A stretch of DNA of 64,000 bases from an uncultured bacterium. GTDB lineage: Bacteria; Verrucomicrobiota; Kiritimatiellia; RFP12; UBA1067. The position numbers and the translations under genes are program-made. This document shows, piece by piece, positions 1 through 64,000 of the stretch. The DNA lies in assembly GCA_902764415.1 (NCBI GenBank), contig CACWVU010000004.1, positions 15,758-79,757 of the forward strand, written 5' to 3'. The notes under the pieces were generated by a model. It searched no databases, was not told where the DNA came from, and was given only the letters and a program-made list of their open reading frames with translations. Within the stretch, counting starts at the first letter, position 1. Every line of letters starts with the position of its first letter.

Positions 1-398
1 CTCGAGGAGACAAGCTTCATCCCCGGCGCGGTCTTGATGATCTGCAGGGCGGGACGGAGCATGTCGCCGGTCGAGTGGACCGCGCCGGACACCAGCCCGT
101 CGGCCTCGCCCTCCTTCACCATCATCATCCCGAAGTACATCGGGTCCGCCACCAGCTTCGCCGCGCCCTCCTCGGTGAGCCCCTTCGCCCGCCGAAGCTC
201 GTAAAGCGCCGCGGCATAGCGCCCGCGCCGCTCCGCATCCGCCGCGATCCCCGCCGGAGTCAGCAGCACCGGCTCCGCCAGCCCCTCGGCGCGGATTACC
301 TCCGCCGCCGCGATGGTGCGCTGCTCGTCGCCCTCCGGCAGCACGATCCGCCGCCGGTCCGCCCGCGCCTTGGCTCGGATTGTCTCTGTCAAACCCAT
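1..398 (-). CDS. pta: phosphate acetyltransferase / phosphotransbutyrylase family, N-terminal part; the gene runs off the window at position 1
   Basis: Minus-strand ATG at 396-398 preceded by AGGAGG. Translation MGLTETIRAKA...GAVHSTGDMLRPALQIIKT matches the Pta/Ptb signature. Absent from the ORF track because it is truncated by the window edge. Confidence 0.8.
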   Translation of the reverse strand, partial: MGLTETIRAKARADRRRIVLPEGDEQRTIAAAEVIRAEGLAEPVLLTPAGIAADAERRGRYAAALYELRRAKGLTEEGAAKLVADPMYFGMMMVKEGEADGLVSGAVHSTGDMLRPALQIIKTAPGMKLVSS

Positions 399-418
399 GA
401 TTCCCTCCTTTGCCGTGT

Positions 419-427
419 ATTATAACA
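419..427 (-). promoter_or_regulatory. extended -10 (TGTTATAAT) upstream of pta
   Basis: Minus strand reads TGTTATAATACACGG about 20 nt upstream of the pta ATG. Member of the recurrent TGnTATAATAC(G/A)C family. Confidence 0.4.
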
Positions 428-435
428 TAGATTCA

Positions 436-572
436 GTGACCAGCAGCCAACAACCAGTAACCAGCAACCAGTAACCAGCAACCAACAACCAATAATAAGG
501 ATGGACTGTCCTCTTTACTGACCGCTGAACACTGGCTGCTGGTTGCTGGCTGCTGAATTAGTGGTCAGTGGG
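436..572. repeat. CAGCAG-type inverted-repeat intergenic element, copy 1
   Basis: Left arm (CAGCAGCCAACAACCAG / TAACCAGCAACCAG)n and right arm CTGGCTGCTGGTTGCTGGCTGCTG flank the core 'AATAAGGATGGACTGTCCTC'. Related copies at 7228-7266, 46208-46355 and 48100-48170. Confidence 0.7.
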
Positions 573-576
573 GTGG

Positions 577-2376
577 TCACCATTTCCAGGTCAGCGACGC
601 GTAGGCGGAGATGCCGGCGGCGCGCTGGCCGGGGAAGACCTCGAAGCCCTGGTCGAAGAGGTCGTCCACCCCGAGGCTGGCGGTGACATTCCGGAAAAAC
701 GGCAGCTCCCAGCCCGCCTCCGCGCGCGAGACGTTGCGGACGCGTTCGCCGCGCCGGACCGGATTGCGCTCCCACACCTCCACTCCCTGGCGCCAGGACA
801 GCGAAAGACCGTCCGCGATCTCCCACCGGAGCGTGCCCACGAGCCCGGCGAGCGGATAGTCGAGCGCGTAGCGCGAGGCGTAGCCTTCCACATCGGAGAA
901 CTTCTTCGCGAGTTCTCCCTCCACGCGCAGCGTCACTCCGCCGCCGAGCCGCCACTCCCCTTCGCCCGACGCGCCGAAGATGTCGACTTCGCCCAGGTCG
1001 GTCGCGTACCACGCCGACGACCGCGAGGTCTTGAGCCAGTCGACGAGATGGGAGCTGCGCGCGTAGAATACGCCGACGCGTCCCTCGGCGAAAACGCCCC
1101 CGGCGCCTTCCTGGCTCCGCTCGCGCACGAGATCGAGTGCAACGGTGCGGCGTCCCTTGAGCGGCAGGCCGGAATTGCCGAGCGAGGACGGCGACTCGTA
1201 GTTGAGCTCGGTGTAGCTCGGCGCGCGATACGCTTCGCGGTACGAGAGCTGCGCCTTGGTGCGCTCGGCGAGGCGGTAGGCGATTCCGCCGGCTCCGGAA
1301 AAGCGGCTGTTGTAGTTGCTGAAGAGGTCGGCCGCCGGTCCAAGCGAAAACTCCCAGTCGCCGACGGCGACGCCGGGGATCGCGGCAAGCGACTCCTGGA
1401 CGCGGGAATGGTCGCCGAGCGATCTGGAGCGGATGATCTCGAAGAGCGTGTCGCTGCGCAGGTCGATGAAAAACCGCTCGGCGAAAACGCGCCGCGTCGC
1501 GCCGTGGAGGACGACGGTGTCTGAGGTGTGGCGGTTTTCATAGAACTCGTGGTCGTAGCGGTCGAGCCAGTAGACGTCGTGCTCTCGCTGCCAGGACACC
1601 GTCAGCTCGGCCGGCTGGCCGTCGCCGGCATCGTACTTCCAGGAGCCGAAAAGCATGCCTCCGGCGTCCTCCTCCCAGGCCGGATACTTCTCGTTCGCGC
1701 CATAGGCGCCGCGCACGCCGAAGTCGCGCCAGAACCCGGCGACGACCAGGTCCGCGCGCCAGTTCTCCGCCAGCGCGCCGACGCGTCCGCCAGCCGACAC
1801 CCGCCAGAGGGAATTGTCGTCGTAGCCGTCCACGCGGTCGGCGTGGGCAGAATCTACGAACGCACCCGCCCAGCCGCGCACGGAATCGGAAATCGCAAAA
1901 CCCTCCGCCGCGTCGGCGCGGACGAAGGCGAGCCCGCGCAGACCCGCACCCGCCGTGACTCCGCCGCTGGCGCCTGGCGGCGGCGCGGAGAGCTCGAGCG
2001 CAAGCGCGCCGGCGGTGTGCCCGGCGGTCCGCCGCGCGAGATCGAGCGCCGTCGGCACGTCCACGCCGCCGATCCACGCCGAGGGGATCGGCAGGTCGGC
2101 GTTGAAGTGCTCGGTGTGGGCGTTGCGGAGCGGCGCGCCGGCGAGGACGAGTCCGGACTCGGAGAACGCGCCGGCGTTGACGCTCAGGTCGGCGAGACCT
2201 CCCGCCGGCCCCTGCTCGCGCGCGGCAAACGCCGCGCCCGCCTCGCGCCAGGGCGCATCCGCCGGACTGGCGGCGGCGGCGACCAGCCGCTCGCCCCAGA
2301 CCTCGACCGGCTGGAGCTCCTGAACGGAATTGGTCGCGGCGGAAAGAGCCGCCGCGATTAGAAGCGCGCCTGTCAT
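577..2376 (-). CDS. TonB-dependent outer-membrane receptor
   Basis: Signal peptide and a TonB-box-like ELQPVEVW. Motif YREAYRAPSYTELNYESP. C-terminal aromatic residue (..LTWKW). RBS AAGGAG. Confidence 0.75.
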   Translation of the reverse strand: MTGALLIAAALSAATNSVQELQPVEVWGERLVAAAASPADAPWREAGAAFAAREQGPAGGLADLSVNAGAFSESGLVLAGAPLRNAHTEHFNADLPIPSAWIGGVDVPTALDLARRTAGHTAGALALELSAPPPGASGGVTAGAGLRGLAFVRADAAEGFAISDSVRGWAGAFVDSAHADRVDGYDDNSLWRVSAGGRVGALAENWRADLVVAGFWRDFGVRGAYGANEKYPAWEEDAGGMLFGSWKYDAGDGQPAELTVSWQREHDVYWLDRYDHEFYENRHTSDTVVLHGATRRVFAERFFIDLRSDTLFEIIRSRSLGDHSRVQESLAAIPGVAVGDWEFSLGPAADLFSNYNSRFSGAGGIAYRLAERTKAQLSYREAYRAPSYTELNYESPSSLGNSGLPLKGRRTVALDLVRERSQEGAGGVFAEGRVGVFYARSSHLVDWLKTSRSSAWYATDLGEVDIFGASGEGEWRLGGGVTLRVEGELAKKFSDVEGYASRYALDYPLAGLVGTLRWEIADGLSLSWRQGVEVWERNPVRRGERVRNVSRAEAGWELPFFRNVTASLGVDDLFDQGFEVFPGQRAAGISAYASLTWKW

Positions 2377-2385
2377 TTCTGAATC

Positions 2386-3759
2386 CTACTCCTTGACCTT
2401 GGGCAGCTTCTCGAGGCTGAGCCGGATGTCCTCGTCGGTCGGCTCGCGGTCCTCCATCCGCCCGTCGTTGAACGCCTGGTAGGCGGTGAGGTCGAAGTAC
2501 CCGGTGCCGGTGAGTCCGAAGAGGATCGTCTCCTCGCGCCCCTCGGCCTTGCACTTCAGCGCCTCGTCGATCGCCGCGCGGATGGCGTGGCTGGACTCCG
2601 GCGCCGGCAGGATGCCCTCGACGCGGGCGAACTGCACCGCGGCGGAGAATACGTCGGTCTGCTTCACCGAGACGGCCTCCATGAGCTTCTGGTCATAGAG
2701 CTCCGACAACGTGGAGCTCATGCCGTGGAAGCGGAGCCCGCCGGCGTGGCTCGGCGAGGGGATGTAGTCCGCGCCGATGGTGTACATCTTCGCGAGCGGG
2801 CAGATGCGGCCGGTGTCGCAGTAGTCGTAGGCGTACTTGCCGCGGGTGAACGACGGGCAGCTCGCCGGCTCGACGGCGACAATGCGGCAGTCGCGCTCGC
2901 CGCGCAGCTTCTCGCCCATGAACGGCGCGATGAGCCCGCCAAGGTTGGAGCCGCCGCCGGCGCAGCCGATGATCACGTCCGGATACTCGCCGAGCTTCTC
3001 GAACGCGGCGTGCGCCTCGAGGCCGATGATGGACTGGTGCAGGAGAACCTGGTTGAGCACCGACCCGAGAACGTAGCGGTAGCCGGGGTTCTTCACCGCC
3101 GTCTCCACCGCCTCGGAGATCGCGCAGCCAAGCGAGCCGGTGGTGCCGGGGTGCTCGGCGTTGATGAGCTTGCCGATTTCGGTGGTCATCGACGGCGAAG
3201 GCGTCACTTCGGCGCCGTAGGTGCGCATCACCTCGCGACGGAACGGCTTCTGCTCGTAGGAGCACTTCACCATGAAGACCTTGCAGTCGAGGCCGAAGAA
3301 CGCACAGGCCATCGAAAGCGCCGTGCCCCACTGTCCCGCGCCGGTCTCGGTGGTCACGCCCTTCAGTCCCTGCTCCTTCGCGTAGTACGCCTGGGCGACG
3401 GCCGAGTTGAGCTTGTGCGAGCCGGAGGTGTTGTTGCCCTCGAACTTGTAGTAGATCTTCGCCGGGGTGCCGAGCGCCTTCTCGAGGAAGTACGCGCGGA
3501 CGAGCGGCGAGGGACGGAACATGCGGTAGAAGTCGCGGATTCCAACCGGAATCTCGAACTGGGCGGTGTCGTTGTCCAGCTCCTGGCGGACCAGCTCTTT
3601 GCAGAACACCGGCTCGAGGTCCTCGGCGGTGCAGGGCTTGCCGGTGGCGGGCACGATGAGCGGAGCGGGCTTCTTCTTCATGTCCGCGCGCATGTTGTAC
3701 CAGAACTTCGGCACTTCGTCTTCGCCGAGGTAGGTCTTGTAGGGGATGATTTTACTCAT
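2386..3759 (-). CDS. tryptophan synthase beta-like PLP enzyme (TrpB2-type)
   Basis: Start moved to MSKIIPYKTY (RBS AAAGGAAG). Motifs GSHKLN and GGGSN typical of the TrpB family. The ORF-track N-terminal extension is Arg/Ala-rich GC artefact. Confidence 0.75.
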   Translation of the reverse strand: MSKIIPYKTYLGEDEVPKFWYNMRADMKKKPAPLIVPATGKPCTAEDLEPVFCKELVRQELDNDTAQFEIPVGIRDFYRMFRPSPLVRAYFLEKALGTPAKIYYKFEGNNTSGSHKLNSAVAQAYYAKEQGLKGVTTETGAGQWGTALSMACAFFGLDCKVFMVKCSYEQKPFRREVMRTYGAEVTPSPSMTTEIGKLINAEHPGTTGSLGCAISEAVETAVKNPGYRYVLGSVLNQVLLHQSIIGLEAHAAFEKLGEYPDVIIGCAGGGSNLGGLIAPFMGEKLRGERDCRIVAVEPASCPSFTRGKYAYDYCDTGRICPLAKMYTIGADYIPSPSHAGGLRFHGMSSTLSELYDQKLMEAVSVKQTDVFSAAVQFARVEGILPAPESSHAIRAAIDEALKCKAEGREETILFGLTGTGYFDLTAYQAFNDGRMEDREPTDEDIRLSLEKLPKVKE

Positions 3760-4364
3760 CTTGATGCTTCCTTTCTCATACTTGAAAATCCGTCCGCTCC
3801 TTCGCCGGCGAGAATCCGCCGCGCCTCCGCGAGCGCGCGGCCGCGGTGGGAGATAGCGTTCTTCTCGGCGGCGGAAAGCTCCGCGAAACTCTTCTCGAAG
3901 CCGTCCGGCACGAAGAGCGGGTCGTAGCCGAAGCCCTCCGCGCCGCTCGGCGCGAGGGCGATGCGGCCGAAGACGCGGCCGAAGACGACGTGCTCGCGGC
4001 CGTCTGGCCCGACGAGCGCCACCGCGCAGGTGAAGTTGGCGCGGCGGTCCGCGACGCCTTCGAGGTTCTTGAGGAGAAGCGCGTTGTTCGCGGGCGTGTT
4101 CGTCGGCTCGCCCGCGTAGCGCGCGCTCCTCACCCCCGGCGCGCCGCCGAGCGCGGCGACCTTGAGACCGGAATCGTCCGCCATGCACCACTCGCCGCGG
4201 TGTCGCGACGCGATCGCCCGCACCTTTATGAGTGCATTGCCGGCAAAGTCCGGCGCGTCCTCCACGACGCCAGCGGGGTCGTCGGCGACGATTTCGAACT
4301 TCGGCAGGATCTGGGAAATCTCGCGGAGCTTGTGCTCGTTGTGGGTGGCGACGTAGAGCTTCAT
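3756..4364 (-). CDS. rdgB: non-canonical purine NTP pyrophosphatase (RdgB/HAM1)
   Basis: MKLYVATHNEHKLREI..., GFGYDPLF and AELSAAEKNAISHR motifs. ATGA overlap with the downstream trpB-like gene. Confidence 0.8.
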   Translation of the reverse strand: MKLYVATHNEHKLREISQILPKFEIVADDPAGVVEDAPDFAGNALIKVRAIASRHRGEWCMADDSGLKVAALGGAPGVRSARYAGEPTNTPANNALLLKNLEGVADRRANFTCAVALVGPDGREHVVFGRVFGRIALAPSGAEGFGYDPLFVPDGFEKSFAELSAAEKNAISHRGRALAEARRILAGEGADGFSSMRKEASR

Positions 4365-5251
4365 CTGGTAATCACGAGACCGTTGGCCACGGCGCGCGGC
4401 TTGCCGTCGCTCGGCCGGTTGAGATATTCGCCTTCGACCCAGAGCGCGGTCGAGCCACCGCCGTCGAACTGCCCGGCGTCGGTGCAACCCTCGCGCCTGA
4501 GGATCTCCGCCGCGTGCATGGACGGCATCCCGAGCGACCAGCCGAGCTGCCGCGCATCGGCGACGAGAAACACCACCAAGTTGGTGCCGAGGCCGACGAT
4601 CGAGCGCGGATAGTTCTTCTGCTCGTCCTTCGGATAGCAGACGTGAACCTTGCCGTCGATAACCTTGCCGTTCTGGAGCGGACGGTTCCAGACGCGGATG
4701 GCGTCGACCAGCTCCGCGCCGTCCATGAACGCCCTGAATTCAGCGCCCTTGCCCTTCGACGAGAGCTTGCCGAAACCGAGCGAACCGTCGGCGCGGCGGC
4801 CGACAACCTCGTAGCCAGACGGTCCCCAGCAGCCCATCTCCTCGAGCCTGCCGTCGACGAGGGTGATCCCGAACGGACGCGCCGGCTCGGCCGGCTTGCC
4901 GTCCTTGGCGCCCTTCTCGTAGAGGAAGAAGTCGCCGTTGAGCGCGGCGACCGGCTTGCCGCCGGATTCGCGGGCCGCCTTCTTCGCCAGCGCCTCGGGC
5001 GTGAGGCGCGTGGCCCTGCCCTCCTTCCCCAGCACGAACCTGAGCTTCAGCTTCGGGTCGGCGGCGAGGTCGAATTTCGCCATCCTCACCTCGCACGGAG
5101 TCTCGGGAACGCGCATCGAGACGACGGTGACGCCTGGCGAGACCTGCCGCTCCTCGCGCACGACGGTCGCAAAGTCCAGTCCCGGCGACGTGGGCGCCGC
5201 CAGAGCTGAAAGCGCCTGCGAAAGCGCCGCGACCTGCGCGAGAAGCGACAT
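4361..5251 (-). CDS. phosphodiester glycosidase family protein (DUF2233 / NAGPA-like), secreted
   Basis: Signal peptide MSLLAQVAALSQALSALA and an NGDFF motif. The start is ambiguous, at 5251 or 5278. 4-nt overlap with rdgB. Confidence 0.55.
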   Translation of the reverse strand: MSLLAQVAALSQALSALAAPTSPGLDFATVVREERQVSPGVTVVSMRVPETPCEVRMAKFDLAADPKLKLRFVLGKEGRATRLTPEALAKKAARESGGKPVAALNGDFFLYEKGAKDGKPAEPARPFGITLVDGRLEEMGCWGPSGYEVVGRRADGSLGFGKLSSKGKGAEFRAFMDGAELVDAIRVWNRPLQNGKVIDGKVHVCYPKDEQKNYPRSIVGLGTNLVVFLVADARQLGWSLGMPSMHAAEILRREGCTDAGQFDGGGSTALWVEGEYLNRPSDGKPRAVANGLVITR

Positions 5252-5261
5252 CGCGACGGCC

Positions 5262-7064
5262 CTACCGGTTGGTCGCATAGAGAGGACCGAAGTTCGCGCA
5301 CGCGCGGTAGTCCGCGCCGGTCGGATCGTCGGACGCGCCGAAGAGCCCCCAGCAGTGCGGCTGGAACACCTTGTCCTCGGGCACGTTGTGCATGGCGACC
5401 GGGATGCGGAGCATCGAGGCGAGCGTGATGAGGTCCGCGCCGATGTGGCCGTAGGCGATCGCGCCGTGGTTCGCGGCCCACGCGTTCATCACCGAGTAGA
5501 CGTCCTTGAAGAAGCCCTTGCCGGTGAGCCGCGGCGTGAACCACGTGCACGGCCACTCGGGGTTGGTGCGCTCCATCAGCGTCTTCTGCTGCTTCGGGTC
5601 GAGCGTGACCGACCAGCCCTCGGCGATCTGGAGGACGGGGCCCTGGCCCTTGACGATCGAGATGCGCGTCATCGTCAGCGGCATCCCCTTCGGGGTGAGG
5701 AACGAGCTCGAGAAGCCACCGCCGCGGAAGTACTCGACGCCCGCCGGCACCCACTTCGTCGCCTTCAGCGTCGCGTCGATGTCCTTCTGGGTGACGTCCC
5801 ACCAGTTCTTGAAGACGGCCTTGCCCTTCTCCTTCATCTCGCCCGCCGCGTCAAGGCAGCAGGAGCCGGAGTTGAGGAGGTGGATGATGCCCGCCTTCGC
5901 GTCCTTCGGAAGCCCCTTGCCTGTCGCGCGCTTCACGGCCGCGTCGCTCCAGTACGTGCGGACGTCGGCGAACATCGACGCCTTGTTCGTGAGGAGCCAC
6001 ATGAGGAGCATGCAGATGCCGTTGAGCGAGTCGTTCTCTGTCGCGAGGATCTGCGGCATCTTCTTGCCGTTCCAGTCGAACGAGGTGTTGCACATCACCT
6101 CGGCGACGTCGCCGTTCGGCCAGTGATCTGTCCACTGCCGCTGGCCCTGGAAGCCGCCGGCGATCGCGTTGCGGCCGACCGCCTCCTCGCCGAAGCCCAT
6201 CTCCTTGAGCTTGGGATTGCCGGCCATCATGTCGCGGACGATGATCGCCATCTTGGCGATGAACTCCCAGTCCTTGTCCTTCTCGGCGCGCGACTTCTGG
6301 ATCTTGGCGGGGTTGTAGTCCTTGCCCTCCTTGAGGTTCTTGCGCATCCACGCGATCGCCTTCTTGTACTCCTCCTTGTCGTAGATGCCCTCCTCGATAC
6401 GGCGGAGGATCTCGCACTCGTCCATGTTCTCAGGGGCGATGCCGAGGTAGTCCTGCATGAAGTTGACGTCCACGAACGAGCCCGCGATGCCCATCGCCGA
6501 GGTTCCGATGGAGAGATAGCTCTTGCCCTTCATCATCGCGACGGCGAGACCGGCCTTGGCGAAGCGGAGGATCTTCTCGGCGACATCGGCGGGGATCTTC
6601 GAGGACTCGTCGCGGTTCTGCACCTCGTGGCCGTAGATGCCGTAGGCGGGCATGCCGCGCTGCGCGTAGCCCGCGAGCATGCAGGCGAGGTAGACCGCGC
6701 CGGGGCGCTCGGTGCCGTTGAAGCCCCAGACGGCCTTCGGCATCTGCGGGTCGAGGTCCATCGTCTCGGTGCCGTAGCACCAGCACGGCGTAACCGAGAG
6801 CGAGACGCCCACGTTGTTGTCGCGGAACTTGTTCGCGCACATCGCCGCCTCGAACCTGCCGCCGATCGTGGTGTCGGCGATGACGCACTCCACCTTCGAC
6901 CCGTCGGGGTACCTGAGGTTGTCTGAGATGAGCTTCGCCGCGGCCTTGGCCATGTCCATGGTCTGGACCTCGAGCGATTCCCTGACGCCGCGCCGGCGGC
7001 CGTCGATGATCGGGCGGATGCCGACCTTGGGGAAACCATTGTGGGTGAACACTGTCTGTGCCAT
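5262..7064 (-). CDS. fucI: L-fucose isomerase
   Basis: Nearly full-length colinear similarity to E. coli FucI ([34 protein letters not shown]). Start set at MAQTVF with RBS AAGGAG. Confidence 0.9.
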
Positions 7065-7227
7065 TTTCTTGTCCTCTCCTTGTCTGTTTGTCGCCTGCAG
7101 CGAAACCTTCTGGCGGCGCCGCGACGCCGCGGGGCCGATTGGTGGCAAATAATACCACAACCCGGGCCCCGGAGTCAAGTGCGACTGGTGCCATTTGGGG
7201 CCAACTCATGAATGCGTTGGAAGTGTT

Positions 7228-7266
7228 TCAGCAGCCAGCGGCCAGCGTTCAGCAGCCAGTGCAGTT
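7228..7266. repeat. CAGCAG-type repeat fragment in the divergent fucI / ydbH-like promoter region
   Basis: CAGCAGCCAGCGGCCAGCGTTCAGCAGCCAGTGCAG. Same family as 436-572. Confidence 0.5.
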
Positions 7267-7288
7267 GGCCGTCGACGGCGGCGACTTT

Positions 7289-7297
7289 TGGTATAAT
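7289..7297 (+). promoter_or_regulatory. extended -10 TGGTATAAT, leaderless promoter of the ydbH-like gene
   Basis: TGGTATAAT + ACACGCC (7 nt) + ATG at 7305. The predicted TSS coincides with the start codon. Confidence 0.55.
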
Positions 7298-7304
7298 ACA
7301 CGCC

Positions 7305-8651
7305 ATGAAGGAGAGTCGCAAGTCGTCCGGCGGAGTCTGGCGGCGCCTCGCGAAGGCGCTCGCCGTCGCGGCGCTTGTCCTCGTCGCCCTCGTTGTTCTC
7401 CTCGCCGCGGCGCTTCCCTTCGTCGCGCCGCTCGTCCCGCTGCCGGAGCTCAAGCTCGACCTCGCGCCGCGCCTCCAGGGGAAGGCGGCGGAGCTCTTCC
7501 AGCGCAAGAAGGCGACCGCGAGGATTACGCTCCGGCGGGCGGGGCTCTCGATGATGACCGTGCTCGCCGAGGGCGACGTCCTCGACTGGCGGTACTTCGC
7601 CACCGCGAACGTCCGCTTCGGCTGGCTGGGCGCGAAGGGCGACCTCTACGTCTCGATTCCCGGCACCGACCTCGAGCTCCGCGGCGAATTCGACTACCGC
7701 TCCGCGAAGGACTGGAGCTTCAGCGCCAGGGTCCCGGAGGCCCGGTTCGCCCACGACGACGCGATGCTCGGCGAGGTGCTGCCGCGCCTCGGAATCGCCG
7801 CGGTCTCCAACCTCGTCTGCTCCGGCGTCTTCTCGCTCGAGGCGAACGGCTCGTCGACCCCGCGCCGCCCGGTCCCAAGCTGGTCGGTGCGCGCCGCGGT
7901 CAAGGAGGTGGAGGCGTCCGCGCTCGCTGCGGGCGGGCGGCCGGTCGAGGTCCACGGGCTGCGCGCGCGCTTCGGCGTGGACGGCATCGCCGACCACCGC
8001 GACATCGCGCCCATCAACCCGCGCGCCGACTCGGTCGTCGCCGCCGGCGTCGTCCTCTCCAACGTCTACGCGAGCGTGCGCGCCGAGGAGCGCTCGTACC
8101 TCGTCACCGAGGCCGGGGCGGACGCGTGCGGCGGCAGGCTCCGGCTCTACTCGCTCTTCCTCGACCCGAAGCGGCTCAGCGCCGGCGCGACGGTGTTCGT
8201 GGACGACGTGGACGCCGGGGAGGCGCTCTCGCACCTCTCGTGCTTCCACGGCGACGCCTCCGGGCGGCTCCACGGCAAGCTCCCCTTCTTCCTCAAGGAC
8301 GGGCGCACCCTCCGGCTCCGCGACGCCTACCTCTTCTCGAAGCCGGGCGAGACCGGCAAGGTGCGCGTGGTCGACGCCTCGCCCATCCTCGACAACCTCG
8401 AGCTCGGCGGCGTGCCGAAGGCCCAGCGCGACAACCTCGCGAGGGCACTTGCCGACCTCGACTACAAGGTGCTGAAGGTGGAGCTCCGCCGCGGCGCCGA
8501 CAACGAGGACTCCGCGCTCCAGCTGAAGCTCGAGGGCACGGCGACCGAAGGCTCCGTCACCGTGCCGGTCGTGCTCGACGTCACCTTCCACGGCGACTTC
8601 GACCGGCTCGTGGACACCGGCATGAACCTTACAAGGAGGAAACTGAAATGA
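7305..8651 (+). CDS. YdbH / AsmA-like membrane-anchored protein (short form)
   Basis: N-terminal TM helix followed by a large soluble domain. It is followed by a YnbE/YdbL-like gene, as in the E. coli ydbH-ynbE-ydbL operon. Start at MKESRK directly after the promoter. Confidence 0.5.
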   Translation: MKESRKSSGGVWRRLAKALAVAALVLVALVVLLAAALPFVAPLVPLPELKLDLAPRLQGKAAELFQRKKATARITLRRAGLSMMTVLAEGDVLDWRYFATANVRFGWLGAKGDLYVSIPGTDLELRGEFDYRSAKDWSFSARVPEARFAHDDAMLGEVLPRLGIAAVSNLVCSGVFSLEANGSSTPRRPVPSWSVRAAVKEVEASALAAGGRPVEVHGLRARFGVDGIADHRDIAPINPRADSVVAAGVVLSNVYASVRAEERSYLVTEAGADACGGRLRLYSLFLDPKRLSAGATVFVDDVDAGEALSHLSCFHGDASGRLHGKLPFFLKDGRTLRLRDAYLFSKPGETGKVRVVDASPILDNLELGGVPKAQRDNLARALADLDYKVLKVELRRGADNEDSALQLKLEGTATEGSVTVPVVLDVTFHGDFDRLVDTGMNLTRRKLK

Positions 8652-9088
8652 AGACACCGATCATCGTCGCCGCCGCTGCGCTCGCCGCCTGCGGCTGCAT
8701 CCAGGTCAAGACCGAAAGCGAAATCAAGCCCATCCACATCACGATGGACGTGAACCTCAAGGTGGACAAGGACCTCGACAAGGCGTTCGCCGACGAGGAC
8801 CAGAAGAAGCCGAAGGGCAACTTCAAGGCGGTGAAGGAGATGGTCGACCGGCATGCGGCCGGCATCACCCGCCTCGCGCTGCTCGAGGCGCGCGAAGGCG
8901 CGACCGACGACGACCGGCTCCTGATCGCCGAGGAGAACGCCTCGCGGATGAAACGCTTCAGCGCCGTCGCCAAATCCAACGGCACCTCGCTCGAAACAGT
9001 CCAGAAGCGCTACGCGGCGAAGTCGCGCGAGCGCCTGCCCAACGGCTGCTGGTACGAGACCGACGACGGCCGCTGGACCCGCAAGTAG
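8648..9088 (+). CDS. YnbE-like lipoprotein fused to a YdbL (DUF1318)-like domain
   Basis: Lipobox AACGC. 'PIHITMDVNLKVDKDLD' resembles E. coli YnbE 'PITINMNVKIEHEIHIKVDKDVE'. The C-terminal ...GRWTRK resembles the YdbL C-terminus. RBS AGGAGG. Confidence 0.55.
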   Translation: MKTPIIVAAAALAACGCIQVKTESEIKPIHITMDVNLKVDKDLDKAFADEDQKKPKGNFKAVKEMVDRHAAGITRLALLEAREGATDDDRLLIAEENASRMKRFSAVAKSNGTSLETVQKRYAAKSRERLPNGCWYETDDGRWTRK

Positions 9089-9092
9089 CGGC
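9032..9092. repeat. 61-bp direct repeat, copy 1 (3' end of the ynbE-ydbL gene including its stop); att-like
   Basis: Identical to 10507-10567. Confidence 0.8.
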
Positions 9093-9139
9093 CGAGGCAT
9101 ATACACTTTTGCCTGGCGACATGCAGCACAAACGCTCCT

Positions 9140-10369
9140 TTATGACCAAAGCACAGACATTGGCACTGCCAACATCCCATTACCAAACGAAAGTGTTTCA
9201 CTTCCCGAATATAGGACGATGCCGACAAATCGGCGTCCCTTGGTCAAATGCTCGCGAAACCACTCAAGATGCCGGAAGTCATTCTTTCCGACTCCAGCAC
9301 CGGCTTTGACCTCAACACCTGCAAGATTGCCGTCTGCATCCTCAACAATGAAGTCTATCTCACGTTTGTCAATGTCGCGGTACTGGTAAAGCGAGTATTC
9401 GCCAGATAAATCGATCTGTGCGGCAAGTTCCGTAAATACAAGCGTCTCGACAATCTTGCCAGACTTGTCAGCATCGAGTTCAATGTCCTTCGTGCGCCAA
9501 TTCAGCATAGCCGCCATGAGACCGGTATCGCACATGTACCATTTCGGACGTTTGCCGATACGCGCATAGTCCGACCCTGTCCAGGCCTCCACGCTTTCGC
9601 AAAGATAGTAGCGTTCCAGCACCCCAAGATACTCCCTGTAGGTGGAACGGGAAAGTCCACACGCAGACTGAAGCGCGTTGGAATCGATATACTTCGACGA
9701 CCATGCGGCAACTGCTTTAAGCAAGTCATAGAGCGCACGCTGCCGACGTATGCGCTCATCATCCTTGATGTCTTTGGAGAACAACGACTTGACATAGTCC
9801 TGAAACCATTCGCGTCTATCCTCAGGCGACAACCTAACCACTTCGGGATATCCTCCGCGAAAGGCAAGGTCTAATACTGTTCTCTTGTCGCAGTCAGGAT
9901 ATAGGCTGTCATAGTCGTTCGCAAAGAGCCTGTCAAGAAACGTTGGCTCCACGCCCTGAATCTCGCCCTGCGCAAACGTTCTCATGCGTATGTTCTTTAC
10001 GCGTCCGGCAAGGCTCTCGTCTGTTTCCGGTGCAGAATATATGTCGGACGAACCCGTTATGACATATTGCCCCGGACGACGATTCCTGTCGACTACCAAC
10101 TTGATCTCCGAAAGGAGCTCCGGAGCCTTTTGCACCTCATCTATGACCATCGGCCCGTCACCGTCATAGCGTACAAAACTCTGCGGGTCAAGAAGCGCGG
10201 CCTCTCGAAGCCGCTTGGAATCAAGACTGCGGATTTCCACCTTGCCATCAAAGAACATTTCAAGCAATGTCGATTTGCCGCATTGCCTTGCACCAGATAT
10301 AATGACTACACGACGCGTTTTAAGCGCCTTGCCAAGAACACGAAAATTCCACCTTGTGACATTGTCCAT
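9140..10369 (-). CDS. AAA-family ATPase with a DUF4143 C-terminal domain
   Basis: Walker A GARQCGKSTL. Paralogue of 29394-30725. Lies in the AT-richer DNA between the 61-bp direct repeats. Confidence 0.75.
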   Translation of the reverse strand: MDNVTRWNFRVLGKALKTRRVVIISGARQCGKSTLLEMFFDGKVEIRSLDSKRLREAALLDPQSFVRYDGDGPMVIDEVQKAPELLSEIKLVVDRNRRPGQYVITGSSDIYSAPETDESLAGRVKNIRMRTFAQGEIQGVEPTFLDRLFANDYDSLYPDCDKRTVLDLAFRGGYPEVVRLSPEDRREWFQDYVKSLFSKDIKDDERIRRQRALYDLLKAVAAWSSKYIDSNALQSACGLSRSTYREYLGVLERYYLCESVEAWTGSDYARIGKRPKWYMCDTGLMAAMLNWRTKDIELDADKSGKIVETLVFTELAAQIDLSGEYSLYQYRDIDKREIDFIVEDADGNLAGVEVKAGAGVGKNDFRHLEWFREHLTKGRRFVGIVLYSGSETLSFGNGMLAVPMSVLWS

Positions 10370-10430
10370 GTGATTTCCCTCTCCTTCTCAAGCAATTTGA
10401 AACATAGTATATCACAACCCCGATAATTTG

Positions 10431-10476
10431 TCTATTAGGAATCCGAGGATTTGTCTATTAGGAATCCGAGGATTTG
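10431..10476. repeat. perfect 23-bp tandem duplication (TCTATTAGGAATCCGAGGATTTG x2)
   Basis: Seen directly in the sequence, immediately upstream of direct-repeat copy 2. Confidence 0.85.
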
Positions 10477-10506
10477 ACAGACTCAAGTCGCCGCCGCGGC
10501 GCTCGC

Positions 10507-10567
10507 CGCCTGCCCAACGGCTGCTGGTACGAGACCGACGACGGCCGCTGGACCCGCAAGTAGCGGC
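10507..10567. repeat. 61-bp direct repeat, copy 2 (duplicate of the 3' end of the ynbE-ydbL gene); att-like
   Basis: Identical to 9032-9092. Confidence 0.8.
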
Positions 10568-10640
10568 AGCCGCCGGCCCCGGTTCCAGGACGGCTCCGGC
10601 AGGTGGTCGCAGAAGAAATGATCAGCAGCCGCATTAAACC

Positions 10641-11408
10641 CTATGGTTTTAAATGCTTTTGCTTCATTAGGTCACGCACCGAAGAATATCCTACTGATGA
10701 AACAACCAAGTGATCGATGAGTGGAATGCCAAGGTCTTTGGAGGTCGCCATTAGCTGACGCGTGGTCTCGATGTCGCCTTCGGATGGCGTGTGGTCACCG
10801 TTTGGATGGTTGTGGGCCACCACTATGCAGTGGGCATCCCATTTTATCGCTTCGCGAAAAACATCCCTCGGCATGACATAAGACGAGTTGGCCTGTCCAC
10901 GCGCAACCTTGATGGGCTCACAGATGGGAATTCGTTTGGCCGTCAAAGGCAGAACCCAGAAATTCTCAAGCACATCTCCTTCTTGCGCGATGAACTTGAA
11001 CACTTCGTATGCATCTTCGGCAGTTGCAACACGCATCTTCTTCAAATCGTCCGGTTTCACGCGAAGACGGCGATACCCGAGTTCAAATGCCGCTGCCAGT
11101 TCCAGCGCCTTGACCTTCCCAATGCCCTTGATAGGCGCTTCTGGGTTCTTTTTGTTGTAGTCAGATATCTTTGCGACAAGAGTACGCCAATCGGCGGTTA
11201 CAAGGTCTTGAATGCACCCAAACGCCCGGATGAGCCGTCTTGCGAGTTCCAAGACGTCACAGCCAGGCGCACCTGTCTTGAGCAGTATCGCAAGAACGGC
11301 CTCATCCTTTAGGTCGTGCGGACTCGCCGCACGCTCCATCTGCTCGCGCGGCAGGAGTTCGCTTGAAACTCCGTTCTTCTTGAAATTGCTTTCCCGCTTC
11401 TTGACCAT
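10641..11408 (-). CDS. radC: RadC-like JAB/MPN domain protein
   Basis: HNHPNGDHTPSEGD JAMM motif and an N-terminal helix-hairpin-helix region. Last gene of the island operon. Confidence 0.8.
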   Translation of the reverse strand: MVKKRESNFKKNGVSSELLPREQMERAASPHDLKDEAVLAILLKTGAPGCDVLELARRLIRAFGCIQDLVTADWRTLVAKISDYNKKNPEAPIKGIGKVKALELAAAFELGYRRLRVKPDDLKKMRVATAEDAYEVFKFIAQEGDVLENFWVLPLTAKRIPICEPIKVARGQANSSYVMPRDVFREAIKWDAHCIVVAHNHPNGDHTPSEGDIETTRQLMATSKDLGIPLIDHLVVSSVGYSSVRDLMKQKHLKP

Positions 11409-11409
11409 A

Positions 11410-12138
11410 TTATACCTCCTCCATCGGCATGGCTATAAAATCATTAAGTTCTTTCCGCAAAATCCTCCAGCGCGGCAATCGCCTGTCCATAAGCTCTACA
11501 AACGCTCTGGAGTGGTTCGACACCTCGAAATGCGTCAGCTCATGTACGACCACATACTCAATGCATCTTGCGGGCACTCTTCCAAGCGCGGCGTTGAAAA
11601 CGATCTTGCCGCGTTTCTTAAGACAACTCGCCCACCGAGTCTTCATCTTCCTAATTTCGGTTTCGGGAAGAGCAAGCTTCAACTTCCTGCACCATCCTTT
11701 CATCTTGCCCGCCAGAGACTCACCCAACATCGCCTTCTGCCATGATTCGACGATCCTCTCCTTATGCCCTCGTGAAGCGCCCTCCCGCACGTACAACGAC
11801 AACTTGTTGCCGCCCCACGTCACCTTTTCCGTCGCATAACGATCTTCCACGACAACCAATAGTTTATACCGGCGGCCAAGACAATAAATGCTCTCTCCGC
11901 TCACATACTCCCGACGCGTCTGGCGAGGCTGGGAAAGAACAGTCTTCCGCTGGTCGCGTATCCAGCCAATCTTGGATGCAAGAAAACTTCTCAAATCGCG
12001 GTCGGAAAGATCATCTGGCGCAGAGACATGCACCCTGGCATCCGGCGGATAGATGGCAAGATGCGTGTGCTTGATCTTCTTTCGCTCGACTTCAATCTGT
12101 ATTCCGGCAACTATCATAGCATCACATCCACGGTTCAT
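11410..12138 (-). CDS. YgjP-like metal-dependent hydrolase (DUF45 / M48 family)
   Basis: HELTHFEVSNHS zinc-binding motif. Sits in the classic position downstream of hsdR. Confidence 0.75.
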   Translation of the reverse strand: MNRGCDAMIVAGIQIEVERKKIKHTHLAIYPPDARVHVSAPDDLSDRDLRSFLASKIGWIRDQRKTVLSQPRQTRREYVSGESIYCLGRRYKLLVVVEDRYATEKVTWGGNKLSLYVREGASRGHKERIVESWQKAMLGESLAGKMKGWCRKLKLALPETEIRKMKTRWASCLKKRGKIVFNAALGRVPARCIEYVVVHELTHFEVSNHSRAFVELMDRRLPRWRILRKELNDFIAMPMEEV

Positions 12139-15100
12139 CGCTCATATAGGAATCTGCATCGAACTCACCTTGGTGTTCGACGATCTGATATACGGTAAGG
12201 GGATTGAAGTCCGTGCCCTGAAGCGCATCTTCTATCGCCATCTCGACCTTTCGCCGGCGTATGGCGTTTCTTCGAAAGCCGGGCTTGGCGCTTGCTCCGA
12301 CAGCCTCGAAGACCTTGAGCGCAAGGTCAGCATCGCCGCCCAGGTTGTCGCACAGGCTACGCTTGGCCTCGGTGTCCAGGCGCGGATCTTCAACTGCCGT
12401 GTCGCCTTTCAGTTCCTTGCCCATCTTTGCGATTTCCGCAAGTAGCTTTCTGTATTCAATCTTCTCCTTGCGGTAGTCTTCGAGAAGCCTGTTAATGCGC
12501 TCAGAGAACTTGCGGTACTCGGCAGGGTTGGTCTCTTTCTTTCTGAAGATGTAGCGTCTGACGTTTGCCACAAGCGTTTCCGCGACGCCGCGTTCGCCCC
12601 CGACCTCGGACTCCACGTCGGGATCGACCGACCCTCCATCGTCTTTGTCGATTTTTATCAGATCGAGAAACGAAAGATCCTCGAGGTCGGCGAGTTTCAA
12701 CGCATGCTTGGCCGTGACGAAATTGTCGAGAAGCGATCGCATCTCGGCATCGTAGAGCTTGAGGTCCACGAAATCGCCGGCTCGCTTCATGATCGCCTCG
12801 CGCAGCATGTCGTAGTTGCGCACCTTCTCCTTTAGCGCAGCCGCCTCGGCGGGGGAGTAGCCGGCCTCGTCAGTTTCCTGCGCGATGTCGCTCCAAGCCC
12901 TTACCGCGGCGATGCAGGCCTGGTAGAAGTCTTCCCGCAGCTGCGAATCCCCGGGTCTCTGCGCTTCACCGCCAGGTTCTGCGCCTGGGCGCGTGCCGTT
13001 CTGCGCTTCGTCGCGTGCGATGAAGTAATCGCAATACTCATCGATCCCCTTCGGCGGCAGTACCGGTTCCGAAAGAATATCGCACCGTTCAAGAGCTGCT
13101 TCAAGCGCCTTGCGACCTTCTTCAAGCCGTCCCTTGAGGAGCCCCTCTACATCTTCTTTCTCAAAGTTCTTGAACGCGCCGTTGGTGTAGTCTTTGACTG
13201 CGCCCCTTATGCTCTCAAAGAGATGTTTGTAGTCGATGATGTAGCCATAGCGCTTTTTCTCCCCGTTTAGCCGGTTGACGCGGCAGATGGCCTGGAAAAG
13301 GTTGTGGTCTTCCATCTTCTTGTCGATGTAGAGATAGGTTGCGGGCGGCGCGTCAAAGCCGGTCAGCAGCTTGTCAACCACAATCAGCAGCTTCATCTTC
13401 GCCGGATGCTCGACAAACTCCTTCTTCGCCCATTCTTCGAAATCTTCGGGCGATTTTTCTCCGCGCATAGCAAGGTTCATCCTGTGCTTGTACTCGGCTT
13501 CGGTAAGCTGCTCGCCGGTGAACGCCTCGGCAAGACTTGGCTCGTCGCCACCGTAGCTCGTCACTACGGCGCAATGATCCTTCAGCGGCGAGAGAGCGTC
13601 GCTGAACATCGCCCAAAACCGATATGCCTGATACACCGACTCGCAAACCAGCATCGCATTGCCCCATCCGTCGCGGAGCGCTGGCTTGAGCCCCATGTCC
13701 ATGCAGATGTCGGTGACAATACGCTGTACGCGCTCTTTCGCCGAAAAGAGATTCTGCATCCGCGCCCAGCGCTTCTTCAGCTCTTCCTTCTTGGCGGGAA
13801 GAAGGTTCTTGGTCTTATGTTCGAAAATCGAGTCGAAAGTCACGTCTTCGGCGAGGTTCTGCTCGATGTCGCGCGCCTCATAGCGCAAATCAAGCACGAC
13901 GCCGTCCTCTACCGCCTCATCGAATTTGTAGGTGTGGATGAACGGCCCGAAATTGGCATAGCTCGTAAGCACTCCCTTCTCGCTTTTGAGAAGAGGCGTT
14001 CCCGTAAAGCCGATCAGCATTACATCTGGCCCCATGATCTTCTTCATCGCCAAGTTCATCACCCCGCCTTGCGTGCGGTGGCACTCGTCAACGAAAACGA
14101 AGATATCGCCCTTCGCCTTGAAGCCCAGCGGCAATTTCTCGGCAAGCTCCTTCAAATAAACCGCAGCCGACCTTTCACCCCGCAATCTGCGCTCGCGAGC
14201 ATCAAGCTTCTCCTTGGACCCATTCGCGCCAAATTTGTGAATCAGTGTTGTAATAAGCCGTTCACGCGATTTGTTCAACGTTGCTATCAAGTCGGCGCCA
14301 CTTGTCGCGCGATATGGCTTCTCGCCGGCCTCCTTGAAGCCGTTTGTAATCTGCTTGTCGAGTTCGTCGCGGTCGGTGATTATCACCACCCGCGCATCGG
14401 GGCGATGTTCCTTGATCCACTGCGCAAGCCAAACCATCGTAAGCGACTTGCCGGAGCCCTGCGAATGCCAGATGATGCCCGACTCCTTGCGCATGATGCG
14501 AGGCTTCGCCGCCTCCAGCGCAAAGAACTGTGCAGGTCGCATAACCTTCTTCACACCGCCGTCAAAGACGATGCCGTCGTGTATAAAGGCCAGCAACCGC
14601 TCCTTGTCAAGCATCTGTGCAAACGAGCGGTCAACGAGCGGCTTTATCTCCGCTTTGCTCCACCTCGGCACGGCGCACGGATTGCCACAAGGCTCTTTCC
14701 ACTTCAGCCAGTGTTTCTCAGGGGTGAGCGTCGTCGCATACTTCAGACCCTCAGATTCGTTGCCCGCCATCAGCAGCTGCGCAGCGGCAAAAAACGCCGG
14801 TATCTCCCCCTCTTGCTGATTGCGGTAGTTCTGGCGAATTCCCTCGGCCACGCTCACATTCGCCTTCTTTAGCTCGATCACGCAAAGGGCAATGCCATTC
14901 ACCCAGATCACGACATCAGGCCGGCGATGGCCGTTTGCCGCGACCTGCCGCCTTACAGTCACCTCCTCGGCTATGGAGAAGTTGTTTTCGAGCGGGTGTT
15001 GCCAGTCGATGAAATAAACCTGTTTCATCGGCTTCCCGGGCTCGGTCGCAATCGACATCGGGTATCTGAGGGTCAAATACACTTCTTTGTTTACGTTGTA

Positions 15101-15376
15101 GAGGTCGGCCTGGCCCGGGCATGCCATGCGCTTCGCGAGCTCGGCTATTGCACGGTCGGCACATGCGGGCTCTAGCTTTTGCTTGCAGACAAGGAACTCC
15201 TTCAGCGCCTGGCGGTCAAGGCAAGAATTCTCTCTTTCCGAAAGATCGCCCAGATAATCATAGCCAAGCTTTGTTCGCAATAGTCCAATGATGCGATCTT
15301 GAACCGCTCGTTCGGAGGCAACCACAGCGCCCGCGCCGTGGAACGAAACCTCGCCTTCAACCTTATCGTTTTGCAT
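12122..15376 (-). CDS. hsdR: type I restriction enzyme R subunit
   Basis: HsdR_N-like N-terminus, SF2 helicase motifs (GSGKSLT, FVDECHRTQGG), 1084 aa. Confidence 0.9.
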   Translation of the reverse strand: MQNDKVEGEVSFHGAGAVVASERAVQDRIIGLLRTKLGYDYLGDLSERENSCLDRQALKEFLVCKQKLEPACADRAIAELAKRMACPGQADLYNVNKEVYLTLRYPMSIATEPGKPMKQVYFIDWQHPLENNFSIAEEVTVRRQVAANGHRRPDVVIWVNGIALCVIELKKANVSVAEGIRQNYRNQQEGEIPAFFAAAQLLMAGNESEGLKYATTLTPEKHWLKWKEPCGNPCAVPRWSKAEIKPLVDRSFAQMLDKERLLAFIHDGIVFDGGVKKVMRPAQFFALEAAKPRIMRKESGIIWHSQGSGKSLTMVWLAQWIKEHRPDARVVIITDRDELDKQITNGFKEAGEKPYRATSGADLIATLNKSRERLITTLIHKFGANGSKEKLDARERRLRGERSAAVYLKELAEKLPLGFKAKGDIFVFVDECHRTQGGVMNLAMKKIMGPDVMLIGFTGTPLLKSEKGVLTSYANFGPFIHTYKFDEAVEDGVVLDLRYEARDIEQNLAEDVTFDSIFEHKTKNLLPAKKEELKKRWARMQNLFSAKERVQRIVTDICMDMGLKPALRDGWGNAMLVCESVYQAYRFWAMFSDALSPLKDHCAVVTSYGGDEPSLAEAFTGEQLTEAEYKHRMNLAMRGEKSPEDFEEWAKKEFVEHPAKMKLLIVVDKLLTGFDAPPATYLYIDKKMEDHNLFQAICRVNRLNGEKKRYGYIIDYKHLFESIRGAVKDYTNGAFKNFEKEDVEGLLKGRLEEGRKALEAALERCDILSEPVLPPKGIDEYCDYFIARDEAQNGTRPGAEPGGEAQRPGDSQLREDFYQACIAAVRAWSDIAQETDEAGYSPAEAAALKEKVRNYDMLREAIMKRAGDFVDLKLYDAEMRSLLDNFVTAKHALKLADLEDLSFLDLIKIDKDDGGSVDPDVESEVGGERGVAETLVANVRRYIFRKKETNPAEYRKFSERINRLLEDYRKEKIEYRKLLAEIAKMGKELKGDTAVEDPRLDTEAKRSLCDNLGGDADLALKVFEAVGASAKPGFRRNAIRRRKVEMAIEDALQGTDFNPLTVYQIVEHQGEFDADSYMSDEPWM
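12955..13022. repeat. GC-rich 22-24-bp tandem repeat (GTTCTGCGCYTSGSCGCGTGC x3), in-frame inside hsdR
   Basis: Same repeat family as 16015-16112 and 16276-16322. Encodes ...GAEPGGEAQRPGDSQ... Confidence 0.7.
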
Positions 15377-15389
15377 CTCTTCTCCTCCC

Positions 15390-16700
15390 TTAACTAACTG
15401 CTTGCGCCACCGCCTCGTCGATGCCGCTCAACACTGCTCCTTTGTAATCGATTTCAACCGCGCCATCATCGGCAATCAGCTGGGCAATGCGGTTTAAAAC
15501 CTGCGCCTCGTGGCGCGTCATTGCTTTCTCGCCCGGCACATACGGCCAGCCAATCGGCGCGAGCATCAGCAAATTGCCCGCCGCACACGTTTCAAATAGC
15601 TTGCCGCCCGGCTTGTAGAGCGGCGAAAAGCCCTTGTTCTGCAATGTTATCACGCGGTGCCCCGCCTCGAAGGCGCGGCGGGCGATCTCGCGCTCGCCAT
15701 GGCTGATGCATGGGCTAAGCAACACCGCGCCCTGCGCCGCCGCGCGCATGGCGGCGGTCGCCTTTTCCTCAAATTCAGGTGTTGATTTTTCCACCATCGG
15801 CTTGCCGGCGGAATCGCGGCAAATTTGCCAACCACTCGGCAACCGCCGCCGCTTGTAGGCGAAGAAAGAGCGCGAGCATTGAATCTGGCAAATAATCGGC
15901 CGCGTCAAAAGAAAGTGGTTGCCAATCGCCATAAAATGCCCCTTCGCCGGGCCGCGCCAGGGGGGAATACCGGCTCGCTCGCGAGCCGACGCAGAACCAG
16001 CCTCGCCCCAACCGGGGTTCTGCGCTTGGGCGCGCGTGCTGTCCTGCGCTTCGCCGCGCGCACGGTTCTGCGCTTCGCCGCACGTGGGGTCCTGCGCTTC
16101 GCCGCGCGCGGCGAAGTCAACCTCAATATCGCGTGCCACCTTGAAAAGTTCTAGGCAAGCCCGCTTGATGCCCAAGCGCCGCGGGTTGGCACGAATGTAG
16201 GCAATCATCTTTTCAAGCTGCCCCGCGCGAAATAGTATCAAATCAACATACCCAGGCGCCCATAACCCTACCGCCATGTTCTGCGCTTGGGCGCGTGCGT
16301 GTCCTGCGCTTGGGCGCGTGTTCCAAAGTTCCCCCGCGCGGCTTGTACTTTTCGACTTGAAGCTGCCGATGATATTGCCAAGTTTTTTCTTCTGCTGCTC
16401 CTTCACGAAGATGATGCCATGAAAATGATCGGGCATCAGCTGGCTTTCAATCACTTCAACCCCTGGCCACTGCTGAGGAATCTCGCGCCAGCATTGCTCG
16501 ACAATCAACCCGATCTCGCTTGGCTCAACCCGCCACTCCTCGCCCTCGCCGACAAGCCGCCCCAAAGCCGGCCGCGACCGATCGGCCAGCGTGATCGTGA
16601 TCATGTAAATGCAGCGCGAGGAATAGTCCCAGTTGAAGCACCGCCGTCCCATGTGGTGCTTCACCTCCTGCCTCACTTCGCTCTTATGTTTAGCGGTCAT
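15390..16700 (-). CDS. RayT/IS200-like HUH Y1 transposase domain fused to an unknown C-terminal domain, interrupted by in-frame repeats
   Basis: HuH motif MPDHFHGIIF plus LWAPGYVDLILF...YIRANPRRLG (the RayT 'W..F.DH.I...Y..NP..GL' pattern). Unknown C-terminal domain of about 200 aa. Repeat-encoded RAQAQN/GEAQD stretches. Confidence 0.6.
   Translation of the reverse strand: MTAKHKSEVRQEVKHHMGRRCFNWDYSSRCIYMITITLADRSRPALGRLVGEGEEWRVEPSEIGLIVEQCWREIPQQWPGVEVIESQLMPDHFHGIIFVKEQQKKKLGNIIGSFKSKSTSRAGELWNTRPSAGHARAQAQNMAVGLWAPGYVDLILFRAGQLEKMIAYIRANPRRLGIKRACLELFKVARDIEVDFAARGEAQDPTCGEAQNRARGEAQDSTRAQAQNPGWGEAGSASARERAGIPPWRGPAKGHFMAIGNHFLLTRPIICQIQCSRSFFAYKRRRLPSGWQICRDSAGKPMVEKSTPEFEEKATAAMRAAAQGAVLLSPCISHGEREIARRAFEAGHRVITLQNKGFSPLYKPGGKLFETCAAGNLLMLAPIGWPYVPGEKAMTRHEAQVLNRIAQLIADDGAVEIDYKGAVLSGIDEAVAQAVS
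16015..16112. repeat. GC-rich 24-bp tandem repeat x4 inside the RayT-like gene
   Basis: GGTTCTGCGCTTGGGCGCGCGTGC-type units, in frame. Confidence 0.75.
16276..16322. repeat. GC-rich 24-bp tandem repeat x2 inside the RayT-like gene (between the HuH and Tyr motifs)
   Basis: ATGTTCTGCGCTTGGGCGCGTGCGTGTCCTGCGCTTGGGCGCGTG. Confidence 0.75.
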
Positions 16701-16717
16701 GGATTGCCTCGAAACTT

Positions 16718-19700
16718 TTATGACTGAGTTGTGTTTACCTGAATCTTGCCATCAGCTTTTTCGCTAGTGGAAGACACAATACCTTTCCCTTTTAGAAACT
16801 CGATGAAAGCCCCGACACCTTCCCATTTTGAAATCTGGGGATGACACCCGAGTTCTCCAAGTCTATTATATGGCTCTGACATTCTCCTTAACCGATTGCG
16901 TATTTCATCGGTGTCGCCACCAAGATGCTGGATGATCTTACACTGCAATGTCGCCAAACTTAGCTTCCCAACAACCGCATCGAGTATCGCCTCATCAAAC
17001 TGTGTGTAGTTTCCAACATTGATGTAAGACGCGACACCAATAATTAAATCTTCATTGCCGAGTACAACATCTTTAAGCGTGTTGGCAACCATCGGTATGT
17101 TACGACGCGAAATCTTGTCAGGCGCAAAAAGTTTCTTGACATCATCCCTGTTTGCCATACCGTCAGAATACTCATTGCAAAACTCATTTATAAACATTGC
17201 CGCATAAACAATGTGAGAATCATTGCCTATATCACGAAGAGCCTGATACAGCTCATTTGAATACTTAATACGATTACCTTTCGCAAGATACTCAATTCGC
17301 TTGGGCGTCGCATTTGCTCCTGAATATCTTGATATAACGCCTTTACTCATACCTGACAAGAGGCCATTCATTGCGTCATCTGACAATTGCACTTCTTCTG
17401 CCAATCGCTTTGCCAAATTCTCATCTTCCTCCCACGCTATACCGCGCGAATTCTTCTGAGATAAAACCGAATAACAATCTATGTCATTTACATACTCCCA
17501 GAACAAGGTCTCGTCATCTGTGTTTCTATTCCACACCTCAGCTGCGTTATTCCATGTTGGCACAAGCCACTTGAGTCTTATACAAAGAGCAAGCGCCCTA
17601 TCCGACACGAGCTTCTTTGCGTCATCAATTCTACCTTGTTTTGATTGTTTCTCCACGAAACGAGTTATGTCATCCTCGCCCAAATCATCACGGTTGAAAA
17701 CAAAAGCAATATTCTCAATAGAATCTTCCTGCTGCGACTCCAATTGCAAATACACATTGTCAAGATACGTTTTAAACTCTCTGTCCACATAGTCAACAAG
17801 TTGCTTGATTCCACAACTATTAATCACCGAATAGTTCTTCTTCTCAAAATCGCTCACATCAATCCCTTTGGCGTTCAATATCTCCTTCAGCATATTTGCA
17901 TCAAGTAAATATGCGCATTCAGATATGACAACCTCAATAAATCCAGTCTCTTGCGCCAATTTAAAGTCAAGCACTTCGAACTTCAAGTCAAACTGCCTCA
18001 CAAAAGCTGTCATAGTCTCTACATCGTTAATCCCATTGTCTCGCAGCAACTGCGGCATGGCCGCTGTCTGCTCCACATACTCTTTTACAATGTTAGACGG
18101 AACAACAGCTTTCTCCTGTCGCATTGTCCACGCGACATACAGCCCCAATTGCTTTTCAATAAACTCGCGTGGCCAGCCGTCTCCCGAAACTGAAGTCTCT
18201 ATCAACTCTGCCATGTAGTTCGGAGTTGCCGACATGATGCAGTCAAACAACTTTCTTGCATCGTCTCCCTTTGCCACTTCCGTAAGATATCCATCTACAA
18301 ACTCATAACTTCTCAAATCCTTTTTGGAAATTAGTTGCCAAAATTCCTTTGCCTTCTCACTCTCGGGGCTTGTCAAAAGTTCGCGGCAAATGTCATAGTT
18401 CGGCATAGATGGAGTCGAGAAATAATGCAGCTCAAGACTTTCAATTAGCGCCCTAGGATTTTTGAGTTTGGTTTTCCAATCAGCATCATCGCCTCGCGTA
18501 ACACCAACTTCAAAAAGGTAATCCTGAATAGAATTAACTCCGTCAACCTCATGGAAGATCGAAATGTTGTAATAATACTTTTCGTTGAGATAGCCATTCT
18601 TCAACAAGAGAATCACAAGTTCTGCATCTTGCCGATCTTCGCTGCTTTCCTGAATGATTACCTTAATCTCATCATCTTTCAAGACGCCTTCTACCATTAA
18701 TTCCTGAATCGTTTTATGCTTGATAGTTAGGCGACGTTCCTTTAGGACCTGAATTTCCTGTTTGATCTTTTCAATACGCCCATTTTGATGCGACTCAATT
18801 CGTTTGACGTGTTCATCGTATGTACAGTTAGGGTCTGTCTTCTTTTCGATATCCGCCCATTTTATCGGGCGATTTCCATACGAACCTCCTGAAAATCCAT
18901 TTCTGCGCAACACCTCAAACCAATTATCATAGTAGAGTATCGCCGAGGCAAACCTTTGTTCTCCCTGAATATGCACATAGGCGTTGTGAGGATCAAACTC
19001 TCGCATCAATGTAGCATAATACAACAATTGCAATTGTTGAATGTCCGTCAACTTTTCCCCATTGATGCAATCAATCTCATGTTTCAAATTGCTAATCTTA
19101 TCATCAATATCTTTTGCCAACCTTTCCTGGGCTTCTTTTTTCTTCTCAAGGAACTTCCACATCATACCTCTTTCATCATGCATGAGGGCAAAATCCTTGG
19201 GAAAGAAGTTTTTGAACACAACAAGTCCCAAGAGTTCTTGCTCAGAGGTATAATCGATTACTTGCTCTCTGTAAGTGTAATATTCATTGCAAATGTTCTT
19301 GAGAAGCCGCATATCCGAGATGTACGGCGAAACCACCTTTACAAATCTTACCAATGTCTCATCTGGCTTAGTGTCGCTCCAGTCATTGAGAAACGCCAAC
19401 AACTCCGTGCGTGAATTAGATGCATTTATTCGCGGAATGATCGGAATAACAAAATCAAAGAATTTCACTTTGCTCTTTTCATCTTCAAACAGTTCTTCCC
19501 GAAGCGCATATATAAATCTTATAGGTTTTTTCTTGACACTTATCTGATGGGAATTGTTCAGAAGTAGATTTAGCTCCCGCAACTTCGTGAAGATACATAA
19601 ATCATTAAATCTATCGATGTCCTCAAAAACAACTATAGAACATTTTGAGGCAGAAAAGAAATTAATGATTGTCCTTATGTTACGGTTAAGCATAGAACAT

Positions 19701-20380
19701 GACGGGATATCCGGCATCTCAATTTCCAAGCCAGCAAGCCCAGCGCCACTTACATCAACACGTTTAATGCCTGTATCCTTTAGCCAGTAAACCACTTTAC
19801 GCATAGCCATTAGAGAAACAGCAACAACCTCAAACAATGAAAACCAAAATATAACACATGCGTAATTTGCGACCCAATCATGTATCGCCGGTGTTACATA
19901 CTTCACAAAAACATCTGGTTGCATAATGCCAATGATACCCCCACCTATCAAAAGCACTACGGTAATTATTTTCCAACTCCACCATGCCGCATCCTTATGC
20001 AGGTGAACTATTTGCTGCAAAATACTTAATTCTAATTTGTGCTCAAACTCAGTTTTTTCCTCTTCTGTCTTGCCAATTCTATGTTGCTCAAGGAATAAGG
20101 CCAAAGAAACCCACAGAACATTCTTCTTTCCCTTGAAATAAGTCCTCAAGAATGAACTTTTCCCAGCCCCATACAATCCAGTTACCGCAATATTTTTGAT
20201 AGCATCGTTCTTTGACGACAGCGCAAAATCCATCGCCTCAGAGTACGTCTTGATATCTTCCGCGTTCTCTGTCGGTGTTAGCGATTGGAACGGCGATTCT
20301 ATCGAATGCCAAATATTTGTCGGCAGCATCAATTCCAAGACTTTCATAAGACATTTCTTCATGGCATATCCTCCCGTCAA
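16718..20380 (-). CDS. KAP-family P-loop NTPase (1220 aa) with TM segments inserted in the NTPase domain and a large uncharacterised C-terminal region
   Basis: Walker A GLYGAGKSSFL, inserted hydrophobic helices (WWSWKIITVVLLIGGGIIGIM...), Walker B VVFEDIDRF. 4-nt overlap with the upstream gene. Confidence 0.8.
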   Translation of the reverse strand: MTGGYAMKKCLMKVLELMLPTNIWHSIESPFQSLTPTENAEDIKTYSEAMDFALSSKNDAIKNIAVTGLYGAGKSSFLRTYFKGKKNVLWVSLALFLEQHRIGKTEEEKTEFEHKLELSILQQIVHLHKDAAWWSWKIITVVLLIGGGIIGIMQPDVFVKYVTPAIHDWVANYACVIFWFSLFEVVAVSLMAMRKVVYWLKDTGIKRVDVSGAGLAGLEIEMPDIPSCSMLNRNIRTIINFFSASKCSIVVFEDIDRFNDLCIFTKLRELNLLLNNSHQISVKKKPIRFIYALREELFEDEKSKVKFFDFVIPIIPRINASNSRTELLAFLNDWSDTKPDETLVRFVKVVSPYISDMRLLKNICNEYYTYREQVIDYTSEQELLGLVVFKNFFPKDFALMHDERGMMWKFLEKKKEAQERLAKDIDDKISNLKHEIDCINGEKLTDIQQLQLLYYATLMREFDPHNAYVHIQGEQRFASAILYYDNWFEVLRRNGFSGGSYGNRPIKWADIEKKTDPNCTYDEHVKRIESHQNGRIEKIKQEIQVLKERRLTIKHKTIQELMVEGVLKDDEIKVIIQESSEDRQDAELVILLLKNGYLNEKYYYNISIFHEVDGVNSIQDYLFEVGVTRGDDADWKTKLKNPRALIESLELHYFSTPSMPNYDICRELLTSPESEKAKEFWQLISKKDLRSYEFVDGYLTEVAKGDDARKLFDCIMSATPNYMAELIETSVSGDGWPREFIEKQLGLYVAWTMRQEKAVVPSNIVKEYVEQTAAMPQLLRDNGINDVETMTAFVRQFDLKFEVLDFKLAQETGFIEVVISECAYLLDANMLKEILNAKGIDVSDFEKKNYSVINSCGIKQLVDYVDREFKTYLDNVYLQLESQQEDSIENIAFVFNRDDLGEDDITRFVEKQSKQGRIDDAKKLVSDRALALCIRLKWLVPTWNNAAEVWNRNTDDETLFWEYVNDIDCYSVLSQKNSRGIAWEEDENLAKRLAEEVQLSDDAMNGLLSGMSKGVISRYSGANATPKRIEYLAKGNRIKYSNELYQALRDIGNDSHIVYAAMFINEFCNEYSDGMANRDDVKKLFAPDKISRRNIPMVANTLKDVVLGNEDLIIGVASYINVGNYTQFDEAILDAVVGKLSLATLQCKIIQHLGGDTDEIRNRLRRMSEPYNRLGELGCHPQISKWEGVGAFIEFLKGKGIVSSTSEKADGKIQVNTTQS

Positions 20381-21585
20381 TACTCGCCCATCTCTCGTTT
20401 AATCGGCTGATGTTTGCCATATTCATAATAGCAGGCCAACGTAAGAAGCATTTTAATCTCACTATCAGGCATATCGCGCTGGTCGATCTTGACCCACTTG
20501 CATACAAAATCTTTTGCAATCATATCTATGTCTGGTGTCGCCCAATCACGCTTGTCTGGATTCCCAAGATATTCAAATATTTTTCGCAAAGTATAATTCA
20601 ATTTTCGAGACTCTTCCACCTCTATTTCTGTCAGATGATTTACTATGCTAAAGTATTCAGCGTAGTCAAGCCTCGAGAAAGCCTTGCAAAGCGCGGGTAG
20701 GGAATCAACAATCTCTTGCCTGAACATCTTTACACGCGATTGATTTACTTCAAGCGTACACGGGCATTCCAAGAGATCAATAAGTTGCTGTGTCTCGTAA
20801 ACAGACCAATCATCACATCGCTTGTCAAACTCATCCCGCATAAACTTCAGTTGATCCAATGGTGGTAACTGACTGTCAACTTTGACCATTTTCCAGGCCT
20901 TAGTGCTCTCCTTTATTTTCTTGTTCACTTTATCAAGCACTAAACCGAGGGACTCATACCGTGACTTCAGATAATCTTTTAAAACCGAGAACCGAACACG
21001 TAAAGTCTTCCAATCACGTTCTTTGACAGACGAATATATCATAACACCGACATAATCATCTGGCTCGTATGCGTATCTCTTCAGCGCGCGCTCGACAATG
21101 AAGGGGCAATACTGAACCTCTCCTTCAAGAAGAATGCCTTGTGATCTTGTAACCATACCCGGATGGGCAAATACCAAAGAACGAAAGTATTGAAAAAATG
21201 CATCATCAGTAGGACAACCTTCTTCGGGAATGCTTAACGGCTCGCCCATGCAGACATTTTTGAAGAACTTACAACTATCTGGATGCCCCTTGTCAAAAAT
21301 TGTTGCGCTTAAACCAAACTCCTCGCGCAGGCGCTCTATTGAGTCCTTAACTACGCTTGCAAACATCATGAATGTCATCAACCCTGTCGGGGCATCCATA
21401 CCCTTGGGAGTCTCCTGATGAGTGTTTATCCATGCCGTCGCATGTCGCAACCGATCAAGCACCGCACAAACCTGCGAATGTTTGGCTTTTAACTCCTCGT
21501 CATAGGAAAATACATTTGTGCTATTCAATGTGCCGTACATTGAATCACAAATACGCTCATCGAGTAATGGTTTAAAGGAGTTCAT
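20377..21585 (-). CDS. hypothetical protein (402 aa), translationally coupled to the KAP NTPase
   Basis: Non-GC-artefact amino-acid composition. ATGA overlap with the KAP gene. No motif recognised. Confidence 0.6.
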   Translation of the reverse strand: MNSFKPLLDERICDSMYGTLNSTNVFSYDEELKAKHSQVCAVLDRLRHATAWINTHQETPKGMDAPTGLMTFMMFASVVKDSIERLREEFGLSATIFDKGHPDSCKFFKNVCMGEPLSIPEEGCPTDDAFFQYFRSLVFAHPGMVTRSQGILLEGEVQYCPFIVERALKRYAYEPDDYVGVMIYSSVKERDWKTLRVRFSVLKDYLKSRYESLGLVLDKVNKKIKESTKAWKMVKVDSQLPPLDQLKFMRDEFDKRCDDWSVYETQQLIDLLECPCTLEVNQSRVKMFRQEIVDSLPALCKAFSRLDYAEYFSIVNHLTEIEVEESRKLNYTLRKIFEYLGNPDKRDWATPDIDMIAKDFVCKWVKIDQRDMPDSEIKMLLTLACYYEYGKHQPIKREMGEY

Positions 21586-21615
21586 AGTTAGTCGGTTCCA
21601 TAGCGTAGTTCAAGA

Positions 21616-22623
21616 TTATTCATAACAAGCTGGCCGATGTCCTCGCGCCCAGACCCAGTTATTAGAATGGTCTGCTCCAATGGTGTTTACAATGGTAATA
21701 GTACTAGACTCAATTTGATGCTTTGATAGGAACTTATAGATCGTTTTTACGTCATCCTCCGTAATAACACAACCCCCAATAACACGTATCAGGTCAAAGC
21801 CTGCGCTTGTTAGAGAAAATGTATGCACCCACAGTACGCCTCCGGTTATTCTAAGCCTAGACACACCATCACTTAATCTAATCGTCAACTCTTCTGATCC
21901 TTCAAGTGGATTCATCTTTGCCGCCGACTGAAGGTTACTCATCAAGCCAAGTTCTTGAAATCGTACGATGTCGTCATACGAACCAAATATTGGCCTGTTA
22001 TCATAGCTGACAATCAATTCGCCGCCAATCGCTCCTCTACACAGATTGGCAAAACACATGCAATCGTTCTTTGACAGGTTCTTAACAACATCTAACGTTC
22101 GCATCGAGATTCGATTAGGCTGCACGACCTCTTCTTTCAAGAGCCCTGCCCACCACTGACGAAGTTCATTATCGTCAATCATTTCCGCCTCTCGACGCCA
22201 ACGATTGAAAAAAGTCTGTGATATCGGTTCATCAGAAATTTCTTCGGATGGGACTGTAGATATCTGTCGTATTGCCTCTTCCATGGCTGCCTGTAAGCGA
22301 CGTGCGTCTGACATATGGTTTAGTGTATGCAAAGCATCATAGGCATCCACAACCGTAACAGGTGCAGGGCAATCCAGCAATTGACCTTCTCTGTAAACTT
22401 TTATACCGTTTCTTACGTCAGTACAGTCTTTTTCTGTCTGCGCTTGAATCAACGCTACAGCCCGTTCGTTCTTAGCGATCCATTTGCCAAACAAAGCTTT
22501 TAGCAACTTGCCTAACCCTTTATTGGACGACGACACAACATCGGCTGTCGCCTGAACCAATGGCGTAGCATCAGCACTCACATCTGCATTAACATTTCCT
22601 TGCACTGGAATTGTCGCTCTCAT
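21616..22623 (-). CDS. hypothetical protein (335 aa); possible DUF2806 / Abi-like
   Basis: Segment ...FFNRWRREAEMIDDNELRQWWAGLLKEEVVQPNRISMRTLDVVKNL... resembles the DUF2806 family as I recall it, with low certainty. 3-nt gap after hsdS. Confidence 0.55.
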   Translation of the reverse strand: MRATIPVQGNVNADVSADATPLVQATADVVSSSNKGLGKLLKALFGKWIAKNERAVALIQAQTEKDCTDVRNGIKVYREGQLLDCPAPVTVVDAYDALHTLNHMSDARRLQAAMEEAIRQISTVPSEEISDEPISQTFFNRWRREAEMIDDNELRQWWAGLLKEEVVQPNRISMRTLDVVKNLSKNDCMCFANLCRGAIGGELIVSYDNRPIFGSYDDIVRFQELGLMSNLQSAAKMNPLEGSEELTIRLSDGVSRLRITGGVLWVHTFSLTSAGFDLIRVIGGCVITEDDVKTIYKFLSKHQIESSTITIVNTIGADHSNNWVWARGHRPACYE

Positions 22624-22626
22624 GTC

Positions 22627-23997
22627 TTATTCTCCTTTCAACCTTGTCTTACCCGTCAGCAGTTCCTGCATCATGCCGGATTTGATGCGCTCGTATTTCG
22701 CACAGTCGGCCTCAAGCGCCGCAATCTCCGCATCCATGTCTGATACCACCGCCCCAATCGCCTTCTGCTCGGCAAGAGTGGGGAAAGCAAACGCCAACCC
22801 TTCAATATCCTTTGCATTCAAATTGTTGATTGCCGACCCAGTAAGGATATCATCCAACTGCCGCCGGTAACTCTGTGATTGAAGCAGATATCCCACAAAG
22901 CATGAATCAACACTTTTTACACATCGAAATACAGCCATAAAAGCACCAAAAGTAGCTACCTCCGCTTTATGCCATACTGCCGCCTTACCAACAAGGTTTC
23001 TACTGCCGTTTGCGGCACAAATGAGTATATCCCCTTCAGTCAACTGCTGACAACCTGCTATACACTCATTCATCACATACAAAACATCATGGCAAATGAT
23101 CTGGTTGTCTTGAATATTATTAGCTCTAAGTAGCACTGTGGCGTTTGGCATTAACGTAAGTGATGATTGCTCTGGCCTGAAACTAACACCTCTAATCGAT
23201 TCACCGATCCCTCCCAGCCGCTTCACCTCCCAATCCACGGGAATGGGGCCAAGTTCAGTCTGCTTGAACTCGGCGCGTGCTGCGCCAAACCCCGGCAGGC
23301 GGGTTTTGCCGGTGAGGAGCTGCTGCATTGCACCAGTCTTGATGTTACGCTTTTTCTCGATGAGTTTCCCCAACGCCGAAATCAACTCATCGACATCCGA
23401 CAACGCCCTCGCGATCCTCCGCTGCTCGGCGAGAGGGGGAAGAGGGATTTCACTTCGCGAAAGATCGCCTATACTTATACTTGCTTGGTTAATAGCTATT
23501 TTAGCCAGCTCGCGTGCCTTGCTCCTCATGGGGGATGATGAAAGAGCATAATACAAATAGTTTGCATTGGCACTTTCGTTACACCGCAAGAGCAGAAGAT
23601 TCATCCCATGATATAACAGCTCCTTGCCATCATATAATGCAACATTCCCAATGTATGGCAAACTATTTATGTGGCTAAACAGGATATCACCGTTGCTCAA
23701 CATATAATCAGCGGGCGGCGCATCTTTTACATAACCAACGCGAGAATAATTCACAACGCCTTTTGAGATTGTCTCAATTCGAGAAATCTTATAAGAGCCA
23801 CGATTACACACCGAATAAGTAAATCCATTTTTTATTCGTGTGCAACATTCCCCCAGCCGCTTCACCTCCCAATCCACGGGAATGGGGCCGAGTTCGGTCA
23901 TCTTGAACTCTGCGCTCTCAGCGGTCTCTGCGTGAGGTTTTTCCCCGCCCGTAGCATTAGAACCGAGTTCAGCCTTTCTTGATTTCGGCGGCTTCAT
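22627..23997 (-). CDS. hsdS: type I restriction-modification specificity subunit
   Basis: Two target-recognition domains, each preceded by the conserved repeat ...TELGPIPVDWEVKRLGE... Confidence 0.9.
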   Translation of the reverse strand: MKPPKSRKAELGSNATGGEKPHAETAESAEFKMTELGPIPVDWEVKRLGECCTRIKNGFTYSVCNRGSYKISRIETISKGVVNYSRVGYVKDAPPADYMLSNGDILFSHINSLPYIGNVALYDGKELLYHGMNLLLLRCNESANANYLYYALSSSPMRSKARELAKIAINQASISIGDLSRSEIPLPPLAEQRRIARALSDVDELISALGKLIEKKRNIKTGAMQQLLTGKTRLPGFGAARAEFKQTELGPIPVDWEVKRLGGIGESIRGVSFRPEQSSLTLMPNATVLLRANNIQDNQIICHDVLYVMNECIAGCQQLTEGDILICAANGSRNLVGKAAVWHKAEVATFGAFMAVFRCVKSVDSCFVGYLLQSQSYRRQLDDILTGSAINNLNAKDIEGLAFAFPTLAEQKAIGAVVSDMDAEIAALEADCAKYERIKSGMMQELLTGKTRLKGE

Positions 23998-25076
23998 TCA
24001 CCCTCCTTTCCGCGCTCGCCCTTCTCCTTCTTGATCTCTTCTTCGAGCGCGAGGAGGTAGCGGTCGTAGTCGCTCATGAAGAGCCGGTCTTGCACGATGC
24101 GGTATTTCTCGAACTCGTTTTCAGCATGTTCTTCCGCAATTGCGGCGGTCACATTCTCGACCTGTTCAATCGTAATCGGTCCGTCCCAAATCGCCACAAA
24201 CTTGTCGAGGCGCCTCTCCCACGCCTCCATCGTCATAGGGATATGCCGAAGCGCGGCATTCTCCGCAAATTCCAGGTAGGCATTGACAAGCCTCTCAAGC
24301 ATTCCAAGTTCATCTTCGGTCAAGTAGTTCTTGGCAATGACTACGTCGCTCTTGCGAATCTTTCCATTGGGCGAAGCCGCCCAGCTACTCAGCCCCATGT
24401 GCTCCTTCGCCGCGTCGGCACGCGAAAAGATGATTTGGGCTGCCGTAAGGCCGTTGACAGCTTGGTGCATCTTGTTCTGGACTGTCGCAAAGAATCTCCG
24501 TGTCCGAAGTGCCTTGCTGTCATAGTCGATGGCAGTCGCGTAGATGTCCGTCACCTTCTGATAGAACTTACGCTCGCTCAGGCGTATTTCTCGAATATCT
24601 TCAAGGAGACGTTCAAAATATTGATTTGAAATCGGAGAACCATCCTTCATTCGAGGCTTGTCGAGAACATAGCCACGAATCGTGTACTGTGAAACGATCT
24701 GGTTGGCCCACTTTCTGAACTGCACCGCCCGCTCGTTATCTATCTTGAAGCCAAGAGCGATTATAACTTGCAAGTTGTAGTGGTTTACACGGTAGTTCTT
24801 GCCGTTGTCGGCAACTATTAAAATTTCTTTAATAGTTGACGCCTTATCAAGCTCGGCGTCTTCGTACAATTTCCGCAAATGGTAGGCGATGTTCGGCACC
24901 TCCACGCCATACACCGCCGCGAGCATTTTCTGGCTCATCCAGATATTCTCGTCTTCGTAGCGTATTTCATACCGCTCGTCGACAGCACCGACAGAGGCAA
25001 TGTAAGTAATGAACTGGGCCGCGCTCGACTTCTGAGGCTCCATGTTGTCCCAATTGCTCTTTTTCTTCTTTGCCAT
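23994..25076 (-). CDS. RhuM-family protein (often embedded in type I RM loci)
   Basis: N-terminal ...IWMSQKMLAAVYGVEVPNIAYHLRKLYEDAEL... is typical of RhuM. 4-nt overlap with hsdS. Confidence 0.65.
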   Translation of the reverse strand: MAKKKKSNWDNMEPQKSSAAQFITYIASVGAVDERYEIRYEDENIWMSQKMLAAVYGVEVPNIAYHLRKLYEDAELDKASTIKEILIVADNGKNYRVNHYNLQVIIALGFKIDNERAVQFRKWANQIVSQYTIRGYVLDKPRMKDGSPISNQYFERLLEDIREIRLSERKFYQKVTDIYATAIDYDSKALRTRRFFATVQNKMHQAVNGLTAAQIIFSRADAAKEHMGLSSWAASPNGKIRKSDVVIAKNYLTEDELGMLERLVNAYLEFAENAALRHIPMTMEAWERRLDKFVAIWDGPITIEQVENVTAAIAEEHAENEFEKYRIVQDRLFMSDYDRYLLALEEEIKKEKGERGKEGE

Positions 25077-25087
25077 TGGCTGCCTCC

Positions 25088-27421
25088 TTACGGTTTAGCG
25101 ACCTTCGCCACTATCCCCATCTCTACGAGGTGCGCCATTACCTTTCCGCGCAGGGCGGCGACATCGGCCTCGAGCGATGCGAGCGGCCTGTCGTAGCGTT
25201 CAGCGAGTGCCTTTACCTCTGCGGCGATTTGCGAGAGCGTGCGGTCAAGCTCTGCGTCGAAACGGCGGTGTAGTTCCTCTGCCCACTTGTGATGAACGAC
25301 GAGAGTCTTTACATCATCTCCTGTAAGTTCCTCGTAGATGCTCTCGATCTCCCATGCAAAGCGCCTGTCGTCCTCGCGCAGATCTTTCTTGAATAACGCT
25401 ATGCTTTTCTTTAGCTTTTCGACCTCTTCGGGCATTTCATCATCTTCGCCAAGCCCTTCGGTCAATTCGGCGAATTGCGATTCAAGGCCTTCAAGCTCTT
25501 CGACGCGCTCCAAATAGCTCTCGTATGTTTTTGCGCACCGCCCTTTTGCCACGACTTCAGGCGGCAAAAGGTCGCACTGAAGGTCGCGCCAGCCATACGA
25601 TTTCTTCTTGGGTTTTACGAGCCTGGCCTGCCAGCCATCGCGGCAGATAAGATAGCAATCATCTTGCATAGTCTCCGCCCAGTAGTTCATCAGATGTTCG
25701 TATAGGGCGTAGGGGGATGCCAGAGATTGGCTCGCACGCGAGCCAGCGCAGGACAACGCGGGCTGGCGCAAAAGTTCTTCGCCCCATTCTGCGATAATTT
25801 TCTTTGGCTCGGCACCGCGCTTGAGGCCAAGCGCCTTGCGCGTAAAATCGCCAAGCCACCGCGCACAGGCGTTCTCAAACGCATCTATCTGCCCGGCCAT
25901 TTCATCACCCTCTCGCAATTCGCCAACAATCTCTTCCTTGGGCAACGCGAGCTTTACAAAGCCCTTGCGAAGCGGCTTAAAGAGACACGCTGGGTATTTC
26001 GCCGCCTCGTCGACCGGGATACCACCCTTTAGATGGGATGTAAGATTCTGCCGAACTTCCTTGTCGGATGGTGCGACATAGCGCGGTATGTTGAGGTTGT
26101 AGTCGTTTGCCTCAATGTCGGCATACTTCACGAACTGCGCGTAGTGTGGCACGTTCTCGCCGGCGTTCCAGACGTCGACAATGCGCCTTACGTCGCTTTC
26201 GCGCAAGCGGTTCTTCGCGCCATCTTTGGCAAAACCATCTTTGGCATCGATCATAAAGACACCCTTCGATGCCGTCGCGCCTGCTTTATCGAGCACTATG
26301 ATGCAGGCGGGGATGCCCGTGCCGAAGAAAAGGTTTGGTGGCAACCCGATGATGCCCTTTATCCAATGGTGGCGCACGATGTACTTGCGTATCTCCGCCT
26401 CGGCGTTGCCACGGAACAAAACGCCATGCGGCAGAATGACGGCGGCGCGTCCGCTCGGTTTCATCGACTTCAGGATGTGCAGCAAGAAGGCATAGTCGCC
26501 GCACTTCGGCGGTGGCATGGGCGCGACCCCCTCGCCATGCCCCCAGCGCCCGAAGCGATCCTCTTCGCTCGCGCCCTTGAGCCAGCTCTTGACGGAGAAC
26601 GGAGGATTGGCAACGACATAGTCGAACGTGCAAAGCTCGCGGTCGTTGCGCTTGTGCAGGGGATCGGTCAACGTGTCGCCGTGCCTGAGGTCTGGATCGT
26701 CCACGCCATGTACGACCATCGACATGCGCGCCATGCCGATTGTGGCCACGTCCTTTTCCTGGCCTTGTATGGCGACACCCCCTTTCGCCTCCGCCGCCGC
26801 GCGAAGAAGAAGCGACCCGGACCCGCAAGTCGGATCGTAGATCGAAATCATCCTGCGCTTGTCGTCGCCGATGCCGATCACCTTCGCCATTACGCGGCTA
26901 ACTTCGGCGGGGGTGTAGAACTGCCCCTTCGACTTGCCCGACTGCGTGGCGAAGTTTTTCATCAGGTACTCGTATGCGTCGCCGATCAGGTCGTCGTCGG
27001 CAGCGCGGTTGTTAGAGAAGTCGAGGTCTTCGTCCTGGAACACGCCGATGAGTCCGCTCACCGTGTCGACGAGGTCCTTGCCCTTGCCAAGCTTCGTCTC
27101 GTCCGCGAAGTCGGCGTTGTTGACAACGCCTTCAAGGTCGTTCGCGGAGGCGATCTTGGCGAGGATCACATTCACCTTCTCGCCAATGTCCTTGCTGCCC
27201 TTGAGCTGGACAAGGTCGTCAAAGCTGCAGCCCTTCGGTAGTTCTATCAAGAGCGACTTGTCGCCCGATTTCTTCTTGTCGCTCAGGTACTTGATGAACA
27301 GCACCACCAGCACATAGTCCTTGTACTGGCTCGCGTCCATTCCGCCGCGCAGTTCGTCGCATGCTTCCCAGAGCTTTGAATATAGCTGTGATTTCTTAAT
27401 TGCCATCGCTGATACCTCCAC
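25088..27421 (-). CDS. hsdM: type I RM N6-adenine DNA methyltransferase subunit with a long coiled-coil C-terminal extension
   Basis: HsdM_N-like N-terminus, SAM motif, VVANPPFSVKSW (NPPF). 777 aa. Confidence 0.9.
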   Translation of the reverse strand: MEVSAMAIKKSQLYSKLWEACDELRGGMDASQYKDYVLVVLFIKYLSDKKKSGDKSLLIELPKGCSFDDLVQLKGSKDIGEKVNVILAKIASANDLEGVVNNADFADETKLGKGKDLVDTVSGLIGVFQDEDLDFSNNRAADDDLIGDAYEYLMKNFATQSGKSKGQFYTPAEVSRVMAKVIGIGDDKRRMISIYDPTCGSGSLLLRAAAEAKGGVAIQGQEKDVATIGMARMSMVVHGVDDPDLRHGDTLTDPLHKRNDRELCTFDYVVANPPFSVKSWLKGASEEDRFGRWGHGEGVAPMPPPKCGDYAFLLHILKSMKPSGRAAVILPHGVLFRGNAEAEIRKYIVRHHWIKGIIGLPPNLFFGTGIPACIIVLDKAGATASKGVFMIDAKDGFAKDGAKNRLRESDVRRIVDVWNAGENVPHYAQFVKYADIEANDYNLNIPRYVAPSDKEVRQNLTSHLKGGIPVDEAAKYPACLFKPLRKGFVKLALPKEEIVGELREGDEMAGQIDAFENACARWLGDFTRKALGLKRGAEPKKIIAEWGEELLRQPALSCAGSRASQSLASPYALYEHLMNYWAETMQDDCYLICRDGWQARLVKPKKKSYGWRDLQCDLLPPEVVAKGRCAKTYESYLERVEELEGLESQFAELTEGLGEDDEMPEEVEKLKKSIALFKKDLREDDRRFAWEIESIYEELTGDDVKTLVVHHKWAEELHRRFDAELDRTLSQIAAEVKALAERYDRPLASLEADVAALRGKVMAHLVEMGIVAKVAKP

Positions 27422-29144
27422 CGCTTACAGTTTGGGTAAACTGTATTGATACTTCCATGAGATTTCTCTTAAGCTCCCGCTTCAACCTCTTGATTCTCTC
27501 AAGACGCTCACGTACCGCCGATGCCACCTCTCTCGCCTTGTCACTTGCGGCCATTGGAACCGGAAGCTGCAACAGCTTCTTCACGGAAAGCGTCTGCTGA
27601 AGTCCGCTGCTTAGGCGCTTCAGCCACTTCGCACCCTCGGCATCTTCAAAATAGCCCTTAAGAAAATAGGGATCAACACCGATTGGGCGACAGACGAACA
27701 AGTTGCCATCTACGACGTAGATCTTGTTCGGTTCGTCAACCACGGCGCATTTGAATGGTGCGCCAGAACGGGAAATCACCAAATCACCCACCTTAGCCAC
27801 AAAACTTTCGCACCCGTCTGGAATCGCCGAAAGCTTCGACACCTCGTCTTCTATTACGCCGTCGGTTATGCTCTTCGGCGTCAAGTAACATATACCTGGG
27901 CTAGAGTCAGGCGGCAGAAGCAGCCTATCTAACGCTTCCTTCGGCATGACAACGCCACGACGGATCTCCTGAACCAACTCGCCAAGCGGACGCTGTCGCT
28001 CTGACTGCGAAGGTTCGGCAAGATAAACCGCAGGGTCTAGTTCGCCGTCGCGTTTGAGAATCTGGTCCTTGCTCCTCGTCACTATATCCCCGAAATTAGC
28101 AAGGTTTGCGAGATCCTTGACTATTCTCGAGATATTGAAGTTAATCCCGGATACATCGTATTGATCAGAACCGGCCACATCAAAAAGCTTCGTAGAATAG
28201 CACCCCTTCCTAAACGTCACGATAGCTATCGCAATAGACGTGCCTGGATAGACGCCTTCTGGAAACGCCACAACGCCTTCAATCATTCCACGAGCCACGA
28301 AATAGCGTCTGTACGATGCACTTTGAGCACTGCTCAATGCGGCACGTGGCATGATGACTACAGCCCGACCGCCCTCTTTCAATGCAGAAACCGCCTGTGC
28401 AGCAAAAAACCATTCAGAGGAAACAAGCGAAATCTGCGGGAAATCTGGAAATGCTTCTACGAGCGACTGCCTAACACTATTGAAATTAAGTTCACGAACA
28501 TTCAAACCAAACGGCGCATCACAATGTACCTTGTCGAATTTCGCTCGCCTTAAGAGCTTGGGATCGAAGCAGTCGGCCACATGAACCTTCCCATGCGTTC
28601 CGCGAATGAGCGCAATCAGGCCTGCATAACGAGCAATATTTTTATCAAATTCTACGCCAACAATCTCAAATGACTTGTTGTCATTCAGGGCATGGCCATA
28701 TTGCATCCACGCCATATTGACAAAAAAACCAGCGCCAGCACAAAGATCAAGACAAGCATCTCCCGGATGGATGTCAAGTAAAGCAAGCGATAGCGCATCT
28801 AACCTAACCGAATAGTTGACCTTGATATGTATTCGCTTCACATAGTATGTCTCAAAAAGGTCAACCGCATCATCCTCGGAAACCCTCCCGGCCAATTCGT
28901 AGTATTCATTCCAATGTGCGCCAATCGCAGAAACGATAGAATCCAGACAAGGCTTTGGAACATTGCAACTTGAAAGAAAACCGTCCAGGTCAGCGATGTC
29001 AGCTGACATTCCAATATGTCTAGCCCAAAGGCACAAAACCGTTAAGCCACACACCTCGTTGAACAGAGTATCCAATGCATACTTCCGCTCAATGCGATGT
29101 ATGATTTCTCCAATAATCAATATATCTTCTCTCCTGTTTTTCAT
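27396..29144 (-). CDS. second N6-adenine methyltransferase fused to a single HsdS-like target-recognition domain
   Basis: Motif I LDLCAGAGFF, motif IV-like CDAPFG, C-terminal TRD plus the conserved HsdS helix (KKLLQLPVPMAASDKAREVASAVRERLERIKRLK). The ATG at 29142-29144 is preferred over the track's TTG. 26-nt overlap with hsdM. Confidence 0.65.
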   Translation of the reverse strand: MKNRREDILIIGEIIHRIERKYALDTLFNEVCGLTVLCLWARHIGMSADIADLDGFLSSCNVPKPCLDSIVSAIGAHWNEYYELAGRVSEDDAVDLFETYYVKRIHIKVNYSVRLDALSLALLDIHPGDACLDLCAGAGFFVNMAWMQYGHALNDNKSFEIVGVEFDKNIARYAGLIALIRGTHGKVHVADCFDPKLLRRAKFDKVHCDAPFGLNVRELNFNSVRQSLVEAFPDFPQISLVSSEWFFAAQAVSALKEGGRAVVIMPRAALSSAQSASYRRYFVARGMIEGVVAFPEGVYPGTSIAIAIVTFRKGCYSTKLFDVAGSDQYDVSGINFNISRIVKDLANLANFGDIVTRSKDQILKRDGELDPAVYLAEPSQSERQRPLGELVQEIRRGVVMPKEALDRLLLPPDSSPGICYLTPKSITDGVIEDEVSKLSAIPDGCESFVAKVGDLVISRSGAPFKCAVVDEPNKIYVVDGNLFVCRPIGVDPYFLKGYFEDAEGAKWLKRLSSGLQQTLSVKKLLQLPVPMAASDKAREVASAVRERLERIKRLKRELKRNLMEVSIQFTQTVSGGGISDGN

Positions 29145-29160
29145 AATTAATTTTGCGCGT

Positions 29161-29169
29161 ATTATAGCA
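29161..29169 (-). promoter_or_regulatory. extended -10 TGCTATAATACGCG, candidate promoter of the 11-gene island operon
   Basis: About 16 nt upstream of the ATG of the MTase-TRD gene. No SD. Confidence 0.45.
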
Positions 29170-29393
29170 TATTGGCCGCACTGTGTCAAATCGGTATCTT
29201 AATACCAAATACAATGGTAGTAAAATCCTTTGCTTGCCCGTCTCAAACATACTCAATATGATATGGATTAGGTGGCCCATCAGTAACACGCGAAAGTCGG
29301 TCCAAGACCCGTGCCCTTCCGTGGAAAGGGCATGCCTAAGCCTCTATACAATACTGCCGCGAGACGGCAAAATATCACGCAAAAAATGGCGGA

Positions 29394-30725
29394 TTAGTTC
29401 TTCATGCCGATGGCGTAGAATGGCAGTGTGGTGAGTTCGCAGCGACCATTGTCGCCTGCGCGCACGGTCTGCCTGCTGAAACGTCCGGCGTCAAACCTGA
29501 TGGCCTGGTCAAGGTGTTTGTCGGCCGTCATCTGCCACAGCGACCTGAGCGAGCCCGCCGCACCGGCCTTGACCTCTATCGGCATGACGACGGAACCGTC
29601 CTCGACAACATAGTCGACCTCGGCATTGCTCTTCGCGCATTCGCGCAGCCAATAGTTCAGGCGCGGCTCTTCAAAATCGCCGCGCCGGAAAAACAGGTGC
29701 TGACCGACAAACTGCTCGGCTATGCTGCCCTCGTTGACCAGCGCAATGTCGTCCATGTCCGACAAACGCGTCCAGGTCAAGCCGTTCGCATAGTTCATCA
29801 GCCCGACATCGATGAACAGCAGCTTCCTCACCGACGGCCGCTCCTCGGCGCCGAGCGGAATACCGTTCGAGTCCGAATGCACCACCGGGCAGGCGATTCT
29901 GGCCTTTATGAACAGGTCGATTACCGACGCCACCTTGGCAGCCTTGCTTTCACGCGAATAGTTGACGAACTTGACCTTCTCTCCGACGCGGGCCGGTATG
30001 GCGCGGAACACGCTCTGCATAAGAGCAAGGTCGGCTCCGTAGGCATATTTTGCGAAATCATCTATGTATGTGTTCACTATCCTGCGGTGCACCGCCGAGA
30101 CCTCCGCGAAGTTCTGCGTGTCAAGCCACGTCTGAGTAGCCTCGGGCATGCCCCCGACAAGCATATAGCGGCGCACAAGATCCATCAGCTTCTCGTGGAC
30201 TGCATCCGAGACGCCGGCGACTACATTCTCCATTGAGATGGATTTGAACAGATATTCATCTGCGGCGGCGACAAACTCGCCGAAGGTAATCGGCCCCAGG
30301 AACATATACTCCACCCTTCCAACGGGCATAGAGAAGTTGTGCCGGGCAAGGGCGAACTCAAGAAGAGATCCTGCCGCAACGATTGGCAGGTTGGGCATTT
30401 CCTCGTAGAAATACCTCAAGGCGTCAATCGCCTCCGGAATCGCCTGAATCTCGTCAAGGAACAAGATGCCCCCGGGTGCCGTCACATCCGATGAAATCCT
30501 GTCGGATATTTCCTGGCAAATCCGCTTGGGATCAAGCGATCGAAATGCCGGTATCAAATCAAGATTCCGGTAGAGATTAATTTCACGAAGCGCGAGACCC
30601 TCGGCCAAGGCGAAATCACGTACAAGCGTTGACTTTCCAACTTGCCGAGCTCCTCGAATAACAAGAGGATGGCGATTGTGGCCTGAAAACCACTTCTTCA
30701 TGCTATTTATCGCATCTCTTTTCAT
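29394..30725 (-). CDS. AAA-family ATPase with a DUF4143 domain (paralogue of 9140-10369)
   Basis: Walker A GARQVGKSTL. At the right edge of the AT-richer island. Confidence 0.75.
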   Translation of the reverse strand: MKRDAINSMKKWFSGHNRHPLVIRGARQVGKSTLVRDFALAEGLALREINLYRNLDLIPAFRSLDPKRICQEISDRISSDVTAPGGILFLDEIQAIPEAIDALRYFYEEMPNLPIVAAGSLLEFALARHNFSMPVGRVEYMFLGPITFGEFVAAADEYLFKSISMENVVAGVSDAVHEKLMDLVRRYMLVGGMPEATQTWLDTQNFAEVSAVHRRIVNTYIDDFAKYAYGADLALMQSVFRAIPARVGEKVKFVNYSRESKAAKVASVIDLFIKARIACPVVHSDSNGIPLGAEERPSVRKLLFIDVGLMNYANGLTWTRLSDMDDIALVNEGSIAEQFVGQHLFFRRGDFEEPRLNYWLRECAKSNAEVDYVVEDGSVVMPIEVKAGAAGSLRSLWQMTADKHLDQAIRFDAGRFSRQTVRAGDNGRCELTTLPFYAIGMKN

Positions 30726-30900
30726 ATTTATCCCCTGTTTATATATTCATCATGGACAAAATAACCCCGTATTTTGTCTAGTGAGCTGACATTTTGTCGG
30801 GTATTTTATCATAATACCCAAACAAATGCAACCGCCATTTGATTGTTTAGCGGAGTTTCGTTCGGTAGTTTGACGCGATTCCGTTCGGCGGTTCGGCGGA

Positions 30901-31734
30901 TCAGTTCTTCATGTGGACGTCGACCTGCGGGAAGGGCTGGGAGATGCCGCCGGCGACGAAGGCGTTGTTGACCGCCTCCACCGCGCCGTTGTAGACCGCC
31001 CAGTAGTCGTCGCTGCGGCACCACGCGCGCGCGCCGATCTTGATCGAGCTGTCGTCCAGCGCCGAGACCATCGACACCGGCGCGGGATCGGCGAGCGCCC
31101 CCGGGACCTTGGAGACGGTTTCCAGCACCAGCGCGCGCGCCGCGGCGAGGTCGGTGCCGTAGGCGACGCTGAAGAGGAGATCGACACGCCGCATCCCGAG
31201 CGCGGTGTAGTTGACGATCGGCGAGCCCCAGGCCGACTTGTTCGGGATGGTGACGCGGCGGTTGTCGACGGTAGCGAGCGTGACCGCCATCATGTCCAGC
31301 GCCTTCACCGTGCCCTCGAAGCCGGCGACGGTCACGAAGTCACCGACCTTGAACGGCTTGTTGAGCGCGAGCATGATGCCCGCGGCGAGCGAGCCGAGCG
31401 ACTCCTGGAAGGCGAATCCGATGATGAGGCCGGTGGCGCCGAGACCGGCGACGAGCGGCCCCACCTCGACTCCGAGACGGCCGAGCACCACCACGAAGAG
31501 GAACGCCCAGCAGGTCTTCACCGCCACCGAGACGACGAACTTGACCAGCATCTCGTTCTCGCCCTTCACCCGCTGCTCCAGCGTCCGCCGGATAAACGCC
31601 GAAATGCACTTGATGACGAACGCGCCGACCAGCAGGATCAATGCCGCGCTCAGAATCCTCGCACCCAGCACCAGTCCCTGGGTCTGGAGCCACTCCACCA
31701 CCGGACGAACCGCGTCCGCCGCCTGTTCCTTCAT
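30901..31734 (-). CDS. mscS: mechanosensitive channel, MscS family
   Basis: TM helices plus ..GLIIGFAFQESLGSLAAGIMLALNKPFKVGDFV... MscS signature. RBS AAGGAAGG. Confidence 0.85.
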   Translation of the reverse strand: MKEQAADAVRPVVEWLQTQGLVLGARILSAALILLVGAFVIKCISAFIRRTLEQRVKGENEMLVKFVVSVAVKTCWAFLFVVVLGRLGVEVGPLVAGLGATGLIIGFAFQESLGSLAAGIMLALNKPFKVGDFVTVAGFEGTVKALDMMAVTLATVDNRRVTIPNKSAWGSPIVNYTALGMRRVDLLFSVAYGTDLAAARALVLETVSKVPGALADPAPVSMVSALDDSSIKIGARAWCRSDDYWAVYNGAVEAVNNAFVAGGISQPFPQVDVHMKN

Positions 31735-31781
31735 TTCTGCCTTCCTTTCGTTTTAGTTCTTCAGGAATTTTATTTACGCGT

Positions 31782-31790
31782 ATTATACCA
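31782..31790 (-). promoter_or_regulatory. extended -10 TGGTATAATACGCG upstream of mscS
   Basis: About 45-nt leader to the mscS ATG. Heptamers CACGAAT/CACGAAC lie immediately upstream. Confidence 0.5.
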
Positions 31791-31818
31791 TATCTGCGGT
31801 TCGTGATTCGTGATTATA

Positions 31819-32052
31819 AACTCCGATCCGTAGGGCTCTCGCTACCGCTCCGCAGAATGGTCGATGCTTCGCATTTGACATTCGTCTTACACGGCCATAC
31901 TGACCTTATTTTATATCTGCGGCTTCGCCGCAGGGGGCTCATGGGGTCTGGGGCGGAGCCCCAATTAAAAAACAAAGTCATGATATCATCAGTATTGGGG
32001 TTGGCAGATGCGAAGCTGCGGAGCGGTAGCGGGAGCCCCAACCATCGGAGTT
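31819..32052. repeat. structured repeat element with about 45-bp terminal inverted repeats, copy A (MITE-like or structured RNA)
   Basis: Ends AACTCCGATCCGTAGGGCTCTCGCTACCGCTCCGCAG ... CTGCGGAGCGGTAGCGGGAGCCCCAACCATCGGAGTT. Core TTTTATATCTGCGGCTTCGCCGCAGGGGG. Hairpin TGGGGCGGAGCCCCA. Second copy at 51958-52227. Confidence 0.75.
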
Positions 32053-32062
32053 CCAACTATCC

Positions 32063-33460
32063 CTACGCGATGACGCGGTCGTTGCGGCCGGGGATGCCGA
32101 GCTTGTCGCGGTACTTCGCGACCGTCCGCCGCGCCACCGGATAGCCCGCGGCCTTGAGCTCGGCGACGATCTTCTCGTCCGACAGCGGGTTGGACTTGTC
32201 CTCGCCGTCCACGATCTCCCTGAGCTTGCCCAGCACCGCCTCCTGCGAGACGGTCTCGCCGGCGGCGGTCTTCACTCCGGTCGAGAAGAACCGCCGCAGC
32301 TCGATGGTGCCGAACGGCGTCTCGGCGTACTTGTCGCGCACCGTGCGCGAGACGGTGGTGCCGTGCACCCCGACCGCCGCGGCGACCTCGAGCTCGGTGA
32401 GCGGCTTCAGCGCGCCGAAGCCGCGCTCGAAGAAGTCCTGCTGGCGGTCGAACACCGCCTGCGCGATATCCCTCACCGTCTGGCGCCGCTTCTCGATCGC
32501 CTCGCGGAACGCACGCGCGGCCGCGATGCGCTCGCGCACGTACGCCTTGGTCTCGGCGGTCTGGCTCTTGTCCTTCAGCAGGTCCTCGAACGACTTCGAG
32601 AAGCGGATCTCCGGGAGCGACCGCTCGTCGGTCTCGGCGATCCAGCGGCCGTCGAGCTTGCGCGCATGGATCTCCGGGTTGACGAACTCGACGCGCTCGC
32701 GCTCGCTGGGGAACTGGCGCCCGGGACGGCCGTCGAGCGAACGGAGCGCGACCATGGCGGCGGCGAAGCGCTCCTTGGAAAAGCCGTGCGCCTTGCAGAT
32801 CGCGTCGGTCCGCCCGGCCTCGATGTCGGCGAGGTGGCCGGAGACGATTTTGCGGACGTCCTCGCGGACGGCAGGGTCGGCGATCGACTCGAGCTGGGAG
32901 AGGAGGCACTCCTCCACCGTGCGCGAGCCGCAGCCGGGCGGGTCGAGGTCGCGGATCTTCGCAAGCACGGCAATGACCTCGTCCTCGCTCTTGCCGAACG
33001 CCATCGCCACGTCGGCAAGCGAGCCTTTGTAGTACCCCTTCTCGTCCAGGTCGCCGATCAGCACCTCGGCCATCGGGAAGTCGGCTGCGTCGATGTCGGA
33101 AAGCGGCAGCTGCTCGACGAGGTGGCCCTGCAGCGTCTCCTCCTTGACCAGGTTGTCGAAGAACGCCTGGCGGCGCTCGGCCGCCTCCTCGTCGTGCCCG
33201 ACGGTGGGCTCGTAGCCGTCCTCGGGGAAGTCCGGCTCGTCCTGCTCCCGCTCGCGGTCGAGCTTGGCCTCCACCTCGGAAAGCGGCGTCTCGAGCGGAT
33301 GATCCATGTCCTCGATCGCCGGGTTGGCGCTCATTTCCGCGGCGATTTCGGCGCGCAGCTCCGGAAGCGACATCGCCAGCAGCTTCAGCCCCTGCATCTG
33401 GCGGCCGGAGATCGCGAGCTTCTGCTGCTGCGCGGCGGTTATGGACATCGACTGGTTCAT
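32063..33460 (-). CDS. rpoN: RNA polymerase sigma-54 factor
   Basis: RpoN box ARRTVAKYRDKLGIP. Start moved to MNQSMSIT (33458-33460), ATGA overlap with the upstream gene. The ORF-track extension is GC artefact. Confidence 0.9.
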   Translation of the reverse strand: MNQSMSITAAQQQKLAISGRQMQGLKLLAMSLPELRAEIAAEMSANPAIEDMDHPLETPLSEVEAKLDREREQDEPDFPEDGYEPTVGHDEEAAERRQAFFDNLVKEETLQGHLVEQLPLSDIDAADFPMAEVLIGDLDEKGYYKGSLADVAMAFGKSEDEVIAVLAKIRDLDPPGCGSRTVEECLLSQLESIADPAVREDVRKIVSGHLADIEAGRTDAICKAHGFSKERFAAAMVALRSLDGRPGRQFPSERERVEFVNPEIHARKLDGRWIAETDERSLPEIRFSKSFEDLLKDKSQTAETKAYVRERIAAARAFREAIEKRRQTVRDIAQAVFDRQQDFFERGFGALKPLTELEVAAAVGVHGTTVSRTVRDKYAETPFGTIELRRFFSTGVKTAAGETVSQEAVLGKLREIVDGEDKSNPLSDEKIVAELKAAGYPVARRTVAKYRDKLGIPGRNDRVIA

Positions 33461-34359
33461 CTCTCGGGCGGCTCCAGGATCCAGCGCTTGTTGTACCAGT
33501 ACCAGTCGCCGGGGCGCTTGCGCACCTCGCGGTCGATGAGCGACATCGCCTCGCGCGTGATCCGCTCCGCCTCGGCGCGCGGGTCGGCGGCGGAGGGGTC
33601 GGGGCGAAGGGTGGCGATGTGGTTGAAGACGTGGCGCCCGCCGTCGCGGACCATCTGCGCCACCACCACCGGCGAACCGCAGCGGACGGCGAACATCGCG
33701 CCGGCGCGGCTGACGTTGGCCTTGCCGCCGAAGAAGTCCGCCTCGACGTCGCGCTTGCGCACCCTGAGGTCGGGCAGGATCGCGAACACGCGCCCCGCCT
33801 CGAGCCCGGCGCGGATCTTCGCGAGCGTGTCGCGGCAGTCGCGGTCCAGCACCTCCACCGCGCCGTACTGGCGGTTCATCCACGCGTCGATCTTCGGGTT
33901 GCGCTGGCGCGCGGCGATGGCGAAGAGCCTGAGCCCGTAGACCGCCATCGACCACGCCGCCATGTACCAGTTGCCGGAGTGGGGCACCATCACCACCACG
34001 CCGTGCCCTTCGTCGGCGTAGGCCTGGAGGCGCTCCTTGTACTTGAGCCCGTCCAGCACGTGGCGGTCCATCCACCTGCGGCCGAGCTTCGGCGCGCGCA
34101 TCATCTCGACCGCGTTGAGGAGCATGTTCTGGAGGGAGCGGACGGCGACGCGGCGCACCTCGCGCGCGGACATCTCCGGAAACACCGAGCGGATGCGCCC
34201 TTCGGTACGGCGGCGCTTGAAGGCGAAGACGCGAACAAGCATCCAGCCGACGGCGCGGGCGAGCGCCGCGGCGCAGCAGTAGGGAAGCGCGTTCACGAGC
34301 CCGCACGCGAGGCGCAGCCCGGCGTACTCGGCGTTTACCGCAGCTCTTCCCTTGGCCAT
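33457..34359 (-). CDS. lipid A biosynthesis lauroyl/myristoyl acyltransferase family (LpxL/HtrB-like)
   Basis: N-terminal TM segment, HSGNW motif, PF03279-like. Confidence 0.7.
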   Translation of the reverse strand: MAKGRAAVNAEYAGLRLACGLVNALPYCCAAALARAVGWMLVRVFAFKRRRTEGRIRSVFPEMSAREVRRVAVRSLQNMLLNAVEMMRAPKLGRRWMDRHVLDGLKYKERLQAYADEGHGVVVMVPHSGNWYMAAWSMAVYGLRLFAIAARQRNPKIDAWMNRQYGAVEVLDRDCRDTLAKIRAGLEAGRVFAILPDLRVRKRDVEADFFGGKANVSRAGAMFAVRCGSPVVVAQMVRDGGRHVFNHIATLRPDPSAADPRAEAERITREAMSLIDREVRKRPGDWYWYNKRWILEPPER

Positions 34360-34364
34360 CGCGC

Positions 34365-34844
34365 CTACTGCGCCTCGGCGAGGTTGCGCCGGGCGTCCTC
34401 GATCGCGCGGCAGACGGCGCGCGAGGTGATGGTGGCGGCGGTGATCGCTTCGATGTCGCCGCCGTCCTTCTTCACCTTGAGCGAGGTCGCGTCCTTCCCC
34501 GAGAACTGCCCGGCGAACTCTGGCGTCTTCAGCTTCATCCCAAGGCCGGGCGTCTCCGACGCCTGCAGCACCTTGTAGGAGATGACGGTCTTCTTGTCCT
34601 TTTTGAAGCCGACCATCAGCACGATGTCGCCGCCGTAGCCGTCCTTGCAGCGGCCCTCCGCGGTGAAGCCGTCCTCGCCGCAGAGGACGGCCGCCTTCGC
34701 CGCCTCGCGGGCCTTCGCGGCCGTGGCCTTGATCGGCTCGGCGGTGATGCCGTTCACGTACGCAAGCACCGCGGCGCAGACGCCGCTGATGAGCGTGAGG
34801 CTGACGACGAGACTAAGTATCTTCTTCATATCACTTCGCTCCAA
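34365..34844 (-). CDS. rnfG: Rnf electron-transport complex subunit G (FMN-binding)
   Basis: TM anchor and the TGATITS FMN_bind motif. Confidence 0.8.
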   Translation of the reverse strand: MERSDMKKILSLVVSLTLISGVCAAVLAYVNGITAEPIKATAAKAREAAKAAVLCGEDGFTAEGRCKDGYGGDIVLMVGFKKDKKTVISYKVLQASETPGLGMKLKTPEFAGQFSGKDATSLKVKKDGGDIEAITAATITSRAVCRAIEDARRNLAEAQ

Positions 34845-35832
34845 AAGGCTTGGGCTGGGTCCAGCGGTTGATGAGGGGGCAGACCGCGTTCATGATCAGG
34901 ATCGCGAACGAGCAGCCCTCGGGATAGGAGCCGAACTGGCGGATGAGCATGCAGACGAGTCCGCAGCCGCAGCCGAAGATCAGCTTGCCCTTCGCGGTGA
35001 TCGGGCTCGTGACGTAGTCCGTCGCCATGAAGCACGCGCCGATCATCACGCCGCCGGTGAGGACCTGCATCGTCGCCGGCGCACCGCCCGCGATCAGCGA
35101 ATAGACGAACACCGTCGCGATGAAGGCGACCGGGATGTGCCAGGTGATGACCTTGCGGAAGAGGAGGTACGCCGCGCCGACCGCGATTGCAATCGCCGAC
35201 ACCTCGCCGATGCAGCCGGGGATGTTGCCGATCGCCATGTCCCAGAGGCCGGGCACGCCCTTGCAGGCGGCGTTGCAGAGCCCGTGCGGCGTCGCCGACG
35301 ACATCGCCTCGGCGCCGAACCAGGTCTTCATCACGGCGAGCGGCGTCGCGGTCGTCATCGCCTCGGGCGTCTTCCACCAGAACGGCTTGAGCCAGGTGGT
35401 CATCGGTCCGGTGAAGCTGATGAGCATGAACGCGCGCGCGGCGAGCGCGGGGTTGAAAGGGTTCATGCCTAGTCCGCCGAACACCTGCTTGGCGACGCCG
35501 ATCGCGAACACCGAGCCGACGACCGCCATCCAGAGCGGCAGCCCCGCCGGCAGGTTGAGCGCGAGGAGGAGTCCAGTCACGACGGCCGAGAGGTCGCCGA
35601 TGGTGTTCTCGCGCTTCATCGCGAGCCGGCACAGCGCCTCCGTGACGATGCAGGTCGAGACGCAGGTCGCGATCGTCCAGACCGCCGGCATCCCGAAGAA
35701 CCAGATGCCCGCGGCTGTCGTCGGCAGCAGCGCGATGATCACGTCGAGCATGATGCGCGACACGCTCGCACGCCCGTGCGCGTGCGGCGACGAGCTCAGT
35801 ATGTAGTGTTCCGCTGTTTCCTTCGGTTTCAT
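34831..35832 (-). CDS. rnfD: Rnf complex subunit D
   Basis: Polytopic membrane protein, RnfD/NqrB family pattern. Confidence 0.85.
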   Translation of the reverse strand: MKPKETAEHYILSSSPHAHGRASVSRIMLDVIIALLPTTAAGIWFFGMPAVWTIATCVSTCIVTEALCRLAMKRENTIGDLSAVVTGLLLALNLPAGLPLWMAVVGSVFAIGVAKQVFGGLGMNPFNPALAARAFMLISFTGPMTTWLKPFWWKTPEAMTTATPLAVMKTWFGAEAMSSATPHGLCNAACKGVPGLWDMAIGNIPGCIGEVSAIAIAVGAAYLLFRKVITWHIPVAFIATVFVYSLIAGGAPATMQVLTGGVMIGACFMATDYVTSPITAKGKLIFGCGCGLVCMLIRQFGSYPEGCSFAILIMNAVCPLINRWTQPKPFGAK

Positions 35833-37223
35833 TTAGCCTCCTTTGCGGCCGCGGCGGCGGCCTTGGCCTTCTCTGCGGCGACGCGCGCGCGGATGGACGC
35901 CTTGGCGCGGCGGCAGCTCTGGGTGATGGTGCGGTAGGCCGGGCAGCCGAAGCTGCACGCGCCGCATTCGATGCAGTCCATCACGTGCGCGTCCTCCGCC
36001 GCCTTGACGTCGTTGGCGTCCACGACCCGCGAGATGAGCGCGGGGTTGAGGTTCATCGGGCAGGCGCGGACGCACCGACCGCAGCCGATGCACGCGCCCG
36101 ACGCGTACTGGAAGACGCGCTTCTTCGAGAGGAGCAGCAGCCCCGAGGTCGTCTTGGTGGTGCCGATCTCCAGCGTCGAGACGGCGAAGCCCATCATCGT
36201 GCCGCCGGAGATCACCTTGGCCGGCGGCTCCTTCTCGCCGCCGCAGAACGCGACCAGGTCGGAGTACTTGGTGCCGCTCGGCGCCAGCACGTTCTTCGGC
36301 TCCGCCACGGCGTCGCCCGAGACCGTCGTCACGCGCTCGAGGAGCGGCTCGCCCTTCTCCACCGCGTCGGCTATCGCCGCGACGGTGCCGACGTTCTCGA
36401 CCACGCAGCCGACGTCGATCGGCAGCGCCGGCGGCTCTGGGACTACGCGCCCGACCGTCGCGTAGATCTGGTGCTTTTCGCTTCCCTGTGGATAGAGGAC
36501 GGGGAGAACCACGATCTCGACGTTGCCCTCGATGTCCGCAAACGCCTTCTCCATCGCCGCGATCGCCTCCGGCTTGTTCGCCTCGATGGCAATCCTCACC
36601 GCCGGGCCGCCGAGGATCTTGCGCATGATCTCCACGCCGACGCAGATGCGGTCGGCGCGCTCAAGCATGACGCGGAAGTCCGCGGTCAGGTACGGCTCGC
36701 ACTCCGCGCCGTTCAGGACCAGGTACTCGCAGCGCTTGTTCGGCGGCGGATTGAGCTTGACGGCGGTCGGGAAGCCGGCGCCGCCCATGCCGCAGATGCC
36801 AGCCTCCTCGACGCGCTTCAGCAATTCCTCCCTCGAGGCCGTCTTCCAGTCGAGCGGCGCAAGAACGGGCGAAACGCCCGGAACCGCGCCCTCCGGCGCC
36901 TCTGCCGTCGTGTCCAGAATCACCGCGTCGGCCTTGGCGCCGGTCGGTCCCGGACGCTTCTCCACCGCCTTGACGAGGCCGTCCGCCGGCGCACGCACGA
37001 GGACGGAGATGAAGCCGTTCTTCTCGCCGATGAGCTGGCCGCGCGTCACGAAGTCCCCGGCCTTGACGATGCACTTCGCCGGCGCGCCGAGGTGCTGGCT
37101 CATCGAGACGACCAGCTCCGCCGGCACCGGCATCCGCTCGATCGCCTTGCCGCGCGCGAGTTCCTTGTTGTAGTCGGGGTGAACCCCGCCCTTGAACTTA
37201 AACGGACTTTTGACCGTCTTCAT
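35829..37223 (-). CDS. rnfC: Rnf complex subunit C
   Basis: Two 4Fe-4S motifs (CIGCGRCVRACP, CIECGACSFGCP) and GxGGAGFP. RBS AAGGAGAAG. Confidence 0.9.
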   Translation of the reverse strand: MKTVKSPFKFKGGVHPDYNKELARGKAIERMPVPAELVVSMSQHLGAPAKCIVKAGDFVTRGQLIGEKNGFISVLVRAPADGLVKAVEKRPGPTGAKADAVILDTTAEAPEGAVPGVSPVLAPLDWKTASREELLKRVEEAGICGMGGAGFPTAVKLNPPPNKRCEYLVLNGAECEPYLTADFRVMLERADRICVGVEIMRKILGGPAVRIAIEANKPEAIAAMEKAFADIEGNVEIVVLPVLYPQGSEKHQIYATVGRVVPEPPALPIDVGCVVENVGTVAAIADAVEKGEPLLERVTTVSGDAVAEPKNVLAPSGTKYSDLVAFCGGEKEPPAKVISGGTMMGFAVSTLEIGTTKTTSGLLLLSKKRVFQYASGACIGCGRCVRACPMNLNPALISRVVDANDVKAAEDAHVMDCIECGACSFGCPAYRTITQSCRRAKASIRARVAAEKAKAAAAAAKEAK

Positions 37224-38476
37224 CTTGTCTTCTCCTTCCCGAGGCCGATCTTCTTGCAGACGTTGTCATGGATGCGATATCCGTCTGGCAGCGACTGCCC
37301 TTGGCCATTATGCGCATTGCAATAGACGAGCCCGTGGGGCGCCTCCTCGAAGACATTGCCCGAAACGTCAATGTCAACCGAATCGGTCTCCATGGCGTAG
37401 ACGAGGAGCGGCGTCGCCGCCTTCCGGCACGGACGGGCCGTCTCGCCCCAACCGCCGCCAACTCGCAGGGTGCGGTTTCCCGTAAAGGAACAGTTCGCGA
37501 AACCCACGCCCTTCGGAGCCTTCCGGCACCAGACCTCAAACGCCTGGCTGCAGTCCGTCATCGTGCAATCGCGGCACAGGACGTTCCGCCAGCCCTTCTT
37601 CGGATAGCCCTGCATCGTAAAGGCCACGTCGTAGACGCCGCGGAAGGAACAGCGCTCGATGATGACGTTCTCGGCGTCGCCGCCCAGTTCGACGCCGTTG
37701 CCGAAGCGAACGCGGAATCCCCGTTCCTTCTCGTACCCCGGCAGCTCCGATCCGCCGATGTTCTCGAGATCGCAGTCCGCGATGCGGACGTCGCGAACCG
37801 AATGGCCCCAGCCGGCATGCATGCCGTGCGCACCCGTCGCGCGGACCGCGATGTTGCTGATGACGGTGAACGAGCCGAACTGGACGCAGTATACGCGCAG
37901 CGCCACGCGGATGTCCTTCGCCAGCTTCGCCGGATTCTCGTCCGCATGCACGTACAGCCAGCCATCCGTGCCACAGAAATCCCACGGCGAGACGAGATCA
38001 GCGCGGCAATACCGACGCCACGGCTTCAGCGCGCCATCCACCAGCAGGAAGCCTGGATTGCAGTCCATCGAGACGAGGCCATCGTAATTCGAAGGGTTGG
38101 AAAGGTCGATCCGCCAGAAGCAGTGCGACAGATCCTCCCAGGCGGACGGATCGCTCCGCAGGTTCTTCGTCGCGGAAATGACGGGCTTCGGCCCCTCTCC
38201 CCAGCTCGTCACCACAGTCGGACGCCGCGCATCCAGTCCCGCTGCCGGACGCAGCTGTCCGTAGAAGACGTCCCCGCTCTTCAGACACAATGTCGCGCCC
38301 CCCGGCAGCTCCGCGGAGGCCTTCGCCAAGGTGCGCCACGCCGTTGCCGGCGTCCGCCCGTCCGCCGCGTCGTCGCCGGCGTTCGCCAAGTAGCGCGTCT
38401 CGACCGCGACCCCGCGCGCACCTGCGCACGCAAGAGTCGTCGCCAAGGCCAGCGCCACTCGTGTCAAACCACTCAT
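37220..38476 (-). CDS. secreted right-handed parallel beta-helix (pectin-lyase-fold) protein inserted inside the rnf operon
   Basis: Signal peptide MSGLTRVALALATTLACAGA. Repeated N..C/N.I beta-helix rungs. 2-nt gap after the rnfB stop and ATGA overlap with the rnfC start. Confidence 0.65.
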   Translation of the reverse strand: MSGLTRVALALATTLACAGARGVAVETRYLANAGDDAADGRTPATAWRTLAKASAELPGGATLCLKSGDVFYGQLRPAAGLDARRPTVVTSWGEGPKPVISATKNLRSDPSAWEDLSHCFWRIDLSNPSNYDGLVSMDCNPGFLLVDGALKPWRRYCRADLVSPWDFCGTDGWLYVHADENPAKLAKDIRVALRVYCVQFGSFTVISNIAVRATGAHGMHAGWGHSVRDVRIADCDLENIGGSELPGYEKERGFRVRFGNGVELGGDAENVIIERCSFRGVYDVAFTMQGYPKKGWRNVLCRDCTMTDCSQAFEVWCRKAPKGVGFANCSFTGNRTLRVGGGWGETARPCRKAATPLLVYAMETDSVDIDVSGNVFEEAPHGLVYCNAHNGQGQSLPDGYRIHDNVCKKIGLGKEKTR

Positions 38477-38478
38477 TC

Positions 38479-39288
38479 TCAGTGTCCGGTTTCGAAGTGG
38501 GGGTCGACCGACATGCACTTGGCCGGGCATTTGGCGACTATCTGCTCGTCGTCCGGCGGGTTCGCGTAGTTGACCTTGGCGAGGAAGCCCTGGAACTCGA
38601 AGTGCCCGGCCTCCTTGCCGCCGGAGTTCTTCTCGCAGAGGTGGCAGCCCATGCAGCCGACGCCGCAGACCTTGCGCACCGCCGGGCCCTTGTCGGGATT
38701 GTTGCAGAGGACGTGGATCGTCGCCGACGCGGGGACGAGCTCGATGATGTGCTTCGGGCACGCGGTCACGCACTTGCCGCAGCCGATGCAGAGGCGCTTG
38801 TCCACCTTGGCGAGGCCGTCGTGGATCGAGATCGCGCCCTTGGGACACACGTTCGCGCACGCGCCGTAGCCGAGGCAGCCGTAGGTGCAGCCCTTGTCGC
38901 CGCCCGCCGTCATCGCGGCGACGCCGCAGTCGCAGATGCCGTTGTAGTCGCCGACGCGGATCGCCTCCGAACGCGTGCCGCAGCACTTGACGAGCGCGAC
39001 GCGACGTTCGGTCGCCGTCGCCTCCACGCCGAGGATCTTCGCGATCTCCTTCGCGCAGGCGTCGCCGCCGGCCGCGCAGGCGCCGTTGGGCGCTGTCCCC
39101 GCGACGAGAGCGCGCGCGTAGCCGTCGCAGCCGGGGAAGCCGCAGCCGCCGCAGTTCGCGCCGGGGAGCGCGGCGGTCACCATGCCGATGCGCGGGTCCT
39201 CCTTGACGCTGAGGTAACGGTCCGCCACGGCGAGCGCGACGGCCGCGACCAGCCCCACTCCGGCGATGACTGCAATTGCGATGGTCAT
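38479..39288 (-). CDS. rnfB: Rnf complex subunit B
   Basis: N-terminal TM, cysteine clusters, two ferredoxin CxxCxxCxxxCP motifs. Confidence 0.9.
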   Translation of the reverse strand: MTIAIAVIAGVGLVAAVALAVADRYLSVKEDPRIGMVTAALPGANCGGCGFPGCDGYARALVAGTAPNGACAAGGDACAKEIAKILGVEATATERRVALVKCCGTRSEAIRVGDYNGICDCGVAAMTAGGDKGCTYGCLGYGACANVCPKGAISIHDGLAKVDKRLCIGCGKCVTACPKHIIELVPASATIHVLCNNPDKGPAVRKVCGVGCMGCHLCEKNSGGKEAGHFEFQGFLAKVNYANPPDDEQIVAKCPAKCMSVDPHFETGH

Positions 39289-39313
39289 ATGGCTGTTTGT
39301 CCTTTTCGAGGTG

Positions 39314-39337
39314 TCTAGGATCCTAGGTTTCTAGGAG
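39314..39337. promoter_or_regulatory. CTAG-rich palindromic motif TCTAGGATCCTAGGTTTCTAGGAG in the rnfB-rnfA intergenic region
   Basis: Shares about 22 bp with 48046-48076. CTAG is otherwise nearly absent from the window. Confidence 0.4.
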
Positions 39338-39346
39338 ACTGGGATT

Positions 39347-39934
39347 TTAGTAGGGGAGCTTCACGAGGCCAGAGAAGCCCATGAACGCGAGGCTCAGGAG
39401 ACCGCCGGTGACGAGCGCGATCGCCATGCCGCGGAAGCACCGCGGCGGATCGGCGTAGGCGAGCTTCTCGCGGATGCCGGAGAAGATGACGAGCGCGAAG
39501 CCGAAGCCGACGGCGGCGGAGAAGGAGAAGAAGACCGACTCGAAGAAGCCTGTCCCCTGCTTGCAGTTGATCTCCGCCGCGCCGAGGACGGCGCAGTTGG
39601 TGGTGATGAGCGGCAGGAAGATGCCGAGCGCCGCGTGGAGCGGCGGCAGGAAGCGCTTCATCGCAATGTCGATGAACTGCACCAGCGAGGCGATCACCAG
39701 GATGAACGCGAGGGTGTGGATGTAGCCGAGGCCGAACGGCTGCAGCAGCCAGTGGTCGATCGCCCAGGCAACAGCCGAGGCCGCCGTCATCACGAACACC
39801 ACCGCGCCCGACATGCCCAGCGCGGTCTCGGTCTTCTTCGAGACCCCGAGGAAGGGGCAGCACCCAAGAAACCGGCTGAGGACGAAGTTGTTCACCAGCA
39901 CGGCGCCAACGAGAATCATCAGATAGTAGCTCAT
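39347..39934 (-). CDS. rnfA: Rnf complex subunit A
   Basis: Strong colinear similarity to E. coli RsxA (LVNNFVL..FLG.CPF.GVSKK..TA.GM..., ITTNCAVLG). Confidence 0.9.
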
Positions 39935-39941
39935 GGGCGGT

Positions 39942-39950
39942 ATTATACCA
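39942..39950 (-). promoter_or_regulatory. extended -10 TGGTATAAT, leaderless rnf operon promoter
   Basis: TGGTATAAT + ACCGCCC (7 nt) + ATG of rnfA. Confidence 0.55.
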
Positions 39951-39976
39951 AAATTTCGCGGCGGCGGCGGAAGAAT

Positions 39977-42379
39977 TCAGGACTTCAGCGTACGGCGGGA
40001 GGCGACGGCGGAGAGCGGATCCTCGGGCCAGTTGTGCTTGGGGTAGCGGCCGCGCATGTCCTTGCGGACGAGTTGGTAGGCGCCGGTCCAGAAGCCGGCG
40101 AGGTCCTTGGTGACCTGAATCGGACGCATCGCCGGGCTCAAGAGCGTCATCACCACCGGCACCCTTCCGTCCGCCACCCGCGGCGTCGCCATCAGCCCGA
40201 AGCACTCCTGCAGCTTCACCGAGGCCGTCGGCTCGTCGCCCTCGTAGTCAATCGCCACCTTCGAGCCGCTCGGCACCTCCATCCGCGCCGGTGCGAGGCG
40301 GTCGATCTCCCGTCGCGAGCGTCCGGCCGCGGCGAGGACCGACTCCACCACCGCGGCGAGGTCGAGCCGCTCGAGGTCCTGCCACTTCGTCATTCCGCCG
40401 ACAAACCCGGGCAGCGCGGCGAGGATCGCCGCGTCGGTGATTTCCGGCCAGCCGTTATCCGCGGGCATCGTCCGCGCGAGGAAGTTCGCGCGGGCGCGGA
40501 GCGCGCGGCTCTCGCGTGTCCACGCCGGCAGGTTGCCGACGCCCTTCTGCCGCACGCCCTCGACCAGCGCGGCGGCGACCTTTTCCGGATCGGCGTCCGC
40601 CACCTGGCGCTCGCCGAGCGTGACCGCGCCGAGGCGGCGCTGGACCACACACCGCACCCTTTCCGCGCGGCGGTCCCATTCGCAGCACGGCGCCTCGACG
40701 ATCGAGTCCGCGAACAGCTCCTCGACCTCGGTTTCGGAAATCGGGCAGGCGAGAAACACCTTGGCGTCGCCGGGACGGTCGTCAAGCTCGCAGCAGACGA
40801 GGAACGGCTCGCGGGCGAGCGGGTCGCCGTCGTCGAGGAAAGCGCCGCGGCCGGAGACCATCCTGAAGCCGCCGTTGCCGCGGCCGCGCGCGACGCGGTC
40901 GGGATAGGCGAAGGCGAGCATCGCGCCCTCGGAAAGCGTCCGTCCGGAGGCGCCACGGCCGCGGCAGGCCGAGGCGAAGCGCCGCGCCAGCTCAAGGACG
41001 CGACGAGAATAGGGAAGCTTCGGCGTCTCGCGCACTTCGTCCATCACCCGGCGGATGTCGGTCTCGCGCGTGCGCGCGCCTTCCTCGACGATCGCCGCGA
41101 GGACGCAGGCTGTGTCGTCCCCGCCGCACTCGACCGCCATCGACGCGAGGCGCGGGTGCATGGCGAGGCGCGCCATCCGCTCGCCCTTGGCGGTGAGGCG
41201 TCCGTCCGCGCCGACGGCGCCGAGCTGCCTCAAAAGCGCCATCGCAGAGTCCCACGCCGCCGCGGGCGGAGGCGTCATCCAGGGGAGGTCTTCGCGGCGC
41301 AGCGCACCCCAGGAAACCGAGGACATGACGAGCGGCGCGAGGTCGGCGTCGAGGATCTCCGGCATCGCCTTCTCGGGATGCGACGGGTTCTCCGCCTCAG
41401 TCCAGAGCCGGTAGCAGACGCCGGCGCGGACGCGGCCGGCGCGCCCGCGGCGCTGTTCGGCGCGGTCGCGGGTGACGCTCAGGGTGACGAGGCCGGTCAT
41501 GCCGGTGCCGGGCGAGAAGCGGGGTACGCGCATAAGCCCGGAGTCGACCACCGCCGTCACGCCCTCGAGCGTGAGCGAGGTCTCGGCGATGGAAGTCGAG
41601 AGCACCACCTTGCGCGGACCGCCGCGCGCGAAGACGCGGTCCTGCTCCTCCTTCGGCAGCGAGCCGTGGAGCGGCAGCACCGCGGCGGACGGCGCGACGG
41701 CGCGGACGGATTCCATGGCGCGGCGGATCTCGCCTTCGCCGGGCAGGAAGCAGAGGACGTCGCCGTCGGTCTCCGCGAGCGCACGGCCGACCGCGGCGGC
41801 CACCGACACCGCGCCGAGGTAGCGCACGTCGACCGGATACATCCGCCCCTCGGCGCGCACCATCGCCGCGTCGCCGAGATGGGCGGCGACGGACTCCGCG
41901 TCGAGCGTGGCGGACATGACGAGGATTCTGAGGTCCGGCCTGAGCGCGCGGCGCACCTCGAGCGCGAGCGCGAAGGCGAGGTCGCAGGCGAGCGACCGTT
42001 CGTGGAACTCGTCGAAGATGACGAGCCCGGTGTCGGAAAGCTCCGGGTCAGAGAGGATGCGCTGCGCGAGCAGGCCCTCGGTCACGATCTCCAGCCGGGT
42101 GCGCGCGGAGACCTTGCGCTCGAGCCGCACCTGGTAGCCGACGGTCTCGCCCAGCTCCTCGCCGCGGCGGCGGGCGATGTAGGCGGCGCAGCCGCGCGCG
42201 GCGAGGCGCCGCGGCTCGAGCATGACGATCTTGCGGCCGGCGAGCCAGGGCGCGTCGAGGAGGGCCGGCGCGACGCAGGTCGTCTTGCCGCTACCGGGGG
42301 GAGCAGTGAGGACGACGCAGCGGTTCGCCGCCAGGGCCGCGGCGATCTCGCCGATCTTCTCTTCGACGGGAAACGCCAT
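39977..42379 (-). CDS. hrpB: ATP-dependent RNA helicase HrpB
   Basis: DEAH-box SF2 helicase, LTAPPGSGKTT, 800 aa, HrpB-like C-terminus. Confidence 0.85.
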   Translation of the reverse strand: MAFPVEEKIGEIAAALAANRCVVLTAPPGSGKTTCVAPALLDAPWLAGRKIVMLEPRRLAARGCAAYIARRRGEELGETVGYQVRLERKVSARTRLEIVTEGLLAQRILSDPELSDTGLVIFDEFHERSLACDLAFALALEVRRALRPDLRILVMSATLDAESVAAHLGDAAMVRAEGRMYPVDVRYLGAVSVAAAVGRALAETDGDVLCFLPGEGEIRRAMESVRAVAPSAAVLPLHGSLPKEEQDRVFARGGPRKVVLSTSIAETSLTLEGVTAVVDSGLMRVPRFSPGTGMTGLVTLSVTRDRAEQRRGRAGRVRAGVCYRLWTEAENPSHPEKAMPEILDADLAPLVMSSVSWGALRREDLPWMTPPPAAAWDSAMALLRQLGAVGADGRLTAKGERMARLAMHPRLASMAVECGGDDTACVLAAIVEEGARTRETDIRRVMDEVRETPKLPYSRRVLELARRFASACRGRGASGRTLSEGAMLAFAYPDRVARGRGNGGFRMVSGRGAFLDDGDPLAREPFLVCCELDDRPGDAKVFLACPISETEVEELFADSIVEAPCCEWDRRAERVRCVVQRRLGAVTLGERQVADADPEKVAAALVEGVRQKGVGNLPAWTRESRALRARANFLARTMPADNGWPEITDAAILAALPGFVGGMTKWQDLERLDLAAVVESVLAAAGRSRREIDRLAPARMEVPSGSKVAIDYEGDEPTASVKLQECFGLMATPRVADGRVPVVMTLLSPAMRPIQVTKDLAGFWTGAYQLVRKDMRGRYPKHNWPEDPLSAVASRRTLKS

Positions 42380-42394
42380 CGCCGCGCGGCAGGA

Positions 42395-43765
42395 TCAGAA
42401 CTTGAACATGATCTGCCAGCGGAGGAACCACGCCGGCCGGGAGGTCTCGTAGTAGTCGCCGGGGTTGAAGAACTCGGCGTAGAGGTGGCCGAAGATCTCC
42501 AGCCGCTCGCCCTTGTCGCGGTCGGCGAGCAGGATCGGGAACTCGTACCGAAGCACGCTCAGAAGGCCCTTGAACATGCCGTCGCCGCCGCCGAGGCCGT
42601 CCTGCGCCGCGGCGAAGACGGGTCCGGTGTAGGCGAGGAAGTTGTGGCCGCGCGAGATGTCCAGTCCGGCGGCGAGCTTGAGGTGGTACATGTTGCTCCA
42701 CCAGCCGACGGCGTAGTGGGTGCCGTAGAGGAAGATCTCGGAGTCGTTGGCGCCGCGGTACCACATCGGGTCCCAGGCGGTGCAGCCGGCGGGCGCGGAC
42801 TTGACCTCGTCGTCGCCGCTCATGAACATGAGGCCGAGCGAGCCGAAGGGGCGGATCCCCTCGCGCGCGCTCTTCCACTTCACCGCCGCGTAGCCGAAGC
42901 CGCCGCAGAGGGTGTGGCCGTCGCCGTCGCGCCCGCACTGGCCCATCGCCTCGAGCTGGAGCGACCATTCCTCGTCGAGGCGCGGATCGATCCTGGCGCC
43001 GAGGAGCGCGCGGCGGGTCCAGGGGTACCTCACGTCGTCCACCCAGAACGTGGTGGACCCCTTCTCCATCGCGAAGATCTGGTAGGGGAGGTTGTCCGAG
43101 AGCTTCGAGCTCCAGATCGCGCCGTAGCCCCACTCGTCGCGATCGCCGCCGCGGCCGAGTCCGGTGAGGTGGGTGTGGCGGCTGCGGTCGGTGCCCCAGC
43201 GGACGTCGCAGTCGTCGGTGTTGTAAAGCGCGAATAGATCGAGCTTGGAGTCCTCGGTGAAATGGAAAGTAAACGCGGCCATGTCGGCGTAGCACGTGCG
43301 CGAGCCGTCGCCGGGCGTGCCGTCCACGAAGATGTGGTCGAGCCCGCAGTAGTTGTAGAGGTTTTGGCGGCCGATTCTGAGATCGAGGAAGCCGTCGAAC
43401 ACGCCCTTGCCCTCGATGAAGAGGTTGTCGAGGATGAGTTCGCACGGGAAGGTGGTGGTGTCGACCTTCGGCTCGGGATTCCAGCGGAACTCGTCCGTGA
43501 GCTTCGTGAATATGCGCCACTCGCCCATCGTCTCTGAAGACGCCTTGAGCTCGAACCAGACGTCGGGACGGAACCTCAACTGGTTGCGGAAAGGTCCGCT
43601 CTTGGCGGTGCTCAGCCAGCCGCCGCCGGGCAGGCCGGGGACGTTCTTCATCAGCTCCTGGCGGATCCTCAGGTCGGCCCCGAGGTCGAATTCGAATTCG
43701 CCGCGCGCGGTCGCGGCAAGCGCCGCGGCAAGCGCCGCGACGGCGAGGGCGGATTGCGTTTTCAT
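42395..43765 (-). CDS. outer-membrane beta-barrel protein (porin / alginate-export-like)
   Basis: Signal peptide MKTQSALAVAALAAALAATA. Alternating amphipathic strands. C-terminal ...IMFKF. The real gene is buried in a 1256-aa artefactual ORF. Confidence 0.55.
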   Translation of the reverse strand: MKTQSALAVAALAAALAATARGEFEFDLGADLRIRQELMKNVPGLPGGGWLSTAKSGPFRNQLRFRPDVWFELKASSETMGEWRIFTKLTDEFRWNPEPKVDTTTFPCELILDNLFIEGKGVFDGFLDLRIGRQNLYNYCGLDHIFVDGTPGDGSRTCYADMAAFTFHFTEDSKLDLFALYNTDDCDVRWGTDRSRHTHLTGLGRGGDRDEWGYGAIWSSKLSDNLPYQIFAMEKGSTTFWVDDVRYPWTRRALLGARIDPRLDEEWSLQLEAMGQCGRDGDGHTLCGGFGYAAVKWKSAREGIRPFGSLGLMFMSGDDEVKSAPAGCTAWDPMWYRGANDSEIFLYGTHYAVGWWSNMYHLKLAAGLDISRGHNFLAYTGPVFAAAQDGLGGGDGMFKGLLSVLRYEFPILLADRDKGERLEIFGHLYAEFFNPGDYYETSRPAWFLRWQIMFKF

Positions 43766-45063
43766 TTTACGGGGTCGAGGCGCACGGCGCCTCCCATGTA
43801 GGGCCGGAGCGCCTCGGGGATGGTCACCGAGCCGTCGGCGTTGAGGTGCTGCTCGAGGAGCGCCACGAGGAGGCGCGGCAGCGCCACGCCCGAGCCGTTG
43901 AGGGTGTGGACGAGCTTGGTCTTGCCGTCCGAGTCCTTGAAACGGCAGTTGAGGCGGCGCGCCTGGTAGTCGGTGAAGCACGAGCAGCTGGAGACCTCCA
44001 GCCACTGCTGCTCGCCCGGCGCCCAGAGCTCGAGGTCGTAGCACTTCGCCGCCGAGAAGCCCATGTCGCCCGAGGAAAGCATGATGACGCGGAACGCGAG
44101 GCCGAGGCCCGTAAGCACCTCCTCCGCCTCCTTGACCAGCGTCTCGAGCTGCTGGAAGGAGCTGGACGGGTGGACGAAGTTCACCATCTCGACCTTGTCG
44201 AACTGGTGGACGCGCAGCATGCCGCGGGTCATCTTGCCGGCGGACCCGGCCTCGCGACGGAAGCACGGCGTGTAGGCGGTTAGCTTGACGGGGCTCTCGG
44301 GCGTGATCTTCGGCAGGCTCACTCCGTCGAAGATGTCGTCGCGGTAGTAGTTGGTGACCGGCACCTCGGCGGTCGGGATGAGCCAGAAGTCGTCGATCTG
44401 GCAGTGGTAGAGGTCCTCCGCGAACTTCGGGAGCTGGCCGGTGCCGGTCATCGACTCGGAGTTGACGACGAACGGCGGCAGCATCTCGGTGTAGCCCTGC
44501 TTCTGGCAGTGGAGGTCGAGCATGTACTGGATGAGCGCGCGCTGGAGCTTCGCGCCCTGGCCGAGGATGATCGGGAAGCCGGTGCCGGTGAGCTTGACGC
44601 CGCGCGGGAAGTCGAAGATGCCGAGCTTCTCGCCGATCTCGATGTGGGTGGGGATCTTGAAGTCCGGGTCCTTCCACTCGCCGACCATGCGGACGACCTT
44701 GTTGGTGGAGCTGTCGGGTCCGGTGGGAATCTCCTCCGCCGGGATGTTGGGGATCATCAGCAGCGTCTCGCGGAGGTCGACGTCGACCTGCGCGAGCTCG
44801 CGGTCGATCTCGGCGATGCGGTCGCCGACCTTGCGCATCTCCTCCTTCGCCGCGGCGATGTCGCCGCCCTCCTTGGCGACCTTGCCGATCTCCTTCGAGG
44901 CGGCGTTGCGCTTCGCCTTCAGGGTCTCGGTCTCGGCGATGAGCTCGCGGCGCTTCGCGTCGAGGTCGCGCGCCTTCGCGAGCCTTTCCTTCTCCACCCC
45001 GCGGCGCGCGAGCGCGGCGGCGGTGGCGTCGAAGTCGTCCCTCAGTTTCTTGATGTCGATCAT
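43762..45063 (-). CDS. serS: seryl-tRNA synthetase
   Basis: N-terminal coiled-coil plus class II core motifs, 433 aa. Confidence 0.95.
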   Translation of the reverse strand: MIDIKKLRDDFDATAAALARRGVEKERLAKARDLDAKRRELIAETETLKAKRNAASKEIGKVAKEGGDIAAAKEEMRKVGDRIAEIDRELAQVDVDLRETLLMIPNIPAEEIPTGPDSSTNKVVRMVGEWKDPDFKIPTHIEIGEKLGIFDFPRGVKLTGTGFPIILGQGAKLQRALIQYMLDLHCQKQGYTEMLPPFVVNSESMTGTGQLPKFAEDLYHCQIDDFWLIPTAEVPVTNYYRDDIFDGVSLPKITPESPVKLTAYTPCFRREAGSAGKMTRGMLRVHQFDKVEMVNFVHPSSSFQQLETLVKEAEEVLTGLGLAFRVIMLSSGDMGFSAAKCYDLELWAPGEQQWLEVSSCSCFTDYQARRLNCRFKDSDGKTKLVHTLNGSGVALPRLLVALLEQHLNADGSVTIPEALRPYMGGAVRLDPVK

Positions 45064-45111
45064 TTCGGGTGTTCCTTTCCGGAGAGATTGGTGGGGATCG
45101 GTGCCGCGGCC

Positions 45112-46131
45112 TCAGCCGAGCTGGCGCAGGAACCGCAGGTCGTTTTCGTAGAGCCAGCGGATGTCGGGGATGCCGTACTTGATCATCGCGATTCGCTCGA
45201 CGCCAAAGCCGAAGGCGTAGCCGGAGTACTTCTCCGGATCGTAGCCGACATGCTTGAAGACGCGCGGGTCGACCATTCCCGCGCCGGCGACCTCGATCCA
45301 GCCGGACTGCTTGCACACGCCGCAGCCCTTGCCCTTGCAGACGTGGCAGGAGAAGTCGACCTCGACCGAGGGCTCGGTGAACGGGAAGAAGTGGGGTCGG
45401 AAGCGCACGGTGACGCCGTCGCCCATCATCTCGCGGGCGAAGTAGGCGAGCACGGACTTGAGATCCGCGAGCGAGACCGGCTTCGTCGCCGTCTCGTCCA
45501 CGTACAGCCCCTCGATCTGGTGGAAGTTCGCCGAATGGGTGGCGTCGGTAGTGTCGCGGCGGAAGGTGCGCCCGGGGCAGATCACCCTGACCGGCGGCTT
45601 GTTCGCGAGCATCGTGCGGATCTGCACCGGCGAGGTCTGGGTGCGCAGCAGGCAGTCGTCGTTGAACCAGAAGGTGTCGGTGCGGTCCTGCGACGGGTGG
45701 TGCGGCGGCGTGTTGAGCGCGGTGAAGTTGTTGAAGCGGTTCTCGAGCTCGGGGCCGTCGGCGACGGTGAAGCCGAGGTGGCCGAAGATGCGCGCGGTCT
45801 CCTCGATCACGCGGGTGAGCGGGTGCTTGACGCCGAGGGCGCGCCAGCGCCCGGGCTGGGAGAGGTCGCCGTCGAACGCCTTGGCGCCGGACGCGCCGGC
45901 GCCCTTGGCGGCGAGCGCGGACTCGACCTCGGCGCGCCAGGCCTGCACGGCCTTGCCGAAGGCGGGGCGCTCCTCCTTGGGGACGTCCTTCATCGCCTTG
46001 ATGAGCGCGGGGATGGAGCCGTTGCGCCCGACGTACTTCACGCGCAGCGCCTCGACCGCCGCGGCGTCCGCCGCCGCCGCGATCTCCGCGAGGCTGCCGG
46101 CCTTGGCCGACTCTAGTTCCGAGAGTGTCAT
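45112..46131 (-). CDS. pheS: phenylalanyl-tRNA synthetase alpha subunit
   Basis: FRRDTTDATHSANFHQIEGL, GFGVERIAM. Start moved to MTLSELESAK. No pheT adjacent. Confidence 0.9.
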   Translation of the reverse strand: MTLSELESAKAGSLAEIAAAADAAAVEALRVKYVGRNGSIPALIKAMKDVPKEERPAFGKAVQAWRAEVESALAAKGAGASGAKAFDGDLSQPGRWRALGVKHPLTRVIEETARIFGHLGFTVADGPELENRFNNFTALNTPPHHPSQDRTDTFWFNDDCLLRTQTSPVQIRTMLANKPPVRVICPGRTFRRDTTDATHSANFHQIEGLYVDETATKPVSLADLKSVLAYFAREMMGDGVTVRFRPHFFPFTEPSVEVDFSCHVCKGKGCGVCKQSGWIEVAGAGMVDPRVFKHVGYDPEKYSGYAFGFGVERIAMIKYGIPDIRWLYENDLRFLRQLG

Positions 46132-46174
46132 GTGTTTCTGTCCTTGGGCACCCTGCTGGGTGCAATAGGTGTGT

Positions 46175-46183
46175 ATTATAGCA
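46175..46183 (-). promoter_or_regulatory. extended -10 TGCTATAATACACACC upstream of pheS
   Basis: About 38-nt leader. Confidence 0.4.
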
Positions 46184-46207
46184 TATTCGGGGGGAGCGTG
46201 GTTAGTA

Positions 46208-46355
46208 TTCAGCAGCCAGCAGCCAGTATTCAGCAACCAGTAATAAGGATGAATCGTCCTCATCCCACTGGAAGCTGATCACTGGCTGCTGGTTGCTGGC
46301 TGCTGGCTGCTACATTAGTGTTCAACAGCCAACAACCAGTATTCAGCAACCAGTG
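46208..46355. repeat. CAGCAG-type inverted-repeat element, copy 3
   Basis: CAGCAGCCAGCAGCCAG...core TAATAAGGATGAATCGTCCTCAT...CACTGGCTGCTGGTTGCTGGCTGCTGGCTGCT...CAACAGCCAACAACCAG. Confidence 0.7.
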
Positions 46356-46357
46356 AT

Positions 46358-47893
46358 TTAGAAGAACAGGTCGCGTTCGCCGCGGCAGGTGGCCTCGTAC
46401 TGCTTCATCACCGCCGGGTAGAACTTCGGCACCCACTCCTTGATGCCGGCGAGCTCCTTTTCGATCAGCGCGTCGCCAAGGCGGCGCGTCTCGTCGGACG
46501 CGAAGTCGTCCAGCCATTCCCGGAAGGTCAGCACCGCGTTGATCTTGCAGAACTTCCCCTCCCGCCCGGTCTTCAGCGCGTCCATGATGCAGCCGCCCGT
46601 CCGTCCGCAGCGGTAGCCGGCGGTGCAGAACGAGGTGATGATGCCGCGCGAGGCGAGGTAGCGCACCATCTCGTCGAGCGAGCGGTTGTCGCCGAGCATG
46701 AACTGCTGGCGGTCCTTGTCCTGCTGCGCCTCGTTCGCGAAGTCGCTGTAGCCCTTGATCGCGATGTTGGAGGAGCAGTCGAGCTGGGTCATGCCGCAGC
46801 CGAGGACGCGGTTGCGCGACTCCGGGCTCTCGCGCGCGGTGATGATGATGCCGGTGTAGGGGACGGAGAGGCGCGCGATGACGACGATGCGCGCGAAGGT
46901 CTCGTCGTCGATCAGCCACGGCGACTCCTCCGGCACCTTCGTGCCGCTCGCCGGCTCGAGGCGCGGGAACGAGAGGGTGTGCGGGCCGATGTTGAACCAG
47001 CGCTCGAGGTCGCGTGCGTGCATCACCGTCGCGAGGAGCTCGAACCGCCAGTCGCAGAGGCCGTAGAGGACGCCGAAGCCGACGTCGTCCACGCCCGCCT
47101 CGAGGCAGCGGTGGAAGCAGGTGACGCGCCAGTCGTAGTCGCCCTTCACGCTCCACTTCGGGTGCATCGACTCGTAGAGCCGCCGGTTGTACGTCTCCTG
47201 AAACACCTGGAAAGTGCCGATGCCCACCGACCGCAGCACCTTGAGGTCGGCCACGGGCAGCGGCGCTGCGTTCACGTTGACGCGCCGGATGCCCACCGGC
47301 GCGCCTGTCTTCGGCGCCCTGACCTGGTGGCGGTAGCAGGTCTCGATCGTCTCGGCGATGTACTCGGTGGAGGTGGTCGGGTGCTCGCCGTAGACGGCGA
47401 TGAGCCGCTTGTGGCCGATGCGCCCGGCGAGGACGTCGATCTCCTCCTTGAGCTCGTCCATCGTGAGGACGCGGCGCTTCTGCTCGCCGTTGCCCTCGCG
47501 GAAGCCGCAGTAGCGGCAGCCATTGACGCAGAGGTTGGACATGTAGAGCGGAGCGAAGACGACGATGCGGTTGTCGTAGACCTTGTGCTTGATGCGGTCC
47601 GCCGCCGCGCGCATCTCCTCGAAGAGCGCGGGGTCGGCCGACGCCGCCATCAGCGCGGCCGTCTCCTCGGGCTGAAGCGTCTCGCAGGACGCCTCCGCCT
47701 TGGCGATGATCTCCCTGACGCGCGCCGGGTCCGCCGGCTTCGCCGCGATCTCGTCGATGCAGCGCGAAATCCGAGCCTCGTCGATGAAATGCCGTCCGCC
47801 GGGGAGGTAGCGCTCCACCTCCCCGCGCACGACGAAGTTCCTGCGGTAGTCGTCCGCGTCCTTGAATTTTCTTATGCCTGAACAGTCTGCCAT
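46358..47893 (-). CDS. radical SAM enzyme of the ThiH/HydG family (likely the [FeFe]-hydrogenase maturase HydG)
   Basis: YDNRIVVFAPLYMSNLCVNGCRYCGF N-terminal cluster motif. A C-terminal extension with CTAGYRC..GRTG..C resembles the HydG auxiliary-cluster region. 511 aa. Confidence 0.7.
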   Translation of the reverse strand: MADCSGIRKFKDADDYRRNFVVRGEVERYLPGGRHFIDEARISRCIDEIAAKPADPARVREIIAKAEASCETLQPEETAALMAASADPALFEEMRAAADRIKHKVYDNRIVVFAPLYMSNLCVNGCRYCGFREGNGEQKRRVLTMDELKEEIDVLAGRIGHKRLIAVYGEHPTTSTEYIAETIETCYRHQVRAPKTGAPVGIRRVNVNAAPLPVADLKVLRSVGIGTFQVFQETYNRRLYESMHPKWSVKGDYDWRVTCFHRCLEAGVDDVGFGVLYGLCDWRFELLATVMHARDLERWFNIGPHTLSFPRLEPASGTKVPEESPWLIDDETFARIVVIARLSVPYTGIIITARESPESRNRVLGCGMTQLDCSSNIAIKGYSDFANEAQQDKDRQQFMLGDNRSLDEMVRYLASRGIITSFCTAGYRCGRTGGCIMDALKTGREGKFCKINAVLTFREWLDDFASDETRRLGDALIEKELAGIKEWVPKFYPAVMKQYEATCRGERDLFF

Positions 47894-47907
47894 GGTGATG
47901 GGTGCGT

Positions 47908-47916
47908 ATTATACCA
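47908..47916 (-). promoter_or_regulatory. extended -10 TGGTATAATACGCACC, near-leaderless promoter of the radical SAM gene
   Basis: 14 nt between the -10 and the ATG. The heptamer array lies immediately upstream. Confidence 0.5.
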
Positions 47917-47924
47917 CTTTTTGG

Positions 47925-48046
47925 GGTTCGTGGTTCGTGGTTCGTGGCTCGTGGTTCGTGGCTCGTGGTTCGTGGCTCGTGGTTCGTGGCTCGTGGGGCG
48001 GGGCTCGTGGTTCGTGGCTCGTGGGGCGGGGCTCGTGGGGCGGGGC
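47925..48046. repeat. tandem heptamer array (GTTCGTG / GCTCGTG alternating, about 15 units, degenerating into GGGGCGGGGCTCGTG)
   Basis: Seen directly in the sequence. Occupies the -35 and upstream region of the promoter. Confidence 0.85.
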
Positions 48047-48076
48047 TAGGATTCTAGGCTTCTAGATTTCTAGGAC
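48046..48076. promoter_or_regulatory. CTAG-rich motif CTAGGATTCTAGGCTTCTAGATTTCTAGGAC (second copy)
   Basis: Related to 39314-39337. Confidence 0.4.
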
Positions 48077-48099
48077 AGGTAGGACGGGAGGGTTGAAAG

Positions 48100-48170
48100 C
48101 AACCAACAACCAGCGGCCAGGGATGTTGCTGGCTGCTGGGTACTGGCTGCTGGTTGCTGGTTACTGCTAC
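48100..48170. repeat. CAGCAG-type inverted-repeat element, copy 4 (short)
   Basis: AACCAACAACCAGCGGCCAG...TGCTGGCTGCTGGGTACTGGCTGCTGGTTGCTGG. Confidence 0.6.
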
Positions 48171-48174
48171 AACT

Positions 48175-48657
48175 CTACTGCAGCAGCACCTCGCGCTGCT
48201 CGTAGTGGCCGGGCTGCCAGACGCGGATCACGGTGCCGTTCGCCTGGACCTGGTCGACGTACCGCCCCTCGACCCAGACGTTCTGCACCGTCGCCGCGGG
48301 CGCGGTGACCACCGGGGTGGTGACCACCGTCGGCGTGGTGACCACCGTCGGAGTCGTGACCACCGTCGGAGTCGTCACGTAGGTGACAGGCCTGATCGAG
48401 TTGTAGACAAGCCCGCCAACAACCCCGCCGACGAAGCCCGGCCAGAAATGACGCCCGCCACGGCCCCAGCCGCTGTGGTAGTGGTGCGGCCCGTGGTGGA
48501 AGCCGTGGTGCATCACCGGACGCGGACCGTGGTGGAAACCGCCAGGACGAGGCCCGCCCCGGAAGCCGCCATGCCCACCGTGGAAGCCGTGGGGACCTGC
48601 AAACGCGCCGATTGCGAGGACGGCAGTGCCAACCGCAACTATGAGTTTCTTGTTCAT
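48175..48657 (-). CDS. secreted His/Gly/Pro-rich protein with TTPTVV repeats
   Basis: Signal peptide MNKKLIVAVGTAVLAIGAFA, RBS AAAGGAG. (GFHHGP)-type His-rich stretches. 18-nt DNA tandem repeats encode VVTTPT x4. Confidence 0.55.
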   Translation of the reverse strand: MNKKLIVAVGTAVLAIGAFAGPHGFHGGHGGFRGGPRPGGFHHGPRPVMHHGFHHGPHHYHSGWGRGGRHFWPGFVGGVVGGLVYNSIRPVTYVTTPTVVTTPTVVTTPTVVTTPVVTAPAATVQNVWVEGRYVDQVQANGTVIRVWQPGHYEQREVLLQ

Positions 48658-48747
48658 TTCTGTTCTCCTTTCTTAAGTTACCGGCAAGGTCTATTCGCCC
48701 TGCAACAGTGGGTAAGGCGGGACTGTCCACAGAATCTGACAAAAAAA

Positions 48748-48825
<78 letters not shown>

Positions 48826-48839
48826 TTGGTTTGACGCGT

Positions 48840-48848
48840 ATTATACCA
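48840..48848 (-). promoter_or_regulatory. extended -10 TGGTATAATACGCG, tRNA-Pro promoter
   Basis: 14 nt upstream of the mature tRNA 5' end. Confidence 0.5.
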
Positions 48849-48876
48849 AAAATGGCGCGCCGCCGCTTTGACGCCC

Positions 48877-50211
48877 TCAGCCCAGCACCAGGCCGCGGCG
48901 GACGAGGTCGGCGGCGTCGAGTGCGTAGGCGGGGTCGATCTCGAGCGGCATCGACGCCGGCGCCTTCACCCCGGCGGCGGCGAGCATCTTCGCCCACTTC
49001 GCACGCAGGTCGGCGCGGCAGGTCGCCGGCGAGTCGTTGCCCTCGGCGTTCTTCACCGGCGAGAACTCGTCCTTCTGGTCGAAGGCGAGGAACGCCGCAC
49101 GGCGCGCGTTGGGTAGGATGTCGAAGATGAACTTCTCGAACTTGTAGCCGTTGGGCTCGGTGGGCTTCACCACCTTGCCGCCGACCACGCAGGGGATCTT
49201 CTTGAACGCCAGGTGGAGCGGCATCGACTTCGCCGCCTCGCGCGCCAGGAACGCGCGGTCGAAGACGTGGATCGCCGGCGAGCCGTAGAGGTAGTAGAGC
49301 TTGCCGCCCTTCTTGCGCAGGCACTGCTCCTTGGTCATCTCGGTGTACTCGACCATGCGGTAGCGTCCGCCGACGAGCATCGGCATGCCAACCTTCTCGA
49401 ACGGGTCGCGCTTGGCGCAGAGCTTGAGCGAGTACTCGCTCCGCTCGAGCACGTGGTAGCCGACGAACGCCGGGTCGGCGATCTCGACAAGCGGGTTGTC
49501 GACCTGGAAGAAGAACACCGACTTGATGCCGCGGCGCTTCATGTCGTCGAGCGCGCCGGAGCGCTTCAGCGCGGCGAGGAGCCCGCCGTGGCCGTCCGGG
49601 CTCATGAAGACGTGGCCGGGCGCGTCGAGGATGATCTTGCCGTCCTTGGTCATCCCCGGCCACATGCCCTGGGTGAAGAAGAAGACGTCCTTGGGGTCGA
49701 GGCCGAAGTAGCCGTTCGTGCGGAAGCACTCCACCGTCGCCGCGTTGTTGGCCTCGCTCGTCATCACGTAGAACGGGATCGGCCGGCCGTAGCGGCGCGA
49801 GCGCGCGAGGATCTTGCGCGCGTGGAAGTGGAAGAGCGGCGCGCCGGTGACGGGGCCGATCGAGTAGCAGCCCTTGGGGCCGTCGTAGCCGAGGCGCGAG
49901 CCCTGGCCGCCGGCGACGAGCAGCGCCGCGACGCGCCCGGCCTTGAGCTCCCGCTCGCCCGCCGCGACCGCGCGCGCAAGCGCCGCGCCCTTCAGCTCGG
50001 CCACCTTCGGGGCGAGCCCGCGCGAGGTGTCGACCGCCGCCGCGACGCCGCCCTTGAGCGCGGCCGCGCAGGCCTTGACGCTCTTCGGGTCGATCGCCGC
50101 GACCTGGGCGAGCAGCGCGGAGCGCTCCGCCTTCGAAAGGCCCTTCCAGTATTCGAGCACATGCTCCTGGCCGCATGCCGCGAGCCGCTTCTTAGCCTCC
50201 GCGAGGTTCAT
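48877..50211 (-). CDS. UDP-sugar / UDP-GlcNAc pyrophosphorylase (UDPGP family, UAP-like)
   Basis: LVAGGQGSRLG, and DNPLVEIADPAFVGY-like segments. Start moved to MNLAEAKK with RBS AGGAGG. Confidence 0.75.
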   Translation of the reverse strand: MNLAEAKKRLAACGQEHVLEYWKGLSKAERSALLAQVAAIDPKSVKACAAALKGGVAAAVDTSRGLAPKVAELKGAALARAVAAGERELKAGRVAALLVAGGQGSRLGYDGPKGCYSIGPVTGAPLFHFHARKILARSRRYGRPIPFYVMTSEANNAATVECFRTNGYFGLDPKDVFFFTQGMWPGMTKDGKIILDAPGHVFMSPDGHGGLLAALKRSGALDDMKRRGIKSVFFFQVDNPLVEIADPAFVGYHVLERSEYSLKLCAKRDPFEKVGMPMLVGGRYRMVEYTEMTKEQCLRKKGGKLYYLYGSPAIHVFDRAFLAREAAKSMPLHLAFKKIPCVVGGKVVKPTEPNGYKFEKFIFDILPNARRAAFLAFDQKDEFSPVKNAEGNDSPATCRADLRAKWAKMLAAAGVKAPASMPLEIDPAYALDAADLVRRGLVLG

Positions 50212-50237
50212 CTCCGTTTCCTCCTTCTTGTTTTCGT

Positions 50238-50489
50238 TCAGTACATCTTCTCGTATTCGCCGCGGCCGACGCGCTTGAGCGAGTGGAAGCCGGCGCGCTT
50301 GGCGCGGTAGTTGAGGTCGGTCTGCGAACGGCCGAGCCCCGGCGCCTGGATCACCCTGAAGACCGGCGCGCCGCAGTCCGGGCAGCTCTCCAGCTTCGCG
50401 TCGTGGATCGACTGCGAAACCTCGAAGCCGCCGCGGCAGCGTCCGCACGCGCGCTTGGCGTCCCTTGCCTCGTAGACGTAGATCGGCAT
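50238..50489 (-). CDS. FmdB-family zinc-ribbon putative regulatory protein
   Basis: Starts MPIYVYE, with CxxC...CPDCG pairs. Confidence 0.7.
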   Translation of the reverse strand: MPIYVYEARDAKRACGRCRGGFEVSQSIHDAKLESCPDCGAPVFRVIQAPGLGRSQTDLNYRAKRAGFHSLKRVGRGEYEKMY

Positions 50490-50502
50490 CGCGCGCGCCC
50501 GG

Positions 50503-51861
50503 CTACCGCCGGTCCTTGAGCGGGACGTAGGTGCGGGGACGGAAGATCGGCTTGTAGGCCGGACGGATGATCGGCCCCGCGTTCACCAGCTCCTCCATCC
50601 GGTGCGCGCACCACGAGACGCAGCGGGCGACCGCGAAAAGCGGCGTGTAGAGGTCCTTCGGGATGCCGAGCATGTCATAGACGAAGCCGGAGTAGAGGTC
50701 GACGTTGGCGCACACGTCCTCGGCGCGCGGATGGCGCTTGCGCACGATCGCCGGACCCAGCTCCTCGATCGCCTCGAAGAGCTTCATCTCGTCCGTCCGC
50801 CGCTTCTCCCTCGCCAGCGCCTCGGCCTTCGCCTTGAGCATCTGCGCGCGCGGGTCGGACACTGTGTAGACCGCGTGGCCGAGGCCGTAGATGAGGCCCG
50901 AGCCGTCCCCGGCCTTGCGGTCGGCGATGCGCTCGAGGTACTTCGCCACCGCGTCGCCGTTGCGCCAGTCCTTCACGTTGGACTTGATCTCGTCCATCTG
51001 CCGCATGACCCGGAGGTTGGCGCCGCCGTGCCGCGAGCCCTTCAAGGACAGGATCGACGCCGCGACCGACGAGTAGAGGTCGGAGTGGGCGGAGGTGACG
51101 ACATGGGTGGTGAAGGACGAGTTGTTGCCGCCGCCGTGCTCGGCGTGCAGGATCAGCGCCAGGTCCAGCGTCTCCGCCTCGAGCCTGGTGTAGCGCCCGT
51201 CCTCGCGCGTGAGCATGAGGACGTTCTCGGCCGTGGACTTGTCCGGGGCCGGATTGCGGATCATCAGCGAGCCGCCGTCGTGGTAGTGGGCCTTGGCCTG
51301 GTAGGCGTAGGCCGCGATGGTCGGCATCGCGCCGATGAGGTCTATCGACTGCGCGAGGCACGTCTCGAGCGAAAGGTCGTCGGGCGAGGCGCTGGAGTCG
51401 TAGGCGTAGGCGAAGAGCACCGCGCGGGCGAGCGCGTTCATGAGGTCCTTCGGCGGATGCTTCATGATCGCGTTCTCCTTGAAGCCGTCGGAGAGCTTGC
51501 GGTGGGCGCCGATGCGGTTCTTCCAATCGACGAGCTCGCGCGGCGTCGGCAGTTCGCCGAAGAGCAGCAGGTAGGCCGTCTCCTCGTAGCCGAAACGGTG
51601 CTCGCGGCGGTCGGCCTGCACGATGTCGCGCACGTTGATGCCGCGGTAGTACAGCTCGCCCGGCACCGCGCGGCGCTCGCCTTCGTCCATCACGTAGCCG
51701 TGCACGTTGCCGATGGTGGTAAGCCCCACCAGCACGCCGATGCCGTTGTCGTCGCGCAAACCCCGCTTGACCCCGTACTTGCGGTAGAGGGACGGGTCGA
51801 TGTAGTCAACCGCCCGTACCTTCTCCGCCTGGGCCCTCAACCATTTCTTATTATCCGCCAT
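50503..51861 (-). CDS. gltA: citrate synthase
   Basis: HAEHGGGN, GLGHAVY, and the DPR segment. Start moved to MADNKKW. Confidence 0.85.
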   Translation of the reverse strand: MADNKKWLRAQAEKVRAVDYIDPSLYRKYGVKRGLRDDNGIGVLVGLTTIGNVHGYVMDEGERRAVPGELYYRGINVRDIVQADRREHRFGYEETAYLLLFGELPTPRELVDWKNRIGAHRKLSDGFKENAIMKHPPKDLMNALARAVLFAYAYDSSASPDDLSLETCLAQSIDLIGAMPTIAAYAYQAKAHYHDGGSLMIRNPAPDKSTAENVLMLTREDGRYTRLEAETLDLALILHAEHGGGNNSSFTTHVVTSAHSDLYSSVAASILSLKGSRHGGANLRVMRQMDEIKSNVKDWRNGDAVAKYLERIADRKAGDGSGLIYGLGHAVYTVSDPRAQMLKAKAEALAREKRRTDEMKLFEAIEELGPAIVRKRHPRAEDVCANVDLYSGFVYDMLGIPKDLYTPLFAVARCVSWCAHRMEELVNAGPIIRPAYKPIFRPRTYVPLKDRR

Positions 51862-51870
51862 AACTGGTGA

Positions 51871-51879
51871 ATTATACCA
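51871..51879 (-). promoter_or_regulatory. extended -10 TGGTATAAT, near-leaderless gltA promoter
   Basis: TGGTATAAT + TCACCAGTT (9 nt) + ATG. Confidence 0.5.
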
Positions 51880-51957
51880 AAAACCGTGGCCGTGGCGCAA
51901 ATCGGGTGTGGGGTTCTCGCGGCTGATTTTTCTCACACAGAGACACAGAGGTTTTTT

Positions 51958-52227
51958 AACTCCGATCTGTGGGGCTCTCGCTACCGCTCCGCAGAATAGG
52001 CTATGCTTCGCATTTGATATTCGTCAATACACAGCCACTTTTGCCATGTTTTATATCTGCGGCTTCGCCGCAGGGGATATAGTTCGGGGGTCTGGGGGTA
52101 GCGCCCCCAGATAAAAAACTATGTGCCCTTTGTGCTCTCTGCGTTATAGACAAATGACATGGTACTGGATTGGGGTTGCGAGATGCGAAGCGGCGGAACG
52201 GTAGTGAGAGCCCCAACCATCGGAGTT
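51958..52227. repeat. structured repeat element, copy B
   Basis: Same termini and core as 31819-32052. The hairpin is replaced by CTGGGGGTAGCGCCCCCAG, a compensatory change. Confidence 0.75.
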
Positions 52228-52237
52228 TCATACAAAA

Positions 52238-53263
52238 TCAGGGCAAAACATCCTCCAGCACGTGGAAGGTGGAGCCGGCGCGCATCGGGGCGACCGACGG
52301 GCCGAAGTCCTTCATGTGCGGCGCGGCGAGGTGGGCCTTCAGCTCCGGGAGCGAGCGCCACTTCTCGAGCATCCAGAAGGTGCGATCTCCGAAGCGCTGG
52401 GGCTTGTCCCAGTCGGTCTCGGCGTCGCCGAGGAGCCGGTACTCGCAGCAGCCAGGCTCGGCGCGGACCGCCGCCATCACGGCCTTGGTCTTCGCCAGGT
52501 ACGCTGCGCGGCCGGCGTCCTGCTTGAGGTCAAAGCGGCAGAGCACCCAGACCGGCTTCCAGCTCTCCCAACCGAGCGCCGCGACGCGGTCCTCCGCCAT
52601 GCCGAGCGCGCGCAGGACTCCGCGGGCCATCAGGCGGTTGCCGGCCGGGTTCATGTGCACGTTGTCGCGCGTGAGCCTCACGGACGGATCGGCGGCGTGG
52701 GCCTTCCACATGTCGGCGTTGAGGTCGGCGACTGGATAGCCGCGGCGCTTCGCCTCGGCGCGGAGCCACTCGTTGTACGGCGCGAGGGTAACGTTGTGCT
52801 TGGACTTGTCCATCTCGCGCTCCTCGAACATCGTAGCGGTCAGCACGACCACCTGGCAGTTCGACGCCGCGCACTTGTCGAATATCGCCGAGATGTTCTT
52901 CTGGTAGTCCTCGAGCGAAACGCCGCGGTTGTTGTCCTGGTGCCAGACATCGTTGACGCCGCAGGAAAGCGTCATCACCTTCGGCTTCTTCACGAGCACG
53001 TCGCGGTCGAGCCGCGCGAGCATGTCGTTGGACTTGTGGCCGCTCACGCCGGCCTTGACGGGCTTAACGTACACGCCCTCGACGGCGAGCGAGCGCAGGA
53101 CGAGGTTGACGTATCCGTCGGGGTTTTCCTGACCCTGCTGGGTGATCGAGTCGCCGAGGAACGCCAGCGTGTCGCCGCTCTTGACGAGCAGCCCGTCCTC
53201 CGCAGCCGCCGCGAACGCAACCGCAACCGCCGCAACCGCAACCATAAGTTTCTTCATGTTCAT
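52238..53263 (-). CDS. secreted SGNH/GDSL hydrolase fused to a C-terminal ABM (antibiotic-biosynthesis-monooxygenase-like) domain
   Basis: Signal peptide, FLGDSIT block I, and a C-terminal segment of roughly 100 aa matching the ABM fold pattern. Confidence 0.65.
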   Translation of the reverse strand: MNMKKLMVAVAAVAVAFAAAAEDGLLVKSGDTLAFLGDSITQQGQENPDGYVNLVLRSLAVEGVYVKPVKAGVSGHKSNDMLARLDRDVLVKKPKVMTLSCGVNDVWHQDNNRGVSLEDYQKNISAIFDKCAASNCQVVVLTATMFEEREMDKSKHNVTLAPYNEWLRAEAKRRGYPVADLNADMWKAHAADPSVRLTRDNVHMNPAGNRLMARGVLRALGMAEDRVAALGWESWKPVWVLCRFDLKQDAGRAAYLAKTKAVMAAVRAEPGCCEYRLLGDAETDWDKPQRFGDRTFWMLEKWRSLPELKAHLAAPHMKDFGPSVAPMRAGSTFHVLEDVLP

Positions 53264-53284
53264 TTTCCTTTCGCTTTGGCGTAT

Positions 53285-53293
53285 ATTATACCA
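53285..53293 (-). promoter_or_regulatory. extended -10 TGGTATAATATACGCC upstream of the SGNH gene
   Basis: Heptamers CACGAAC/CACGATT lie directly upstream. RBS AAAGGAAA. Confidence 0.45.
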
Positions 53294-53296
53294 GAA

Positions 53297-53323
53297 TCGT
53301 GGTTCGTGGCTCGCGGCTCGCGG
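53297..53323. repeat. short heptamer array (GTGGTTCGTGGCTCGCGGCTCGCGG)
   Basis: Same family as 47925-48046. Confidence 0.6.
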
Positions 53324-53326
53324 GAG

Positions 53327-55480
53327 CTAACGCTGCCGCGGGCACTCCCTGCAGGGCCAGGACTTCGGCGGCTCGTAGCCGGGGCGGCCGACGGGGCGGC
53401 TGGTCTCCAGGACGCGGTAGAAGCCGTTCATGCGGATGTCCGTGAGCCCCTTCCTGAGACCCGCGCCGTCCACCGGATACAGCCGCACGAGCTGCGTCGC
53501 GAGCGGCGGGACGTCGCAGGAGTATTCCGCGGCGAAAGTGCCGAGGTCGCGCTGGCGCCAGAGGTCGCGCACGCGCCACTTGCCCTCCAGCCCGAGCGAC
53601 GCGAAGTCGGCGGTGACCGTGGTCGCCTTGCGCACCGTGTTGACGAGCGCGAGCGCGAAGGAGCCGTCGCTCATCGGCTTCGCCCAGATCTCGGCGCGAG
53701 GACCGGACGCGACGACCTCGGCCTGGGCGCCGAGCTCGTCCTGGTTGGTCTCGATGACCTCGTCGTTGGTCAGCAGGGAGAGCGTGAAGTCGTCGAGCTT
53801 AGTCAGGTCGCAGCCGATCAGGAGCGGCGAGCAGAGCATGCACCAGAGCGAGATGTGGGTGTACTGCATGTTCTGGGTGAGGCGCGTCGGGCGGCGGAAC
53901 TTCCATGGGCCGCCGATGACGCCGACGACGAGCATGTCGGAATCGTTCCAGGCGCCGGGGCGCGCGAAGAGCCAGCGGTGACGCTGACCGTCGACCATCC
54001 TGCGCACCTTGTACCAGGAGTCGTTGATGTCGTCGGTGGTGCGCCAGCTGTTGGCGCCGGCGATCGCCGCCGCGCCGGCGAGGAGAGGCGTGTGCGAACC
54101 GGCGCCGTAGGGGTTGATCGAGAAGACGATGTCCCGGTCCTGGGCCTTCAGCGCCTCGGCCATGACCAGGAACGGCATGACGTGGCCGGTGGTGCCCTCG
54201 CCAACGAGGTGCTTCGCGTAGCTGCAGCCGTCGTACTTGAGGTAGTCGTAGCCCCACTTCGCGTAGGTCTCGGCGTCCTTCCACTCGTGGCCCCACGACC
54301 CCTCGCAGCCGCCGCAGGTCTTCGCCGCGGGCGAGGAGTAGAGTCCGGCCAGCAGGCCCTTGGAGTGGATGTAGTCGGCGAGCGCCTTCATGTCCGGGAA
54401 CTTGACGTTCGGCACGACCGTGCCGTCGGCGGCGCGCAGCGGCCCCTTGAGCGTCGGTTCGTCGGTGGAGTCGACGCTGTTCTGCCAGTAGTCGTCGAGG
54501 TTGACGTAGCTCCAGCCGTGGTCGGCGAGGCCGGTAGCGATCATCGCGTCTGCGGCGGCGCGCATGTCGGCGTCGGTCACGAAGGAGCCGAAGACGTTCC
54601 AGCTGTTCCAGCCCATCGGCGGCGTGAGCGCGAGCCGGTCGCCGACGACGAGCCGGAGCGTCGACGCGGCCTTGCCCGCGGCGTTTTCGGCCGTGAAGGA
54701 GATCCGGTACTCGCCGGGCGCGGCGACGTTGCCGGAGAGGAGACCAGTCGCCGCGTCGAACGCCGCGCCGGCCGGCAGGTTCGCCGCGGCGAACCGCATC
54801 GGGCGCGCGCCGGTGACCGGAAGCCGCCAGAGGATCGGATGGCCGGGGCGGACGCCGAACACGCGCGCGCCGTTGATGCGCGGCGCCTCGCCCGGCGGCG
54901 GCGTCAGGATGCCGAGCTGGCCTTCGAGACCCGACCACGCCTCGACCGCGGCGCCGTCCTCGAGCGTGAAGCGCGCATCGCCCCAGACCGAGATGTCCCA
55001 GCTCTGCGAGCCGAGTTCGTCGATTTCGAGCCGCACGAGCTTCGCCCCCGTGAGATCGGCCTTCAGCGCGAAAGCCGGCGTCGCGGACACCATCTCCGGC
55101 GACTCGGCGACGACCTTGCCGTCCGCCACGACGCGGAAGCGCACCTTGGCGTCGTCATGCATCTTCCAGAGCGCCGCGTGCTCGGCGACCCAGGCGTCGA
55201 CGCCCACCACGGCCTCGAAGGACTTGGCGCCGCCGTTGGGAAACTCGTAGACCGAGGCCGAGGGCGCATGGGAGCCGACGCCGCGGCTGAACGTGCGCGC
55301 GCCGATCCTGAGCGGGGCCGGCTCCTCGGGCGTGCTCTGATAGCTTTCGCGCGCCTTTGGCACCGGAAGCGAGCCGACGTCCATTCCGTCCAGCGGCAGA
55401 TCGTCGACCCAGACGACGCGGTCGGCGGCCGCGGCGCCAGCCGCAAGGCACAGCGCCAGGGTTACGGAGGAGTATCTCAT
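53327..55480 (-). CDS. GH27 alpha-galactosidase with an N-terminal NPCBM-like carbohydrate-binding domain, secreted
   Basis: Signal peptide MRYSSVTLALCLAAGAAA. LTPPMGWNSWN and LKYDGC GH27 motifs. Start moved to 55478-55480 (ATGA overlap with pyrD). Confidence 0.75.
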   Translation of the reverse strand: MRYSSVTLALCLAAGAAAADRVVWVDDLPLDGMDVGSLPVPKARESYQSTPEEPAPLRIGARTFSRGVGSHAPSASVYEFPNGGAKSFEAVVGVDAWVAEHAALWKMHDDAKVRFRVVADGKVVAESPEMVSATPAFALKADLTGAKLVRLEIDELGSQSWDISVWGDARFTLEDGAAVEAWSGLEGQLGILTPPPGEAPRINGARVFGVRPGHPILWRLPVTGARPMRFAAANLPAGAAFDAATGLLSGNVAAPGEYRISFTAENAAGKAASTLRLVVGDRLALTPPMGWNSWNVFGSFVTDADMRAAADAMIATGLADHGWSYVNLDDYWQNSVDSTDEPTLKGPLRAADGTVVPNVKFPDMKALADYIHSKGLLAGLYSSPAAKTCGGCEGSWGHEWKDAETYAKWGYDYLKYDGCSYAKHLVGEGTTGHVMPFLVMAEALKAQDRDIVFSINPYGAGSHTPLLAGAAAIAGANSWRTTDDINDSWYKVRRMVDGQRHRWLFARPGAWNDSDMLVVGVIGGPWKFRRPTRLTQNMQYTHISLWCMLCSPLLIGCDLTKLDDFTLSLLTNDEVIETNQDELGAQAEVVASGPRAEIWAKPMSDGSFALALVNTVRKATTVTADFASLGLEGKWRVRDLWRQRDLGTFAAEYSCDVPPLATQLVRLYPVDGAGLRKGLTDIRMNGFYRVLETSRPVGRPGYEPPKSWPCRECPRQR

Positions 55481-56400
55481 AATTGCAGTCCTTCGGCGGT
55501 GAGCGCGGCGACGGAGGCGAAGCCGTGGCGCGCGCAGTAGTCGGCGATGCCGTCGTGGACCGCCGCTACAACGCCGGGGTCGGAGAAAAGCGCGGTGCCG
55601 ACGGCGACGGCGTTTGCGCCGGCGAGCAGGAATTCGACCGCGTCCTTCGCCTCGTAGACGCCACCCATCGCGAGAATCGGCAACTTCGTCGCCGCACGCG
55701 CGTCGTGCACCACCTTGACCGCCACCGGATGCACCGCGCGGCCGGAGAGCCCGCCAGAGCCGTTGGCGATGACTGGACGCCGCCGCTCGACGTCGATCAC
55801 CATCGCCGGAATCGTGTTGATGAGCGAAAGCGCGTCCGCGCCCGCGTCTTCGCACGCGCGCACGTAGGGGACGATCGACGGCACGTTCGGCGCGAGCTTC
55901 ACGAAAAGCGGCAGCTTCGTCGCCGCGCGCACGGCCGAGACCACCTCGAAGAGCACCTTGGGGTCCTGTCCGAAGGTGTGGCCGCCCTCCTTCACGTTGG
56001 GGCAGGAGACGTTCATCTCGATCGCCGCCACCGCGTCGCCGATCCGCCGCGCGACCTCGGCGTAGCCTTCCACCGACCCGCCCCAGATGTTGGCGATCAC
56101 CGGCGGCGCGTCCGGCACCGTCGCGCGATAGCGCGGCAGCGTGATCTCGAGGAAATGGTCCACCCCGGTTCCCTGCAGCCCGATCGCGTTCACCAGCCCG
56201 CCCGGGACTTCGCAATGGCGCGGCATCGGGTTGCCGGGCCACGGCTCGACGCGGATTCCCTTCGCCGTCACCGCGCCGAGCTTGGGGTAGTCGACCGCGC
56301 CGAAGTATTCGAAGCCGTAGCCGAAGGTACCGCTCGCCGTGGCGACGGGCGTGCGCATCTTAAGCCCGCCCAGGTCGACGCGCATATCCACCGCCGCCAT
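55477..56400 (-). CDS. pyrD: dihydroorotate dehydrogenase (class 1 catalytic subunit)
   Basis: TIM-barrel DHOD pattern (MNVSCPN, GGLSG, conserved Lys/Asn). Confidence 0.8.
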   Translation of the reverse strand: MAAVDMRVDLGGLKMRTPVATASGTFGYGFEYFGAVDYPKLGAVTAKGIRVEPWPGNPMPRHCEVPGGLVNAIGLQGTGVDHFLEITLPRYRATVPDAPPVIANIWGGSVEGYAEVARRIGDAVAAIEMNVSCPNVKEGGHTFGQDPKVLFEVVSAVRAATKLPLFVKLAPNVPSIVPYVRACEDAGADALSLINTIPAMVIDVERRRPVIANGSGGLSGRAVHPVAVKVVHDARAATKLPILAMGGVYEAKDAVEFLLAGANAVAVGTALFSDPGVVAAVHDGIADYCARHGFASVAALTAEGLQL

Positions 56401-56401
56401 G

Positions 56402-56905
56402 TCAGGAATCCCCCTTCGCTTCGTCCGCCGGCGGGAAAAGCTCCGCCGCCGCCTCGCGCACGCCGAGATGATGCCAGGCGTCGAGGACGACCGAGCCGCC
56501 GTCCGCCAGCTTCAACTTAAGGATGCCCTTCGCCTCCCAGCGCGAGCGGTCGAGCTGCGCGACATCGGCGGGCGAGTGCCTACGGCCAGCGACGGAAAAG
56601 CCGGCTTCGTCCCAGGCGAAGTCGAGCCGCGAGGAGAGGAACAGCCTCAGCCCCACCACGCCGGCGGCGACGAGGAGGACGAGCGCAAGCCCGAGCTGGG
56701 CGTTCGTCTTCTGGTGCTTGAACGCCTCGAGGTCGGCGCCGGCCGGCGGCTCCGCCTGCTCGATCGAGCGGTAGAGCTCGTCCGGCGCCATGCGCGGATA
56801 GCGCACCGCGCCGTCGTAGCCGAACCAGCAGCCGAGCGCGGCCATGACCACCGCGGCGAAAAGGTGGCGGCGCAGGTAGTCGGGGTTGAGGCGGAGGCGC
56901 TTCAC
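56402..56905 (-). CDS. small membrane protein, GTG start overlapping the gspE stop (GTGA)
   Basis: VKRLRLNPDYLRRHLFAAVVMAALGCWFGY... with two TM helices. The start is uncertain. Confidence 0.4.
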   Translation of the reverse strand: MKRLRLNPDYLRRHLFAAVVMAALGCWFGYDGAVRYPRMAPDELYRSIEQAEPPAGADLEAFKHQKTNAQLGLALVLLVAAGVVGLRLFLSSRLDFAWDEAGFSVAGRRHSPADVAQLDRSRWEAKGILKLKLADGGSVVLDAWHHLGVREAAAELFPPADEAKGDS

Positions 56906-58593
56906 TGCTCCTCCGTCACGCGCAGAATCTCCTTGACGCTCGTCACCCCGGCGAACACCTTGGCCCAGCCGTCTTCGCGCAGCGTCTTCATGCCCTTCGA
57001 GAGCGAGAGGTTGCGGATCTGGGTGGCGTTCTCGCGGCGGACGATCGCGCCCTCGATGTCCTCGTCCACCTCCAGCACCTCGAAGAGCGCGCGGCGGCCC
57101 TTGTAGCCAGTGCGGGTGCAGGCGTCGCAGCCGTCCGGCTCGAACACGGTGTTCTGCGGCGGCGGCGTGTCGAGGTTGTAGTACTTCATGTCGAGCGGAA
57201 CCTCGCGGCGGCACTTCGGGCAGAGGCGGCGGCAGAGGCGCTGGCCCATCACGCCCGCGACGGCGGAGGCGATGAGGAACGGCTCGACGCCCATGTCGAT
57301 GAGGCGCGGGAACGCGCCGGCGGCGTCGTTGGTGTGCAGGGTCGAGAACACCATGTGGCCGGTGAGCGAGGCGTTGATGGCGATCTCGGCCGTCTCGCGG
57401 TCGCGGATTTCGCCGACCATGATGATGTCCGGGTCCTGGCGCAGGAACGCGCGGAGCGCGCGCGCGAAGGTCATGCCGATCTCGGACTGCATCTGCACCT
57501 GGTTGATGCCGGCCATGTGGTACTCGATCGGGTCCTCGGCGGTCATGATGCGGACGTCGATCTTGTTGACTTCCGAGAGGAAGGAGTAGAGCGAGGTCGA
57601 CTTGCCGGAGCCGGTCGGGCCGGTCACGAGGAAGATGCCGTTCGGGCGGTGGATGATCTTGTTCACCACCTCGTAGTCGCGCTCGTTGAAGCCGAGGTCG
57701 TCCATCTTCACGAACGAGCCGGACTTCGCGAGGAGTCGGAGCGAGATCGACTCGCCGTAGGCAGCCGGCATCGTGGAGACGCGGATGTCGATGTCCTGCC
57801 CGGCGATGCGGATGCCGATGCGGCCGTCCATCGGCAGGCGCTTCTCGGCGATGTCGAGGTTGGCCATCACCTTGATGCGCGAGATGATCGCGTTCTTGAG
57901 GCGGTTGAGCTGCGGGGGGACGTCCACCTTGTGGAGCATGCCGTCGATGCGGTAGCGGATCCTGAGCTCCGTCTCCTGCGGCTCGATGTGGATGTCGGTC
58001 GCTCCCTGGCGGTCGGCCTCGGCGATGATCTGGTTCACGAAACGGACGATCGACGCCTCCTCGCCCATCTCGTTGACGTCGATCTTCGTCATCGTGCCGA
58101 TGTCGTCGCCGACCTCGTAGCGGCCGTCCTCGAGCATCTTCTCGATCGCCTCGGCGCCGACGCCGTAGAACTTCTTGACGGCCTTCTCGACCTCCTCCTT
58201 CGGCGCGAGCGCCACCTTCACCGCCACCCCGGCCGCGAGCCGCGCGCCATCCGCCGCCGCGGTGTCGAACGGGTCGGAGGCGACGATGGTGAGCGCGTTG
58301 CCGTCGAGCCGGAACGGCAGCACGGTGAACTGGTTCACCGCCGCGGCGGTCAGTTTCTGCAACGCCTCGGGGGACGGGTTCTGGCGCGAGAGGTCGACGG
58401 TCTCGAGGCCGAGCGCGCGCCCGACGGCGGCGAGGAACTCCGCCTCCTTCACGCCGCCGAACTTGACCGCCGCCTCGGCGAGCCCCATGCCAGGGTTCGC
58501 GGCGCGCTGCGAGACGATGCGCTCGATGGCCTCGTCGGAGTAGACGCCCGTCGACTTCAGGATCAGCGTGGCCAGTGAGGAGCTTTCGGACAT
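56902..58593 (-). CDS. gspE: type II secretion / type IV pilus assembly ATPase (GspE/PilB family)
   Basis: GSPII_E_N-like N-domain, Walker A GPTGSGKST, the tetracysteine CRRLCPKC...CDAC. Confidence 0.85.
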   Translation of the reverse strand: MSESSSLATLILKSTGVYSDEAIERIVSQRAANPGMGLAEAAVKFGGVKEAEFLAAVGRALGLETVDLSRQNPSPEALQKLTAAAVNQFTVLPFRLDGNALTIVASDPFDTAAADGARLAAGVAVKVALAPKEEVEKAVKKFYGVGAEAIEKMLEDGRYEVGDDIGTMTKIDVNEMGEEASIVRFVNQIIAEADRQGATDIHIEPQETELRIRYRIDGMLHKVDVPPQLNRLKNAIISRIKVMANLDIAEKRLPMDGRIGIRIAGQDIDIRVSTMPAAYGESISLRLLAKSGSFVKMDDLGFNERDYEVVNKIIHRPNGIFLVTGPTGSGKSTSLYSFLSEVNKIDVRIMTAEDPIEYHMAGINQVQMQSEIGMTFARALRAFLRQDPDIIMVGEIRDRETAEIAINASLTGHMVFSTLHTNDAAGAFPRLIDMGVEPFLIASAVAGVMGQRLCRRLCPKCRREVPLDMKYYNLDTPPPQNTVFEPDGCDACTRTGYKGRRALFEVLEVDEDIEGAIVRRENATQIRNLSLSKGMKTLREDGWAKVFAGVTSVKEILRVTEEQ

Positions 58594-58618
58594 TGCGGTG
58601 GGATTCCTTGTGCGGTGG

Positions 58619-59728
58619 TCAGACTACGGGACGGATGTACTTCGACTTGAGCGCCCGCCAGAGAACGACGCAGAACGCCGACAGCGGAATCGCCAGCAGC
58701 ATCCCGAGGAGCGGACCGAGGAGCGTCGACCAGAGGAAGAACGAAAAGATCACCCCGGCGTAGCCGAGCCCGGTACGGCCGCCCTGGATCTTCGGAGTGA
58801 TGAAGTAGCCGTCGAGCAGCTGCCCCGCAAGCCACACCGCGAGCACCGCCACCAGCCGCAGCGAGGAGCCGCCCGCGCCGAAGTAGGCGAGCGGCAGCGC
58901 GACCGGCAGGCAGACGAGCGAGCCGAGGAACGGCACCAGGTTGATCGTGCCGAGCGCGAAGCCGACGAGGAATCCGTATGGGAGGCCGACGAGCGTGAAG
59001 CCGACGCCGTAGAGCACGCCTTCCACGAGGCAGATCACCGCCTGGCGCTGGAAGAAGGAGACCAGGATGCCGGTGAACGCGTCGAACTGCTCCGCCACGA
59101 ACGCGCGCGTCTCGGGCTTGAGGAACGCGAGCTCCTCCACGATCTCGCTGCCGCGGCGCTCGCGCGTGGTGAGGAAGAAGACGAAGAAGATCACCGTCAC
59201 CAGCGCGGAGATGAGTCCGCCGAGGAGCTTCAGCGCGCCGGTGCCGGCCTTGAGCGCCGTCGCGCCGTATTGGGTGTAGAAGTCGCCGAGGCTCTCGTAG
59301 GGGACGCCCATCTGCACCAGCAGCGAGTGGAGGCGCGGGAAGGTCTCGCGGAACCACGCCGTCACCTGCGCGGCGAGGTGAGGCCCCTGGGAGATGAGGT
59401 TGGAGAGCTGGTCCACCACCACCGCGCCGGCGTACCACACCGCGAAGCCGACCGGCACGAAGATCGTGGCGCACATGACGACGAGCGCCAGCGTCGGGTT
59501 GTGCACAAGCCGCCGCCACCAGTGGTAGTAGGGGCGGAAGAAGAGCGCGAGGAAGAACCCCAGGAGCACCGGCACCAGCGCCGGCGAGGCAAACGCGAGC
59601 GCCCGGAGCAGGAACCAAGCCACGAACGCGGCGAACGTCAGCAGCGCCACCGTCGCCAGCACCGCAAGCCCGTTCGCGCCAGACCGGCGCGGACGATCCT
59701 GCCCGCCAACACTCTTTTCTTCCACCAT
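58619..59728 (-). CDS. AI-2E family transporter (PerM/UPF0118)
   Basis: 8 TM helices in the typical AI-2E pattern. Appears leaderless: TGGTATAATACGCCCAC + ATG. Confidence 0.75.
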   Translation of the reverse strand: MVEEKSVGGQDRPRRSGANGLAVLATVALLTFAAFVAWFLLRALAFASPALVPVLLGFFLALFFRPYYHWWRRLVHNPTLALVVMCATIFVPVGFAVWYAGAVVVDQLSNLISQGPHLAAQVTAWFRETFPRLHSLLVQMGVPYESLGDFYTQYGATALKAGTGALKLLGGLISALVTVIFFVFFLTTRERRGSEIVEELAFLKPETRAFVAEQFDAFTGILVSFFQRQAVICLVEGVLYGVGFTLVGLPYGFLVGFALGTINLVPFLGSLVCLPVALPLAYFGAGGSSLRLVAVLAVWLAGQLLDGYFITPKIQGGRTGLGYAGVIFSFFLWSTLLGPLLGMLLAIPLSAFCVVLWRALKSKYIRPVV

Positions 59729-59751
59729 GTGGGCGTATTATACCATAAATA

Positions 59752-60390
59752 TCACCAGAACTCCCAGTGGTCGGCGAAAACGACGAGGAGGCCGAGGGCG
59801 AGGTTGGTGACGGCGTGGGCGACGATCGCGGCGAAAAGACCGAACCGCCGCGCGACGAGTCCGTAGACGACGCCGGCCACCGCGCCCACCGCCCAGCGAT
59901 CGCCATGCTCGACGGCGAAGAGCGCCACCATCCACCAGAATCCGGCGAAATCCACCAGCCACCGGCGGAAGAAAAGCTCCTCCGCGGCGGAAATGACGAA
60001 CGCACTCGCCGCCAGCTTCGCAAGCGTCAGCGCCCAGCCGCAGACCTCGGGCGAATACGGCGAATCCGCCGCGGAAAGCGGCGCGGCGGCGGGGACGCCG
60101 GGGAACGAGCCGAGCCAGAGCTCGGGCGCGATCCAGACGACGAAGACGAGAAGGCCGGCGAGAACGGAGAGGGCGTGATTCGTGGTTCGTGGTTCGTGGT
60201 TCGTGGTTCGTGGTTCGTGACTCGTGGTTCGTGGTTCGCGGTTCGTGGGGAGAAATGCGATGAGCAACGCGGCGGTAACGGCGCCGCGGACGGCATACGC
60301 CCAGGCGGTCGCGGGCAGCGTGACCATCAGCGCCATCCAGGCCGCGTAGGGGGCGACGAGGGCCACGCTTCTCTTCGCTCCGTCCGTCAT
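59752..60390 (-). CDS. CPBP (CAAX) family intramembrane metalloprotease
   Basis: AAEELFFRRWL (the EExxxR motif) and FxxxH. Contains an in-frame heptamer array encoding (HEPRTTN)3. Confidence 0.75.
   Translation of the reverse strand: MTDGAKRSVALVAPYAAWMALMVTLPATAWAYAVRGAVTAALLIAFLPTNREPRTTSHEPRTTNHEPRTTNHALSVLAGLLVFVVWIAPELWLGSFPGVPAAAPLSAADSPYSPEVCGWALTLAKLAASAFVISAAEELFFRRWLVDFAGFWWMVALFAVEHGDRWAVGAVAGVVYGLVARRFGLFAAIVAHAVTNLALGLLVVFADHWEFW
60170..60235. repeat. heptamer array (GTTCGTG x about 9) in-frame inside the CPBP protease gene
   Basis: 63 nt = 9 heptamers = 21 codons. Gain or loss of one unit would shift the frame. Confidence 0.8.
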
Positions 60391-60400
60391 CGGCGCCGTC

Positions 60401-61441
60401 CTACTTCGCCTTGAGCGAGCGCTTGAGGATCGCCAGCAGCCGGCGACGGTCGTCGACCGAGAGCGCGGCGATCCGCGGCTCCCACTCGGACTCGAACTCG
60501 CCCTTCTCCTCGGCGAAGGAGAGGAAGTGCGCCTTGAGCACCTTGCGGGCGGCGTCGAGGTGGCGGCGGACCTCGGGGTTGAGCTCGTCCATCACCAGCG
60601 CGTTCTCGGCGTGGAGCGCGGGGAATCGCGGCGAGACGAGGTAGGCGGTGAAGCTCGCGCCGACGCCGGTGCGGACGCCGGCGGGCAGCTCGTGGAGCTG
60701 GAAGCCGTCGGGTCCGGCGAGGATGAGCTTGCCGGACCCGGCGAACTTGCGCTTCCACTCGATCACCTCGAGCTTGGCCTCCTGCCCGCCCTCGACGGTG
60801 AGCTTGTAGTCGGTGGCGCGCTTCTGGACGATCACCGGGGTGACCGGCAGTCCGTTGAAGTAGATGCGCACGTGCGGGTAGCTCTTGAGGTAGAGCGCGA
60901 AACGCGCGGCAAGGCTGCGCACCGCCTCGCCCGCGTCAAGCAGCGAGTCGCAGACGGCGCGGACGCCGGTGATGTACACCTCGGTGCCGGTCGCGGGACC
61001 GATCTCCGCGGCGTCGAGGTCGAAGACGCCGGGACGGTCCGCCTCGCCGACGATGCGGTAGGACATCAGCTCCTTGCCGACGCGCATCGTGGTGCGCCAC
61101 TCGGCGTGGAGGCCGAGCGCGAACGCGCGGAAGCGCCCGCGCCCGTGCCGCCCGTGGAGGCGTCGTCCCGCCGCCGGCGTGTTGCCGCCCTCGCGCTTCC
61201 AGCTGCCGCCGAGGTTGCCGAAGGTGGAGTCGGCCTTGAGGACGTCGATGCCGGTGCCGTCGTCGACTACCCTCACCGCCTCCACTCCACCGAGCGGGTT
61301 GGTGAGGACATCGACCTTGACCTCGTTCGCGTCTGCGTCGAGCGCGTTCCAGACGAGCTCCTCGACCGCCGAGAGCGGCGTGCCCTTGAAGAGCGACTCG
61401 ATGTGGTCGGCCTGGGCCTGGACGTATATCTGCTTGCTCAT
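60401..61441 (-). CDS. GHKL-superfamily (histidine-kinase / HSP90-like) ATPase, standalone
   Basis: N-box SAVEELVWNALDADA and G1 box VDDGTGI. No kinase dimerisation or other domains recognised. Confidence 0.55.
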   Translation of the reverse strand: MSKQIYVQAQADHIESLFKGTPLSAVEELVWNALDADANEVKVDVLTNPLGGVEAVRVVDDGTGIDVLKADSTFGNLGGSWKREGGNTPAAGRRLHGRHGRGRFRAFALGLHAEWRTTMRVGKELMSYRIVGEADRPGVFDLDAAEIGPATGTEVYITGVRAVCDSLLDAGEAVRSLAARFALYLKSYPHVRIYFNGLPVTPVIVQKRATDYKLTVEGGQEAKLEVIEWKRKFAGSGKLILAGPDGFQLHELPAGVRTGVGASFTAYLVSPRFPALHAENALVMDELNPEVRRHLDAARKVLKAHFLSFAEEKGEFESEWEPRIAALSVDDRRRLLAILKRSLKAK

Positions 61442-61490
61442 GTTCTGGTTTCGCTCCTCGTGGCCTGGCGGCGCGGCCGAACTGCCGCGC

Positions 61491-61703
61491 CTACGCCTCC
61501 ATCGGCTCGACCGCGCCGGACTTGGTCACTTTCTCGATCCGCAGGCGGATCGCCTCGAGGCTTTTCTGGCATTCGGCGACGAGCTTCCTGCCGTCCTCGA
61601 ACGCGGCGATCATCTCGTCCAGCCCCATCTCGCCGGACTCCATCCTGGAGACCAGCGCCTCAAGCTTCTTGAGACTGTCCTCGAACTTCACTTCCGCCGC
61701 CAT
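61491..61703 (-). CDS. xseB: exodeoxyribonuclease VII small subunit
   Basis: FEDSLKKLEALVSRMESGEMGLDEMIAAFEDGRKLVAECQKSLE follows the XseB consensus. No xseA nearby. Confidence 0.8.
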   Translation of the reverse strand: MAAEVKFEDSLKKLEALVSRMESGEMGLDEMIAAFEDGRKLVAECQKSLEAIRLRIEKVTKSGAVEPMEA

Positions 61704-61704
61704 G

Positions 61705-63384
61705 TCACTTCGCGTTGCGCATGCACATGGTGACGGTCTGCACGGTGTTCGGCTCGATGACGATGTCGATCGCGCGGGCGTCTGGCTTCATGCCCTCGTA
61801 CTTCTCCATCGCCACGCCGTCATAGCCCCACTGCGTGTCCTCCCAGGAGAGCTGGCGCCAGGGCTTGGCGTCGCCCGGCACCTCGCGGCAGTCGAGGAAC
61901 TGCTCGGGGCAGCTCACGGTGCGGTAGGTGGGCGCCGCGAGCAGCTTGCCGGCGACGGTGACGCGGACGGTCTCCGGCGTCTGCTTGGTGTTGACCATCA
62001 TGAGGCAGAGCTCGCCGAGGTTGTCGCTCGTCGCCGCCACCCACTCGACCTCGCCGTCGACCTTGGGGGCCTTCCTGCGTCCGTCGACGCCGCCCTCCTT
62101 GAGCGCGCGGCGGCGGGCGTAAACCTGGTCCATCACCCGCGAGGAGGTGTAGAACGTGTCCTCGACGTCGGTCGCCTTCGAGGTGCCGTGGTGGAAGAGG
62201 AGCGGATGCTCCTTGATGCCCTCGGTGAGAATGCGGTAGACGGCGCCCATGCCGCCGATGTCGAGGCGCGGACGGTTGTACGGCGAGCGCATGTCGCGGT
62301 ATTCACCGCCGGCGTCGCGCCACTGGATCGCCCAGTTCTTGCCGGTGGACTGGTAGATGCCGCCGGAGATCGCCAGGATCTGGTGGTGGTTGTAGCCGTC
62401 CACCTCGGGCTGCATGATCATCGAGAGCGCGTAGTGGCCCATCACCAGCGACTCGCGGAACATGCGCTGGCAACGGTTGTCCTCGTCGGAGCGCGGACGG
62501 ATCTCGGTTAGCCAGTACTGCTTGCCCTTGAGCTCCGGGAACGCCTCGCAGAACGCGCGGAAGCGCTTGATGCCGTAATAAGAGCAGCTGTAGGGCGACT
62601 CCGCGCCATAGGCGTGCCAGATCACGTGGGTGATGTGCTTGAGCGCGCCGAGCTCGGACATCTTCGTCACGAACTGCGCCGAGTAGCGGTTGAAGTCGGC
62701 CGCGGCGAAGTAGGTGTTGCGCTCGATCTTGCCCTCGCTGAGCATGCGGTTGCGGACCTGGGTGATGTCGGGGTTGAGCTCGAAGAGCTCGGCGACGTTG
62801 ATGCCGAGCTTGATGCCGGGCCAGATCTTGACGAGCTTCTCCACGACCTCGGCCCAGTGCGGGGCGAGTTTCGGGTAACTGGGGCTGTAGTAGGTCTCGT
62901 TGCCGAGCTCGAAGCCGGCGACGACGTCCTTGTAGTCGTTGTCGACGATCCACTGGACGAACTCGTAGATGCCGGGCTTCTGCTTGTCGCCCCAGCACTC
63001 GAGGGTGAAGACGACCTTGATGCCGTTCGCCTTCCAGAACCTGAACGCGGCGTCGGGGTTGGAGAGCGGCTTGCCCTCCTTGTCCTTCTTGTTGCGCTCC
63101 TCGAACCAGGCGTTGGCGCTCCACATGCGCTGGAACCAGGCGCCGGCGTCCTTCATCGCCTGCGCGGTCTCGAGCCCGTGGTCCTGGAACCAGTAGGTGT
63201 CGGGGTCGGCCGGCAGTCCGTAGCCATAGAAGCGGCAGCCGGCGTAGCCGATGATCGGTCCGCAGGTCGATTTCCTTACGTCCTTGACCGGCTTCCCCGA
63301 GAGGTCGAGGTCGATCTTGAAGTCCGCCATGGACGGCCCGGCGCAGGCCAGGACCAGCACGGCGGCGATAGTCTTTGCGTTCAT
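61705..63384 (-). CDS. secreted glycoside hydrolase (TIM-barrel, GH5/GH30-like NE catalytic motif)
   Basis: Signal peptide MNAKTIAAVLVLACAGPSMA, GFELGNETYY. RBS AAAAGGAGAA. Confidence 0.55.
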   Translation of the reverse strand: MNAKTIAAVLVLACAGPSMADFKIDLDLSGKPVKDVRKSTCGPIIGYAGCRFYGYGLPADPDTYWFQDHGLETAQAMKDAGAWFQRMWSANAWFEERNKKDKEGKPLSNPDAAFRFWKANGIKVVFTLECWGDKQKPGIYEFVQWIVDNDYKDVVAGFELGNETYYSPSYPKLAPHWAEVVEKLVKIWPGIKLGINVAELFELNPDITQVRNRMLSEGKIERNTYFAAADFNRYSAQFVTKMSELGALKHITHVIWHAYGAESPYSCSYYGIKRFRAFCEAFPELKGKQYWLTEIRPRSDEDNRCQRMFRESLVMGHYALSMIMQPEVDGYNHHQILAISGGIYQSTGKNWAIQWRDAGGEYRDMRSPYNRPRLDIGGMGAVYRILTEGIKEHPLLFHHGTSKATDVEDTFYTSSRVMDQVYARRRALKEGGVDGRRKAPKVDGEVEWVAATSDNLGELCLMMVNTKQTPETVRVTVAGKLLAAPTYRTVSCPEQFLDCREVPGDAKPWRQLSWEDTQWGYDGVAMEKYEGMKPDARAIDIVIEPNTVQTVTMCMRNAK

Positions 63385-63613
63385 TTGTTCTCCTTTTTTG
63401 TTTTTGAAAAATGTCGTAATGAGTATAGTATAGCAAATCCCGGTTCTGCGCGCAACGGCGGCGCAAGTGGTTTTCTTTTAGCCGCAACCGCCTTCGCCAA
63501 GGCTGCGGTGGTCAAGAAGAACGCAAAGGTCGCAAAGTGCACCCCTGCTAGTGCATCCGCTTCGCGGACAGCCTACGGCTGGGGGATATGCGCAAACTGT
63601 CGCGGGATCCTCT

Positions 63614-63802
63614 CTAATCCCCTGGCCTCACATAGTAGCCGCCGTTTTTGGGAGCGCCTCGATATTCAATCTCGCCGGATTCTTTCAACGACTTGATATA
63701 TCGCGAAACCGTGGGGATGCTTTTGCCAATGTGAGTTGCGATTTCATTCGTCCGAACACCAGGGCGCTTGGCTATGGTTTCAAGAACGGCTTTCGCAACC
63801 AT
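63614..63802 (-). CDS. small winged-helix DNA-binding protein
   Basis: VRTNEIATHIGKSIPTVSRYIKSLKESGEIE helix-turn-helix. Start at MVAKAV, preferred over the upstream in-frame M that runs through the iterons. Confidence 0.45.
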   Translation of the reverse strand: MVAKAVLETIAKRPGVRTNEIATHIGKSIPTVSRYIKSLKESGEIEYRGAPKNGGYYVRPGD

Positions 63803-63805
63803 GCA

Positions 63806-63850
63806 GTTTACTCTATCATTTACTCTATCATCCCCTTTGTCATTTACTCT
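63806..63850. repeat. three direct 13-bp repeats (TTTACTCTATCAT/C) immediately upstream of the wHTH gene; candidate operator iterons
   Basis: Seen directly in the sequence. Confidence 0.7.
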
Positions 63851-63860
63851 ATCACCGTCA

Positions 63861-64000
63861 ATGGCTAAGGAAGTCGTATGCCTTCGCGTGGCCTGTCGCT
63901 TCATATACATCCTTGAGCGGCTTGCCGCCGATGGCAAGGCCATCCTCTATTACGACCTTGGTCTCGCTCTCTGTGAGCGAATTGCCTTCAAGCGCATTGC
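63861..64000 (-). CDS. C-terminal end of a minus-strand gene running off the window (unknown; weak resemblance to a Fic-family segment)
   Basis: Open frame ...NALEGNSLTESETKVVIEDGLAIGGKPLKDVYEATGHAKAYDFLSH*. Confidence 0.3.

Follow-up and report, generated by a model that had tools for sequence, protein, structure and literature searches.

The window (the whole 64,000-nt stretch analysed) carries a block of genes between a ydbL-like lipoprotein gene and mscS (Table 1). A YdbH-like gene overlaps the start of the ydbL-like gene and a separate ynbE is absent; the first-pass annotation had named the host gene ynbE-ydbL and had derived the repeat described below from the 3' end of the lipoprotein gene. 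GC content is 0.675 and 0.676 in the flanks versus about 0.50 inside the block (0.500 for 9096-10486, 0.505 for 10583-30898 and 0.434 for 16718-24000), and the drop across 9.1-30.9 kb reported earlier from inspection is thus borne out by computation (0.50 versus 0.68). The 21.8-kb block at 9095-30898 is foreign DNA inserted between the neighbouring core genes ydbL and mscS of a rumen Kiritimatiellae lineage, and as a defence hotspot the island is nothing unusual. On the mscS side, contig L079 departs from the window sequence at 30914 and the sister lineage L080 at about 30894; rpsT lies downstream of mscS in L080 and is absent from the window. All contigs with the exact MscS are identical to the window.

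Table 1. Features of the ydbL-mscS region (positions in the window)
Feature	Position	Strand	Basis
ydbL-like DUF1318 lipoprotein gene, intact, 146 aa; left core flank	8648-9088	+	Pfam PF07027; translation with lipobox LAAC; homologues named Kiritimatiellae DUF1318 protein
Repeat copy 1: exact 61 nt at 9032-9092 (last 57 nt of ydbL + 4 nt); empty-site homology to 9094 (63 nt)	9032-9094	+	Sequence comparison
PDC-S01 cassette, foreign, single-gene, 1.39 kb, GC 0.50	9096-10486	-	Pfam; PADLOC; TRF; promoter scan; GC; homology limits
Cassette tail, 44 nt	9096-9139		
AAA_14 + DUF4143 gene, 409 aa; DUF4143 is a PD-(D/E)XK domain	9140-10369	-	Pfam; PADLOC PDC-S01 (E 1.5e-128)
Predicted cassette promoter	-10 at 10406-10411, -35 at 10429-10434		Promoter scan
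Cassette iterons, about three of 23 nt	10426-10480		TRF and cassette comparison
27-nt copy of ydbL nt 19-45 (lipobox region); filler or scar at cassette junction	10487-10513	+	Matches 8666-8692, 26/27
Repeat copy 2 (10507-10567) and native ydbL-mscS spacer remnant to 10578	10507-10582	+	10507-10578 matches empty site 71/72
Strain-specific cargo, 20.3 kb, every gene on minus strand	10583-30898	-	Pfam; PADLOC; NCBIfam
RadC	10641-11408	-	
YgjP-like	11410-12138	-	
HsdR, HSDR_N/SWI2_SNF2/T1R_D3	12122-15376	-	Pfam
RAYT/IS200-like Y1-domain ORF, sub-threshold match	15390-16700	-	
YobI/Tmn-like NTPase	16718-20380	-	
402-aa ORF	20377-21585	-	
DUF2806	21616-22623	-	
HsdS, Methylase_S in two stretches	22627-23997	-	Pfam
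RhuM (PDC-S05)	23994-25076	-	PADLOC
HsdM, HsdM_N/N6_Mtase	25088-27421	-	Pfam
Second MTase-specificity fusion	27396-29189	-	
PDC-S01 no. 2, AAA_14 + DUF4143; adjoins mscS	29394-30725	-	PADLOC (E 1.6e-138); Pfam
mscS, 277 aa; right core flank	30901-31734	-	Pfam; convergent with ydbL at empty site (L161)

The first-pass annotation had proposed a search for an empty site with ydbL directly followed by mscS, and such a site, with one copy of the repeat, is found in L161. There the ydbL stop codon is followed by CGGCCGCCGCCGGCCACAGA and then by the stop codon of mscS, leaving the convergent genes 20 nt apart, which indicates that the DNA at 9.1-30.9 kb was inserted and an intact gene end regenerated. 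The mscS part of L161 is 98.2% identical to the window; the empty site is a single metagenome contig of 1,063 nt, and its ydbL differs by 11% from that of the window. Comparison across species yielded no empty site, because in 43 other Kiritimatiellae species the 10 kb around ydbL contain neither the first DUF4143 gene nor mscS nor clpP. We also discarded the idea that the element had supplied the unusual C-terminus of YdbL, as the empty-site allele has identical 96 terminal nucleotides.

The two copies of the repeat are identical over 61 nt, exactly as first described, and match nothing else in the window at up to three mismatches (0 matches expected from 100 shuffles). Comparison with the empty site lengthens the direct repeat to 63 nt. 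Copy 2 is the original resident end of ydbL, and the last 4 nt of the spacer remnant behind it (10579-10582) are common only to strains L004 and L006. Ahead of it lies a 27-nt fragment of the 5' part of ydbL, which shares 7 nt (CGCCTGC) with the start of copy 2 and matches the ydbL allele of other strains, including L161, at 27/27 positions versus 26/27 for the window's own. This fragment and the 63-nt extension had both escaped the first-pass annotation. The perfect 23-bp tandem duplication that it had noted just before copy 2 was located by TRF at 10426-10476 (2.2 copies).

The DNA between the repeat copies has, as reported earlier, the DUF4143 ATPase gene as its sole gene, and it seems to be a discrete unit by its sequence limits. 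Homology of 75-85% at the nucleotide level with the cassettes of other genomes starts at the iterons (10462-10476) and ends no more than 16 nt from the stop codon (9140-9156), these boundaries being judged where non-coding sequence could still be aligned. Cassette homologues with 69-90% protein identity each stand alone in unrelated contexts: beside a Peptidase_Mx gene, after hipBA, in an xseA-secA spacer, and between metallophosphatase and sigma-70 genes. The gene belongs to PDC-S01 (COG1373; AAA_14 + DUF4143), an ATPase fused to a PD-(D/E)XK domain that is very abundant and without experimental validation (PMC12988326, PMC13356809, PMC3424549); no other single defence-candidate locus is as common in rumen genomes (PMC13356809), and it is, as a phage-defence system, an unvalidated candidate (PMC12988326). 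Both ATPase genes of the window match the PDC-S01 models strongly (E-values in Table 1). Across the aligned family, the Walker A, Walker B and D...EVK nuclease motifs do not vary. Most of the predicted fold of the cassette protein (mean pLDDT 89) matches AAA+ and STAND-type ATPases, with weaker matches that include the nuclease-bearing Card1 and Cdn1; in this comparison of predicted structures its likeness is to defence-type ATPase-nucleases, with no resemblance to a known transposase or integrase fold. The cassette encodes no transposase of the DDE, HUH, serine or tyrosine type, and terminal inverted repeats were found in none of eight cassettes, where the best candidates were chance matches of 7-12 nt.

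The 20.3-kb cargo beyond copy 2 holds HsdR, HsdM and HsdS genes together and thus a Type I restriction-modification system. It shares with defence hotspots between core genes, for example the Type I hsd 'immigration control' regions, low-GC cargo, fixed core flanks, sister strains with differing contents, and a Type I system that has other genes nested in it (RhuM/PDC-S05, a Tmn-like NTPase and PDC-S01 in this case). The slot differs from such hotspots in that a single-gene cassette, fixed and flanked by repeats, marks one of its edges together with the displaced original end of ydbL. The description of the island as bounded by DUF4143 paralogues is literally true, and carries little weight: the family is very common, and at only 23% identity the two proteins are old family members rather than a recent duplicate pair. 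No direct repeats surround the second PDC-S01 gene in the window, the 20-kb island has no terminal repeat, and searches of the window and of the island's right end found no third copy of the 61-nt repeat there, even degenerate. Island DNA matched nothing in plasmid and phage collections. We found no integrase or recombinase among the island genes, the gene calls within 10 kb on either side or ten larger ORFs at 43.7-63.4 kb, in line with the earlier remark that none is present; the nearest to a mobility gene in these sections is the sub-threshold RAYT-like Y1 domain.

Comparison of strains separates the history of the cassette from that of the cargo. All ten listed contexts with the exact YdbL protein carry the cassette and copy 2, as does L021, a contig of the same species with a 98% identical YdbL and cargo of the L004 type. 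The 20.3-kb cargo is missing from L004, L006, L009, L021 and L161. Homology to the window ends at 10567-10582 in L004, L006 and L009, which have different cargo there, and the DNA after copy 2 is the Type I island in the window and one of three other contents in other contigs of the species. Because cassette and repeat are constant across strains and the cargo after copy 2 is variable, assembly of the region took two steps or more. To this extent the tandem integrations proposed by the first-pass annotation hold up; what lacks support is a site-specific integration of the island in which the 61-bp repeat served as att, since the repeat brackets the 1.39-kb cassette only and the right end of the island has no copy.

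Further evidence on the repeat comes from related cassettes. Among close relatives, direct repeats of local host sequence flank the cassette in four of six independent contexts, within a narrow range of lengths (61-63, 64, 71 and 66 nt; 61-71 nt in the four independent insertions), and are absent in the other two. Among distant relatives (28-53% identity), exact repeats 13 nt or longer flank the cassette in 9 of 57 contexts and are absent in 48, versus 0/158 shifted windows (p = 4e-6) and 0/74 neighbouring genes (p = 4e-4), controls that consist of these two kinds and not of other small accessory-gene insertions. The one small accessory insertion seen, a single-gene RhuM insertion in L079, has no repeat, and none was found around eight plasmid-borne homologues (0/8). 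In L091 and L106, perfect repeats of 24 and 23 nt cover the 3' end of a convergent neighbour gene; one copy immediately precedes the iterons and the other lies no more than about 15 nt from the stop codon. From one locus to the next the repeats consist of unrelated host sequence, and the cassette may point either way with respect to the gene that is duplicated. We rejected a single stagger of 65 bp for all members of the family, as repeats span 13 to 216 nt across distant relatives. We found each cassette sequence type at a single locus, and there is thus no sign of recent transposition.

At this locus, then, we observe an insertion and its empty site, a constant cassette and repeat, variable cargo, and a family-wide excess of flanking repeats. 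We consider target duplication at cassette insertion, followed by separate turnover of the cargo, the best reading of this composite, horizontally acquired defence island (probability roughly 0.6). The 61-bp repeat is then probably the footprint of the small cassette and not the att site of the island. The starting state would have been the 20-nt spacer between convergent ydbL and mscS. The 1.39-kb cassette, with iterons, promoter and AAA_14-DUF4143 gene, would have entered 6 nt beyond the ydbL stop codon and duplicated about 63 nt of target, so that an intact ydbL and the original gene end now lie on opposite sides of it; consistent with a target-site duplication, about 63 nt are repeated at the window cassette and present in a single copy at the empty site. 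From these features we infer a staggered break with a template switch: the 27-nt scrap may have arisen by switching at the shared CGCCTGC during fill-in of the staggered gap or, alternatively, by a duplication of roughly 430 nt that was later cut down by deletion between two CGCCTGC copies. The agent of insertion could be the cassette's own ATPase-nuclease, a trans-acting factor or host repair. In a second step the slot that separates mscS from the original end of ydbL would have been filled separately, here by the 20.3-kb Type I island; the simplest account of cargo turnover is homologous recombination in the conserved flanks together with local illegitimate events.

An alternative, which we regard as unlikely, is that homology drove the insertion. 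A cassette without an enzyme of its own would travel with a fragment of its last neighbour gene and enter by RecA-dependent single crossover (Campbell type) or homology-facilitated illegitimate recombination, the repeat being the homology used; the intermediate would be a circle of 1,475 bp that arises when the two repeats recombine. That the repeats are locus-specific host-gene sequence in either orientation agrees with this model, and ydbL is a mosaic between lineages. Copy 2 in L021 and L009 has acquired the cassette-side flank CGAGG(CATATA), which shows recombination between the copies or a past tandem dimer. In L114, L123 and L162, moreover, a sharp, identical repeat core sits within diverged flanking homology, a pattern less suggestive of a fresh duplication than of recombination in which a carried copy met a resident one. 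The model nevertheless leaves unexplained how the first repeat arose at each new unrelated target (ydbL, the Peptidase_Mx gene, the xseA-secA spacer and the region downstream of hipBA), why four independent events gave 61-71 nt, and the perfect 23-24-nt repeats without extended homology, whose length is at the limit for RecA.

Integrase-borne islands can sit in gene 3' ends and can grow by tandem accretion with cis-mobilisable elements (CIMEs of the ICESt1/ICESt3 type). The first-pass annotation favoured tandem site-specific integrations at the 3' end of ydbL; in such a history a tyrosine or serine recombinase encoded elsewhere would have made them, and the cassette would be a decayed, cis-mobilisable, CIME-like remnant between attL and attR. 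The window shares with these elements a direct repeat from a gene 3' end, an intact regenerated gene, an empty site and a stepwise tandem build-up, and L065 and L074 each contain two small modules set apart by a gene end that is present three times. It differs in that no recombinase was found in the scanned window sections or in 8-10 kb of the alternative cargos, and in that the repeat encloses 1.4 kb only: att-like copies stand at both ends of the 1.39-kb cassette, and the far end of the 20-kb island lacks the second one. Copy 2 is also fused to an out-of-register 27-nt piece of the ydbL 5' region, a composite scar not expected of an att core. Because homologous cassettes at other loci have differing host-sequence repeats in both orientations, one attP is incompatible with them, and we consider site-specific integration improbable. 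Least credible of all, and very improbable, is a local tandem duplication of ydbL that later decayed, with the DUF4143 gene landing between the copies independently: the 27-nt and 61-nt pieces are the remnant expected of a 5'-truncated second ydbL after a CGCCTGC-CGCCTGC deletion, but foreign DNA occupies exactly the interval between the copies and the arrangement recurs at other genes (4/6 close and 9/57 distant contexts versus 0/232 controls).

With target duplication at cassette insertion as the preferred reading, the closest parallel among insertion sequences is IS1549 and IS1634, with long and variable target duplications of 8-514 bp (PMC2266710). Like these, the window cassette is a small inserted unit with long target duplications of variable length at its sides; unlike them, it has neither a DDE transposase nor terminal inverted repeats. 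Nothing marks it as an integron cassette with an attC site: on inspection the repeats, which derive from coding or intergenic host DNA, share no motif, and IntI was not found in the scanned sections.

The recurrence of the arrangement hints that PDC-S01 genes move as units. As a tentative extension, they might be autonomous or semi-autonomous single-gene mobile cassettes that go in next to gene 3' ends and use no known transposase or integrase; the target duplications left behind would measure about 23-24 nt or about 61-75 nt, depending on the clade, with the iterons serving as the recognised end and the gene's own ATPase-nuclease making the staggered breaks. If this were true, the frequent occurrence of PDC-S01 at the edges of variable defence slots would partly reflect selfish insertion and not defence alone. 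In the literature that we found on the family there is no mention of flanking direct repeats, iterons or cassette-like mobility, and what is new relative to it is how often long direct repeats of local host sequence closely border a PDC-S01 cassette. As PDC-S01 is among the most prevalent of the counted prokaryotic 'defence systems', behaviour as a discrete insertable unit would alter the reading of such counts, and it would also indicate a route of insertion without a known recombinase. The window and L161 together form a clean occupied/empty pair for testing PDC-S01 insertion. The family is also abundant in archaea.

The two copies of the 61-nt direct repeat are identical and, as the first-pass annotation had claimed, consist of the final 57 nt of ydbL plus 4 nt. 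No other match occurs in the 64-kb window at up to 3 mismatches, where 0 are expected by chance. A YdbH-like gene overlaps the start of ydbL, and we found no separate ynbE beside it. While every feature in that annotation (repeat, tandem repeat, DUF4143 genes, GC drop) is present, it had missed that identity between the two DUF4143 proteins is only 23% and that a 27-nt piece of ydbL lies just before copy 2. This 27-mer shares CGCCTGC with copy 2 by overlap, and the match is not due to chance.

Features of the locus in window coordinates
Feature	Position	Strand	Remarks
ydbL	8648-9088		146-aa DUF1318 (YdbL-like) protein, own lipobox
Repeat copy 1	9032-9092
Cassette	9096-10486		GC 0.50
AAA_14-DUF4143 gene no. 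1	9140-10369	minus	409-aa protein
23-bp tandem repeat	10426-10476		perfect, 2.2 copies
Copy of ydbL nt 19-45	10487-10513		26/27 to 8666-8692
Repeat copy 2	10507-10567
Island	10583-30898		GC 0.505
RadC and YgjP-like peptidase	island	minus
HsdR	island	minus
436-aa ORF	15390-16700	minus	between hsdR and Tmn-like gene; sub-threshold RAYT/IS200-like Y1 domain
YobI-type NTPase	island	minus	matches PADLOC Tmn
Two ORFs of no assigned role	island	minus	one with DUF2806
HsdS, RhuM, HsdM	island	minus	RhuM is PADLOC PDC-S05
Second methyltransferase-specificity fusion	island	minus
AAA_14-DUF4143 gene no. 2	29394-30725	minus	PADLOC PDC-S01
mscS	30901-31734

The predicted empty site was found in L161, a contig with an 88%-identical YdbL and an mscS part 98.2% identical to the window. 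Here only CGGCCGCCGCCGGCCACAGA lies between the ydbL stop and the stop of the convergent mscS, without any insert. The allele matches copy 2 plus flank (10507-10578) at 71/72 positions and the 27-mer at 27/27. By these matches copy 2 is the original resident end of ydbL, and the sequence comparison confirms about 9095 to 30898 as inserted DNA, the empty site being one short metagenomic contig; the insertion proposed in the first-pass annotation is thus borne out. No empty site was found among other Kiritimatiellae (43 loci), because the downstream neighbourhood differs. Relative to the empty site, the foreign DNA starts 6 nt past the ydbL stop (AGGCATATACAC...) and ends in ...GACTCAA (10486), after which come the 27-mer and copy 2. 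The idea that the repeat is an att site of the island is not supported, since no repeat lies at the right end of the inserted block. In L003, L006 and L009 copy 2 shows 95-98% identity, a slight drift between strains of the kind expected of a non-coding remnant.

Upstream of the insert, ydbL differs from L161 at 34 of 154 nt (8845-8998) and at none of the last 96 nt of the ydbL region (8999-9094), and the adjacent mscS is 98% identical, which indicates recombination inside ydbL and a gene that is mosaic between lineages. On the right flank, a sister strain (L079) has a 98%-identical mscS that departs from the window sequence over the last four codons, and a 93%-identical sister lineage (L080) has rpsT after mscS. 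In a further contig of 1,461 nt (L078), mscS codons 1-262 read in frame into ydbL (from about nt 19), and the 3' end of the cassette gene comes next. Inverting the whole island (22.3 kb) at a 9-nt inverted microhomology (TCGTCGCCG) would give this layout, with breakpoints corresponding to 8664-8672 and 30948-30956, the one in ydbL being the start point of the 27-nt scrap; this single small contig could be a chimera.

Comparison of strains reveals that the cassette and repeat are constant in these contigs and that a variable slot begins right past copy 2. The DUF4143 cassette and copy 2 are present in all ten contexts with an identical YdbL protein, and the window-type R-M island comes next in seven of them. 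In L004, L006 and L009 homology to the window ends at 10567-10582 and different DNA follows: a clpP and AAA gene pair at host GC and then low-GC DNA in L006, the final 150 nt of clpP and then another low-GC block in L004 (and in L021, with a 98%-identical YdbL), and a third block with a DDE transposase gene in L009. Copy 2 of L021 and L009 carries the cassette-side flank CGAGG(CATATA), which shows either recombination between the repeat copies or a former tandem dimer. Elsewhere, L079 has a lone RhuM gene (828-1932; 75% nucleotide identity to window 24037-25086, GC 0.53) inserted between two rnf genes at the equivalent of 35833-35837, replacing a few bases of a short intergenic spacer, with no flanking repeat around it.

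The first-pass annotation was correct that a DUF4143 gene is the only gene between the copies and that a perfect tandem repeat lies just before copy 2. Homologues of its protein (69-90% identity) occur in unrelated organisms and contexts. In those of 79-90% identity, nucleotide homology to the window starts inside the iteron array (10462-10476) and stops at the stop codon or at most 16 nt from it (9140-9156), so that the transferable unit is iterons (including the 23-bp tandem repeat), promoter and gene; for the 69% homologue the coding region alone is alignable. The tandem repeat overlaps the predicted -35 hexamer, and every cassette examined has a tandem array of two to four units (21-23 nt each, clade-specific in sequence) and no terminal inverted repeats. 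Three GACAAAAT-type repeats upstream of the second DUF4143 gene (30760-30815) resemble the TAGACAAAT iterons of the first cassette, which suggests a shared operator logic in the family.

Repeats flank the cassette as in the window in four of six independent close-relative contexts, each time made of a different host sequence: 61-63 nt of ydbL in the window; 64 nt from the 3' end of a Peptidase_Mx gene in L065 and L071-L076, with as many as 91 nt in L065; in L162-L166, 71 nt lying downstream of hipBA; and in L167 and L168, 66 nt between xseA and secA that begin with the last 8 nt of xseA. Cassette and duplicated host gene point the same way at some loci and converge at others, and each cassette type was seen at one locus only. 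Among 80 metagenome loci of distant relatives (28-53% identity), 57 were testable for exact repeats, 13 nt or longer, shared by the near-upstream and near-downstream regions. Nine of the 57 had one (overall length range 13 to 216 nt), compared with 0/158 shifted windows (p = 4e-6) and 0/74 neighbouring genes encoding 250 aa or more (p = 4e-4), controls that represent such positions and not other accessory-gene insertions. In L091 (24 nt) and L106 (23 nt) the repeats are perfect: one copy directly precedes the iterons, the other lies no more than ~15 nt from the stop codon, and they span the 3' end of a convergent neighbour gene. Flanking repeats are missing in two of the six close contexts, in 48 of the 57 distant ones, around eight plasmid-borne homologues and around the second DUF4143 gene of the window.

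Some of these loci show additional structure. In L071 the 64-nt repeat is bordered on its outer side by 34 nt taken from an upstream 57-aa gene (3814-3847, 5735-5768). Around the 90%-identical cassette the repeats are nested (L071; L074, 5233-5332; L065, 7431-7826), with a 190-350-nt module (hairpin and small minus-strand ORF) that has an additional copy of the Peptidase_Mx gene end on either side. At the hipBA-associated cassette, strain-variable DNA starts where the outer, downstream repeat copy ends (L165 and L166 versus L162-L164), as in the window.

The repeat is most economically read as a target duplication arising on insertion of the single-gene cassette. Breaks staggered by ~63 nt across the ydbL end would have been followed by fill-in. 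Synthesis at CGCCTGC (9032-9038) may have jumped to the identical heptamer at 8686-8692 and copied 20 more bases before joining to the cassette, leaving the 27-mer; alternatively, a ~430-nt duplication (8666-9094) may later have lost the DNA between the two heptamers. Both routes are inferred. Only a few DDE insertion sequences are known to make long, variable target duplications (IS1549/IS1634, 8-514 bp; PMC2266710). The main rival is spread without an enzyme, in which a cassette carrying a fragment of its former neighbour enters by RecA-dependent crossover. While this fits loci with identical cores and diverged flanks, it leaves unexplained the first arrival at unrelated targets and the narrow 61-71-nt range. 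CIME-like accretion by an integrase supplied in trans is disfavoured by repeats unrelated between loci, cassettes in both orientations, a composite scar and an island without a second att copy. The cargo past copy 2 came in separately. Its exchange between strains is most simply put down to homologous recombination in the conserved flanks together with local illegitimate events, as exemplified by the truncated clpP of L004 and L021 and the lost last mscS codons of L079.

The Walker A, Walker B and D...EVK nuclease motifs of the cassette protein are invariant. Its model, confident at pLDDT 89, is similar to AAA+ and STAND-type ATPases; the Pyrococcus Walker-type ATPase 2qen matches best, followed by RFC, RuvB, ORC/Cdc6 and Apaf-1/NLR; weaker matches include Card1 and Cdn1, both with nuclease domains. 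The modelled fold looks like that of a defence effector and not of a known recombinase. DUF4143 (COG1373) is listed as a PD-(D/E)XK domain of unassigned function (PMC3424549). PDC-S01, described as an ATPase fused to such a domain and without experimental validation, is reported to be fourth in frequency among prokaryotic defence systems and the top single locus in rumen genomes (PMC12988326, PMC13356809). The literature searched makes no mention of flanking repeats, iterons or cassette-like behaviour for PDC-S01 or DUF4143. The repeat-flanked cassette is a variant not described there and merits follow-up, on evidence that is metagenomic.

The island itself, in this uncultured rumen Kiritimatiellae bacterium, is of a well-known kind. 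The reported GC drop is real, both cassette and island contrasting with 0.675 on either side, and the second DUF4143 gene, which closes the island as described, adjoins mscS; across 27000-32500 the window has an identical counterpart in L012 (assembly GCA_002351765.1). Every gene of the island is on the minus strand. Their content and PADLOC matches, including those of the two DUF4143 proteins to PDC-S01 (E 1.5e-128 and 1.6e-138), mark the island as a Type I R-M system with defence candidates nested in it and beside it. Consistent with the first-pass annotation, no integrase was found among the island genes, the gene calls up to 10 kb either side or the ten larger ORFs scanned at 43.7-63.4 kb.

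The Y1 match of the 436-aa ORF (REP-associated tyrosine transposase/IS200-like) scores 46.5 bits against a cutoff of 80. This ORF contains 24-nt tandem repeats (16016-16108, 16277-16320), and the 3' part of hsdR holds similar 21-22-nt units (12975-13017). A 64-nt direct repeat in hsdS (23213-23276 and 23852-23915, 92% identity) probably represents the conserved regions between two specificity domains, which can allow domain shuffling. At the far end of the window, GC falls to 0.61 (62000-64000) and an HATPase_c_3 gene is located at 60401-61441, perhaps marking where a further accessory region begins.

Follow-up and report, generated by a model that had tools for sequence, protein, structure and literature searches.

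The window, by which we mean the whole 64-kb stretch of DNA that was analysed, contains an operon of 11 open reading frames (ORFs), all on the minus strand, that extends over 18.5 kb from position 10641 to 29144 (Table 1). The successive distances between its genes, from g1 to g11, are -11, +11, -4, +3, +30, -4, +17, +13, -17 and +1 nt, and the gene order and tight single-strand packing given in a preliminary description of this DNA hold for all 11 ORFs, with gaps from -17 to +30 nt. These gaps are too short to hold terminators. The AT-rich g5-g7 cassette contains somewhat more promoter-like sites than expected (29 against 18.3 +/- 3.5), among them one whose end, at 21615, is 30 nt 5' of the start of g6. 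The base composition of the operon is a mosaic, with a GC content of 0.41-0.45 in g5-g7 and 0.48-0.60 in the hsd genes and g8, in a host of 0.67-0.68.

Table 1. Features of the operon and of its promoter region, with positions in the window.
Feature	Position	Strand	Description
g1	27396..29144	-	582 aa; HsdM-half-HsdS (M-S1/2) fusion; proposed site-specific autoregulator
g2 HsdM	25088..27406	-	772 aa; HsdM_N + N6_Mtase
g3 RhuM family	23994..25076	-	PADLOC candidate PDC-S05; slot A cargo
g4 HsdS	22627..23997	-	two TRDs; internal 64-nt repeat
g5 DUF2806 protein	21616..22623	-	GC 0.447; slot B low-GC cargo begins here
g6	20377..21585	-	402 aa; GC 0.430; no family match
g7 YobI-like / KAP-type P-loop NTPase	16718..20380	-	1220 aa; GC 0.413; Tmn model match
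g8 IS200/RAYT-type HUH protein	15390..16700	-	436 aa; weak Y1_Tnp / REP-tyrosine-transposase match
g9 HsdR	12122..15376	-	1084 aa; HSDR_N nuclease, SWI2/SNF2 motor, T1R_D3, C-terminal domain
g10 YgjP-like metallopeptidase	11410..12138	-	17-nt overlap with hsdR
g11 RadC-like JAB protein	10641..11408	-	operon's final gene
operon promoter	29161..29189	-	-35 TTGACA 29189-29184; 17-nt spacer; extended -10 TGcTATAAT 29169-29161
palindrome GGTATTAAGATACC	29193..29206	.	14 bp, GGTA-N6-TACC; ends 3 nt upstream of -35; putative operator / g1-dimer site

The core of the operon is a Type I restriction-modification (R-M) system, recognisable by sequence from a long gamma-class HsdM, an HsdS with two target-recognition domains (TRDs) and an HsdR with a nuclease and an SF2 motor. 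Within this core lie the genes for RhuM, the DUF2806 protein, a 402-aa protein without family and a YobI/Tmn-type KAP NTPase; the remaining members are a RayT-like HUH gene, YgjP and RadC, together with g1, which heads the operon. HsdM matches PF12161 and PF02384 (4.5e-98), scores above the cut-off of TIGR00497 and carries the canonical motifs GQFYTP, DPTCGSG and NPPF. Its start is most likely the ATG at 27406, with a GTG at 27421 as the alternative; from the ATG the gene overlaps g1 by 11 nt, and relatives conserve this overlap. An unusual coiled-coil tail of about 250 aa had been ascribed to this protein; the extension is present, but it measures ~315 aa (aa 457-772), coiled-coil-type matches are weak and fall in its last ~150 aa only, and it is a family trait rather than an oddity, since it is shared by a widespread subfamily of long HsdM proteins (PADLOC MTase_I PDLC03027) that also occurs in operons without g1. 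HsdS contains two Methylase_S stretches and matches PADLOC Specificity_I PDLC03098 over its full length (2.4e-98), and its 64-nt repeat (23213-23276 and 23852-23915) encodes conserved TRD leaders. HsdR comprises HSDR_N, SWI2_SNF2/ResIII, T1R_D3-like and T1RH-like_C domains. YgjP is a frequent downstream partner of HsdR proteins of this type, with the same pairing in loci L048, L052 and L053, and RadC after YgjP is conserved in L048 and L049.

Set beside its sister loci, the operon is more aptly viewed as a Type I system that offers two slots for swappable defence cargo. Slot A, between hsdM and hsdS, holds RhuM here and either Fic/HTH or RhuM with TIR and a 510-aa protein in relatives, while a DUF2806 homologue occupies the same slot B in L002. 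For g6, searches of domain, PADLOC and further family collections returned no matches. The g7 product matches PF20693 (7.2e-83) and the PADLOC Tmn model (1.6e-66), has the Walker A sequence GLYGAGKS and carries hydrophobic segments within its NTPase domain; by these sequence matches it is a KAP/YobI-type protein of the Tmn model and a candidate defence gene. The g8 gene, conserved directly upstream of hsdR in sister operons, encodes an HUH domain, a linker built from GC-rich 24-nt repeats that stay in frame, and a C-terminal domain of ~190 aa that is conserved but has no known fold. Its HUH (DHFHG) and Tyr (AYIRANP) motifs are both conserved, its profile matches ISDra2 TnpA, and a low-confidence model matches the folds of TnpA and of RAYT 4ER8; against NCBIfam REP_Tyr_transpos it scores 46.5 bits, under the cut-off of 80. 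Two in-frame copies of the same GC-rich repeat lie in hsdR (12976-13018), and g8 family members at <=59% identity occur outside R-M loci.

The architecture proposed earlier for g1, an MTase-like domain followed by one TRD of the HsdS type and by a C-terminal helix, without a nuclease, is borne out by domain searches, which matched N6_Mtase at aa 133-334 and PADLOC Type I specificity models at aa 429-581 and detected no nuclease domain. The complete layout is an HsdM-like helical N-domain, a SAM-MTase fold, one HsdS-type TRD (aa ~384-530) and a long C-terminal conserved-region helix of 41 residues (aa 534-574). Such an M-half-S architecture is itself already known from Vibrio vulnificus (PDB 7EEW). 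An AF2 monomer model of g1 (pLDDT 85) has 7EEW_A as its best fold match (E = 6e-21), and the match by sequence profile is marginal (E = 2e-5). The long M-tail helix of the 7EEW type is absent from the model between the catalytic domain and the TRD, where there are short helices only (338-347, 359-364 and 371-375). The N-terminal 115 aa gave no HTH family match at E <= 10, and no conserved small regulator ORF was found 5' of g1 across the compared relatives.

The MTase motifs reported for g1 stood up in part. Motif I is present, and motifs I-III, which bind SAM, are intact, but motif IV reads DAPF (aa 209-212) instead of the canonical (N/D)PP(F/Y/W). Throughout the window clade this motif has the form [D/T/S/E][A/S/T]PF, with a first residue (D, T, S or E) that differs among close relatives; family-wide, many residues occur at that position, and only 4 of 120 representatives have the canonical motif. 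The gamma-class FxTP motif was not found 5' of motif I, either in g1 or in its clade. The D/N-x-P-F pattern is similar to the N-[IL]-P-Y found in Erm/KsgA enzymes, which are active adenine methylases, and, together with the intact SAM motifs, it suggests that g1 may still methylate, in which case it would also mark the chromosome.

We weighed the alternative that g1 is an active (M-S1/2)2 adenine MTase that adds a second symmetric specificity and can recruit HsdR, so that the operon restricts two motifs; this we consider unlikely. The match to the 7EEW architecture and the retention of motifs I, II and III agree with it, as does an engineered M-1/2S fusion that is active as an MTase and restricts with HsdR (PMC6158711), and the missing M-tail helix of the AF2 model, the loss of FxTP and the non-canonical motif IV with its variable first residue count against it. 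Selection on the MTase domain is strongly purifying (omega 0.06-0.12), and dN/dS is ~0.1 in every domain, which indicates that g1 is functional. A distant clade, at 25-30% identity to the g1 of the window, retains N-Y-P-[FW] and GE.xTPE motifs, again in keeping with an active enzyme. This clade includes genomes of Collinsella, Olsenella, Butyrivibrio, Oribacterium, Eubacterium, Lachnobacterium, Succinimonas and Oscillospiraceae, hosts that we take to belong to several phyla, as well as two viral contigs; in it, g1 is always followed by an extra conserved ORF of ~175 aa, which is absent from the window.

The pattern of conservation within g1 is harder to reconcile with a second restriction specificity. 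Among the 120 representatives, the TRD is the best-conserved domain, with a mean pairwise identity of 37.6% (MTase domain 28.4%, N-terminus 16%), and when the same loci are compared, the g1 TRD is 87-90% identical and HsdS 35-46%. A restriction specificity should diversify, as the neighbouring HsdS does, and the g1 TRD behaves in the opposite way, which is why we doubt such a role; yet a recognition site wired into the promoter could alone account for this conservation, even for an active MTase.

The promoter region contains a candidate site of this kind. The extended -10 promoter of the preliminary description is confirmed as a sequence (TTGACA-17-TGnTATAAT): its hexamers match at 12 of 12 positions with the extended TG present, it is the top-scoring site of the region, and both hexamers are unchanged in four homologous loci (L001, L007, L008 and L013) whose flanking sequences have diverged beyond alignment. 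Just 16 nt separate the g1 ATG from the -10, and the gene has no Shine-Dalgarno sequence. The GGTA-N6-TACC palindrome next to the -35 is the single copy in the whole 64 kb, and it is accompanied 23 nt farther upstream by a second, degenerate copy, AGGATTTTACTACC (29216-29229), at the same spacing that separates two full sites in L002, L004 and L009. In each of the 12 related loci, GGTA-N6-TACC occurs 62-102 nt upstream of g1 and is absent from the rest of the 10-22 kb, with invariant arms and a variable spacer. In the distant clade, 1-3 copies of GGTT-N6-AACC, mostly as GGTTA-N4-TAACC, are found at the promoter in 30 of 30 loci, one of which encloses the TTGACA of the -35, with another located between the -10 and the RBS. 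As evidence of covariation the correlation between clade and site is weak, because it amounts in effect to one evolutionary change (GGTAT to GGTTA). Sites of the same format accompany g1 in hosts of several phyla, so the binder must travel with the operon, and g1 is the sole gene that is always adjacent. An ordinary HTH dimer, too, would bind a 14-bp palindrome with arms of 5 bp, and the ~175-aa ORF after g1 could be the true DNA binder in the distant clade.

If g1 is an active MTase with its own restriction specificity, the promoter site would be incidental, or else an AhdI-style attenuation site of a genome-wide enzyme; the absence of GGTA-N6-TACC from the rest of the 64 kb speaks against this alternative, although only 0.18 copies are expected there. 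We regard as improbable a further alternative, in which g1 is a decoy or guard, a weakly catalytic M-S1/2 dimer that soaks up or senses phage DNA mimics (Ocr/ArdA) and protects or backs up the real HsdM2S enzyme, while something else binds the promoter palindrome. In 7EEW, the closest of the solved structures, an M-S1/2 protein was crystallised with Ocr bound on its TRD, the fold of g1 has been kept while its catalytic motifs eroded, and a sensor could serve the operon's abortive-infection-type cargo. However, nothing in the sequence points specifically to mimic binding, as any Type I MTase binds Ocr, and a decoy leaves unexplained both the clade-specific palindrome that accompanies g1 in 42 of 42 loci from hosts of several phyla and the fact that the TRD, not the general groove, is most conserved.

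It is likewise a slim prospect that the operon is not integrated at all, being a Type I operon in which independent defence genes accreted, with g1 as a hitch-hiking orphan-type methylase or decaying remnant and the palindrome belonging to a regulator of the host or of a mobile element. The mosaic composition, the different cargo of sister loci and the long-HsdM Type I family that works without g1 elsewhere are what such accretion would leave. A remnant, however, does not fit the low dN/dS of g1, a family with one fixed architecture of ~575 aa that numbers 240 or more clusters at 50% identity, or the kept hsdM overlap and the constant position of g1 beside Type I genes, and a host regulator cannot account for the same sites in hosts of several phyla.

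Taking these observations together, we judge the chances evenly balanced that this is a horizontally acquired Type I operon with swappable cargo in which g1 is a built-in autoregulator and not a second restriction specificity. The self-contained second specificity read into g1 by the preliminary description is probably wrong, given the eroded motif IV, the TRD conserved while HsdS diverges and the clade-matched promoter palindrome. In the autoregulator model, the Type I operon would serve as a scaffold for swappable defence cargo, with one strong sigma70-type promoter driving all genes; HsdM2-HsdS would methylate its target, and HsdR would join it to restrict unmethylated DNA. The g1 protein would dimerise through its C-terminal helix, like half-S proteins, and the dimer would recognise the symmetric GGTA-N6-TACC that abuts the -35 of the promoter driving g1. 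Dimerisation and recognition of palindromic bipartite sites are known for M-1/2S fusions, both natural and engineered (PMC12429846, PMC6158711), but dimerisation of g1 is not assured, because it is without the M-tail helix that completes a four-helix bundle in 7EEW and in M2S complexes. By occupying, and possibly methylating, this site, g1 would exert feedback on transcription of the whole operon, presumably as repression; the palindrome centre at about -45.5, upstream of the -35, is compatible with activation as well. The most likely role of g1 is that of a sequence-specific autoregulator, with or without methyl transfer, and its place at the head of the operon, with the conserved 11-nt hsdM overlap, agrees with this. 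This reading of g1 points to an undescribed way of controlling Type I R-M systems. To our knowledge, g1 would be the first R-M controller built from the specificity module of the R-M machinery itself.

Several parts of the operon have counterparts in known systems. Like the RAYT of PDB 4ER8, g8 has an IS200/IS605-type HUH fold, HUH and Tyr motifs and short GC-rich palindromic repeats nearby; RAYTs, in contrast, are single-domain proteins of ~150 aa with extragenic REP/REPIN, whereas g8 has 436 aa with the extra C-terminal domain of ~190 aa, and the repeats are in frame inside g8 and the neighbouring hsdR. Type I operons with embedded defence genes are known from TgvAB of Vibrio cholerae VPI-2 (PMC11411939), from DarTG2 of EPEC (PMC12255303) and from the PADLOC "PDC" candidates. 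As in these systems, unrelated co-oriented defence genes stand between the hsd genes, here RhuM/PDC-S05 and the Tmn-like NTPase, but comparison of sister loci distinguishes two cargo slots, and DUF2806, the 402-aa gene and the YobI/Tmn NTPase are not a described cargo combination. PacII-type M1M2S systems (PMC9613975) likewise place two distinct MTase-fold genes in a single Type I operon; M1 and M2 of PacII have no TRDs, carry NPPF/NPPY in both, use one shared S and produce m6A plus m4C (PMC9613975), whereas g1 has a TRD of its own and its motif IV is degenerate.

The M-S1/2 protein of V. vulnificus YJ016 (PDB 7EEW) is described as a "minimal intact methyltransferase" (Seo et al. 2022, as cited in PMC12429846). 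Like it, g1 unites the catalytic fold of an HsdM with one TRD and one conserved-region helix in one polypeptide, is encoded in a Type I operon and would be predicted to form a dimer that reads a symmetric bipartite site. Unlike it, g1 has no long M-tail helix, has DAPF rather than NPPF as motif IV, shares its operon with a complete HsdM and a two-TRD HsdS, and combines a TRD conserved across phyla with a palindrome of matching format in its own promoter.

As to its proposed role, g1 is comparable to RptR, which represses a Type I defence island containing an embedded defence module (PMC12255303), and to the C proteins of Type II systems (PMC2175313, PMC6237814), each being encoded within the R-M or defence island under its known or, for g1, proposed control. 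RptR and the C proteins bind repeated or palindromic sites at the island promoter (PMC12255303, PMC2175313, PMC6237814); they are small HTH proteins, and g1, a 582-aa methylase-TRD fusion with no detectable HTH, resembles them in this proposed role only. The AhdI M2S2 MTase dampens transcription from its own promoter by way of an AhdI site that covers the -10 (PMC2275141). The AhdI system is of Type II and has a C protein and an endonuclease as separate components; in it, M and S are separate proteins, the catalytic motifs are canonical and regulation is by methylation (PMC2275141). Nevertheless, both cases involve a Type I-like MTase with a half-size S and a copy of a symmetric bipartite site at its own strong promoter, and for g1 this recognition-type site abuts the promoter in the window and overlaps it in the distant clade.

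The island carrying the eleven genes g1 to g11 stands out by its base composition, as the G+C content of the window, ~67-68%, drops to 39-60% at about 9.1-31.8 kb, and this dip marks the stretch as foreign; the nearest relatives of its genes are found in rumen and gut metagenomes and in Kiritimatiellia MAGs. Integration linked to a tRNA was considered and rejected, the window's only tRNA lying at 48749, far from the island, and Rfam gave no match at the gathering threshold between 8500 and 32500. The ORF coordinates, junctions and promoter match (see table) confirm the preliminary description of eleven tightly packed genes behind one extended -10. Four sister loci, close relatives with a g1 ~85% identical, share the -35 and the extended -10 without any change amid flanking DNA that cannot be aligned, which argues for a functional promoter. 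Terminator-like hairpins were not enriched (12 found versus 19.4 expected), while promoter-like sites were mildly so (29 versus 18.3 ± 3.5 expected), mostly in the AT-rich g5-g7 segment, where one ends 30 nt ahead of the g6 start. Judged from sequence features, a single transcript is plausible. The region spanning the operon's -10 and initial transcribed nucleotides resembles the upstream region of the host MscS gene, with an extended -10 in both segments, a likeness that might stem from a common type of promoter or from the duplication of a segment.

A complete Type I system is formed by g2 (hsdM), g4 (hsdS) and g9 (hsdR), with canonical motifs in HsdM, two target-recognition domains (TRDs) in HsdS, and nuclease, motor and C-terminal domains in HsdR. 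Among the remaining genes, g3 encodes RhuM (PADLOC candidate PDC-S05), g5 a DUF2806 protein, g10 a YgjP-like and g11 a RadC-like protein; the earlier assignment of g7 as a KAP gene holds, since its product is a P-loop NTPase of KAP type, YobI-like, with a match to the Tmn defence model at 1.6e-66. For the 402-aa product of g6, neither Pfam (even with E <= 10 allowed) nor NCBIfam, PADLOC and PHROGs gave a match, and the loci compared contain no homologue. The per-gene G+C content is a mosaic, with 0.41-0.45 in g5-g7, about 0.48 in g1 and hsdS, and 0.56-0.60 in hsdM, hsdR and g8. Comparison of the sister loci L001, L002, L007, L008, L013 and L048/49 yielded a common layout, g1 - hsdM - [slot A] - hsdS - [slot B] - g8 - hsdR - ygjP - radC, in which slot A holds RhuM, Fic/HTH, or RhuM+TIR+510 aa, and slot B holds DUF2806+402aa+YobI, DUF2806+288, 285+388+331, 297+KAP, or nothing. 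Defence genes embedded in Type I operons are already known (PMC11411939; PMC12255303), and the present operon belongs among such Type I R-M defence islands; the two insertion slots defined here for the operon family are places to seek new anti-phage genes, with g6 and the DUF2806 gene as candidates. Within hsdS, the two copies of a 64-nt direct repeat specify the TRD leaders (FK.TELGPIPVDWEVKRLG), and the repeat is a substrate for TRD shuffling.

The first gene, g1, had been described as a methyltransferase fused to its own TRD, and the fusion proved real, although of a known architecture. Pfam recognizes N6_Mtase alone (aa 133-334), and aa 429-581 are matched by PADLOC Type I specificity models. 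An AlphaFold model built from 22 homologues (pLDDT 85) predicts a helical N-domain, an MTase fold, a TRD and a 41-residue C-terminal helix; its top PDB match is 7EEW, the HsdM-S1/2 fusion described as a 'minimal intact MTase' of V. vulnificus, followed by BpuSI, CamA, M.BseCI and M.TaqI. M-1/2S fusions, natural as well as engineered, form dimers that recognise palindromic bipartite sites, and an engineered one restricts together with HsdR (PMC12429846; PMC6158711).

The catalytic site of g1 departs from the canonical pattern. Motifs I (D133..G137xG139F), II (E165) and III (D191) are retained, the 'FxTP' motif is absent, and motif IV reads D-A-P-F, a tetrapeptide whose first residue varies between D, T, S and E in relatives that have diverged by only ~50%. 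Across 120 full-length representatives of the family, the canonical (N/D)PP(F/Y/W) occurs in 4 and (N/D)xP(F/Y/W) in 39, with 76 showing neither, and yet purifying selection on g1 is strong in every domain (omega about 0.1). The TRD is the best-conserved domain: identity between clades is 29-33%, versus 22-27% for the MTase domain, and within the distant clade of g1 relatives (25-30% identical to g1) it is 47-53% versus 34-40%; mean values over the 120 representatives are 37.6% for the TRD, 28.4% for the MTase domain and 16% for the N-terminus. In the same sister loci the g1 TRD is 87-90% and HsdM 85-91% identical, with HsdS falling to 35-46%. A search with only the TRD and helix as query (E <= 1e-10) retrieved 240 clusters at the 50% identity level, nearly all of 560-600 aa with the TRD identically placed. 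A half-site shared between the g1 TRD and the TRDs of the operon's HsdS was rejected, since no meaningful similarity extends beyond the conserved helix.

A third line of evidence comes from the promoters. Immediately upstream of the -35 lies GGTA-N6-TACC, present as a single copy in the 64 kb, together with a degenerate second copy at the 23-nt spacing of related loci. In all 12 related loci with upstream DNA, GGTA-N6-TACC sits 62-102 nt ahead of g1, either as a single copy or as a pair spaced by 23-24 nt; these loci contain no further copies, and the arms are conserved around a variable spacer. The distant-clade relatives of g1 likewise head Type I gene sets, in genomes named as Collinsella, Olsenella, Butyrivibrio, Oribacterium, Eubacterium, Lachnobacterium, Succinimonas and Oscillospiraceae and in two 'viral' contigs; their promoters hold one to three copies of GGTT-N6-AACC, mostly GGTTA-N4-TAACC, and in 30/30 loci the -35 TTGACA falls inside one copy, with a further copy placed after the -10 and ahead of the ribosome-binding site. 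These hosts span several phyla, and the factor reading the palindromes must therefore reside on the element; no gene other than g1 always adjoins them. Half-S dimers read symmetric sites with arms of 4-5 bp separated by about one helical turn. The correlation between palindrome and clade is suggestive, as a single change that falls short of true covariation. Every distant-clade g1-like gene (L014-L042, L054, L055) is followed by a conserved ~175-aa ORF, 38-82% identical between genera, with no Pfam match and no counterpart within the window; it is a possible partner of the distant-clade M-S1/2 protein and could be involved in promoter control. The second DUF4143 gene is preceded by an inverted repeat whose arms resemble those of the putative g1 operator (GGTAT/ATACC) around a longer spacer; the likeness may be coincidence.

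Taken from sequence, these family signatures point to site-specific promoter control and not to an added restriction specificity. The preliminary description had g1 layering a second, self-contained specificity onto the system; its fusion architecture stands, whereas motif IV erosion, TRD conservation and the promoter palindrome speak against that functional reading. We tentatively propose, with slightly less than even confidence, that g1 represents a widespread, unannotated class of R-M controllers (at least 240 clusters at 50% identity), HsdM-half-HsdS fusions that have largely lost catalysis, keep SAM binding and, through the TRD, bind palindromic operators at the promoter of the Type I operon led by their own gene. 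In the mechanism we consider most likely, a g1 dimer would bind, and perhaps methylate, the palindrome at its own promoter and would so feed back on transcription of the whole operon; the first position of g1 and its conserved 11-nt overlap with hsdM fit a controller synthesised before, and coordinately with, the methylase. That g1 is the binder, and that it dimerises without an M-tail helix, is inferred; with the window-clade site centred near -45.5, regulation could be of either sign, and methyl transfer may or may not survive. The retained SAM pocket could make operator binding SAM-dependent, in which case phage SAM-degrading anti-restriction enzymes would, as pure speculation, lift repression from the entire island and with it from the abortive-infection cargo.

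The tail of HsdM, regarded earlier as unusual, is a trait of its subfamily and not a peculiarity of this locus. Solved HsdM structures align to aa 1-456 only, the remaining ~315 aa are common to many 'type I M protein' sequences at about 30% identity, and PADLOC model PDLC03027 covers the protein up to aa 675; coiled-coil-type matches are weak and confined to the last ~150 aa. All three long-tail HsdM operons examined lack g1, and the tail was thus dropped as a necessary bundling partner of the g1 helix. In L051, L052 and L053, long-tail hsdM is split into two or three ORFs (e.g. 374+440 aa). The splitting is probably an artefact of how these genes were chosen, in a search that favoured short fragments; frameshifted or phase-variable genes are possible.

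In g8, the N-terminal half forms a HUH domain of the IS200/RAYT type, and its HUH and Tyr motifs are intact. An AF2 model (30-sequence alignment, pLDDT 54) gave credible matches for this part only, and our impression of the C-terminal domain is of a candidate DprA/SLOG-like Rossmann motif. The family comprises more than 1300 clusters of 384-527 aa, and members at <=59% identity lie outside R-M loci; the lineage of this operon is fixed directly upstream of hsdR in the sister loci. GC-rich in-frame repeats (e.g. GACTTCGCCGCGCGCGGCGAAGCGCAGGAC on the minus strand, encoding DFAARGEAQD) have a core with eight copies in the window, versus 0.21 expected, all within g8 and hsdR. The unit is also seen in L007, L048, L049 and L050, and the peptide occupies variable positions in g8 and HsdR homologues and nowhere else in the loci: HsdR of L048 and L049 differ by one 14-aa unit, and g8 of L050 has seven tandem copies. 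The pattern suggests that REP-type elements were seeded into the ORF of the RayT-like gene itself and into the adjacent gene, and it accounts for the length range of the family.

Both DUF4143 genes of the window lie in repeat-bracketed cassettes. The 61-nt repeats, which copy the 3' end of a plus-strand DUF1318 gene, bracket a 1.4-kb cassette with a single AAA_14/DUF4143 ATPase gene, which looks like a site-specific insertion, lacking a recombinase, that regenerates the end of its target gene. The second gene is bracketed alike, by a 28-nt repeat that matches the adjacent MscS gene at its 3' end, with a similar repeat spacing of 1507 nt versus 1475 nt in the first, and AAA_14 genes also adjoin g1 operons in L004-L006. 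The two ATPases, only 23% identical, were rejected as a composite-transposon pair. Just upstream of the first is an exact tandem duplication with a possible role as operator or recombination site, and just past the MscS gene, near the island's high-GC edge, is a 37-nt inverted repeat.

Positions of the features in the window and, for the ~175-aa ORF, in two distant-clade loci
Feature	Position	Strand	Remarks
Eleven ORFs, g1-g11	29144 -> 10641	minus	junctions -17 to +30 nt
Operon promoter	29189-29161	minus	TTGACA-17-TGcTATAAT; 12/12 match, best sigma70-like site of the region
Palindrome (GGTA-N6-TACC)	29193-29206		GGTATTAAGATACC
Operon -10 and initial transcribed region	29145-29172		ATATGCTATAATACGCGCAAAATTAATT
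MscS upstream segment	31766-31793		ATATGGTATAATACGCGTAAATAAAATT; 82% identical to the preceding row
Inverted repeat before second DUF4143 gene	30795-30825	minus	GGGTATT-N7-AATACCC
hsdS direct repeat	23213-23276 / 23852-23915		92% identity
GC-rich ~24-nt repeats, g8	16016-16109, 16277-16320		always coding orientation
GC-rich ~24-nt repeats, hsdR	12976-13018		always coding orientation
Perfect 18-nt palindrome in GC-rich unit	16096-16113		TTCGCCGCGCGCGGCGAA
61-nt direct repeat	9032-9092 / 10507-10567		perfect
First DUF4143 gene	9140-10369
Tandem duplication	10426-10476		23-nt unit ATTTGTCTATTAGGAATCCGAGG, 2.2 copies
Second DUF4143 gene	29394-30725
28-nt repeat	29388-29415 / 30895-30922		82% identity
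37-nt inverted repeat	31819-31855 / 32016-32052		86% complementary, 160 nt apart
~175-aa ORF, L025	11368-11907
~175-aa ORF, L031	11361-11888

Little is understood of how Type I restriction systems are controlled at the level of transcription; classically, their control has been viewed as post-translational restriction alleviation. To our knowledge, the first dedicated repressor is RptR, which was described only in 2025 and acts on a Type I defence island. If g1-type proteins are controllers, a large unnamed family annotated as 'N-6 DNA methylase' would be misread in methylome and REBASE-style predictions, because the annotation predicts a second motif that would be absent, and an R-M specificity module would have been recycled as a transcription factor. 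We found no HsdM-HsdS-fusion regulator described in the literature searched, an incomplete coverage that is no proof of novelty. With candidate operator sequences in hand for two clades, the controller idea is directly testable. In its predicted structure, g1 differs from 7EEW-type fusions by the absence of the long M-tail helix, and its proposed role may be likened to that of C proteins, of RptR and of the AhdI M2S2 methyltransferase at its promoter site (PMC2275141).

Follow-up and report, generated by a model that had tools for sequence, protein, structure and literature searches.

The window, by which we mean the whole 64-kb stretch of DNA that was analysed, carries a type I restriction-modification operon whose hsdR gene lies directly next to a RayT-like gene, and which also includes hsdM (Table 1). 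The original prediction described nine short units in three tandem arrays, three in hsdR (12955-13022) and four and two in the RayT-like gene (16015-16112 and 16276-16322), and these were confirmed by the sequence itself, by Tandem Repeats Finder (12976-13018, period 22; 16016-16109, period 24; 16277-16320, period 23) and by a pattern search. As originally written all nine are on the plus strand, antisense to both genes. The pattern search of the 64 kb returned 23 matches in all against 10.8 expected, and 0 of 100 shuffles gave as many as 23; the matches with two or fewer mismatches were just those nine units, and at this threshold no further copy was detected in the window. The arrays are also richer in GC, at 0.63-0.74 compared with 0.56-0.60 in the host genes and 0.51 in the island. 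However, while the repeat is real, the unit first noted is only the right arm plus tail (hereafter half unit) of a larger palindromic element, and the initial census had missed two elements in the opposite orientation, together with hsdM as a third host gene.

Read on the usual coding strand, an element consists of a ~20-nt palindrome with a 9-bp stem, CTTSGSCGC-RC-GCGSCSAAG, around a 2-nt centre (effectively 8 bp and a 4-nt loop), followed by the tail CGCAGRAC (complement GTYCTGCG), which is invariant whereas the stems vary. Tandem copies of the right arm plus tail often extend the element with a modal period of 24 nt, so that an array is one hairpin plus repeated half units; array units span 20-33 nt, mostly 24, and 39 of 53 spacings are multiples of 3. 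Examination of CGCAGRAC tails in related loci showed that 85/176 (48%) have an upstream palindrome with at least 8/9 pairs, against a background of 5.5e-4 per position. The 46 distinct full units contain 17 different right arms, with a matching left arm for each, and both sides change at five of the nine pairs, giving a covariation score of 0.605 compared with 0.159 in shuffles and 0.07-0.13 when slid. In these units 98.8% of cells are paired, a percentage that is partly circular as the units of this alignment (A2) were picked for complementarity, the count of palindromes upstream of tails being the non-circular test. Upkeep of stem complementarity could reflect intra-palindrome template switching instead of selection for protein binding. 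Hairpin potential was undetectable in the arrays as first delimited, but became visible once the left arm was included and related loci were compared; the window hairpins fold at -7.4 to -9.6 kcal/mol, with modest single-unit folding z-scores of -1.5 to -2.3, and two of the five are degenerate.

Using a covariance model built from other loci only, with the window sequences left out (model R1), we detected five hairpin elements with E<1e-5 in the window, all in the type I restriction-modification operon: one in hsdR, three in the RayT-like gene and one in hsdM. The next best match scored 12 bits. No Rfam family match was found for the elements.

Table 1. Genes, arrays and hairpin elements of the window
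Feature	Position	Strand	Composition	Remarks
hsdR, type I restriction subunit	12122..15376	-	1084 aa; one array	TIGR00348 E 5e-142; immediately downstream of RayT-like gene
RayT-like gene	15390..16700	-	436 aa	main home of elements
hsdM, type I methylase subunit	25088..27421	-	hosts antisense element	from gene table of L001
hsdR array	12955..13028	-	hairpin element 12998-13028, then half units 12976-12993 and 12958-12973	40.3 bits, E 8.5e-13
hsdR element	12998-13028	-	CTTCATCGC-AC-GCGACGAAG + CGCAGAAC	array encodes ...ARDEAQNGTRPGAEPGGEAQRP...; units in frames 0 and 1
RayT-like domain-junction array	16017..16119	-	perfect hairpin element 16089-16119 and three 24-nt half units	44.6 bits, E 1.9e-14
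RayT-like junction element	16089-16119	-	CTTCGCCGC-GC-GCGGCGAAG + CGCAGGAC	array encodes DFAARGEAQDPTCGEAQNRARGEAQDSTRAQAQN; hairpin -9.6 kcal/mol
Opposite-orientation element, RayT-like gene	15967..15997	+	CCGGCTCGC-TC-GCGAGCCGA + CGCAGAAC	32.6 bits, E 7e-10; folding z -2.26; encodes conserved ...SASARERAGIPPW... segment
RayT-like site-1 array	16278..16331	-	degenerate hairpin element 16301-16331 and half unit 16278-16295	22.4 bits, E 5e-6; between HUH motif and catalytic Tyr; encodes ELWNTRPSAGHARAQAQN
Antisense element inside hsdM	25724..25774	+	TTGGCTCGC-AC-GCGAGCCAG + CGCAGGAC, plus one degenerate half unit	39.7 bits, E 1.5e-12; z -2.0; encodes ...LLRQPALSCAGSRASQ...

The opposite-orientation element of the RayT-like gene and the junction element converge tail-to-tail, forming a REPIN-like doublet that sits exactly at the domain junction of this gene, and such convergent pairs were present in 16 of 22 loci. 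As single-stranded DNA the junction (15960-16125) folds significantly (z -3.07), whereas folding it as RNA gave no significant score (z -1.62). Throughout the RayT-like family, including stand-alone genes in Victivallales, the doublet and at least one antisense element keep the same position.

Analysis of 24 related loci (~300 kb) revealed 100 full elements, with 68 in the RayT-like gene, 23-24 in hsdR, five in hsdM and two in YgjP, while none was present in the 142 kb of other DNA across these loci, nor in their YobI, hsdS, RadC or RhuM genes, and element density drops with distance from the RayT-like gene. An unbiased scan of metagenome DNA for hairpin plus tail placed 14 of 14 loci in the RayT-like gene or the adjacent hsdR, and a tandem-unit scan of 185,579 species genomes, which like all our whole-genome scans used exact patterns only, returned just two Kiritimatiellia genomes with one contig each, in both cases the operon. 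A related hsdR operon that has no RayT-like gene (L053) contains no element, and plasmid and phage collections gave no matches. Likewise, a search of the window peptide against 1.84 billion protein representatives produced only two weak, unrelated matches and no other protein families. The possibility that the motif is simply a common coding repeat found throughout unrelated genes was thus not borne out by the peptide search or by the species-genome and metagenome scans, and the suggested link with the neighbouring RayT-like gene is upheld by the finding of elements only in RayT-like genes and their operon neighbours. This shows that the element family is almost confined to the RayT-like gene and the flanking hsdR, hsdM and YgjP genes in type I restriction-modification operons of Kiritimatiellae.

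We also assessed how the elements are translated. The original prediction held that reading frames are preserved because each array is a multiple of 3 nt, and both ORFs are indeed open, but single units are not multiples of 3 (spacings of 20, 22, 23 and 24 nt) and the window units are translated in differing frames. Sense units were observed in frames 0, 1 and 2 in 50, 28 and 6 cases (RGEAQN, TRPSAEP and HAAKRRT, respectively), and 24 of 98 oriented elements are antisense. As the right arm plus tail contains no T, and its complement no A, there is no stop codon in any frame. The encoded peptides are rich in Ala/Gly/Glu/Gln/Arg/Pro, and the expected Ala/Gln/Glu/Arg-rich linkers fall in predicted disordered regions, the repeat-coded segments of the predicted structure having pLDDT<50. 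Tolerance within coding sequence is further illustrated by closely related alleles that are without the inserts.

Comparison of such alleles directly displays presence/absence polymorphism. Orthologues of hsdR at 93-95% identity have no window insert, which measures 57 nt relative to the 95%-identical alleles L050/L051, and the site-1 array is absent from a RayT-like gene whose protein is 92% identical (L067). There are at least five independent insertion sites in hsdR orthologues and at least five in the RayT-like family; close relatives are polymorphic at the hsdR sites and also at those in hsdM and YgjP, and even near-identical alleles show free variation in both copy number and position. 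Block copying was also observed, with an 85-nt multi-unit block common to the RayT-like gene and hsdR of one locus. In all three filled/empty comparisons, similarity to the 5' portion of the insert was already present in the native target, a pattern explained no less well by microhomology-driven template switching or ectopic gene conversion than by HUH transposition. A portion of the palindrome (YFVARD) survives in some 'empty' hsdR alleles, which may be deletion remnants and not naive sites, and alleles that differ in inserts also differ in their flanks (L007 compared with L008, 6% divergent). Although copy number differs, every allele retrieved is full length and in frame, and no frameshifted or rearranged allele was present among the retrieved proteins, which is a weak negative as a protein database would under-represent frameshifted alleles.

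The RayT-like protein has an N-terminal Y1 HUH domain fused to a C-terminal domain of uncertain fold that is possibly DprA-like, and H92 and H94 of the HUH motif and Y168 are invariant across the family. It scores 46.5 bits against NCBIfam NF047646 (cutoff 80) and 21.4 against Pfam Y1_Tnp (cutoff 23). Using Foldseek, the predicted fold, for which mean pLDDT is only 56.6, matched ISDra2/IS608 TnpA and RayT 4er8 (E 1.5e-6 to 2.8e-5), and the matches include hairpin-DNA complexes. The identical protein is encoded on 19 contigs that were assembled independently of one another, and the gene is syntenic, with a fixed operon position directly upstream of hsdR. In a clade of 36%-identical RayT-like proteins the hairpin and tail are different, CCTGTGGC-TTGC-GCCACAGG + CGGGGAAC, and again lie inside the clade's own gene, showing that hairpin type is lineage-specific.

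A RAYT is expected to bind and cleave its single-stranded REP, at CT or CA beside the hairpin. The REP/REPIN-RAYT systems of Proteobacteria (REPtrons) resemble the elements described here in having a short GC-rich palindrome beside a conserved oligonucleotide, with the stem-loop also present here, in their frequent inverted doublets (REPIN/BIME-like), in being tied to a single-copy Y1 HUH gene of the IS200/IS605 superfamily, although our elements are inside and not flanking the ORF, and in hairpin types that are specific to enzyme lineages. They differ in that our enzyme is below the NCBIfam RAYT cutoff, has an extra C-terminal domain and is embedded in a type I restriction-modification operon, and in that half-unit arrays are common here. 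To our knowledge, the low and local copy number is unlike every described REP/RAYT system. A REP is expected to be an imperfect palindrome of 20-40 nt that can fold as a single-stranded DNA stem-loop, as these elements can. The criteria for REPs also include a conserved GTAG (or CGTC) tetranucleotide that caps one side of the palindrome (PMC3733652; PMC8266576), yet neither is present here and the flank is instead CGCAGRAC, 3' of the hairpin. Some known REPs are also inside ORFs (PMC3733652; PMC8266576), and a cleavage and strand-transfer (CST) assay of REP/RAYT has been described (PMC8266576); our elements are neither extragenic nor high-copy, being confined to the RayT-like ORF and a few kb around it. 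The proposal of REP-like identity is therefore supported by the hairpin with its conserved tail and the strong stem covariation, but the elements are not REPs in the strict sense, because the GTAG tag, high copy number and extragenic location of the textbook definition are all lacking.

Palindromic elements of Rickettsia (RPEs) are ~100-150 bp in length. They are scattered across the genome in many unrelated genes and have no dedicated transposase adjoining, whereas our 24-31-nt units are extended in tandem and occur in only four gene families of a single operon, which encodes a candidate mobilising enzyme. As here, where hsdR (93-95%) and RayT-like (92%) alleles without the insert exist, RPEs are palindromic inserts that lie in frame in functional protein genes, are translated, are polymorphic between orthologues and occupy surface loops (PMC3733652). 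The IS200/IS605 elements IS608 and ISDra2 likewise have a Y1 HUH enzyme that recognises sub-terminal single-stranded DNA hairpins, with cleavage sites set by short sequences at the hairpin foot, and their TnpA structures match the predicted fold of the RayT-like N-terminal domain; however, in those elements the transposase gene lies between the hairpins and forms with them a mobile unit present in several copies, while here ORFs contain the hairpins and the gene keeps its syntenic place instead of being dispersed. Phase-variable type I restriction-modification tracts share tandem repeats inside hsd genes with strain-variable copy number. Those known have 1-5-nt repeats in which length changes switch the frame on or off, whereas here the units are 20-33 nt, palindromic and shared with a transposase-like gene, and the alleles are in frame.

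Our preferred reading, to which we assign a probability of roughly 60%, is that these REP-like elements spread locally, probably through the Y1 (HUH) enzyme encoded beside them, and that genes tolerate them as disordered linkers free of stop codons. We infer that the RayT-like protein is the catalyst and acts in cis. Relatives of the Y1 enzyme bind hairpins in single-stranded DNA and cut beside them. The enzyme would recognise hairpin plus tail and copy or re-join units locally (cis preference), with hairpin-induced slippage and block copying then expanding or contracting the arrays, and copies would persist in coding sequence as they are stop-free in every frame and their peptides lie in disordered loops. 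A bolder version, which we put forward only tentatively, is an 'inside-out REPtron', in which a Y1 HUH enzyme with a possibly DprA-like single-stranded DNA domain, in type I restriction-modification operons of Kiritimatiellae/Victivallales, would keep and propagate its cognate hairpins inside its own and its neighbours' coding sequence, strictly in cis; the elements, translated in any frame, would keep reshaping the surface loops of HsdR, HsdM and the enzyme, or serve as programmed nicking or rearrangement sites of a defence operon.

These readings have to be weighed against one in which the present RayT-like protein has no role and the locus is a fossil REPtron, where REPs once flanking an ancestral RAYT gene were absorbed into the ORFs of a tightly packed operon, for instance as the Y1 gene fused to a downstream domain, and have since been altered only by hairpin-induced replication slippage, quasi-palindrome template switching and ectopic gene conversion among the copies. 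The conserved convergent doublet exactly at the domain junction agrees with this, as do the microhomology in 3/3 filled/empty comparisons and the flank differences between alleles such as L007 and L008, while one hairpin with half units at a dominant 24-nt period is what slippage would give and multi-unit blocks shared between genes of one locus are what gene conversion would give. Slippage makes no new sites, though, yet polymorphism among close relatives is seen at five or more hsdR sites and at those in hsdM and YgjP; moreover, the invariant HUH and Tyr residues argue that a catalytic function has been kept, hairpin type differs from one protein clade to the next, and element density declines away from the RayT-like gene. 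On balance we consider a fossil origin rather improbable, though it is the strongest of the rivals.

We regard as quite unlikely that the hairpin plus tail is a selected cis-acting site with only incidental coding, either a DNA site at which the Y1/DprA-like protein would carry out programmed nicking of the restriction system, its rearrangement or its phase variation, or an mRNA structure modulating stability or translation. An invariant tail beside variable stems, a position-conserved antisense element and doublet that extend to the stand-alone Victivallales genes, the significant single-stranded DNA fold of the junction and the standing of type I restriction systems as well-known phase-variation targets would all suit such a site, but a fixed regulatory site would hardly have a copy number and position so free to vary between near-identical alleles, the retrieved proteins included no frameshifted or rearranged allele, and neither the junction RNA fold nor the Rfam comparison was positive. 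An ordinary low-complexity (GEAQN-type) linker, favoured by selection on the protein and spread by domain shuffling, could account for the Ala/Gln/Glu/Arg-rich stretches in predicted disordered regions and for 39/53 periods in multiples of 3. It is effectively refuted by the translation of one DNA unit in three frames and on both strands, and the compensatory changes in palindromic DNA and the lack of related matches among 1.84 billion protein representatives also oppose it; an assembly artefact, which we judge as exceedingly improbable as the linker, conflicts with the recovery of the identical protein from 19 contigs of independent assembly.

The field has yet to settle how REP elements spread and which roles domesticated RAYT transposases play, and with the hundreds of dispersed extragenic copies of known REP systems it is difficult to trace any single event. 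Here, a few kb hold the putative enzyme together with all its substrates, public metagenomes supply near-identical alleles that differ by insertions, deletions and block copies, and a hairpin type specific to one lineage suggests co-evolution; the specificity of the enzyme for its substrate, its action in cis and its choice of target are therefore directly testable. The locus also raises the question of why a restriction-modification/defence operon should have, as a conserved member, a putative hairpin-cutting enzyme of single-stranded DNA. Finally, it displays a route from selfish or semi-selfish DNA to protein, in which palindromes without stop codons yield disordered linkers in each of the three frames, one of them possibly the linker that fuses the two domains of the enzyme itself.

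The original prediction placed three tandem arrays of a GC-rich unit in two genes, three copies in hsdR and four and two in the RayT-like gene. Tandem Repeats Finder located them at 12976-13018 (period 22), 16016-16109 (period 24) and 16277-16320 (period 23), and a degenerate 16-mer allowing up to two mismatches gave the same 3+4+2 units, every copy on the + strand, with no comparable copy in the rest of the 64 kb. In total the degenerate 16-mer matched 23 times in the window vs 10.8 expected, a number reached in 0 of 100 shuffles. As had been claimed, the arrays are richer in GC (63-74%) than their host genes (56-60%), and both the hsdR and RayT-like ORFs are still open. Each array was also said to be a multiple of three nucleotides; the spacings of single units are 20, 22, 23 and 24 nt. 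Window units are translated in different frames, into GEAQN-type and TRPGAE/TRPSAG-type peptides, which together with the unequal spacings points to an entity at the DNA rather than the protein level.

Comparing the DNA of related metagenome loci revealed the unit to be half of a larger element, with the first unit of each array preceded by its arm in reverse-complemented form. On the sense strand the element reads RAC-[CTTSGSCGC]-RC-[GCGSCSAAG]-CGCAGRAC, a palindrome and tail, after which come tandem half units, each consisting of a right arm and tail. Folding of the arrays as first delimited was not significant (both DNA strands, z -0.8 to +1.1), and the suggested hairpin potential emerged once the left arm was included. 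Stems vary among copies in the related loci yet remain complementary, with right and left arms pairing as GGCGAAG/CTTCGCC, GCCCAAG/CTTGGGC, GCAAAAG/CTTTTGC, GCCAAGG/CCTTGGC, GGGCGAG/CTCGCCC, GGGCTGG/CCAGCCC and GAGCTGG/CCAGCTC. An alignment of 46 distinct units, with 17 right arms among them, had 98.8% of cells paired, changes on both sides in 5 of 9 pairs and a covariation score of 0.605 vs 0.159 when shuffled and 0.07-0.13 in slid registers, although these values are partly circular as the units had been selected for complementarity. A test free of this circularity took in every CGCAGRAC tail of the loci: 85 of 176 (48%) were preceded by a palindrome with 8 or more of its 9 positions paired, against a background of 5.5e-4 at all other positions. 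The array period is mostly 24 nt (27 of 53 spacings), and 39 of the 53 are multiples of three. An Rfam search of the island gave no relevant family. Derivation of the motif from the type I recognition sequence was dropped by inference only, from HsdS product lengths, which differ among operons while the motif is constant.

We then searched the whole window, with filters off, using a covariance model of the hairpin element (R1) trained on non-window units only, and this returned five matches with E<1e-5 (see table), the next best scoring 12 bits. Both predicted host genes were recovered, while a third, hsdM, and two elements had been overlooked. The antisense element in the RayT-like gene and the four-unit array lie tail-to-tail and convergent, forming a REPIN-like doublet, and as single-stranded DNA this 166-nt junction folds better than 200 of 200 shuffles (z -3.07), with no significant fold as RNA (z -1.62). 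Taken singly, three of the five window hairpins adopt the predicted fold (z -1.5 to -2.3) and two are degenerate. A weak R1 match was also seen at the window's right edge, where the DNA is lower in GC (63443-63473 (-); 12.3 bits, E 0.036; CTTGCGCCGCCGTTGCGCGCAGAAC, with tail CGCAGAAC as in the elements), and could be a chance match or degenerate relic.

Hairpin elements matched by R1 and genes of the restriction-modification operon (window coordinates; operon genes in order)
Feature	Position	Strand	Score	Remarks
Hairpin element	16089-16119	-	44.6 bits	RayT-like gene, domain junction
Hairpin element	12998-13028	-	40.3 bits	hsdR
Hairpin element	25724-25754	+	39.7 bits	hsdM, antisense
Hairpin element	15967-15997	+	32.6 bits	RayT-like gene, antisense
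Hairpin element	16301-16331	-	22.4 bits	RayT-like gene, site 1 (between HUH motif and catalytic Tyr)
N6-methylase + hsdM	hsdM 25088-27421	-		operon order 1
RhuM, hsdS, DUF2806, hypothetical gene		-		operon order 2
YobI/Tmn-like NTPase	16718-20380	-		operon order 3; 1220 aa, YobI-like P-loop NTPase
RayT-like gene	15390-16700	-		operon order 4; 436 aa
hsdR	12122-15376	-		operon order 5
YgjP + RadC		-		operon order 6

The minus strand of the low-GC island (~9-31.5 kb of the window; GC 0.51 vs 0.67 in the flanks) carries a type I restriction-modification operon. Within this operon the YobI-like NTPase gene, a match to the Tmn defence model of PADLOC (E 1.6e-66), is an insertion with hsdS/DUF2806 on one side and the RayT-like gene on the other, and in related operons its position is occupied by other cargo (TIR, DUF1016 and hypothetical genes). 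AAA_14/DUF4143 ATPase genes at 9140-10369 (-) and 29394-30725 (-) flank the island, one on each side, and may delimit a mobile defence island. A perfect 23-nt tandem repeat, ATTTGTCTATTAGGAATCCGAGG x2.2 (10426-10476), lies in the spacer that separates RadC from the AAA_14 gene, and the high-GC host DNA contains heptanucleotide tandem arrays (434-557, 46266-46311, 47925-48166 and 60174-60248; for example GGTTCGT x14 and CGTGGTT x10.7, and also CTGGCTG/ACCAGCA-type arrays) with no relation to the hairpin family. Two related loci compared over 11400-16000 (L007 and L008) have an identical RayT-like protein, with hsdR/YgjP alleles ~6% divergent and different in insert content, which suggests that recombination has had breakpoints close to or at the boundary between the RayT-like gene and hsdR.

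The hairpin-plus-tail elements form a DNA family confined to the Y1-enzyme gene and its operon. Across 24 non-identical related loci (~300 kb) we counted 100 full elements, with 68 in RayT-like genes (27.6 kb), 23 in hsdR plus one at the hsdR start codon (52 kb), five in hsdM and two in YgjP; YobI, hsdS, RadC and RhuM had none, and there were none in the 142 kb of other DNA. Orientation was sense for 74 and antisense for 24. Sense units occupied frames 0, 1 and 2 in 50, 28 and 6 cases, encoding RGEAQN, TRPSAEP and HAAKRRT, respectively, and translation of the same DNA unit in all three frames excludes a purely protein-level repeat. An unbiased scan of 241 million metagenome records for the hairpin-plus-tail pattern matched 14 loci, every one a RayT-like gene or the adjoining hsdR, including one operon with an hsdR only 37% identical. 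Among 185,579 species genomes the tandem-unit pattern marked the operon in two Kiritimatiellia genomes, on one contig each, and the other 37 of 39 matches were chance singles in unrelated taxa with no additional units. An 18-mer scan of viral contigs gave 29 single matches, compatible with chance, and a profile-free search of the window's repeat peptide against 1.84 billion protein representatives found only two unrelated low-complexity proteins. The genome, metagenome and protein scans therefore argue against a common coding repeat of this organism. Control locus L053, a related operon (hsdM-hsdS-hsdR-YgjP) that lacks a RayT-like gene, contained no elements, and stand-alone RayT-like genes of Victivallales with no restriction operon (L054, L066) still held elements inside the gene.

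The RayT-like protein has >1,300 relatives of 384-527 aa in gut and rumen metagenomes, belonging to Kiritimatiellae or Victivallales where the source gives a name, and no homologues were found in plasmid and phage collections. Family members total more than 2,500. In its N-terminal 190 residues the HUH (H92, H94) and Tyr (Y168) are invariant across the family alignment, and the sequence profile of this region matches ISDra2 TnpA (E 0.004). An AlphaFold model, of low overall confidence (pLDDT 56.6), matched ISDra2, IS608 and IS200 TnpA and REP-hairpin-bound E. coli RayT in Foldseek (E 1.5e-6 to 2.8e-5), with repeat-coded segments at pLDDT <50, as expected of linkers. Scores under the curated thresholds (NF047646, 46.5 vs 80 bits; Pfam Y1_Tnp, 21.4 vs 23) make 'RayT-like' the right level of claim, and PADLOC has no model for this protein, matching only the neighbouring YobI-like gene. 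The conserved C-terminal domain (15393-15953 (-), 187 aa) had no Pfam matches, and its predicted fold gave weak matches (E 0.03-0.1) to ShosA of Shosta defence and DprA, a single-strand DNA binding protein; we regard a DprA/ShosA-like domain as a tentative lead and not a result, although a restriction operon encoding a Y1 nuclease with a fused DprA-like domain would, if true, be interesting in itself. A second clade of the family (L052), 36% identical and likewise directly upstream of hsdR, has no R1 matches at its locus, and its gene (L052 8757-8862 and 9329-9435) holds its own hairpin, CCTGTGGC-TTGC-GCCACAGG + CGGGGAAC, plus an inverted copy. Its relatives carry other lineage-specific repeats at equivalent linkers, encoding ACALGGGRTG, LAPQAGNGG, AVGTAGAGQ and GKLDGGAGNDD.

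The elements are polymorphic, have been copied between genes and are translated in all frames. Comparison of hsdR alleles, as originally proposed, identified some 93-95% identical without the window's 57-nt insert, in which YF(V/L)A(R/H/N)(D/T) runs directly into GDSQ, and the site-1 array is absent from a RayT-like allele 92% identical. Repeat-coded peptides occur at no fewer than five positions of the RayT-like alignment, in variable number or not at all, and likewise at five or more positions of hsdR orthologues. The RayT-like gene and hsdR of one locus have in common, at ~90% identity, an 85-nt block made up of a hairpin, a half unit and a second hairpin, and a third site has part of it. 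Some 'empty' hsdR sites keep most of the palindrome and may be deletion remnants.

Given the behaviour of the IS200/IS605/RAYT superfamily (PMC8266576), the exclusive association, the invariant catalytic residues and the lineage-specific hairpin, we propose that the Y1 enzyme would recognise the element hairpins in single-stranded DNA and copy the elements locally, with arrays then expanded by slippage. No stop codon arises because the right arm and tail lack T and their complement lacks A, and the elements would be tolerated since they are stop-free and encode hydrophilic, disordered peptides. The chief competing explanation, and a possible one, is a fossil REPtron (REP/REPIN and RAYT system), in which change occurs only through slippage, template switching and gene conversion. 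This is favoured by the microhomology at three filled/empty junctions, where the native DNA is already similar to the 5' portion of the insert (TACTTCGTCGC, AAATTTGGCGC and CGCGCGGG); a search at these junctions for a clean duplication of the target site or a fixed target motif found neither. A selected role, either cis-regulatory or in rearrangement, is possible but unsupported, and an assembly artefact is excluded as the source of the repeats.

Associations of REP/REPIN with RAYT are on record (PMC8266576, PMC3116915), as are intragenic REPs and Rickettsia palindromic elements (PMC3733652). The elements share with these known systems the palindrome, doublets, Y1 partner and in-frame tolerance. 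They differ in that they have no GTAG/CGTC tag, are neither dispersed nor high-copy, lie within the ORF of their own enzyme and are part of a restriction-modification operon, with the enzyme fused. A literature search on RayT in restriction operons and on Kiritimatiellae repeats found nothing relevant, and no description of this element system was found in the literature, plasmid/phage collections or Rfam. The chief interest of the elements and the RayT-like gene is as a compact, testable enzyme-substrate system.
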